Positions 1 through 32,942 of a DNA stretch of 32,942 nt are shown here, one piece after another. The DNA is from Pontiellaceae bacterium (GTDB taxonomy: Bacteria; Verrucomicrobiota; Kiritimatiellia; Kiritimatiellales; Tichowtungiaceae), in the NCBI GenBank assembly GCA_029934215.1, contig JAOZMR010000002.1, forward strand, positions 1 through 32,942. Direction: 5' to 3'. Both the position numbers and the translations under genes were made by a program. Position 1 is the first letter of the stretch. Every line of letters begins with the position of its first letter. The notes under the pieces are model-generated. The model worked only from the letters and a program-made list of their open reading frames with translations. It did no database searches and had not been told where the DNA came from.

Positions 1-418
1 TCGTCGGCACACTGACCAGGCACGTAAAGCCGTAGTGTAACGAACATGAATTGCCAAAAACAATAGCAGAACTTACGGGATGGACTACTAGGAGATTTGT
101 TGTCCACCAGATGGAATAGACGCGCCCAGAAGTTGCGCTCCAATGCAGGGCGTTTCCTGAGATGGGATTCTGCACCAAGCGACTGGTCGCTCTTGTTGGG
201 TCGAGCCCCGCAATGTACGCTTCTCGGACGGTGTTGATTCCGTTGGAGCAGGTCGCCGCAGGATTCGCGTAAGAGGCTCTGCCGTAATAACGACGTTCCC
301 ACCATTCAGGGATTCCGTTGATGTCCTTATCGTAGAACACATCCACCGCCATGCTGTTGGTAAACCCATGACAGGTGCTTTGTAGCGTGATGACCGCATT
401 GGACTGATGTGTTTGCTG
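1..418 (-). pseudogene. Fragment of a secreted-protein C-terminal domain (DxDxNG-PxWWE...EAYIAGLDP...W...GRVYSIWWTTNL); runs off the window edge
   Basis: Manual translation of the minus frame through the ATG at 352 gives MAVDVFYDKDINGIPEWWERRYYG...REAYIAGLDPT...LHWSATSGRVYSIWWTTNLL. This is the same domain type as the C-terminus of 13976..14590. The RBS+ATG at 430 is followed by an in-frame TGA at codon 4, and there is no signal peptide. Confidence 0.5.
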
Positions 419-511
419 TCAAAAACTCATTTCTCCTCTTGACCTCATTCCGATCAATTCCGGCAAACAAAGCATTCAGAGTGTTGTTGAACAAGGTCTA
501 TTTTGGTTTTG

Positions 512-2233
512 CTACCAATCTTTGTCGACGTGTATTGGCTGCCCGAGATAGGGGCGTAGGTTTTGGCGCTGGTCTTTTTCGTTTTGTTTCATCGCGTCAA
601 GCAATTGTTGCGCTTCTTCTTCGCTCATTTCGCCCGCTTGTTGTTGCGGCTTCTGTGAGGGTTGGGATTGCTGTTCTTCCGGTTCTTGCTGTTGTTCCTG
701 TTCTTGCTTTTGATCTTCCTGGTTCTGCTGCTCTTGTTGGTCGGATTTGTCGGATTTCTCTTTTTCTTCTTTTGAATCCTTATCGTCCTCTTTGCCTTTT
801 TCTTTTTTCTCTTCCTTCTCCTCTTCTTGTTTCTGCTTTTCGAGCCGCTCTTTCAGGGCGAGCGCGCGTTCTAGGTTTTGTTTGGTGGAGAGGGCGGCGG
901 GGTTTAGCTGGAGCGCTTCTTCTAGGTTTTCTATGGCTTGTGTGGTTGCGGCGAGTCTGGCTTCTAGCTGCTGCTCGGGGGTTGCGGGGAGGGGGGCGAT
1001 TTGCGAGTCGGGGGCGACTTGCGAGTCGCCCGTACAGCTGGCCAGCAGGGCCGTGCCTCGGTTGTGGAGGGCCTTTTGTTTTAGCGTTTCGTCTGTGGTT
1101 TGCGCGGCGGCTTCGCCGAATAGTTTTTCCGAACCTTGGAAGTTTCCTTCTCGGTAGAGGGCGTGGCCTTGGTTGTATTTTTCAATGGCCGGAAATTTTT
1201 CTTCGGCGTCGGCGTTCGGAATGCAGAAGAGTAGAAGGAGGAGCGCGATTTTCGGGTTGCGGAGGAGTGTTTCGGCGAGGAGGAGAAGGAGGGCGGCGGC
1301 GATGAAGTAGCCGGTGCGTTCTTTGTAGATTTTGGCGAGGCGGGTTTCTTGTTCGTCGCGCTGGAGGTTGGAGATGCCGAGTGCGTAGATGCGGTCGAGT
1401 CCGAAGTCGCCGGGGGCGGAGCGGACGTAGAAGCCGCCGGTTTCGCGGGCGAGCTGTTCGAGGAGGGTTTCGTTGAGTGTGCTTTTGATGACGCGGCCTT
1501 GTTCGTCTTTTAGGTAGCCTCGCCCGTCGGCGGCGGGGATGAGTTCGCCTGAGGCGGTGCCGACGCCGATGGAGAAGAGTTTGATCTGCTTTTCGTTTAG
1601 TTTTTTCGCGATTTTCAGGGGGTCGCCGCTGTGGTCTTCGCCGTCGGTGATGAGGATGATGACGCGGTCGGCGGCGGATTCGGTGTCGAAGCTTTCTTCG
1701 GCGGTTTCGAGGGCTTGGGCGATGGCGGTTCCGCCTTTTGGGATGATGCCTGCGTAGAGGTCGTTGAGGGTCATGGTGAAGGCGGCGTAGTCGATGGTGA
1801 CGGGGCATTGGAGGAAGCTGCTTCCGGCGAAGGCGATGAGCCCGATGCGGTCGCCTTTGAGGTGGCGGACGAAGTTGCTGATGGCCCATTTTGCTTGTTG
1901 CAGGCGGTTGGGTTTGATGTCGGCGGCGAGCATGCTTTTGGAGGTGTCGAGCACGACGATGATGTCGAGTCCGCGTTGTTTGACTTCTTCCATTTTGTAG
2001 CCCCACTGCGGGCGGGCGAGGGCGAGGAGGATGAAGAGGAGCGCGAGTGTTCGTAGGAGGGTGCGGCGGCGGTTTTGTTTTGGGTTGTTCCCGGGTATGA
2101 CGGTTTTCCAAACCTTGGAAGAGATGAGTTTGGCGAGCCGCGCGGCGCGTTGGCGGTGCAGAATGATGAGTGCTCCGATGAGCGGGAGCAGAAGGAGGAG
2201 GGCTTTTAAAAATTCTGGAGCGGCGAATCTCAT
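512..2233 (-). CDS. batB: BatB-like vWA domain protein fused to a BatC-like TPR and charged/Q-rich tail
   Basis: N-terminal BatA-type TM segment, LARPQWG, MIDAS DTSKSM, ITDGEDH, then TPR-like YNQGHALY/HNRG and the EEEAQQLLDAM...KDW terminus typical of BatC. Confidence 0.85.
   Translation of the reverse strand: MRFAAPEFLKALLLLLPLIGALIILHRQRAARLAKLISSKVWKTVIPGNNPKQNRRRTLLRTLALLFILLALARPQWGYKMEEVKQRGLDIIVVLDTSKSMLAADIKPNRLQQAKWAISNFVRHLKGDRIGLIAFAGSSFLQCPVTIDYAAFTMTLNDLYAGIIPKGGTAIAQALETAEESFDTESAADRVIILITDGEDHSGDPLKIAKKLNEKQIKLFSIGVGTASGELIPAADGRGYLKDEQGRVIKSTLNETLLEQLARETGGFYVRSAPGDFGLDRIYALGISNLQRDEQETRLAKIYKERTGYFIAAALLLLLAETLLRNPKIALLLLLFCIPNADAEEKFPAIEKYNQGHALYREGNFQGSEKLFGEAAAQTTDETLKQKALHNRGTALLASCTGDSQVAPDSQIAPLPATPEQQLEARLAATTQAIENLEEALQLNPAALSTKQNLERALALKERLEKQKQEEEKEEKKEKGKEDDKDSKEEKEKSDKSDQQEQQNQEDQKQEQEQQQEPEEQQSQPSQKPQQQAGEMSEEEAQQLLDAMKQNEKDQRQNLRPYLGQPIHVDKDW
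992..1035 (-). repeat. REP-like palindrome (GTAC-GGGCGACT-CGCA-AGTCGCCC) with an 18-nt partial duplication, in frame inside batB
   Basis: 8-bp perfect stem at 1012-1031 next to a GTAC tetranucleotide. Direct repeat gggggcga(t/c)ttgcgagtc at 992 and 1010. Translates as CTGDSQVAPDSQIAP. Confidence 0.65.
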
Positions 2234-3201
2234 GATGGAAGCCTCCCGAAGCGTGATAGTGCGATGAGTTTTTCCAAGGTTAGGAAGAGGAGGGCGGCGA
2301 GGAGCCAGCGGCTGGCGGTTTCTTCGTAGCGGGTGAATTGTTGCATTTCGATTTCGGTTTTTTCGAGCTGGTCGATTTGGTCGTAGACGGAGGAGAGGGT
2401 GGCGAGATCTTTGGCGCGGAAGAATTGCCCTTCGCTGATGGCGGCGATTTCTTCGAGGGTGGTGGTGTCGATTTGCTGCGGAGCTTGGTTAAAGAATCCG
2501 CGCCGGACGGGGAGTCCGCCGCCGATGCCAATGGCGTAGATTTTGATGCCGAGCGCGGCGGCGGCTTCGGCGGCATTTTCGGGGGTGAGTTCGCCTCGGT
2601 TGTTTTCGCCGTCGGTGATGAGGATGACGATGCGGCTTTTGGCTTCGCTGTCGCGTAGGCGGTTGATGGCGGAGGCGATGGCGTCGCCGATGGCGGTTCC
2701 GTCTTCAAGCATTCCGGTGCGTAGGTTTTCCAGACGCTGGGTGAGCCAGCTGTGGTCGAGCGTGAGCGGGGCGACGGAGTAGGGGAGCGCAGAAAAGGCG
2801 ACGAGTCCGACGCGGTCGTCGGTGCGTTTTTCGATGAAGTCGCTGATGACTTGTTTGGCGGAGTCGATTCGGGTTTGGCGTCGGCCGTTGCGGGCGAAGT
2901 CTGGGGTGTCCATGGAGGTGGAGAGGTCGAGCAGTAGGACGATTTCTACGCCTTCGGTGTTGACGCGGCTTTCGCTGAGTCCGCGTTGTGGGCGGGCGAG
3001 CGCGACGATGAGGCAGAGGAGTCCCGCAGCGAAGAGGAGGGGGAGAACGGGCTGGAGCCGGACGCTTAGGCTGACGGGGAGTTTGCGCAGGAGTGCGCCG
3101 TCGGGGAAATGCACGGCGGGGCGTCGGCGGCAAATCCGCCACCAGAGGAGGGGCGGGACGAGCAGGAGAAGCCACAGGAGGGTTGGATAAGCAAATGTCA
3201 T
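2230..3201 (-). CDS. batA: BatA vWA domain protein
   Basis: MTFAYP..LWLLLL N-terminus, ALARPQ, DLSTSM MIDAS, GTAIGDAI, ITDGENNRG, IDQLEKTE; ATGA overlap with batB. Confidence 0.88.
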   Translation of the reverse strand: MTFAYPTLLWLLLLVPPLLWWRICRRRPAVHFPDGALLRKLPVSLSVRLQPVLPLLFAAGLLCLIVALARPQRGLSESRVNTEGVEIVLLLDLSTSMDTPDFARNGRRQTRIDSAKQVISDFIEKRTDDRVGLVAFSALPYSVAPLTLDHSWLTQRLENLRTGMLEDGTAIGDAIASAINRLRDSEAKSRIVILITDGENNRGELTPENAAEAAAALGIKIYAIGIGGGLPVRRGFFNQAPQQIDTTTLEEIAAISEGQFFRAKDLATLSSVYDQIDQLEKTEIEMQQFTRYEETASRWLLAALLFLTLEKLIALSRFGRLPS

Positions 3202-3213
3202 GATAAAGAGTTT

Positions 3214-3669
3214 TTAGCCACGAGAGAGCGCAGAGAACACGAAAGAAAGAAAAAGGGAGAGGGAAAGTATGGGCTGGGGGGTGGAACGTTTGAACCGATC
3301 GAGTATGAATTTTTTAATTTTGAATTTGTAGGAACCAAAGTTGATGAGTAATCCGTGTTCGATGTTGGATGAACGAAGGTATCCAATGATTTGTGCGGTA
3401 TGTTCTTCGGTAAATGTTTTGCAGGCTTTTAACTCTACGATTAGAACGCCTTCTACGATTAGGTCCGCATAGTAATCGCCAATTTCGGTTCCGTCTTCGT
3501 CGTAGACTTTTATGGGTTTCTGTTGTTCGACTTTTAATCCTGCTTTTTTGAGACGATGAACAAGTGCGTTTTCGTACACTTTTTCGAGATGTCCAGTTCC
3601 GTGGTATTCATGAATGGCGTATGCTGTTTCCCGAACCTGATCGCATAGTTGTTTGGTTTTTTCATCCAT
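3214..3669 (-). CDS. GxxExxY protein (small PD-(D/E)XK nuclease-like)
   Basis: GHLEKVY motif, YYADLIVEG..IVELKA, AQIIGYL, GLLINFG. The likely start is MDEK at 3669 behind a GGAGGAGG RBS. Confidence 0.9.
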   Translation of the reverse strand: MDEKTKQLCDQVRETAYAIHEYHGTGHLEKVYENALVHRLKKAGLKVEQQKPIKVYDEDGTEIGDYYADLIVEGVLIVELKACKTFTEEHTAQIIGYLRSSNIEHGLLINFGSYKFKIKKFILDRFKRSTPQPILSLSLFLSFVFSALSRG

Positions 3670-3710
3670 TCTATTCCTCCTCCTTTGTGTTCTTTGCGCT
3701 CTCTTGTGGC
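3217..3710. mobile_element. Inverted-repeat-bracketed GxxExxY cassette
   Basis: Arms at 3217-3245 (gccacgagagagcgcagagaacacgaaag) and 3683-3710 (ctttgtgttctttgcgctctcttgtggc) are ~28-bp inverted repeats with 3 substitutions, built from 9-nt subunits. Mobility is inferred. Confidence 0.6.
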
Positions 3711-4615
3711 AAACATTGTTCCTGCATGGTTTGTTCAACAAAAGTTTCCACGGTTTGAAAGGCGGTTTGTAGGGCGGCTTGTTGGGCGTCGGCGCGGGCG
3801 AATTTTACGAGGTCGGCTTGCGTGAAGAGGGGGCCAAGGGCGTCTCGGTGCTCGGGCTGGAGTTTTTCGGTTAGTTCTTCGGTGGTGGATTCGGGGGCGT
3901 TGAGATTGAATCGGTTTTCTAGGTAGTTCCGGAGGATGAGGGAGAGTTGTACGAAGAAGGGTTCGGGTATCCATGGCTCGTTGCGTAGGGCGGCGAGGGC
4001 TTCTTGCGCGATGATGTGCGGTGGGATGATGGGCTCGGGCGTGAAGGGGCTGGCGGGGCTTTTCCAGAGGTAGCGGACGAGGAAGATGATTGCTGTGAGG
4101 AGGAGTATGGCGAGCGCGGAGATCCATAGCCAGCGCGGGATTCGTAGCGGCGGTTTGATGGTTCCGTGGATGTCGGAGAGGATGGTTTTGTTGGTTTCGT
4201 TGAGCGTGCTTTGTACGTGGAGGGTGAGCGGTGGGAGGGGGTGTTCTTTTTCGGTTCCGTCGGAGAGGATGCAAACGGCGGGGTTGGTGGCGACGATCCA
4301 GTCGCCGATGCGGAAGGAGGTGAGTTGGAGGGTTTCTTCGGTTTGTAGGATGTCGTCGGAGAGGGGGCGCGTTTCGATGGATCGGTTTTGTACGACGATT
4401 TGTTTGCCGTTTCCAAGGGTTGGAAAAACGATGCGGCTGTCCGTTGGGTGGCGCGCGGTTTGTGTGAGTGTGACGAGGTCGCCGAGGTGTAGAATGTTGG
4501 TGCTGAGCACGGCTTGCGCGTCGAACCCGCCGGGCGGCAGGGGTTCCACTTTTCCGCAGCCTGTTAAAATGACCGCAAGAAGGCTGGCTAGTATAAGTTG
4601 ACGAAGCTGGTTCAT
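3671..4615 (-). CDS. Bat-operon membrane lipoprotein (DUF4381-like, normally between DUF58 and batA)
   Basis: Lipobox LTGC, one TM helix, PPHIIA..AL..L, LRNYLENRF..APESTTEE, ADLVKFA; operon position. Confidence 0.75.
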   Translation of the reverse strand: MNQLRQLILASLLAVILTGCGKVEPLPPGGFDAQAVLSTNILHLGDLVTLTQTARHPTDSRIVFPTLGNGKQIVVQNRSIETRPLSDDILQTEETLQLTSFRIGDWIVATNPAVCILSDGTEKEHPLPPLTLHVQSTLNETNKTILSDIHGTIKPPLRIPRWLWISALAILLLTAIIFLVRYLWKSPASPFTPEPIIPPHIIAQEALAALRNEPWIPEPFFVQLSLILRNYLENRFNLNAPESTTEELTEKLQPEHRDALGPLFTQADLVKFARADAQQAALQTAFQTVETFVEQTMQEQCLPQESAKNTKEEE

Positions 4616-4622
4616 GTTAATT

Positions 4623-4755
4623 AACCGCGAAAGAACGCAAGGAACGCAAAAAGGGGGACGAGTAGGGCTTTTGCACCGAGAGGTAGTTTTGGAGTGACAT
4701 GATTTGATCTGTGTTCATGGGGTTTCCTTTGCGTTCTTTGCGCTCTTTCGCGGTT
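4623..4755. mobile_element. MITE-like, internally deleted hairpin cassette of the same family as the GxxExxY cassette
   Basis: 28-bp inverted repeats at 4623-4650 and 4728-4755 (2 mismatches), with the same 9-nt subunits (AGCGCAAAG AACGCAAAG). A 33-aa minus-strand ORF (4718..4617, MNTDQIMSLQNYLSVQKP...) starts just inside one arm and reads through the other. Confidence 0.6.
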
Positions 4756-4759
4756 TTAA

Positions 4760-5686
4760 TCATTTGCGGTGGTTTCGGGTGCTGAAGAATTTGATGAAGG
4801 CTTTTTCGTAGGGTTCGCCTGCGAGGAGCTCGATGGTGTCGATGCCGGAGCGTTTGAGCGTGCTGTTGCGTTGGTCGATGCGTTGGGTTTGTTCGTGTAG
4901 AAGCTGGGTGCGTACGGCGGTGCTGGAGGTGTCGATGAGTATGCGTTCGCCGCTTTCGGGGTCTTGCCATTCAACAACGCCGACGCGGGGCCATGCGTGT
5001 TCGTGTTTGTCGGCAATGGTTACGGCGATTAGGTCGTGGCGACGAGCGGTGATTTTGAGCGGCTTTTCGCAGTCGATGGGGAAGATGAAGTCGCTAACAA
5101 GAAAGGTGACGGCTTTTTTGGGATGGGTGTGGTTGAGGAAGTCGAGCGCGGGGCGGGCATCGGTGCCGGTGCTTTGCGGTTCGTGGGTGAGGACTTCTTG
5201 GACGATGCGTAGGACGTGTGCGCTGCCTTTGCGCGGTGGGATATATTTTTCGACTTGGTCGGAGAAGAGGATGAGCCCGATGCGGTCGTTGTTGCGGGTG
5301 GCGGAGAAGGCGAGCATGGCGGCGACTTCGGCGGCGAGGTCGCGCTTGAGCTGCGGGGTGCTTCCGAAGTCGTTGGAGGCGCTGATGTCGACCATGAGCA
5401 TGACGGTCATTTCGCGCTCTTCGATGAATTTTTTGACGTGCGGCGTTCCTGAGCGGGCGGTGACGTTCCAGTCGATGGCGCGTACGTCGTCGCCGGTCAC
5501 GTATTCGCGGACTCGGTCAAATTCCATTCCGCGTCCTTTGAAGGTGGAGTGGTAGCTCCCTGCAAATACGTCGTTGACGGCGTGGCGCGTGCGGATTTCG
5601 ATCCGGCGAACTTTCTTCAGCAATTCGCGGTGGGAGGAGGTGGCATTTCTTATTGAATTGCCTGTTTTGTTGTTTGTTCGACTCAT
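4760..5686 (-). CDS. DUF58 (vWA-like) protein, MoxR-associated
   Basis: GSYHSTFKGRGMEFDRVREYVTGDDVRAIDWNVTAR and EEREMTV..VDISAS signatures. Confidence 0.9.
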   Translation of the reverse strand: MSRTNNKTGNSIRNATSSHRELLKKVRRIEIRTRHAVNDVFAGSYHSTFKGRGMEFDRVREYVTGDDVRAIDWNVTARSGTPHVKKFIEEREMTVMLMVDISASNDFGSTPQLKRDLAAEVAAMLAFSATRNNDRIGLILFSDQVEKYIPPRKGSAHVLRIVQEVLTHEPQSTGTDARPALDFLNHTHPKKAVTFLVSDFIFPIDCEKPLKITARRHDLIAVTIADKHEHAWPRVGVVEWQDPESGERILIDTSSTAVRTQLLHEQTQRIDQRNSTLKRSGIDTIELLAGEPYEKAFIKFFSTRNHRK

Positions 5687-5840
5687 ATCGGCGATTATGT
5701 AGACTGGTGTTAAATCGAGTGTTTAAAAACCATTTTTTTTCGTAACAGTCAATGGCTAAAAGTGGAGACTTGGAGCGTTGATGTTAAATCTGTTTGGTTT
5801 TGTCTATTCATCTATCTCTATTCGTGGTTGAATCTCGCGC

Positions 5841-6470
5841 ATGATTTCTTCTGTTATATTTGATTTTGACGGTGTTATTGTCGATTCAGAGCGATTGCAT
5901 TGGGCTGCTTTTAATGCGGTTCTTGGCAGTCCGGTGTCTTGGAGCGATTATATCGACAAACTGATCGGGTTCGACGACCGCGATGCGTTTGCTTATCTTT
6001 TTCCAAACATTGGAAAAGTGGAACTGGGTAGTCTGATCGTTAAAAAGGCGGCGGCGTTTCAGATCTTGTTGGAGAGCGATGGCGCGGCGGCTCTTCCTGG
6101 AGCGGTTGAGTTGATTGAGCGTCTCTCTGGAAAATTACCGATTGCAATCTGCTCGGGCGCTCTTCGTGGGGATATTCTTCCAATCATTGGAAGCCTCGGT
6201 GTCGAGCATGCCTTCGATACGATTGTGACTGCGGAGGATACTCCTGCAAGCAAGCCAGACCCTGCGCCGTATCGGCTCGCCGCTGAAAAGCTTGGCGCTA
6301 CGGATGGTTTGGCGATTGAGGATACGCCCGCCGGAATTGCTTCTGCAAGGGGCGCGGGACTGAAGGTGCTAGCTGTGACAAACAGCTATGAAAGGGAGTT
6401 TCTCTCTGAGGCGGACCTGATCGTTAACTCGCTCGAAGGCATCACGCTCGAACAACTAACAGGGATATAA
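5841..6470 (+). CDS. HAD-superfamily phosphatase (beta-PGM/CbbY-like)
   Basis: FDFDGVIVDSE motif I, KPDPAPY, IEDTPAGIASA. Confidence 0.9.
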   Translation: MISSVIFDFDGVIVDSERLHWAAFNAVLGSPVSWSDYIDKLIGFDDRDAFAYLFPNIGKVELGSLIVKKAAAFQILLESDGAAALPGAVELIERLSGKLPIAICSGALRGDILPIIGSLGVEHAFDTIVTAEDTPASKPDPAPYRLAAEKLGATDGLAIEDTPAGIASARGAGLKVLAVTNSYEREFLSEADLIVNSLEGITLEQLTGI

Positions 6471-6491
6471 CACGCAAATCTGGAATTGCCG

Positions 6492-6520
6492 TTGCACAGT
6501 CCGCGTCCTTTGCGCATACT
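6492..6520 (+). promoter_or_regulatory. Putative sigma70 promoter for surA-pdxA-rsmA
   Basis: TTGCAC (6492-6497), 17-bp spacer, CATACT (6515-6520), ending 9 nt before the ATG at 6530. Confidence 0.55.
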
Positions 6521-6529
6521 CTCAACTCT

Positions 6530-7498
6530 ATGAAAAAAATACTCCTATCTATAATTCTCTCGACCGGATCGCTCTTTGCTCAGACCAATGACGCCCCGAT
6601 CATCACCGCAATCGATGGCTACGCAGCGCAGGTCGGAACAACCGTCATTACCTACGGCGAAATCCGCGAAACTGTTGCACAGTATATGCCGCAACTGCTT
6701 CAGAGGTATAAGGGCGAGGAGCTCGCCCAGCAGATCCAAAAACTACACTGGGATGCCCGCGAGGCACTGATCGAGGAAACGTTGATCAAGGAGGAGGCAA
6801 GCGAGCTCGGGTTGGCGTTGCCGTCTAGTTCCATCGATGAAGAGATCAACCGTCTGATACGCGAGCGGTTCGATAATGACCGAACTCTGCTGAGCCGCAC
6901 GCTTGCCGCACGTCGAATGACCTTCGACGAATGGCGCGAAAGCATTTCCGATCAGATCACCCTGCAAGTATATTACCGGCAAGAGGTCACCAGCCGCGCC
7001 ACCGTTTCGAAAGCCGCAATCCGCATTGCCTACGAGGAAAATAGAGAGAGCCTGAAGATTCCGTTCAATGTGAAGTTTCGCGCGATTCTCATAAATAAAG
7101 GGGTCAGCGCCGAGGACCAAGCCATCAAAAAACAGCAAGCCGAGGAACTGCTAAAAAAACTACGCAACGGCGCTGATTTCGCGGAAACGGCCCAAGAGTT
7201 TTCGGAAGGTATTCGTGCAGACAACGGAGGCGAATTTCCGTGGGGCGACCCAGAAGATATTCGCGAGGAGCTCCGCCCAACTCTTTATAATGTTGCCGCA
7301 GGACAAATTAGTGAGATTATTGAAACAGATAGCGAGTTCTACATCGTCAAAATTGAAGCACGACGCGAGGAGGGAACGGTTCCATTTGAAGAGGTCAGTG
7401 GCAAAATTGAAGCCAAGCTGCTCCGTATCGAGCAGGACCGTTTGCATGACGAGCTGATTGAGCGGTTAACCAAACGCCATTTTGTGAAACGGTACTGA
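6530..7498 (+). CDS. surA: SurA-like parvulin peptidyl-prolyl isomerase/chaperone
   Basis: Signal peptide, SurA N-domain, GADFAETAQEFSEG..ADNGGEF rotamase motif; sits upstream of pdxA-rsmA as in the conserved operon. Confidence 0.8.
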   Translation: MKKILLSIILSTGSLFAQTNDAPIITAIDGYAAQVGTTVITYGEIRETVAQYMPQLLQRYKGEELAQQIQKLHWDAREALIEETLIKEEASELGLALPSSSIDEEINRLIRERFDNDRTLLSRTLAARRMTFDEWRESISDQITLQVYYRQEVTSRATVSKAAIRIAYEENRESLKIPFNVKFRAILINKGVSAEDQAIKKQQAEELLKKLRNGADFAETAQEFSEGIRADNGGEFPWGDPEDIREELRPTLYNVAAGQISEIIETDSEFYIVKIEARREEGTVPFEEVSGKIEAKLLRIEQDRLHDELIERLTKRHFVKRY

Positions 7499-7503
7499 GC
7501 CAG

Positions 7504-8391
7504 ATGGAAAAAAGAACCGAAAAATATCGAATTGGCATAACCTGCGGCGACATCAACGGAATTGGCCCAGAAATCGCACGCAAGGCCATTTCTTCCAAGG
7601 ATTGGAAAAACGTAGAATTCACACTCGTTGGTCCGGAGAATCTTCCAAGCCTTGGAAAAGTCGAAGCTAAAGCCTCAATCATTGCGGTTGAAGCCATAGA
7701 ACAAGCCGTGCGCGGTTGTCTTCGTGGCGAACTCGACGCAATGGTCACAGCCCCCATCTGTAAAGAAGGGCTAAAGCTCGCTGGGATCGATTACCCCGGG
7801 CACACCGAAATGATCGCCGCGCTAACCAATACTCAACGCTACGGGATGATGCTGATGGGCAAAGGCCTCTGTGTCATGCTTGTGACCCGCCACCTCCCGC
7901 TCCGCGAAGTCGCCGACGCGCTCACGCAAGAAAACATTCTCGAAGCCATCGAGTTGACCGCTGAAGCGCTCGAAGCGTTCGGACTCCCCAACGGTCGCAT
8001 CGGCGTCTGCGGACTCAACCCGCACGCGGGCGACGGCGGAGCACTCGGACGCGAGGAATCCGAAATTATTTCCCCCGCCATCGAAGCCGCACGCGCCAAC
8101 GGGTTAAACGTCGCGGGACCTGTTCCTGCTGACGTCATCTTTTTCCAAGCGTTGGAAAACAAATTTGATGCGGTGGTTGCGATGTATCACGACCAAGGGC
8201 TAGGTCCGCTCAAAATGCACGCCTTCGACTGCGGCGTAAACATCACGCTAGGACTACCGATCATCCGCACCTCGCCCGACCACGGTACCGCATTTGACAT
8301 TGCTGGCAAAGGCATCGCCGACCCCACCAGCATGATCGTCGCAATCGAAACCGCTATAGCACTCGCAAAGCGGGCGAAGAATGATGGATAA
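7504..8391 (+). CDS. pdxA: 4-hydroxythreonine-4-phosphate dehydrogenase
   Basis: GDINGIGPEI, VTAPICKE, GHTE, GLNPHAG, AMYHDQG, RTSPDHGTAFDIAGKG. Confidence 0.93.
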   Translation: MEKRTEKYRIGITCGDINGIGPEIARKAISSKDWKNVEFTLVGPENLPSLGKVEAKASIIAVEAIEQAVRGCLRGELDAMVTAPICKEGLKLAGIDYPGHTEMIAALTNTQRYGMMLMGKGLCVMLVTRHLPLREVADALTQENILEAIELTAEALEAFGLPNGRIGVCGLNPHAGDGGALGREESEIISPAIEAARANGLNVAGPVPADVIFFQALENKFDAVVAMYHDQGLGPLKMHAFDCGVNITLGLPIIRTSPDHGTAFDIAGKGIADPTSMIVAIETAIALAKRAKNDG

Positions 8392-8451
8392 ATTACTAAA
8401 AACATGTTTACTCATGCTTGCTTTGAGTTTGGAGACGACGAGGATCGCGTT

Positions 8452-9375
8452 ATGAAATCGATACACATCAAGAAAGTAATGCTTCGAAATTATAAAAGTA
8501 TTGGAAAACTCACTAGCCCTTCCGTGATTCGCGGGCTACTCAACGACCTTGGGCATCGCCCGAATAAAGGTCTCGGGCAAAACTATTTGATCGATTCTAA
8601 TATTCTCGGGATCATCGTGAATGCCGCAGAGATATCCGCGAGTGATCGCTGTCTCGAAATTGGTCCAGGGCTCGGTGCGCTGACGCAGGCGCTGCTCGCA
8701 ACTGGCGCGAAGGTGACCGCGATTGAAAAAGATAAGACGATGGCGTCGCATCTCCGTGCGATGTGGGGCGGGGAGCGTGTGTCGAAGGTCGAGGGTTTGG
8801 TCTCTCAGTCTGCAAATTCGCTAGAGCTTTTGGAGGAGGATGTGCTCGATGTGGATTTGGATGAACTTTTCGCAGGCGGGGTGAATAAAATTATCGCTAA
8901 TTTGCCTTATTCGGTCGGAAGCCGCTTTATCGTCAATGCGCTCGAAGCGCAATCGCTACCGAAATGTATGGTTTTTTTGGTGCAAAAGGAGGTGGCGGAT
9001 CGATTGGTTGCGCAGCCCGGCGGGAAAACGTTTGGTCCGTTAGCTATTTGGAGTCAGCTAAATTACGAGGTGAAGGCCATTAAAAAGGTGAGTCCGAATT
9101 GTTTTTTGCCTGCACCAAAGGTGTGGTCGTCGGTGGTTCGCTTTGAGAAACGCCCCGAGCCGCTGGCGAAGGTGACGGATTACACAACGTTCAAGCGGCT
9201 TGTTAAAACGGTGTTCACTCAACGGCGTAAACAGGTGGGTTCCAACCTTCGGAAAAATCTGCCGGAGTTTTTTCAGGGGTTGGAAGTATGTAAGATTAGT
9301 CCGACCACACGGCCTGAGCAGATTGCGATTGAGCACTGGGTTGAGCTTTCCAACTGTATGAGGGTTGGAGGTTAG
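8452..9375 (+). CDS. rsmA: 16S rRNA m6,2A dimethyltransferase RsmA/KsgA (atypical N-terminus)
   Basis: KGLGQNYL, EIGPGLGALT, ANLPY, QKEVADRL, FLPAPKV, FTQRRK. Start placed at the ATG at 8452 behind GAGGA; uncertain. Confidence 0.9.
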   Translation: MKSIHIKKVMLRNYKSIGKLTSPSVIRGLLNDLGHRPNKGLGQNYLIDSNILGIIVNAAEISASDRCLEIGPGLGALTQALLATGAKVTAIEKDKTMASHLRAMWGGERVSKVEGLVSQSANSLELLEEDVLDVDLDELFAGGVNKIIANLPYSVGSRFIVNALEAQSLPKCMVFLVQKEVADRLVAQPGGKTFGPLAIWSQLNYEVKAIKKVSPNCFLPAPKVWSSVVRFEKRPEPLAKVTDYTTFKRLVKTVFTQRRKQVGSNLRKNLPEFFQGLEVCKISPTTRPEQIAIEHWVELSNCMRVGG

Positions 9376-10286
9376 GCGTAGCCGAGTTTTTTTAGGAAAA
9401 AGAAGTTTTTGCGCCAGTTTTTTTCGACCTTAACCCAGAGTTTTACTTTCATTTTTACTCCATACATTTCGAACAGTTCCTTCTCTGCCTGATACTGTAC
9501 GCTTTTGAGTAAACGACCTTTTTCGCCAATCACGATTCCTTTCTGGGAGTGGCGTTCTACATAGACTACCGCTTGAATGGTCCATTTGCTCTGTGTTTCT
9601 TCTATTTCCTCGATCCAAATGGCGAGGCAGTGGGGAAGTTCGTCGTGGAGGCGGTCGAAGTATTTCTCGCGAATTACGTCCGCCATGTTTAGTTTTCGCG
9701 GATAATCGGTCAAAATCTCTTCTGGGAAGAGGTGTGGTCCCTCGGGTACCATGAGGAAGAGTGTTTTGGTTAATGCGGGAAGACCATCGCCTTTTAGTGC
9801 GGAGGCTTCGATCCAGACGGGTTTTAGGGCGCAGTTTTTTTCGGCTGCGATGTTTGCCCATAGTTCTTTGTAGCTCGCAATAAATCCTGTTCCGATGTCG
9901 GTTTTGTTGAGTAGTATTACGCAGGGGGTGTCGTCCTTCATGAGACGGCGCATCCAGCCTTCGTCTTCTTGCCAGGATTTTTTAGAGGCATCGAGCACCA
10001 GCAAAACAGCATCGGCGCCGCCGACGGAGGATCGCGCCATTTTGTTTAGGTTTCGCCCAAAGTCGCCGTCGGCTTTGTGGACGCCTGGCGTATCGAGAAA
10101 AACGAGTTGCCCGCGATCTTCGGTGAGAATTGCTCGTATGATGTTGCGCGTAGTCTGCACCGTGTCGCTCACGATGCTAACCTTTTCGCCAAGGAGCGCG
10201 TTAAGGAGCGTTGATTTGCCTACATTCGTTCGTCCGACCACCGCAACGATGCCGGAGCGTCCGATTTTTAGTGCGTTTTCTTCCAT
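9372..10286 (-). CDS. era: GTPase Era
   Basis: GRTNVGKSTL, QTTR, DTPG, NKTD and the KH-domain SQKGIVIGEKG. The start is MEEN at 10286, because the longer ORF overlaps the tRNA. Confidence 0.93.
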   Translation of the reverse strand: MEENALKIGRSGIVAVVGRTNVGKSTLLNALLGEKVSIVSDTVQTTRNIIRAILTEDRGQLVFLDTPGVHKADGDFGRNLNKMARSSVGGADAVLLVLDASKKSWQEDEGWMRRLMKDDTPCVILLNKTDIGTGFIASYKELWANIAAEKNCALKPVWIEASALKGDGLPALTKTLFLMVPEGPHLFPEEILTDYPRKLNMADVIREKYFDRLHDELPHCLAIWIEEIEETQSKWTIQAVVYVERHSQKGIVIGEKGRLLKSVQYQAEKELFEMYGVKMKVKLWVKVEKNWRKNFFFLKKLGYA

Positions 10287-10318
10287 TTTTATACAATAAG
10301 CCGAGCGTGTAGTTTGGG

Positions 10319-10408
10319 TGGCGGAGGAGGAGGGATTCGAACCCCCGGTACTCTTGCGAGCACAACGGTTTTCGAGACCGCCACATTCAACCACTCTGCC
10401 ACTCCTCC
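10319..10408 (-). tRNA. tRNA-Ser (anticodon CGA)
   Basis: GGAGGAG acceptor stem, TGGCAGAGTGG D-arm, GCGGT-CT-CGA-AA-ACCGT anticodon arm, long variable arm, GGTTCGAATCC T-loop, encoded CCA. Confidence 0.95.
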
Positions 10409-10423
10409 AGCAAAAGAAGGTGT

Positions 10424-10452
10424 AAACTAGATTTTTGTGCTTCGTTTGCCAA
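10424..10452 (-). promoter_or_regulatory. Putative sigma70 promoter for tRNA-Ser/era
   Basis: Minus strand TTGGCA, 17-bp spacer, TAGTTT, ending about 15 nt before the tRNA 5' end. Confidence 0.5.
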
Positions 10453-10461
10453 GTTCTTTTG

Positions 10462-10497
10462 CTCCAAACATTGGAAGTTTTTTTCCAATGTTTGGAA
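10462..10497. repeat. Inverted pair of the 15-bp palindrome forming a long hairpin; possible hcp terminator
   Basis: CTCCAAACATTGGAA-gttttt-TTCCAATGTTTGGAA, between the hcp stop and the tRNA promoter. Confidence 0.7.
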
Positions 10498-10524
10498 TTT
10501 TTGAGCGTAGCCCTTTTGTTTACT

Positions 10525-12087
10525 TCAGGATAAGCATTCCTTTAGATCGGCTTCCGCTTCTGTGGTTGGCGCAATCTGGAATTTGTCGACGAGTACGTTG
10601 AGTACGGTCGGCGTGACGAATGCGGGGAGGGTTGGGCCGAGTTTGATGTTGGTGATCCCGAGGTGTAGGAGCGATAGCAGGATGCAAACGGCTTTCTGTT
10701 CGTACCATGAGAGGACGAATGAAAGGGGTAGATCGTTTACGCCGCAATCGAAGGCACCAGCAAGCGCGACCGCAATTTGTACGGCGGAGTATGCGTCGTT
10801 GCATTGACCGATGTCGAGGAGACGCGGGATTCCGCCGATGTCGCCAAATTCAAGCTTGTTGAACCGGTATTTTCCGCAGGCAAGCGTCATGATTATGCAG
10901 TCGTCTGGTATCGCCTCGGCGAGTTCGGTGTAGTAGTTGCGTCCGGCTTTTGCTCCGTCGCATCCGCCGATGAGGAAGAAGTGTTTGATGTCTCCGCTTT
11001 TTACGGCGTCAATCACTTGCGGCGCAACACCAAGTACGGCGTTGTGCCCAAATCCGGTTAGGATTGTTTTTTTCTCCTCGGTTTCGGGGAATCCGTCGGC
11101 TTCGAGTGCTGCGGCGATGACGGGTTCGAAGTTGCCGTCGGCGATGTGCTGCACGCCGGGCCATTGAACGAGTCCTGAGGTGAAGATGCGTGCTTTGTAG
11201 TTTTCTTTCGGCTTCTGAATGCAGTTGGTTGTCATTAGAATTGCGCCTGGGAAGGCTTCGAATTCTTTGCGCTGATCTTGCCATGCGCCGCCGTAGTTTC
11301 CGACGAGGTGTTTATATTTTTTGAGCTCCGGGTATCCGTGGCATGGCAGCATCTCGCTATGGGTGTATATGTTGATTCCTTTGCCGTCGGTCTGCTCTAG
11401 GAGGAGCGCGAGGTCTTTGAGATCGTGCCCAGAGATGAGAATGGCTTTGCCTTTCACTGCGTTCACGTTTACGGGCGTGGGAACTGGGTGGCCGTATGAG
11501 CCGGTGTTCGCGGCGTCGAGGAGGCCCATGACGGTTAGGTTGACTTCGCCGGTTTTCATCGCGAGCGTGAAAAGTGCATCGACGGTTGGTTCGCCGACCT
11601 GGAGGAATGCCATCGCTTCGTGGAAAAATGCGAATACACTGTCGTCTTCTTTTCCAAGGATAAGGGCGTGATCGGCATAAGCCGCCATTCCTTTGAGACC
11701 GTATAGGATCAGTTCCTGCAGACCGGTGATGTCGTCGCCGAGTGTTTTTTTGCGGCTTTCGATGCCCACGGTTTCGCCCTGTTTAATGAGGCCGGCGAGA
11801 TCGGCGGCGGGTTTGAAGTCGCATAGTTCTGCGCCGCGACGGATGATTTTCGCAAGATCTTCGGGATCGAAGTTTACGTTGGTGACGGTTGTGAAGAGCC
11901 CCTCCATCACAAACAGATCCGCTTCGCGGGTACGGTCTCCGGCTTGAGCCTTCACTGAAATCTGTTTGCTGACATCCATCAGCAAGTCCTGAAGCGCGGC
12001 GGTATCTGGATCTTTTCCACATACGCCAGAGGTGGTGCATCCGGTACACTGCGCGGTTTGTTCACATTGATAACAAAACATACTCAT
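10525..12087 (-). CDS. hcp: Hybrid-cluster protein (hydroxylamine reductase)
   Basis: MFCYQCEQT...GC...[38 protein letters not shown]. Confidence 0.96.
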
Positions 12088-12154
12088 ACTGTTCCCTTTC
12101 TTTTGGTTTTCACTAAATGATGCTGCGGATTATGCACTCATTCAGAATGAGCGC

Positions 12155-12170
12155 CTTGACCTGTGTCAAG
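12155..12170. promoter_or_regulatory. Crp/Fnr-family (HcpR/Dnr-like) binding site upstream of hcp
   Basis: Palindrome CTTGAC-CTGT-GTCAAG, about 41 bp upstream of the start site implied by the minus-strand -10 CATAAT (12134-12129); class II promoter geometry. Confidence 0.7.
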
Positions 12171-12374
12171 CTACCACGCGGGAAGCCCAAAAGAGATCAT
12201 TATTTGGCCTGAGGGTCAGCGAAAAGAGTCGTGGGTGGAGTTTTGTATTTGCATCAAACGCGAGGAAGTGTAGCGTTTGCACTAAGGAAGTCGGTGTGGC
12301 GATTGAAAAAACTGTGCTGCCCGCTCATACACATTCCAATGGTTGGAATCGTTTTGCCTACTTGTTTTTATGCT

Positions 12375-13226
12375 ATGAATAAAATTCCTGAAAAGCTAGT
12401 TCTGATTGCTGGGCGGGATAATTACCCGTTGTTGCTTGCTCGTGCCGCTCGTGCTTGTGGGGTGAAAAACATTTTTGCTGTTGCGTTTAAGGGTGAGACG
12501 AGTCGGGAGATCGAGCAGGTCGTTGATCGTGTCACTTGGATTCATCTGGGGAGACTTGCGCCCCTTTTGGATGCGTTGCGAGGTAGCGGCGTGCGGCATG
12601 CGGTGATGGCGGGGCAGATTAGCCCGAGAGTTCTTTTTTTCTTCCGGATGGATCGGGCGCTTATTGCGTTGCTTGGGAGTCTTTCGGTCAAAAATGCGCA
12701 TAGCATCTTTGGCGCGCTAACCTCCGAGATTGAAAAAACGGGAGTGGAGTTGCTTCCGGCGAGCGCGTTTATGACGGATTATATGCCTATGGAAGGGTGT
12801 CTTACTGCTCGTGCGCCGAATGAGCGGGAGTGTCGTGATATTGAAATTGGTCGGCGGGTTGTTAAGGATACGAGCCATCTTGATATAGGTCAGACTGCTG
12901 TTGTTAAGGATGGAATGGTTCTCGCTGTCGAGGCCTTTGAGGGGACGGATAAAGCGATACGTCGAGGTGGGAAGCTCGGAGGAAAGGGCTCGGTTGTTGT
13001 GAAGGTTCCAAAGGTTGGACACGATATGCGTTTTGATATTCCAGTGGTTGGAACACGAACGTTGATGTCGCTAAAGAAGGCGAAAGCCTCCTGTTTGGCG
13101 GTCGAGGAAGGCGGTGCAATCCTGTTAAACAAGGAAACAATTATTTCTCATGCGAATGCGCTTGGCATTTCGGTTACTGTTTTGGCAAAAAACGTCCACG
13201 TTGACAGGGGGGAATCATTTACATAG
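12375..13226 (+). CDS. lpxI: UDP-2,3-diacylglucosamine diphosphatase LpxI (DUF1009)
   Basis: LIAG..YP, AVMAGQI, DIGQTAVV, AVEAFEGTD, DMRFDIPVVG. Start taken at MNKIPE (12375). Confidence 0.85.
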   Translation: MNKIPEKLVLIAGRDNYPLLLARAARACGVKNIFAVAFKGETSREIEQVVDRVTWIHLGRLAPLLDALRGSGVRHAVMAGQISPRVLFFFRMDRALIALLGSLSVKNAHSIFGALTSEIEKTGVELLPASAFMTDYMPMEGCLTARAPNERECRDIEIGRRVVKDTSHLDIGQTAVVKDGMVLAVEAFEGTDKAIRRGGKLGGKGSVVVKVPKVGHDMRFDIPVVGTRTLMSLKKAKASCLAVEEGGAILLNKETIISHANALGISVTVLAKNVHVDRGESFT

Positions 13227-13427
13227 CCTACGAAAAGACTTGAGTTGTGCGGAGAGGTGTTTTTTAGGCATAGATTTGCTGTGTTACTGTCTATCTGAAT
13301 TTGCCACTTGAAAGTTACGGTCTAACAAAAATCAAGCTTAGCAAAGTTAAATGCACGGTTGAGCGCATGAGTGCTCATTTGGAGAAGCAGAATACGCCGA
13401 TGTCTCCAGAAAATTTTCCGCCCGGCT

Positions 13428-13529
13428 CGACGCATCAACACGGCCCGCTTCCCGCTGATAAAAACCCTAGACCAATTCGACCGTAACCGACCGAGCACCA
13501 TCAACCGCCAACAGATTCAAAACACCTAA
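13428..13529 (+). pseudogene. istB: IS21-family IstB helper ATPase N-terminal fragment
   Basis: Manual translation RRINTARFPLIKTLDQFDRNRPSTINRQQIQNT* resembles the IstB segment RR+xxA+FPxxKTL+xFDxxxxxxI+xxxI; no start codon and truncated. Confidence 0.6.
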
Positions 13530-13536
13530 TTTTACT

Positions 13537-13818
13537 TTTTGTCTCGCAAGTTGAATGACGCCGGTTTAAATAAAAATGTCCAAACATCGGGAGATTTATT
13601 ACACGGATGTTTCCCACGCCTTAGCGTGGTCGTTCCACGGATGAACGGCGGGGTGGGTTCTTCCAGAGGTTGGAAAGAGAAGTCCCCACGGATGGTAAAA
13701 CGTCCCGCAGATGAATCGCCCTCTACTTGAGCCCATTCTGATCCGTGGGACGTTTTACCATCCGTGGACCCTAGTTTCTGCGCATGTGAAGTGGCATCAT
13801 TCAACTTGCGAGGCAAAA
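13537..13818. other. Highly structured ~280-nt element (ncRNA or MITE) with 26-bp terminal inverted repeats
   Basis: Arms at 13537-13562 and 13793-13818 (24/26 match), several short hairpins, and a perfect 21-bp internal stem (13686-13706 with 13747-13767). Confidence 0.7.
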
Positions 13819-13869
13819 GATAAAAGCAGGCGTTTTGTATGAGGGCTGGGTCATCATGCGCGAAGAAGA

Positions 13870-13916
13870 AAGCGGCAAGATGCCGCTTCTACGGTTGTGC
13901 GAGCGTCTCGCTCGCA
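13870..13916. repeat. REP-like palindromes (GTAG type)
   Basis: The reverse complement of 13870-13892 is GTAG-AAGCGGCA-TCT-TGCCGCTT. It is followed by TGCGAGCG-TCT-CGCTCGCA at 13898-13916. Confidence 0.7.
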
Positions 13917-13975
13917 GGAACAGCAAGCGGAACGTGTTTGTTTTTCGAGCAGGAGATAGATTTATGGCTTTATTA

Positions 13976-14590
13976 TTACGGCCGACGAACCAGCACTCGA
14001 TAGTATCGGTTTGACGTTGCTTCGGGATCGGTAAGGGTTAGAACCGCATCGGATCCAATGAATTCAAAGGCAAAAGAAACCCAGTTTCCATCCGTGAGCG
14101 AATCGCAGTGTTGGAGTTTGTAGAAACGACCAGCAACGCCAAACCACGAAAGCTGGCGCCGTCCGTCGGACAAAATTGCAGATGAAACAGAAAGTACACT
14201 GCTTTGATTCGTGGGCGAAGTTCCGGCGATCAATTCGCGGGCGTCGTTCATACCATCGCCGTCCGAGTCACTTTTCCAAAGGTTGGAACCAACAATAATT
14301 TCATCACCATCGCCGAGCCCATCCGAATCGTTGTCCGGATTTAGTTCGTCGGGAAGTGCACCGAATGCGGTTTCTGGCTGAAGTATAAACCCAGCCGCGA
14401 ACCCAGACTGATGAAAAAGCTGTCCCGTCTCCGAGGACTGACCGCCAACGGGAACGATCGAGCCGATGCTGGTGTATGTTCCGCCCGACAACCGGCTACC
14501 TGCCGCCGAGATATTCAGCGTCGTATTTTCGTAGGAAAGCGCAACGCACCCCGCCAAAAGAATGATCGTAAAAACAAACCGTTTCATCAT
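13976..14590 (-). CDS. Secreted protein with DxDxDG (thrombospondin type-3-like) repeats and a PVC-type C-terminal domain
   Basis: Signal peptide, DNDSDGLGDGDE, DSDGDGMNDARELIAGTSP, LSW..V.GR.YKLQ..SL..GNW, RYYRV terminus. Confidence 0.7.
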   Translation of the reverse strand: MMKRFVFTIILLAGCVALSYENTTLNISAAGSRLSGGTYTSIGSIVPVGGQSSETGQLFHQSGFAAGFILQPETAFGALPDELNPDNDSDGLGDGDEIIVGSNLWKSDSDGDGMNDARELIAGTSPTNQSSVLSVSSAILSDGRRQLSWFGVAGRFYKLQHCDSLTDGNWVSFAFEFIGSDAVLTLTDPEATSNRYYRVLVRRP

Positions 14591-16041
14591 CAGTCCTTTC
14601 GGTAGTAGTAGAGTCCGTCCTGCTTCTTTGGACCGCCGATGATGTATAGTGCATCTTGCCCCATTGAGCTATTAACATAAGCCCATAATCGCCCATCTTC
14701 GGTGCCGACTACGTCCATACCATAACTCGTCGATAGCGAAAGATTCCAGTCTGTTCCATTTGTACTCCATGAAAGATCGGTAAATTTTGTAGGACTCATG
14801 GAATCGCGCTGTCCAGCCATCCATAACTTTCCATCATGAGTGGTAATTTCAAAACCCATGAATGATGAGGAAACAGGAAGGTTCGTTGTTTCCACACTCC
14901 AGTTCGCACTATCGTTTTCTAGTTTCCAACATGATTGTTTGTGAGGGGTGAAGCACCATAGGTGCTCATTATAAAAAATGAACTCAGAGTGATAGTTGTC
15001 CATGGTAGGTATGTTTGTGACAGATAGGCTCCAAGATATTCCGTCAGAAGAATTCCAGATTTTTTTACTCGTACCCTCTGTTGCGACAACCCAAAGCTTA
15101 TCATCAGATGCTAAAACTTCATCTCCCATTGTCGAGTCAAAGGATGTCCATGCTCCAGCTGAAGCTTGTGTCCAATCGATACCGTTAGCAGACTTAAAAA
15201 CAAGACTCACCATATTACTTCTGCAAAACCCAAAAAATTCACTTTTAAAAAGAACAACCTCTCGTAATTCAACAGAAGCTCCAAAATCATTAGTCCATGT
15301 CGTCCAGTCTTCTGCATCGGATGTGGATGCCGCTTTTTGCTGAAGCCCTGTTTCAAAAAAATACACTTTATCACCATGCGAGAAAGCATCGAAATACATG
15401 GGATTCATATAGGGAAAGCTTCCTTCAGTCCATTCTCTTGCATTAGAGGTTCTGAAAACATTAGCTCCCATGCCAGAACCAGAGTAAGCCCAAAGTTCGT
15501 TCCCGTGTCCTAAAGAATCTATCCCCGTAGAAAAATATGGAAAATATCCACCGTCAAACTCCTCCCAGTCAGCGGTTTCGATGTCTTCGTGATATAGAGA
15601 ATATCCCTGCGCTTCGAGTTCAGGGTTGGGATAGGTGTCTGCGAGGACGATGGTTCCGGCGGGATCGGTGTCGCCGCCTGTGTTTAACGCGTATGGGACT
15701 GAAACGAGGCGTTCGCGGGGCGCGAGGGTTTCGCTGTCTATGGTGAGTTCGAGATAAACGGTCGCGTTTGTGAGTGCGTTTTCGAGCGATCCGAGGGTCG
15801 TATCGTCACCGATCATTGTTGAATAAAGTCCGTCCACGATCTGAACGGAGCTGGAGTCTTCGTAGAGGAGGGTTCCGTTGTTTTCTGCGTTGTAGAGTTT
15901 GAAGCTCATGGGGAGGGTGGCGTTCACAAGGTTGGTTCCGTCCACGAGACGCCCTTGATAGCGGAACATTTCTGGAGCCTGTGCGGATGCGGAACTGAGA
16001 GCCGCAAGGTAAAGTAGTCCTATCCAAATCCATTTTTTCAT
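14590..16041 (-). CDS. Secreted surface/fibre-like protein with a Kelch/BNR-like beta-propeller region
   Basis: Signal peptide; YQGRL..G...F.LY....G..L+...GL+...+G and PR.RL.SVPYAL N-domain; repeated S.DG..W / S.NG..W motifs. Confidence 0.65.
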   Translation of the reverse strand: MKKWIWIGLLYLAALSSASAQAPEMFRYQGRLVDGTNLVNATLPMSFKLYNAENNGTLLYEDSSSVQIVDGLYSTMIGDDTTLGSLENALTNATVYLELTIDSETLAPRERLVSVPYALNTGGDTDPAGTIVLADTYPNPELEAQGYSLYHEDIETADWEEFDGGYFPYFSTGIDSLGHGNELWAYSGSGMGANVFRTSNAREWTEGSFPYMNPMYFDAFSHGDKVYFFETGLQQKAASTSDAEDWTTWTNDFGASVELREVVLFKSEFFGFCRSNMVSLVFKSANGIDWTQASAGAWTSFDSTMGDEVLASDDKLWVVATEGTSKKIWNSSDGISWSLSVTNIPTMDNYHSEFIFYNEHLWCFTPHKQSCWKLENDSANWSVETTNLPVSSSFMGFEITTHDGKLWMAGQRDSMSPTKFTDLSWSTNGTDWNLSLSTSYGMDVVGTEDGRLWAYVNSSMGQDALYIIGGPKKQDGLYYYRKD

Positions 16042-16153
16042 GAGGGTGCCTTTCTGTTTGTGTGTAGAGTTGAGTATTTTTCAAAGGTTGGAATGTAGAT
16101 GATTACTCTTTTTTTGCTAGCGTTATTTTGATTAATTTTTGCTTCCGCTGATT

Positions 16154-17215
16154 TTAGTTGTATCGATCCCAGATTTTCATGACTTTTGCGGAGCGTTGTT
16201 CCCAGTCAGATGGGCGGTTTAGGAGGAGTTCGGTGACGTTTCGGTAGAGTGCTTCGCGGGGATGACGGATGGCGAGCGTTCCGCAACGTAGGTTGCGGAG
16301 GATGTTTTTTGGGGTTTCGTGGAGGGTGTTCATTTCTGGCTCGCGAATCATGCGGTCGGCGGCGTACGCTTGTGGGTTCGCCCAGGTTTTTCCAGTTCGT
16401 AGGCTTTCTGTGTCGAGTAGGACGGCGAACCATATCTGCGCTTCTTCGAGGAGTTCGGCTTCTCCTATGGTTGTGTTGTTGAATTCGTGTGGGGAGAATT
16501 TGAAGGTCAATGCTTCGCGGTATCGTTCTTGTAGGTTGAGTTTCCGAACGTTGGAATCTTCAGCGGCTAGGGCGTCGAAGAGTTTGTCGCGTCCTCGGTA
16601 GGGCGTTGCAAAGCGTCCGCGGGAGAGGAGTACGGCGTCGCCGATGGCGAGCATTGTTTTGTAGTAGTTGCGTGTAACGAAGCCGCGGTCGGGCTCGGGT
16701 TCTGCGTCGCGGACGACGCGGAGGGCCCAGAGGAGTCCGGCGCCTCGGTTTAGGTGGAGGCGTAGCGATTCGATGGGCGGCGGATGTTGTTTGACTCGTT
16801 CGGGCGCGTTGGCGGTGAGGATGTTTTGCGGTCCGCTCATGATGATGTGTCCGTTTAGGAGGTCGTGCCACATGAGCCAGGCGGGCCAGTTTTGAATGGC
16901 TTCGATGGTTAGGGGACGGCTGAAGTCGACGTGGATTTTTAGGCGTTTTGCGTAGACTGCGGTGAGGTCTAGGAGGGCTTGGTCGGGGACGTCTGCTGCG
17001 TTTTTGACGACGAGTGTGAAGTCGAGGTCGTTGTAGGGGCACTCTTTTTCGTCGATGAGTTCGATGCCGCCTTCGCCTCTGCCGTAGCCGCCGCCGAGAA
17101 TGAGCGCGACGAGTTTGTCGCCGAGTAGTGCTTCGGTGTCGCGTGTGAATTCTTGAAGAATGCCATCCATCCATTCGTTAAATGCGGGTGTTGCGTGGAA
17201 TGCGTATGTGTTCAT
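16154..17215 (-). CDS. Nucleotidyltransferase-fold (Pol-beta-like) hypothetical protein
   Basis: LILGGGYGRGEG followed by NDLDF, matching the hG(G/S)...DxD NTase motif. Substrate unknown. Confidence 0.6.
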   Translation of the reverse strand: MNTYAFHATPAFNEWMDGILQEFTRDTEALLGDKLVALILGGGYGRGEGGIELIDEKECPYNDLDFTLVVKNAADVPDQALLDLTAVYAKRLKIHVDFSRPLTIEAIQNWPAWLMWHDLLNGHIIMSGPQNILTANAPERVKQHPPPIESLRLHLNRGAGLLWALRVVRDAEPEPDRGFVTRNYYKTMLAIGDAVLLSRGRFATPYRGRDKLFDALAAEDSNVRKLNLQERYREALTFKFSPHEFNNTTIGEAELLEEAQIWFAVLLDTESLRTGKTWANPQAYAADRMIREPEMNTLHETPKNILRNLRCGTLAIRHPREALYRNVTELLLNRPSDWEQRSAKVMKIWDRYN

Positions 17216-18705
17216 GGTTGTTCCTTTTCGCTGGGTTGATGAAGGGGCGCTGGTGCGAGGTCGTGAATGTAGAAAAGCGATGGTTCGTTGGTGGTGCTGT
17301 TTTGTGTTTCGTGCGAGAAGGCGGTGTTGCGCATTCGTCCTGTGGCGATGAGGATTGCTTCCCAGGCTTCGCCGACGCCGACGCGGGATTTAATGAATTG
17401 TTCGGTGGAGTGGACGGAGTCTTTTTGTACTTCGTTGAGTCGGGTGACTCGGACGAGGTTGTTTTGGTATAGGAGTGTTACGAGTTCGCGGTCTTCGAGT
17501 GCGGCTTCGCGGCGTAGGACGGCGTTGTGGTAGAGCTGAAGGGAGTGATTGAAGTTTTTGAAGAGTCGTGTGAGTTCTTCTCGAAGGTCCATCTGGCTTT
17601 GTTCGAGTTCTAGCTCCGAAATCACGCGCTGGATTTTTGATCGGATGATTTGATGGTGTGAGGAAAAGCCTGAGAAAAGGGGCCAGGTTAGGGCGACGCC
17701 GATGGAGCCTGCGGCAGCTTCTGGAACGCGAAAGTCGGGGGTGTTTGCGTGGCCTACGGAGTAGTTTGCATTAAATGTTACGGTGGGCAGGCGTGTGCCG
17801 CGAGTGATGTTGACATCGAGTTTTGCGATGTCGAGGCGTTCTTTTTGTTGTCGAATGTCTGTGCGGGTTTTCCATGCGTATTCGAGTTGTTCTTCTAGGT
17901 CGATGTCGAGAAACGCTAGCTCGTCTGGATATGGATCAACGAAACGGTGTGTATCCACGGACAGAACGTTATTGGTTTGTAGTAGTTTTTCTAAGATTGT
18001 GATATTTGAGTCGAAGAGTAGGCGCTGGGAGAAGTAGGTGTTTACGTCTTCCATGAGTTTGACTTTGAAGTTTAAAATGTCGCTTCGCCGTCCAACGCCT
18101 GCGCTATATTTCTGCACTTCGGTGTCGAGCATTCTGTGGTTGAAGAAGATGTCTTGCTGCGATGCGTCCATTCGATCTTGCGCCAAAACGGTGGCAAACC
18201 AAACGGTGCTGATAATCTGGTGGAGCCCGCGCCGCGCTTCTTTTTCGGCGAATTGCTGCGCGTTGCGTTCGTGCGAGGATTTGAGGACGTTCAACTCGCG
18301 TTGAAAGCCATCGAAAATCAACCAGGTACCGTTTAGGCTGGCAGAATATGCGTCGTCTTCTTGACGGTGCCCGCGTCCGGTGTAGGTTTCTCCCCAGCTC
18401 ATGCCAAAGGAGAGCGATGGCCAATATGCGCTTCGCTGAATGCTTAGTTCTCGTTGGGCGGAACGGACTGCGGCTTCGGCGACTTTGAGGGTTACAGAGT
18501 TTGAAAAGACTTCTGCAATTACGCCGTCGAGTTGCAGGTGAATCAGGTTTGTGGAGAGTGGGATTTTCCATGGCGTTTCGCCGCGCCACGCGATCGGAGC
18601 ACAAGCGTCCGATAGCGTCGAGTCGATTTCCACCTTTTCGGCGAAGCTTGTGAGCGTAAATGCCAAAACAACGGTGAACATTGCTAGTTTTTTCTTTTTA
18701 ACCAT
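17212..18705 (-). CDS. TolC-family outer-membrane efflux protein
   Basis: Signal peptide and two OEP repeats (YWPSLS...WLIFDG; RLPTV...WPLFSG). Confidence 0.8.
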   Translation of the reverse strand: MVKKKKLAMFTVVLAFTLTSFAEKVEIDSTLSDACAPIAWRGETPWKIPLSTNLIHLQLDGVIAEVFSNSVTLKVAEAAVRSAQRELSIQRSAYWPSLSFGMSWGETYTGRGHRQEDDAYSASLNGTWLIFDGFQRELNVLKSSHERNAQQFAEKEARRGLHQIISTVWFATVLAQDRMDASQQDIFFNHRMLDTEVQKYSAGVGRRSDILNFKVKLMEDVNTYFSQRLLFDSNITILEKLLQTNNVLSVDTHRFVDPYPDELAFLDIDLEEQLEYAWKTRTDIRQQKERLDIAKLDVNITRGTRLPTVTFNANYSVGHANTPDFRVPEAAAGSIGVALTWPLFSGFSSHHQIIRSKIQRVISELELEQSQMDLREELTRLFKNFNHSLQLYHNAVLRREAALEDRELVTLLYQNNLVRVTRLNEVQKDSVHSTEQFIKSRVGVGEAWEAILIATGRMRNTAFSHETQNSTTNEPSLFYIHDLAPAPLHQPSEKEQP

Positions 18706-18775
18706 GTCTATTTTTCCTTAGACTGTATTTCTTCTGCAGGGCAAATGTGTATCGTTTTCAAAAGGCAAGTCATTT

Positions 18776-19672
18776 TCAATCCTGCCAATAAGAAATGTAA
18801 TGAGGAAGCTCTTTCGCAAAAAACTTCTCATAACCCTTAACGTTATCAAAACTCGCAAACTTTTTCTTTTTTACCTCGTCATACACCACGATCGTTATGT
18901 TGTAGGATTTCAAAGTCGCTGCGACGTTTTGTGTGATAGCCCCGTCAACCGTTAACAAAAAGATATGGGGCAAATTGGTTCTTTGTAACTCCTCAACAAC
19001 CTCCTGCCATCTTTCGCGCAAAGTTGTTTTCATTGTCAACAATGCACATTTAGCTCTGTTTGAAGCATACCCATCAGCGGATGGGATGACAGCGTCCACT
19101 ATTTTCCCTATGCCGTTTTCGCTGTAAAACTTGTTTCCAAGTCGCGCTTGGTTCGCAAAAGGATAATCTAGAATCGTGAGGATTTTTTCGATGACCCGTT
19201 CGAATGTTTTTCCAGCGCGACTTCTTCTGGAATTTGTTGTGCTTAGGCTCAACGCATACAGGTACGGCATAATTCGCCCCGCATATTCCCCAACCAAAAG
19301 CGTCATTTTTTTGAACAGTTCTTCCTTCGTTAAGTTGGTGTATTTGTTAGCGATATTCGCTTTATATAACTTAGCTAAAATGTCTCTAGGAATATCTCTA
19401 TTCTCAACGAGAAAGGTAATTATCTCCTTGTGAAAAACACACTCATCCTCTAAATGCCGATGCCAAGCCGTTTCACGCAAACTCTCTATAACATCAGACG
19501 GGGTTTGCTTTACCTGCTCGGTGGAAAGACGCAGCGCTTCATAGGCATATTCGGCATAAAACTCTGGGGTTCTTACGAGTTCGTTTCGTTTTTGTTTTAT
19601 GGTTACGCCCCACCATTTTTTTTCGTCAGCACTTAAATCAAAAATTGTTTCTATTTTCATTACGATCTCCAT
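18776..19672 (-). CDS. Type II restriction endonuclease, Ecl18kI/SsoII (EcoRII-C) family, likely CCNGG
   Basis: SRRSRAGKTFE and KTTLRERWQEV motifs of the CCGG-family REases; adjacent to a C5 MTase; AT-rich. Confidence 0.8.
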   Translation of the reverse strand: MEIVMKIETIFDLSADEKKWWGVTIKQKRNELVRTPEFYAEYAYEALRLSTEQVKQTPSDVIESLRETAWHRHLEDECVFHKEIITFLVENRDIPRDILAKLYKANIANKYTNLTKEELFKKMTLLVGEYAGRIMPYLYALSLSTTNSRRSRAGKTFERVIEKILTILDYPFANQARLGNKFYSENGIGKIVDAVIPSADGYASNRAKCALLTMKTTLRERWQEVVEELQRTNLPHIFLLTVDGAITQNVAATLKSYNITIVVYDEVKKKKFASFDNVKGYEKFFAKELPHYISYWQD

Positions 19673-19673
19673 T

Positions 19674-20861
19674 TTAACTAACTACAGAGGCCATGCCATC
19701 CTCTGCGGGCTGGTTGGACTCAAGTGCTTTCATGATTTGTTTGGCTACCGCTTTAACAACAGGAACGGCCACAGAATTTCCGAACTGCTTATAAGCCTGC
19801 GCGTCTGAAACTACAATTCGGTATTTTTCAGGAAAACCCTGAAGCCGCGCACACTCGCGAGGGGTCAGTTTTCGCGGATTTTTGTTTTCTTGGGCAATGA
19901 GTATTTCACTTCCGTCTTTGTAGTATCGCGCCGAGAGCGTGTTCGCGTAATCTGATTCATGGGTAAACACCGAGAAACCAAACCCATTTCCTTTTTCTCG
20001 GTGTTCTTTAAGTCGCCTCTCGTGCCCTGCCAATAGTTTGTCCGATATGGTGTATTTAGGGTCTGGATCGAGTTCGAGAATATTTCCTACTTGGATTTTT
20101 TCTTTTCCTTTTTGTGGTTCAGGGAATTCAAACTTAAGCGGGGTTCTGAAGGCCACAATGAATATTCGCTCTCGGTTCTGGGGAACACCAAAATCATAGG
20201 CTCGCAAAACTTTTGCGTAAACCTTATATCCTTCATCTCTCAACACTTGCAGGATTGTCTCGAATGTTTTTCCTTTGTTGTGCGTTTTCAACCTCTTCAC
20301 GTTTTCCAAGAAAAGAACATCCGGCTGCTTTTGGCGGACAATTTCCATTACTTCAAAAAACAAAGTTCCTCGGGTGTCTTCGAACCCCTTTTGATGACCA
20401 GCTTGTGAAAAGGGCTGACATGGAAATCCGCCGGCCAAAATGGTGTGTTCAGGGATCGTGTTTAAGGCGTCTTGACTCGCTGTAAATTTCCGAATATCTC
20501 CAAAAGGAACCTCTCCGTAATTCGCAAAGTATGATTCTTTTGCGAACTTGTCCCACTCGGATGAAAACATACATTTCCCGCCCACAGATTGAAGAGCAAT
20601 GCGAAACCCACCAATGCCAGCAAATAAATCAATGAATTGAAAATTTGGATTTTCCGGAGGCGGAAATGGAACATCCCATTTAATGGGAAACCATTCCTGG
20701 AAATCGGAGTTTTTTGTGAAATAGCCTGGCACAGATTCCTCCACACGCCATTCGTCTGTATTCGTTGGGTTGTGGAGGTAGTGAGTTGCATGCGCGAGGC
20801 TCTCGTCATCCCAGTATGGTTTAGAGATATCGAGTTTTTTTTCTATTGCTGTATAGTTCAT
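19674..20861 (-). CDS. dcm: DNA (cytosine-5)-methyltransferase, M.SsoII/M.ScrFI-like
   Basis: FIDLFAGIGG, GFPCQPFS, ENV, PQNRERIF, TRD KGNGFG...TLSARYYKDGSEILI, KQFGNSV. Confidence 0.93.
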   Translation of the reverse strand: MNYTAIEKKLDISKPYWDDESLAHATHYLHNPTNTDEWRVEESVPGYFTKNSDFQEWFPIKWDVPFPPPENPNFQFIDLFAGIGGFRIALQSVGGKCMFSSEWDKFAKESYFANYGEVPFGDIRKFTASQDALNTIPEHTILAGGFPCQPFSQAGHQKGFEDTRGTLFFEVMEIVRQKQPDVLFLENVKRLKTHNKGKTFETILQVLRDEGYKVYAKVLRAYDFGVPQNRERIFIVAFRTPLKFEFPEPQKGKEKIQVGNILELDPDPKYTISDKLLAGHERRLKEHREKGNGFGFSVFTHESDYANTLSARYYKDGSEILIAQENKNPRKLTPRECARLQGFPEKYRIVVSDAQAYKQFGNSVAVPVVKAVAKQIMKALESNQPAEDGMASVVS

Positions 20862-20894
20862 TTTGCTCTCAGCGTTTTTCGATGACTCATTTTT

Positions 20895-21734
20895 CTACGT
20901 GTGAATGCCATCGAGAAATCCCTTTCTGCGACCTAGCATTTGCATTAGGCGAAGGAGTGGTGCGTGGATAAATGCTTGAGCCGACCGATTTTTCAGCGCG
21001 TATTTCCAGTCGGCTAATACTTGCCGCACGGCTGGTATTCCTGAGTAGCGGAGCCAGCTTTTTTCCCAGGCCGTCCATTCAAAAATATCTGCGTCGGCTT
21101 TTCCTTCGCCATATTGACGGCGAAACCATTGCTTTAGGGTGTAGTTGTGCGAGTGATAGACTTGCGAGGCTGGGCAATACCGAATGAGCCCGCCATCCTG
21201 GCGAAGTTTCCATGTCCAGTCGATATCTTCGGAGTATTGTATGTCTTCGCTAAATTGCATGGTATTCCATACGCTTCGTCGAATGGCGGAGGAGGCCATC
21301 GAAAAACAGTGCTTCCATTTTTCCTGTCTGGCGCCGTCACCAAATGTGTCTTCTGTGTCTTTTGCAAAAAGAGGAAGGCAGTCGGGGCGAGGCCGTTGTC
21401 GACTAAATACCGCGCCGACGTTTTTTTCGTCAAACCCAGCCAAAAGGGTGTCGAGCCAGTCGCTTGTTAGTGGCGGACAGTCTGAGTTGAGGAAAACAAC
21501 GAATTCGCTTTCGGTTTCGCGCATCGCCTGGTTAAGTACCACGCCTGGAACATAGGTTCCGGCTGGCACATTAATCACCCGGTCTGCCAATTCTTCGCAG
21601 ATCTGGGTTGTTCCGTCTTTCGATTCGTTGTCCATGACCAAGATTCGGCTGGGTGTTTTCTGCCGGCGAATTCCTTCTAGGGTTTCTCGGATGAGGTCAA
21701 TATCATTGTAAGCGCGAACGACGATATCGATCAT
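20895..21734 (-). CDS. Family 2 glycosyltransferase (rhamnosyltransferase-like)
   Basis: Start MIDIVVRAYN at 21734 (ATGA overlap with the upstream gene), MDNESKDGT, FLNSD, SEDIDW, VYHSH. Confidence 0.85.
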   Translation of the reverse strand: MIDIVVRAYNDIDLIRETLEGIRRQKTPSRILVMDNESKDGTTQICEELADRVINVPAGTYVPGVVLNQAMRETESEFVVFLNSDCPPLTSDWLDTLLAGFDEKNVGAVFSRQRPRPDCLPLFAKDTEDTFGDGARQEKWKHCFSMASSAIRRSVWNTMQFSEDIQYSEDIDWTWKLRQDGGLIRYCPASQVYHSHNYTLKQWFRRQYGEGKADADIFEWTAWEKSWLRYSGIPAVRQVLADWKYALKNRSAQAFIHAPLLRLMQMLGRRKGFLDGIHT

Positions 21735-22882
21735 GATTCTATCTCCTTTTTCATGAGCCCGAATAGGTCGTCGAGGCGTTTCGGCGGTGTGTCGAGGTCT
21801 ACGTTTGTGGCGAAACTCGCGACGGAATCTTTGTCGTTTGGATCGTACCCATGCATACCTGCGAGATGGGTTTCGCCGAGGAAGCTTGGGCAGAGAAGTA
21901 GGCCTGGGTTGACTAGGAAGAAGAGGTCGCCGTAGCGGTTTGTTTTGAAGTCGCAGCCCCATTCGTGCATCTTTTCTTTCGAGAGGATTTTCCCGTTCGT
22001 CTCTTTTTCGAGCACGCCTCGAATGGCGGCTTCTGCGCCGGGTTTCAGGAACCAGAATCGCGCCATCGTGGAATCGTATACGGCGGCGTAGTCTTCGCCA
22101 AATTTTAGACCGAGCGCTTCGATTTGCGGGATCAGCTGATAATCTTCCGGCGTCGCGGTCATTCCATGGTCTGAGAAAACGTATAGATTCACTGTTTCGT
22201 ACTGTTCGTGCGCCACTTCTAGTAGCTTGCGCATTTGTTGGTCGTACCATTTGATTTTCTCGGAGCCTTCTTTCGCCTCTGGACCGTGCTCGTGGAGAAT
22301 GGCATCCATGTGCGCCATGTATAGGTATGCAAATTCGATTTCGCCTTTCTTCAGATCTTCTGTCAGCGTCGCTAGATTGTGCTCCTCGCTTTTCCACCAT
22401 TCGGAAAGATAGAATGGGATATTTTGATCGCGCAGATCGTCGAAGATGGTTCGTGCGCCGGAGTTGATTCCTCCCTTCTGATAGAGGTCGCGCTTTTCGG
22501 TGTATTCAAACATTGGAAGTTTGTCAAACGGCATGTTGTAGATCTGGAAGTATCCGGTGTATCCATAGAGACGCTTGATGAATCGGCTCATCAGGCGGCG
22601 GACGCGCCCGCGCCGGGTGATGCTTTTGGGAAGATATTTGAAAAAACGACAGAGCGCAAATGGCGATTTTTCTGGGTTGTAAGCAAAAAACGAAAAGTGA
22701 TCGTGTTCCCTCGGCATCAGCCCCGTAATGATGGTTGGGTCGCACGTTGAGCTATATCCAAAGATCGTATTGATCGGGGATTTGTATGGAAGCAGGTCGT
22801 CGAGAAACGGTTCTCGTTTCAGGAGTTCGTATCCAAACGCATCGATGAAAGTGAACAATGCGAGTTTTTCTTTTTTAGCCAT
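21731..22882 (-). CDS. Alkaline phosphatase superfamily (nucleotide pyrophosphatase/phosphodiesterase) protein
   Basis: FIDAFG, D...H.HG, FSDHGM and GMHGY metal-binding motifs. Confidence 0.85.
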   Translation of the reverse strand: MAKKEKLALFTFIDAFGYELLKREPFLDDLLPYKSPINTIFGYSSTCDPTIITGLMPREHDHFSFFAYNPEKSPFALCRFFKYLPKSITRRGRVRRLMSRFIKRLYGYTGYFQIYNMPFDKLPMFEYTEKRDLYQKGGINSGARTIFDDLRDQNIPFYLSEWWKSEEHNLATLTEDLKKGEIEFAYLYMAHMDAILHEHGPEAKEGSEKIKWYDQQMRKLLEVAHEQYETVNLYVFSDHGMTATPEDYQLIPQIEALGLKFGEDYAAVYDSTMARFWFLKPGAEAAIRGVLEKETNGKILSKEKMHEWGCDFKTNRYGDLFFLVNPGLLLCPSFLGETHLAGMHGYDPNDKDSVASFATNVDLDTPPKRLDDLFGLMKKEIES

Positions 22883-22915
22883 ATCTGGTTTCTCCTTTAG
22901 AACATCTGTTTTCGA

Positions 22916-24031
22916 CTACACTTTACAGCATTTATTTTTAAAAAGCTTTTTCTTTGTTTTTTGGCTACGCGCCGTATGCCCTACGTTGATGAGAAGCCCG
23001 ATCATTATGGAACTGACGAGCAGGCTCGATCCTCCGTAGCTAATGAAAGGCAATGCAATGCCTTTGGTTGGGATGGAGCCGGTGACGACCGCGAGATTGA
23101 TCAATACTTGGAGTGTAATCATGAACGTGATTCCTTGGGCGGTGAAACGCCCGAAGTCGTCGTGCGCCCGTTCGGCGATCTGAAGTCCGCAGATGAAAAT
23201 CACGACGAAGAGAACAAGAACCGACCCCGTTGCAATGATCCCGAGTTCCTCGCCGATGATTGGGAAGATGAAGTCGGTATGCGCTTCTGGAAGATAATCT
23301 AGTTTTTGGATGCTAGCGCCCAACCCTGCCCCAAAGAGCCCGCCTGAAGCAAAAGCACTTTGTGCATTCACCAACTGCCACGCACCGTCTTGCGCATGTA
23401 GCTCTGGGTTAAGAAAAGCGAATACCCGCCCTATCCGATTTGGATTAAAAGCAATAATGATGGCAAATAGACCCGCGCCAAAGAGCAATAAGCCCGTCAA
23501 CCACGAGGTGCGAGCACCTCCAGTGAAAAGCAGTATAAAAACAACAATACAGACCAGAAATGTTGTCCCGAAATCTGGCTCCAAAATCAGTAAACAAACA
23601 AACACCCCAAGCCCTATAAGCGGAACCAGAAGCCCTTTTTTGAATGTATGCATATAACGACGGCGTTGGTCGATCCACCATGCAGAGGCCAATATGATTC
23701 CTATTTTTGCAAACTCGGATGGCTGGAACGTCTGGTTAAAAATCGTTATCCACCGTCGACTTCCGTTCACGGGTGTTTCTGTTAGGACATAGAGTAGTAA
23801 AAAAATAGTTCCAACAGCGGCTGGCAACGCCATTTTGCGAACAAAGCCAAGATCAATTCTGGAACAGACAATAGCTCCGGCGACCGATAAAAGAAGCCAC
23901 AAGAGCTGTTTCTGCAGATAGGATGTCAGGTAGTCCCCCTTCAAAAAGCTGGCACTGAACATCATTACGACCCCAACGGTCATCAAAATGAGAACGGCTC
24001 CGGTTAGCATATGAATCGTTCGACGTTGCAT
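22916..24031 (-). CDS. ftsW: SEDS peptidoglycan polymerase FtsW
   Basis: NGSRRWI, FQPSEFAK, EPDFGT, LPEAHTDFIF, GEELG, PFISYGGSS; located downstream of murD. Confidence 0.9.
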   Translation of the reverse strand: MQRRTIHMLTGAVLILMTVGVVMMFSASFLKGDYLTSYLQKQLLWLLLSVAGAIVCSRIDLGFVRKMALPAAVGTIFLLLYVLTETPVNGSRRWITIFNQTFQPSEFAKIGIILASAWWIDQRRRYMHTFKKGLLVPLIGLGVFVCLLILEPDFGTTFLVCIVVFILLFTGGARTSWLTGLLLFGAGLFAIIIAFNPNRIGRVFAFLNPELHAQDGAWQLVNAQSAFASGGLFGAGLGASIQKLDYLPEAHTDFIFPIIGEELGIIATGSVLVLFVVIFICGLQIAERAHDDFGRFTAQGITFMITLQVLINLAVVTGSIPTKGIALPFISYGGSSLLVSSIMIGLLINVGHTARSQKTKKKLFKNKCCKV

Positions 24032-24045
24032 AGGGGACAGTTGTT

Positions 24046-24098
24046 GGGGGACGGGGGACGGGAAGAGCTGACAGCGGTCAGCGGTCAGCTTTCAGCTC
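24046..24098. repeat. 7-nt tandem repeats and hairpin between LysM and ftsW
   Basis: (GGGGGAC)x2, then CAGCGGT-CAGCGGT-CAGCTTT-CAGCT closed by GAGCTGA/TCAGCTC. Confidence 0.55.
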
Positions 24099-24107
24099 CC
24101 AAAACCA

Positions 24108-25265
24108 TTAATTTGGAAGCGGTATGAGAAGTTTTGTGCCGAGCGTTACGACCGAAGGATCGGTGATCCCGTTGAGCTCCATGATCTCTTTCGGCGAGCT
24201 GCCGAACTGGCGAGCGACGTCTTCTAAGGTTTCGCCGGGATAAAGCACATGCTCGTAAAGTGGAGCGGAAGAGGCAGGCGCTAGCGGGGCAAGGTCCGCA
24301 AGAGGTGCCAATTCGGGTGCTTCTTTTTTCTCCTCTACCGGTGCAGGTTTTGGCGCAGATTCGGGAGTGGGTTCAGGGGTAGGTTTTGTAGAGGATTCAG
24401 GAAGGTCGGTTACGTTGATTTCGCCTTTTTTGGGGATACTCAGGCTTTTGCCTGCAATGATTCGGTTGCTGGTGAGCGCGTTCTTTGCTTTGATTTCGTC
24501 AACACTAAGCCCCGCACGGTTCGCAATTTTAGACAGGGAGTCGCCACGCTGAACCACATAGGATGATCCTTGTTTAATTGGGTCTTGTTTGGACGGTTTG
24601 GATGGTTTGGAGCTTTTTTGCTTTTTCGGCGCTGGAGACTCTAACCGAGCCACAGGCTTCACCGCCCCAGAAAGACCAGGGATGCGAATTTTCTGACCGA
24701 CAACCAATCGACCCGGATTCGAAAGCTGGTTATGTTCCGCGACTTTCCGCCAAGAACAATCGTACTTAGAGGCAATACAGGAGAGCGTGTCGCCTTTTTT
24801 GACCACATACAGTTTTCCCGTTACATCCACGGTTTTCTGAGCTTCAGACTCAACATCGCCTCCTGAAATGCGTATTTCTTGCCCCACCATGATGGCGTTA
24901 GGATTTGATATATTGTTCTCTTTAGCCAACGTTTTCCAGGAAACACCATGCATTGAGGCGATCTTGGCGAGGGAATCTCCCTTTTTAACCACATACACCT
25001 GAGCGGATGTATCAATCGGCTCTGGGGCTACATATATTTCGGACGTGATCTCGGGTGGAAGAAGAATAGGTTCGGGAAAGTCAAACTCCTCAATTTGCTC
25101 CACGGGATACTCATCGATCGTATACATAGGCGGAGTTTGCGGAGACGAGCCGTACGGCCAATTCAGCCAGTCGATGGGTGAGCGTCTAGTTGCGCAACCC
25201 TGCATTAATAAAAAACCAGTCAACGCAATTAAATGCAGAGCCAAACGAAATACTTTTGAGTTCAT
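24108..25265 (-). CDS. LysM-repeat lipoprotein (4 LysM domains)
   Basis: Lipobox MQGC; YVVKKGDSL, YVVKKGDTL, YVVQRGDSL and HVLYPGETL repeats; Pro-rich linkers. Confidence 0.88.
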   Translation of the reverse strand: MNSKVFRLALHLIALTGFLLMQGCATRRSPIDWLNWPYGSSPQTPPMYTIDEYPVEQIEEFDFPEPILLPPEITSEIYVAPEPIDTSAQVYVVKKGDSLAKIASMHGVSWKTLAKENNISNPNAIMVGQEIRISGGDVESEAQKTVDVTGKLYVVKKGDTLSCIASKYDCSWRKVAEHNQLSNPGRLVVGQKIRIPGLSGAVKPVARLESPAPKKQKSSKPSKPSKQDPIKQGSSYVVQRGDSLSKIANRAGLSVDEIKAKNALTSNRIIAGKSLSIPKKGEINVTDLPESSTKPTPEPTPESAPKPAPVEEKKEAPELAPLADLAPLAPASSAPLYEHVLYPGETLEDVARQFGSSPKEIMELNGITDPSVVTLGTKLLIPLPN

Positions 25266-25292
25266 GATGAAACCTTCCTTTTTTTCTTATAC

Positions 25293-26597
25293 CTATCCAA
25301 AATCCCCGGCGTACTCGTTAAACAAGCACCCCACCTCGCGAACAAAAGCATCGCCACGTTCGCCAAAACTATGAAACTGATCGAAACTGGTGCACGCGGG
25401 AGAGAGCAAAACGGTGTCACCCGACCTTGCATGAGCCGCTGCGGCAGAAACAGCTTTTTCGAGTGTTTCGCAGGGCAAACACTCCACGGAAGTTGCCCAC
25501 GCCGCATGCATCGCTTCAGACGCTTCACCGATAAGATATAGACGCGAAACGTGCTTCACCAGAAAATCTTTTGCAAAACTCAAATCTATCTCTTTGGCTC
25601 GACCACCCGCGATCAAATGAATGGGCCCAGAAACCATCCGAAGCGCCGCACACATTCCCGCTAAATTGGTGGCCTTAGAATCATCAATAAAGCGGACACC
25701 ATTGATTTTCGCAACCGTTTCCATCCGGTGCGGAAGCGGCTCAAACGTACGGGCTGAGGCCTCCAGTGCATTCTGTGGCAGACCACAGGCGTTGGCAACA
25801 GCGGCAACGGCCGCAGCGGCTGAGCCGAGCACATCGTTATCGAAATAGGTGCCGCTCAAATCGATCGCCCTCACCTTTCCCGCCTGAAAACAGTAATCGG
25901 CCCTCACCCCCATGCCGAAGGTTTCGAAATCAACCACGACTGGAGTGCCTGGATTCTCTTGGCAAAAGTCAAACGGAAGGATCGCGACCTCATTCAGCGT
26001 CATTTTTTCGAAGAGCCGCAATTTGAGATTGCGATACGTCTCCATATCGCCATGACGATCCAGATGGTTGGGAAGGATATTGAGAAGCACGCCGATCTCT
26101 GGGCAAAAATCTTCGACGGTTTCGAGTTGAAAAGAACTCACCTCAATCACCAACCAATCAGGAACCTCAGGCAACATAACAGCTGCGGAAACAGGGAAAC
26201 CATAATTACCGCAAGGAACTCCAACCTTCCCAGCGTGCGCAAGAGCATCCGCAATCCACTTCACAACGGTGCTTTTCCCATTAGAACCCGTAACCGCGAT
26301 AACCGGGCAACGCCGACGCGACCACCCAAGCTCAAGTTCTGAAAGAAGCGGAACGCCGCACGAAATCAACTCCTGAATCCACGAATGCTCCAGCGAAAAA
26401 CCGGGGCTCACAATTGCAATCTCCGGGTGAAACGTCGAAACGTGAGATTTGAAACTCTTGATATCGCACGCATCTTCGTTCAGAACAAGCGTCTCCACTC
26501 CTTCACTACGAAGAAGCGCCTCCGCCGCCACACCACTGCGCCCGCAACCCAGCACCAGGGCTGATTTATACTCTGATTTTTCTCCTACATTTTTCAC
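25293..26597 (-). CDS. murD: UDP-N-acetylmuramoyl-L-alanine--D-glutamate ligase
   Basis: VLGCGRSG, VTGSNGKST, EVSSFQL, HLDRH, DDSKATN, LLSPACTSFDQF. The start (GTG at 26597) is uncertain. Confidence 0.92.
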   Translation of the reverse strand: MKNVGEKSEYKSALVLGCGRSGVAAEALLRSEGVETLVLNEDACDIKSFKSHVSTFHPEIAIVSPGFSLEHSWIQELISCGVPLLSELELGWSRRRCPVIAVTGSNGKSTVVKWIADALAHAGKVGVPCGNYGFPVSAAVMLPEVPDWLVIEVSSFQLETVEDFCPEIGVLLNILPNHLDRHGDMETYRNLKLRLFEKMTLNEVAILPFDFCQENPGTPVVVDFETFGMGVRADYCFQAGKVRAIDLSGTYFDNDVLGSAAAAVAAVANACGLPQNALEASARTFEPLPHRMETVAKINGVRFIDDSKATNLAGMCAALRMVSGPIHLIAGGRAKEIDLSFAKDFLVKHVSRLYLIGEASEAMHAAWATSVECLPCETLEKAVSAAAAHARSGDTVLLSPACTSFDQFHSFGERGDAFVREVGCLFNEYAGDFG

Positions 26598-26893
26598 ATC
26601 AAAACCCAACCCTAAACGTAGCGCCACTCCACGCCACAACCTTGCACCATTCAGAAACGGAGAGCAGAGTAGAACAGAGCATCCAACCTGTCCAGCTCGC
26701 AGGTGAACACATTCCAAACACGCTGCGTAGAATCTAGCGCAGACCAATCTTTGCAACCCGCTAGGGTGGAGACCATTAAGAAAACAGCTGCCGCTTCTTT
26801 TTTGGGCTGGAACACACAAACCTTGGACTCCACCCGAAACAACTGCTACCATTCCCCAGCAAATTCAATACACATAAAATTTAAACGACAGTC

Positions 26894-28003
26894 ATGCCTA
26901 CAACGATGGTTCCTCTACACATTATCCAACTCCTGCCCGAACTCAACCAAGGAGGCGTCGAGCGCGGCACGGTCGAACTGAGTCGCGAGCTCATCAAACG
27001 CGGACACCAAAGCACCGTCATATCTGCCGGCGGCACGCAAGCGACGCAAATTGAAAAAGACGGAGGTCGTCACATCACCCTCGACGTATGTTCGAAGAAC
27101 CCTCTCACCCTTTTACCCAGAGTCGCAAAACTTGCAACCGAACTCTTCAAACTGGATGCAGACATTCTGCATCCACGAAGCCGCGTCCCCGCATGGCTTT
27201 GCCATTTCGCCAACAGAAAGCTAAAAACCCCATGCGTCACCACCGTTCACGGATTCAACAGCGTCAACAAATACAGCGAAATCATGACCAAAGGCGAGCG
27301 TGTGATCTACGGCAGCGCTGCCATCAAAAAATACGTACTAAAAAACTACCCAGTTAACGAACAAAACCTGCGCTACGTACCACGCGGAATCGACACCGAA
27401 CACTTCAACCCAACCACCGTCGACCAGCCCTTTATCGACCGCTTCAAGCACCAACACAAACTCACAGGAAAAACCATCATCACCATCGTCGGACGGATCA
27501 CAGAATGGAAAGGTCACGACACCTACATTCGAGCGCTCGCAGAAGTACAAAAAACCAATCCCGAGGTTGTAGGTGTCGTCGCGGGCGGGATATGGCACGG
27601 CAAAAACGACTTTTTCCAAGGGTTGGAAAAACTCGCGGCAGATCTAGGCGCAGACATTCGTTTTGTAGGCTCGCAAACACAGGTGCGCGAAATCTATGCA
27701 CAAAGCGACCTTGTGGTCTCCGCCGCCTCCACCAAAGCCGAAACCTTCGGTCGAACCGCCGCTGAGGCACTCGCAATGAACACGCCCGTCATCGCTAGCT
27801 CGCACGGCGGATCCCTCGACATCATAATCGACGGCGAGAACGGTCTCTTCTTCGAGCCCGGAAACGACATCGAACTAGCCGCAAAAATCAACCAGGCGCT
27901 ACACATCAAATTTTCCAACCTTCGGAAACACATTGAAAACAACTTCAGCCTAAACCGCATGACCGAAGACGAGCTAGCGGTTTACAGAGAACTCACTTCA
28001 TAA
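26894..28003 (+). CDS. Family 4 glycosyltransferase
   Basis: [40 protein letters not shown]. Confidence 0.88.
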
Positions 28004-28023
28004 ACAGCACGAAAGAAGCAATA

Positions 28024-30588
28024 ATGAAAAATAAAGATTTTTTTAAAACCTACGACGCCCAGATTCAGACCCGCGCAAAAGACGGAATTCCACCGCTCGC
28101 ACTAAGCCGAGAACAAACCGAGGATGTGATTGAGCTCTTAAAGAATCCGCCAGCTGGGAAAGAGAACGAGCTTGTGGATCTGATCACAAACCGAGTAAAC
28201 CCAGGAGTGGATCCTGCGGCGCAGGTGAAGGCAGAATTCCTATTTACCGTCGCCTGCGGCGACGAATCAACATCGCTCATCACCCCAGAACGTGCAGTCG
28301 AACTGCTGGGCACGATGATTGGCGGTTACAATCTCGACGGGCTGATCAACCTGATCGAGGCGCAAGGACCTCTGGCCCAAGCCGCAGCAACCGCTCTAAA
28401 AAACATGGTTCTATCCGTAAATCGTTTCGAGGATATCCAGGCGCTGGCGGACAACGGAAACGAAACAGCAAAAGAGATTCTGGCTTCGTGGGCGGCTGGA
28501 GAATGGTTCACCTCACTTCCGGTGGTCGCAGAGGAGATTGAATCGGTTGTTTTCAAGGTGGAAGGCGAAATCAATACCGACGACTTTTCCCCAGCCTCTT
28601 ATGCGTTTACTCGAGCGGACATTCCTTTGCACTCAACGTGCATGGGCGGAACACTTTTCCCAAATGGCCCGCAGGAAATTGCAGATCTAAAAGAAAAAAC
28701 AGATCTACCTGTCACGTTCGTAGGCGATGTCGTTGGCACAGGATCGTCGCGCAAATCGGCATGCAACTCCCTGCTATGGCACATTGGAGAAGATATTCCA
28801 TGCGTACCCAACAAACGTCGAGGCGGCATTGTGATCGGTCGCACAATTGCTCCAATTTTCTTTAATACCGCAGAAGATTCAGGGGCGCTTCCGATCCAAA
28901 CAGATGTATCGATGCTATCCACCGGCGCAATCATTAAGGTTTTTCCAAACCTTGGAAAAATCACAGACTCGGACGGAAACGTGATCTCCACATATCCAGT
29001 GAAGCCCGATACAATTCTGGACGAATACCGAGCCGGCGGACGCGTCCCTCTCATCATAGGCAAACAATTAACCGAAAAAGCGCGTACAGCTTTGGGCATG
29101 AGCTCTCTCGATGAATCTGGCATCTTTGTGGTGCCAGAAAACCCAACACTCAAAAAGGGCCAAGGATATACGCTCGCTCAGAAACTCGTCGGAAAAGCCT
29201 GCGGAACAGACGGAATCCTTCCAGAAACCTCTTGCTTGCCAAAAATGACGACAGTCGGCTCGCAGGACACGACCGGCCCCATGACAGCCGGCGAAATCAC
29301 AGAACTCGCATGCCTGAAATTTAATGCAGACCTCGTGATGCAATCATTTTGTCACACCGCCGCATATCCAAAACCGACAGATGTAATCACACACGCCACG
29401 CTTCCGAACTATATTACAGAACGCAAAGGCGTCGCCTTGCGCCCAGGCGACGGAGTGATCCACTCCTGGCTCAACCGCTTGCTCGTTCCAGACACCGTCG
29501 GAACTGGCGGCGACTCACACACCCGCTTCCCAATGGGCCTTTCATTCCCTGCAGGATCCGGGCTTGTCGCGTTCGCTGGTGCGCTCGGGGTGATGCCGCT
29601 AGACATGCCAGAATCGGTTCTAGTTCGCTTCAGCGGGGACCTCCAACCAGGAATAACGTTGCGCGACGTTGTCAACGCAATTCCGCACCAGGCCATCCAA
29701 GACGGACTATTAACCGTTGAGAAAACGAACAAGAAAAACATTTTTGCAGGGCGCATCTTAGAAATGGAAGGGCTACCAGACATCAACGTCGAACAGGCCT
29801 ACGAACTGACAGATGCGTCCGCCGAGCGTTCCGCCGCTGGAGCAACGATCCAACTCAATCGCGAACCAATTGTTGAATTCCTCAAATCGAACATCACACT
29901 CATGGAAGAGATGATTCAGGGCGGATATAGCGATGCAGGTACGCTTGCGAAACGAATAAAAGATGTTAAAGAATGGATCGAGAACGGAAAGCTAATGATA
30001 GCGGACAAAAACGCAGAATATGCAGCCGTCATAGAGATTGATCTGAACGAGATCACCGAGCCGATTCTATGTTGCCCGAACGATCCGGATGACGTAAAAA
30101 AACTCTCCGAGGTACAAGGCGAGAAAATCGACGACGTATTCATTGGCAGTTGCATGACCAACATTGGACACTTCCGAGCCGCAGGCGAAGTTTTCGAAGG
30201 AGAAGGATTCACCAACGTCAACCTATGGATCTGCCCGCCGACAAAAATGGACGAAGTTCAGCTCAAGAAAGAGGGATACTACTCCATCTTTAGTGCGGCA
30301 GGTGCTCGCATCGAAATCCCAGGATGCTCTCTATGCATGGGCAACCAGGCACGCGTCCGCGACAACGCGGTTGTCTTTTCAACCTCGACACGCAACTTCA
30401 ACAACCGTCTAGGAACAGGTGCGCAGGTATACCTCGGCTCAGCAGAGCTTGCATCCGTGGTGGCGCTGAAAGGCGAACTACCAACTCCAGCCGAATACCT
30501 GAAAACCATCTCGCCAAAACTCGACGGCAAAACCTCCAAAATCTACACCTACCTAAACTTCGATCAAATGACCGAATTTCATGTGTAA
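28024..30588 (+). CDS. acnB: Aconitate hydratase B
   Basis: [65 protein letters not shown]. Confidence 0.97.
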
Positions 30589-30646
30589 AAAACCCATCAA
30601 CAACCCCAAACATCACCCTCACACAAAAGGGGCGTTTTGTAGGAGA

Positions 30647-31552
30647 GTGAGACAGATCTTTATTTCATGTTTTCTGGTTCTGGGGCTGCGTCAGAATGCG
30701 CATGCAATTCTGGCGGGTGGGGAGTTTGATTTGCCGTCGGATAGTCCTTCTGGTCGGATTGATTCTTTGAGCGAAAACTCGCCGTATAATTTTGTTGGGG
30801 CGTTGGAGATTTCTACAGGGAGTGGAAGCTATTTCGGGTCGGCATCGGCACTTTCGTCGCACTGGGTGCTGACTGCAGGGCACAATGTGGACTTCAACGA
30901 TGACGGAAACGTTGACGCTGGCTTGTCCGTAAATTTTCATCTTCCAGGGTTTGGAACTTATGCAGCCAGCAGTTATTCGATTCACCCGAGTTTTACAGGC
31001 TTTGGAAATCCGTCTATTCATTACGATCTTTCCCTGCTCTATTTTTCTGATCCGTTGCCTGACCTGCTATTTCCAACCCTTGGAAACTCGTTGTCGATTG
31101 GCGACACAGCAACGATGATCGGCTACGGACGTTCAGGCTACGGAAGCTGCGGCTACACAACAGGAGCATCACTGACAGATCGGCGCATCGGCTACAACGA
31201 AATCGACGAGTTTGAAACATCCGGCGACGGCACGCTTTATCGCTACGATTTTGACGATCCAAACACTGGCGACGGACTGGGCAATGCCATCGAAACGATC
31301 ATCGGACCAGGTGATTCTGGCGGTTCCTTGCTTATCGGAAACTCACTAGTTGGCGTAAACACATTCACAGAAGGCTACGGCGGACGGTTCGGAGACATAG
31401 GCGGCGGCATTGCACTGAATAACGAATGGGGATGGATTGGTGCGACCACAGGACTAACCGTCCCCGAACCTGCAAGCGTCATTCTGTTCTTACTTGGTGC
31501 ATTCACCATGATTCTACGCCGACGTATTTACCGAGCGAAAGAAAACCACTGA
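30647..31552 (+). CDS. Trypsin-like serine protease with PEP-CTERM sorting signal
   Basis: WVLTAGH (His), YDLSLL (Asp), GDSGG (Ser), C-terminal VPEP + TM + RRR. The start (GTG at 30647) is uncertain. Confidence 0.82.
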   Translation: MRQIFISCFLVLGLRQNAHAILAGGEFDLPSDSPSGRIDSLSENSPYNFVGALEISTGSGSYFGSASALSSHWVLTAGHNVDFNDDGNVDAGLSVNFHLPGFGTYAASSYSIHPSFTGFGNPSIHYDLSLLYFSDPLPDLLFPTLGNSLSIGDTATMIGYGRSGYGSCGYTTGASLTDRRIGYNEIDEFETSGDGTLYRYDFDDPNTGDGLGNAIETIIGPGDSGGSLLIGNSLVGVNTFTEGYGGRFGDIGGGIALNNEWGWIGATTGLTVPEPASVILFLLGAFTMILRRRIYRAKENH

Positions 31553-31787
31553 AATAACAAAAGAATTGGACATAAAGACAGGTGCACAACGAATACAAAA
31601 AAACAACAAACGGACCTGTTCATCAAACGAATTACCGCCCCACTTTGGATGCATCTTGACCGCACGAAACAAACCATTTAGATTTGCCAGAAAAATAGAG
31701 CAAAACGAAATGCGAGTTTCCAAAGGTTGGAAGATTGAACAGGCATCCTGCTTATACAAATAGAGCATTTTCAAAAAGGAGATAGAT

Positions 31788-32714
31788 ATGTGTAGAATTA
31801 ACCCAAGAATCGATTTTGCGTTTAAGAAACTGTTTGGTAGTGAGAGCAATAAAGATTTGCTAATTTCTTTAGTGAATTCGATTGTTCCAAAAGAAGACCA
31901 GGTTCGAGACCTGAAGATGAAAAACCCCTACAATTTTGCAGACTACCAAGCGGGGAAGATGTCCATTCTCGACATCAAGGCAGAGGGCATGAATGGGACA
32001 TTGTTTAATATCGAGATGCAAGTTGGTGACGATTGTCACTTCGATAAACGATCTCTCTATTATTGGGCACGGCTGATTACGGATCAGATACATACTGAGG
32101 GTCAGGCGTATAAGCTGATTGAGAAGACGATCTGCATCAACATCCTCGACTTCAAGATGGCGCGGAAGAAGGATCCCGCTTTTCACTCGGTCTATCGGAT
32201 ATTGAACGAGAAAACTGGGCTGTCCGATTCGCTCCACGGCTTACTACAAATTCATTACGTGGAGTTGGAGCGTTTTAAGACGAAGACTGAAGATCTTAAA
32301 ACTGCATTGGATCGCTGGACAGCCTTTTTGGTGCGGGCGCACGATTTGAATAAAGAGAAGCTTCCGAAAACATTAGATGATCCTGCCATTAAAAAAGCAA
32401 TGAAAGAGGTTGATCGAATGTTTGATGAAGAAGAGCGGGCGATATACATCATCCGTCGGGATTCAAACCGGGATGCGCACAGCAAGATTGAATCGGCGAA
32501 AGAGCAGGTAGAGATCGCGCAGAAGCGAGTCGAAAAGGCGCAGCGCGAGAAGGAAAAGGCGCAGCGCGAGAAGGAAAAGGCGCAGCGCGAGAAGGAAAAG
32601 GCGCAGAAGCGAGCAGAGAAGGCGCAGCGCGAGAAAGAAGAAGAGCGTCGACTGAAAGAAGAAGCGTTGAAGGAGCTGGAGGAATTAAAGGCTCTGTTGA
32701 AGGATAAGGATTAG
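31788..32714 (+). CDS. Rpn family PD-(D/E)XK nuclease (putative transposase/invertase-like) with a coiled-coil repeat tail
   Basis: INPRIDFAFKKLFG, ILDIKA, NIEMQ, KRSLYYWA, HYVEL.RF, LDRW..FL. Confidence 0.88.
   Translation: MCRINPRIDFAFKKLFGSESNKDLLISLVNSIVPKEDQVRDLKMKNPYNFADYQAGKMSILDIKAEGMNGTLFNIEMQVGDDCHFDKRSLYYWARLITDQIHTEGQAYKLIEKTICINILDFKMARKKDPAFHSVYRILNEKTGLSDSLHGLLQIHYVELERFKTKTEDLKTALDRWTAFLVRAHDLNKEKLPKTLDDPAIKKAMKEVDRMFDEEERAIYIIRRDSNRDAHSKIESAKEQVEIAQKRVEKAQREKEKAQREKEKAQREKEKAQKRAEKAQREKEEERRLKEEALKELEELKALLKDKD
32511..32636 (+). repeat. 21-nt tandem repeat (EKAQREK heptad), 6 units
   Basis: GAAAAGGCGCAGCGCGAGAAG is perfect at 32532, 32553 and 32574, with variants at 32511, 32595 and 32616. 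Confidence 0.9.
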
Positions 32715-32755
32715 TCATAGAAGGATTGACGATCAAAAAAATGAAATGATTTAGA

Positions 32756-32860
32756 TTCGTGAAAATTCGTGAGATTAGTGATCAAAAAAACCGCTGGTGA
32801 ATTGGTGGTTGAACAGAGCAGGGGGCAAAGAGACTTTTGATCACGAAGTGGCACGAATGG
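32756..32860. repeat. Pair of 9-10-nt periodic inverted arms between the two rpn copies
   Basis: TTCGTG-AAAA-TTCGTG-AGA-TTAGTGATCAAAA (32756-32787) versus TTTTGATCACGAA-GTGG-CACGAA (32835-32857). Confidence 0.55.
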
Positions 32861-32893
32861 GACAGGTGGAGAGTTTTTAAAAAGGATATAGAT

Positions 32894-32942
32894 ATGTGTA
32901 GAATTAACCCAAGAATCGATTTTGCGTTTAAGAAACTGTTTG
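32894..32942 (+). CDS. Second Rpn paralogue, 5' end only (truncated by window)
   Basis: The 49 nt from ATG 32894 are identical to the start of 31788; the RBS region is nearly identical. Confidence 0.85.
   Translation, partial: MCRINPRIDFAFKKLF

Follow-up and report, generated by a model that had tools for sequence, protein, structure and literature searches.

A helically phased palindrome abundant within genes of a Kiritimatiellae bacterium, a putative binding site of an architectural protein

Why should one 15-bp palindrome, TTCCAA-NSN-TTGGAA, recur through unrelated genes of a bacterial chromosome, and what might read it? The window, by which we mean the whole 32,942-nt stretch of DNA analysed here, holds 14 perfect matches to this motif (100 dinucleotide shuffles average 0.00) and 31 matches with up to two mismatches against 2.6 expected (14 perfect, 11 one-mismatch and six two-mismatch). 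Our recount of the perfect and one-mismatch copies gives the same numbers as the preliminary description, all 25 of them have the C or G at the centre that it reported, and the five two-mismatch copies that it listed (3746, 9271, 22392, 22504 and 30993) were all found again. A sixth two-mismatch copy, at 23698 in ftsW and absent from that list, has a T at its centre and is probably a chance match. Nineteen of the 25 perfect and one-mismatch copies lie within ORFs, the other six being intergenic (10462, 10483, 12334, 13661, 16079 and 31718). The sites are:

1127..1141, one-mismatch site in a batB-like gene (FQGSE)
2106..2120, perfect site in the batB-like gene (SKVWK); perfect in G018 at the same codons, with 4-7 mismatches in G010, G017 and G002
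2272..2286, one-mismatch site in a batA-like gene, 166 bp (15.9 turns) from 2106
3746..3760, two-mismatch copy in ORF 3671-4615(-)
4411..4425, perfect site in ORF 3671-4615(-), common to G018
6001..6015, perfect site in a HAD hydrolase gene
6178..6192, perfect site in the HAD gene, 177 bp (17.0 turns) from 6001
7593..7607, perfect site in pdxA (SKDWK), common to G018
7643..7657, perfect site in pdxA, adjoining a deletion relative to G002, common to G018
8143..8157, perfect site in pdxA (FQALE), 500 bp (47.9 turns) from 7643
9240..9254, one-mismatch site in rsmA, opening a 31-bp pair that is kept in G018 as well
9271..9285, two-mismatch partner of 9240, 31 bp from it
10462..10497, intergenic pair (one-mismatch and perfect) at 21 bp, flanked by tRNA-Ser and the 3' end of hcp
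12334..12348, perfect intergenic site upstream of an lpxI-like gene
13006..13053, two one-mismatch sites 33 bp apart in the lpxI-like gene (VPKVGH, against VPKHGH in G010 and G017)
13661..13675, one-mismatch intergenic site
14274..14288, perfect site in ORF 13976-14590(-)
16079..16093, one-mismatch intergenic site
16542..16556, one-mismatch site in ORF 16154-17215(-)
22392..22518, two two-mismatch copies (22392 and 22504) in ORF 21731-22882(-)
27614..27628, perfect site in a GT4 glycosyltransferase gene
27913..27927, one-mismatch site in the GT4 gene, 299 bp from 27614 and out of phase
28943..28957, perfect site in acnB
30942..31085, three copies in a PEP-CTERM protein gene (30942 one-mismatch, 30993 two-mismatch, 31071 perfect)
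31718..31732, perfect intergenic site upstream of an Rpn-family gene

The two copies at 10462..10497 can pair into a hairpin of -21.1 kcal/mol, which may double as a terminator. An RNA-level reading of the motif was rejected: the folding energies of four single sites are -4 to -9 kcal/mol, with three inside the shuffle range, and an Rfam search returned tRNA only.

Enrichment restricted to the window would have spoken against a genome-wide signal. The whole 2.74-Mb genome (G000) contains 810 perfect, 678 one-mismatch and 405 two-mismatch copies, the first two classes amounting to 1,488 sites, or about 1,500. Three is the only enriched spacer length (810 copies, against at most 3 for each other length from 0 to 11), the central base is S in 96% of perfect sites, and the T...A flank extension claimed for the window lengthens the site genome-wide too. 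The TCC-N7-GGA core is the most invariant portion, and T2 and A14 are near-invariant. All three reading frames are used, as had been proposed, with a genome-wide split of 378/291/237. These data support the view that the motif is a lineage-specific signal held at the DNA level. A second palindrome, GTCGA-N2-TCGAC, occurs in 95 copies within a repeat of period 73-80 bp, which looks like a CRISPR array and is unrelated to the main motif.

In G000, 61% of sites fall in called genes and 519 of the 1,971 called genes carry one. The shuffle control suggested earlier yields 14.1 perfect coding copies when proteins are preserved and 0.4 when codon order is shuffled, against 477 observed. These sites arose by substitution, not insertion: compared with the motif-less congener G002, 323 of 364 aligned coding sites are gapless, while 18 are longer and 23 shorter in G000, so that there is no insertion bias. 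The expectation that orthologue alignments would reveal amino-acid change at the sites was borne out, protein identity being 0.45 there and 0.67 at control positions. Genome-wide, the peptide FQxLE occurs 253 times against 6.7 expected and S[KN]xWK 108 times against 3.1. Site density peaks at 9.0 per 10 kb in moderately conserved genes (55-65% identity), falls to 0.8 in genes above 85% identity, and is 3.0 in genes with no match in the 81% of G002 that was retrieved. No sites occur in the r-protein and rpoBC operons, an absence that their high protein conservation partly explains. Among non-coding sites there is no promoter bias, with 75 in 66.5 kb of divergent gaps and 63 in 34.6 kb of convergent gaps. 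Across species, site positions are conserved while the spacer sequence varies.

The paired motif is present in 42 of 100 sampled genomes of the class Kiritimatiellae and in 0 of 201 other genomes of the phylum. Abundance differs about 300-fold inside one genus, and in some congeners the motif has decayed or been lost; G002 holds 2 perfect copies, and a replacement dialect sought in that genome was not found. Dialects do exist elsewhere, TTCCGA-NSN-TCGGAA in family f12 and another in G210, and in both the two arms change together while the 31/32 spacing is kept. Other families carry the motif as intergenic arrays of 3-7 copies, those of G342 having identical units, and in low-count genomes the residual sites are often near gene starts. 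In some congeners, sites flank hairpin repeats. Mapping relative to origin and terminus, another check proposed earlier, was carried out on the single-contig chromosome of G018, covered throughout: 92 sampled sites split 27/25/18/22 by distance from dnaA and are neither excluded from the terminus nor confined to it.

In G000, 150 of 164 pairs closer than 46 bp lie 21-23, 30-32 or 41-43 bp apart; the linkers are unrelated in sequence, and removing duplicates leaves these spacings unchanged. In G018, 22 of 23 close pairs are at exactly 22, 31 or 42 bp. Pairs within one core gene sit on multiples of 10.44 bp out to 400-600 bp, with R=0.62 for the 74 pairs (from 42 genes) that are 46-200 bp apart and R=0.60 for the 52 pairs (from 25 genes) at 200-400 bp; jittered sets reached the observed R in 0 of 2000 trials in each of these two ranges and in 13 of 2000 at 400-600 bp. 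The best period is 10.435 bp, and 10.2, 10.8 and 11.1 give no signal; period and range together rule out an alpha-helix artefact (10.8 nt). Phase is kept in 73 pairs with no net indel relative to G002 (R=0.65) and in 90 same-gene pairs that lack an intervening weak site (R=0.48). Long-range phasing recurs in four congeners, and among the pairs listed for five other genomes, some of which are orthologous between genomes and hence not independent, 57 of 75 at 90-120 bp and 30 of 46 at 185-215 bp fall within 2 bp of whole turns, against 39% expected. No long-range phase was seen in G034, of the sister family (mean cosine 0.07 for 20 pairs and 0.11 for 9), and that of non-coding pairs in G000 is weak (R=0.23 at 46-120 bp and 0.14 at 120-200 bp). 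A close phased partner is present for only 327 of the 1,488 sites. The flanks of 870 isolated sites were searched for a 10.4-bp A/T periodicity and none was seen, hence there is no trace of wrapping. The 10.44-bp period is that of relaxed DNA and not of loops in vivo, which have been fitted with periods of 11.0-11.6 (PMC1762422); it would also suit extracellular DNA.

Taken together, we consider it probable that the palindrome is bound by an oligomeric architectural protein, which keeps the DNA on one face of its helix. A dimer would read TCC and GGA as half-sites in neighbouring major grooves separated by one turn, and the A/T flanks would add contacts; a footprint of about 21 bp would then make 22 bp the closest packing. 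Dimers might assemble further into a higher-order complex in which a partner at three turns is preferred, and a stiff filament or surface-bound array could carry the rotational register onward, so that selection would favour a new site only if it shared the rotational orientation of those beside it. Such a lineage-specific protein would have an architectural and not a promoter-specific role, organising the chromosome by keeping numerous sites aligned along one side of the double helix. Oligomers of NrdR (PMC12051234) and of Ss-LrpB (PMC4046817) are known to bind palindromes spaced by whole turns. Against this reading, congeners such as G002 live without the motif. Among the three roles put forward in the preliminary description, nucleoid organisation is the best fit, given the helical phasing of the sites; methylation-driven spread offers no reason for phasing, and an uptake role may still apply, but the competence genes compared do not track the motif.

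We infer a reader protein. The dyad anatomy agrees with the dimeric reader suggested earlier, while the phylogenetic profile of the motif against candidate genes, run for nine candidates, yielded none that tracks it. Lrp/AsnC (PF01037) is present in 165 of 201 genomes, motif-less ones included, and was not found in motif-rich G135 and G338; the motif was absent upstream of lrp at 13 loci. For DnaA or a domain IV paralogue, one full-length DnaA occurs in 63 of 64 genomes, and dnaA is flanked by canonical boxes, not by the palindrome. The LysR family (PF00126) was not found in G000 (90% complete), and G135 gave only a weak short hit. NrdR is 83% identical in motif-less G002, and no motif precedes the ATP-cone gene on contig C179 of G000; NrdR-like boxes precede this ATP-cone/RNR gene separately from the motif. 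For ParB, the HTH is unchanged in 4 genomes and a Noc-like paralogue was not found in the 5 genomes searched; a single canonical ParB coexists with the motif, and canonical parS pairs exist separately from it in motif-rich and motif-less genomes. ComEA-type HhH proteins (PF12836) are patchy across 65 genomes and were not found in motif-rich G000, G007, G016, G069, G081, G177, G216 and G260. An 81-aa Cro-like ORF after dusB is present in 40 of 64 genomes, including motif-less G002, G017, G025, G030 and G031, and was not found in families f8 and f9 or in G260. A 135-aa coiled-coil ORF on contig C3 occurs in 4 of 40 genomes, and a 58-aa RHH-like ORF in 12 of 40, motif-rich and motif-poor alike. 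No gene family is shared beside dense clusters, beside arrays (124 loci) or beside residual sites (31 loci). A gene-loss screen against 2.34 of the 2.9 Mb of G002 gave no clear candidate; since the screen covered 81% of G002 and G000 is 90% complete, lacking even parB, the reader may be absent from either side.

Could the same pattern arise otherwise? It seems unlikely that the palindrome is a self-DNA uptake signal spread by molecular drive, for which a multivalent surface receptor, a pilus or pore, would preferentially bind relaxed incoming DNA with several same-facing sites, and biased uptake with recombination would accumulate phased sites. The relaxed-DNA period agrees with this, as do the placement at poorly conserved residues, the peak in moderately conserved genes and the thinning in genes without a G002 match, a distribution like that of uptake sequences (PMC2817400). 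G000 has ComEC-, DprA-, ComM-, ComF-like and pilin genes, assigned by motifs. However, motif-less G002 retains homologues of ComEC, DprA, ComM and ComF, PF12836 was not found in the eight motif-rich genomes named above, and intergenic arrays of 3-7 copies exceed what an uptake tag needs; moreover, the known uptake sequences are non-palindromic. We find it quite improbable that the sites are operators of a global regulator with NrdR, Lrp or LysR geometry, a tetramer or octamer on palindromes three turns apart, for which coding copies would be low-cost decoys or roadblocks. The spacings of 31-32 and 41-42 bp do equal those of NrdR box pairs (PMC12051234), the 6-3-6 arrangement departs from the Ss-LrpB consensus only at the centre and at a single base in each arm (PMC4046817), residual sites near gene starts would suit operators, and so would the site-free r-protein and rpoBC operons, although conservation partly explains these. 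Yet most sites are in genes, divergent gaps are not favoured, Lrp, NrdR and LysR fail to track the motif, and an operator does not need phase at 200-400 bp inside genes.

Two further explanations have very little probability in our judgement. A methyltransferase or repair bias, as proposed for HIP1, could have built the motif around an invariant CC-N7-GG core, and the invariance of TCC-N7-GGA and the 300-fold abundance range within a genus accord with it; the 22/31/42 spacings, the 10.44-bp ladder, the central S and the A/T flanks are left without a reason. It is just as hard to credit remnants of a mobile or tandemly amplifying, REP/MITE-like repeat, with phase as a by-product of duplicating 22- or 31-bp units. 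The identical-unit arrays of G342 and the hairpin repeats flanked by sites would fit, but such an origin of the coding copies is largely refuted by their gapless alignment, by phase that remains with no intermediate site, by unrelated linkers and by positions kept across species while the spacer changes.

Returning to the architectural protein, we propose tentatively a stronger form, that in a large clade of Kiritimatiellae the rotational setting of the chromosome is written into the sequence itself: a dedicated scaffold of protein, be it a filament or an array on the membrane, would read a lattice of palindromes at 10.44 bp, and selection for in-register sites would be powerful enough to rewrite hundreds of proteins. 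If true, this would be bacterial chromatin programmed by sequence, for which no counterpart has been described and which would have been gained and lost within genera. Should a protein read the motif, it would represent a new way of organising a bacterial chromosome, and 10.44 bp, the helical repeat of DNA in the bound state, could be read off the genome itself. Dialects and losses that occur naturally inside one genus open a straightforward way of finding the reader. In addition, protein phylogenies and annotation across the class are biased by the motif, which is usable as a binning marker.

In the literature we found no description of this motif, nor of one combining proteome-reshaping abundance, helix-phase dependence and a register kept for about 40 turns within conserved genes. 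Proteome-reshaping abundant motifs have been described, namely the uptake sequences (USS/DUS) and HIP1, and operator pairs that depend on helix phase are known from NrdR and Lrp. The cyanobacterial HIP1 is likewise a hyper-abundant, lineage-specific palindrome in all frames, but it is an 8-bp contiguous octamer of different sequence, whereas the present motif is 15 bp and interrupted, with fixed 22/31/42 spacing, a 10.44-bp ladder and no cognate methyltransferase identified. The sites parS/ParB, NBS/Noc, SBS/SlmA and matS/MatP are palindromes with structural roles, found also inside genes, in tens of copies with an ori or ter bias; ours number about 1,500 and are evenly spread. The arms TTCCA/TGGAA equal the inner arms of parS with 3 extra bases between; the motif lacks the 16-bp length, CG centre and few origin-proximal copies of parS. 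Nor does it cluster at dnaA/oriC like DnaA boxes. It contains the T-N11-A dyad of LysR-type sites, while a LysR gene was not found in G000, and it differs from REP/MITE elements in being neither inserted, mainly extragenic nor part of a conserved longer unit. The highly repetitive motif (HRM) of Lactococcus lactis has copies spaced near multiples of 10 bp and, unlike our motif, is a non-palindromic 13-mer.

Like the USS/DUS of Pasteurellaceae and Neisseria (PMC2817400), the motif has hundreds to thousands of copies, lies in genes, raises peptide counts, occupies poorly conserved residues and is rare in genes without homologues; it is over-represented both genome-wide and in coding DNA, at variable residues. 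It differs in its perfect dyad, its helical phasing and the lack of a found link to competence genes, and peptide inflation is about 35-fold against about 2-fold for USS/DUS (PMC2817400). NrdR boxes, too, are palindromes separated by three or four turns; a tetramer binds them in a manner that depends on helix phase, but they have a different sequence and are confined to RNR promoters (PMC12051234), whereas our motif neither precedes the RNR gene of G000 nor tracks nrdR. Lrp/AsnC (FFRP) sites such as that of Ss-LrpB, TTGCAAAATTTGCAA, share the 6-3-6 palindrome and cooperative regular spacing (PMC4046817 and PMC2715240); their form abcdeWWWedcba has an A/T centre (PMC2715240) where the motif has NSN, and the Lrp gene of the class neither tracks the motif nor carries it upstream. 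HRM is an abundant genome-wide motif that is rare in phage and transposon genes (PMC2526093), as ours is, and may be its nearest kind.

The 14 perfect and 11 one-mismatch copies of the palindrome TTCCAA-NSN-TTGGAA reported in the preliminary description of the window proved exact, with C or G at the centre of all 25, whereas window shuffles contained 0.00 perfect copies. Its proposal of a genome-wide signal was likewise confirmed, as the genome of this Pontiellaceae bacterium (G000; 2.74 Mb, 349 contigs, of which the window is C75) contains 810 perfect copies, another 678 with one mismatch and 405 with two, and 42/42 contigs of at least 15 kb have sites. Genome-wide, spacer enrichment is limited to the 3-base length. 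In 613 of the 678 one-mismatch copies the altered base is the outer T or either inner A, with A-to-G changes making up 357; the TCC/GGA core is thus nearly fixed. The flanks are T-rich at left and A-rich at right, extending the site to about 19-21 bp.

Most sites are coding. Using a custom gene caller that yielded 1,971 genes (78% coding, with some genes missed), we placed 906 of 1,488 sites within called genes, in all three frames as had been claimed from the window. A protein-preserving shuffle of synonymous codons, suggested at that stage as a check, left 14.1 perfect coding copies, and a shuffle of codon order left 0.4, against 477 observed. For comparison we used the congener G002, which has 2 perfect copies and of which 2.34 of 2.9 Mb was covered. 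The 217 orthologous genes contain 381 sites, of which 364 could be aligned, 323 of them without gaps; among gap-adjacent sites G000 was longer in 18 and shorter in 23, and although gaps were more frequent near sites (11% vs 4% at control positions), there was no insertion bias. By these alignments, coding copies are substitutions. They carry an amino-acid cost, as the orthologue check proposed earlier revealed: protein identity between the two genomes was 0.45 at sites vs 0.67 at controls. Site density per 10 kb was 9.0 in genes 55-65% identical to G002, 0.8 in those above 85% and 3.0 in genes with no match. For the window genes, the motif-rich congener G018 has sites at the same codons with the spacer altered, and the motif-poor congeners G010 and G017 show 2-9 mismatches, often 2-4, at these positions, a pattern suggesting that ancestral sites decay once constraint is lost.

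Long stretches without sites correspond, with gene names assigned by eye, to r-protein, rpoBC, flagellar/chemotaxis and island regions. The flagellar and chemotaxis operons of G000 (contigs C211, C80 and C120; ~38 kb) have zero sites and nearly no match in covered G002; possibly they are recent acquisitions, or there is selection against sites. Three stretches of the window were also observed:
16557-27613 (11 kb, including the C5 methyltransferase pair): free of sites with at most one mismatch.
18776-20861: low GC, a C5 DNA methyltransferase and a probable restriction gene.
3214-3741 and 4617-4970: a GxxExxY gene and its degenerate neighbour, motif-free and bracketed by short hairpin-type repeats (read as RAQRTQRR / KERKERK), which are typical of small mobile cargo genes.

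The distances between sites follow the helical turn. Among pairs closer than 46 bp, 150 of 164 lie at 21-23, 30-32 or 41-43 bp, with peaks at 31 (n=55), 22 (n=27), 32 (n=24) and 42 bp (n=13); the linkers are mutually unrelated, and de-duplication removes almost no pairs. In G018, a single contig, all but one of 23 pairs have a spacing of exactly 22, 31 or 42 bp. For pairs within the same core gene, the phasing strength R was 0.62 in the 46-200 bp range and 0.60 in the 200-400 bp range, above all 2,000 jittered sets, and still 0.38 at 400-600 bp and 0.34 at 600-1,000 bp (reached by 13 and 20 of 2,000 sets, respectively). The best zero-phase period of these pairs was 10.435 bp, with no signal at 10.2, 10.8 or 11.1 bp. 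Phase persists in pairs without weak sites in between and in 73 pairs with zero net indel relative to G002 (R=0.65), and in 50 indel-separated pairs the G000 distance is phased (0.65) whereas the equivalent G002 distance is not (0.19). Non-coding pairs beyond 46 bp show weak phase (0.23, 0.14); scrambling of distances by indels and by hairpin repeats that inserted there may be the cause. In five other genomes, 57 of the 75 pairs listed (of 81) at 90-120 bp and 30 of the 46 pairs listed at 185-215 bp were no more than 2 bp off a whole number of turns, vs 39% expected, some pairs being orthologous between genomes. This signal stems from four congeners; the sister-family genome G034 showed no long-range phase over these two distance ranges.

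Motif copies in G021 (C88:4458-5558), G266 (C27) and G007 (C26) flank hairpin repeats that are GC-rich and have a TGTAG foot, and the copies are often still 94-105 bp apart; such repeats may insert beside bound sites. In the window, two copies 21 bp apart after hcp (10462-10497) fold into a hairpin of -21 kcal/mol flanked by U-rich sequence, likely a terminator made of two sites.

The preliminary description had also proposed lineage specificity, and this held when genomes were sampled evenly across the phylum: at least 50 perfect copies occur in 30 of 100 Kiritimatiellae genomes, vs at most 4 in 201 others. Scoring the core pair (TCC-N7-GGA twice, 31-32 bp apart) raised the positives to 42 of 100, with 12-1,242 pairs, against at most 7 in the remaining 58 and at most 11 outside the class. 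The genomes gained are dialect users: family f12 writes TTCCGA-NSN-TCGGAA with the 31/32 spacing unchanged, and G210 has yet another form. An R/Y-degenerate pair pattern found zero genomes in families f5 (0/20), f19 (0/13) and f7 (0/11). Among the 80 of 124 phased-triplet loci listed, nearly all named records were from Kiritimatiellae, in whose rumen members the intergenic arrays have spacings that alternate between 22 and 30-31 bp. Counts within one genus range from 2 to 811, and we found no replacement word at 31/32 bp in G002. Mapping relative to origin and terminus, suggested earlier, gave no terminus gap: 92 sampled G018 sites span the chromosome.

Several further repeats were seen. Genome G066 (C37:170887-170993) and many G066 and G096 contigs repeat a different word, GTTCCACGTAAAAC, every 31 bp, probably a further, asymmetric dialect of genus g10 that resembles parS. 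Seven viral loci from 6 contigs have motif pairs; phage contigs L358:2920-4640, L360:5001-5046, L354, L355 and L357, of which some look Mu-like by eye, have pairs or arrays at 31/32 bp, adjoining small HTH-like ORFs in L358 and directly after the capsid gene in others. In G000, GTCGA-N2-TCGAC (n=95) is part of a CRISPR-like repeat with a 73-80 bp period, and C184 has cas-like genes by eye. Covered stretches of G002 are rich in CCGG words (in 400 kb, GCCGGC occurs 684 times vs 160 expected), which may reflect a bias linked to methylation.

The half-sites of the dyad stand one turn apart and its arms co-vary; with a 22-bp closest approach and a favoured partner at three turns, this would be the anatomy of sites for an oligomerising dimer, and our moderately held prediction is that the motif is an architectural binding site. 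A dimer on each palindrome would join a larger oligomer, and register over 40 turns, which would require more than a tetramer, could be kept by a stiff filament or a rotation-fixing surface. The motif period is close to that of unconstrained DNA, about 10.5. Loop fits in vivo in E. coli instead gave 11.0-11.6 (PMC1762422), a difference that speaks against the free formation of loops in supercoiled DNA. The same kind of phase dependence is described for NrdR tetramers (PMC12051234), as is cooperative binding of Ss-LrpB to regularly spaced 15-bp palindromes (PMC4046817).

The observed period is also that expected of incoming linear DNA and would thus suit an uptake drive through a multivalent receptor, which we regard as possible but unlikely. 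That the sites belong to a global regulator seems rather improbable, and a methylation drive highly improbable. Mobile repeats, against which stands the balance of lengths at gap-adjacent coding sites, deserve equally little credence. None of nine candidate readers tracked the motif: Lrp, DnaA, LysR, NrdR, ParB, a ComEA-type domain and three orphan ORFs each failed. The gene-loss screen, limited to 81% of G002 and to a G000 genome that is 90% complete, yielded no obvious candidate, and the reader may also be a retained gene with changed specificity. One of the orphan ORFs, a 58-aa RHH-like protein (L363; G000 C265:2740-2916) with 1-6 close paralogues per genome, is limited to families f1 and f2 (12/40 genomes). 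An NrdR-box-like word lies upstream of dnaA (G000 C142:4400-4500), similar to that preceding the RNR gene of contig C179.

A literature search on motif sequence and lineage, which covered few subscription papers, gave no relevant description among the matches listed. Uptake sequences (PMC2817400) are among the closest kinds, and the HRM of L. lactis is mentioned in PMC2526093. The motif is real and absent from the descriptions in the literature searched, and its mechanism is one that we infer; new are the amino-acid cost, the long-range in-gene phase, the dialects, the within-genus losses and the set of readers excluded. Together with uptake sequences and phased operators, HIP1 and the L. lactis HRM are the kinds nearest to this motif, which departs from HIP1 and the phased operators in defining features that could be tested.
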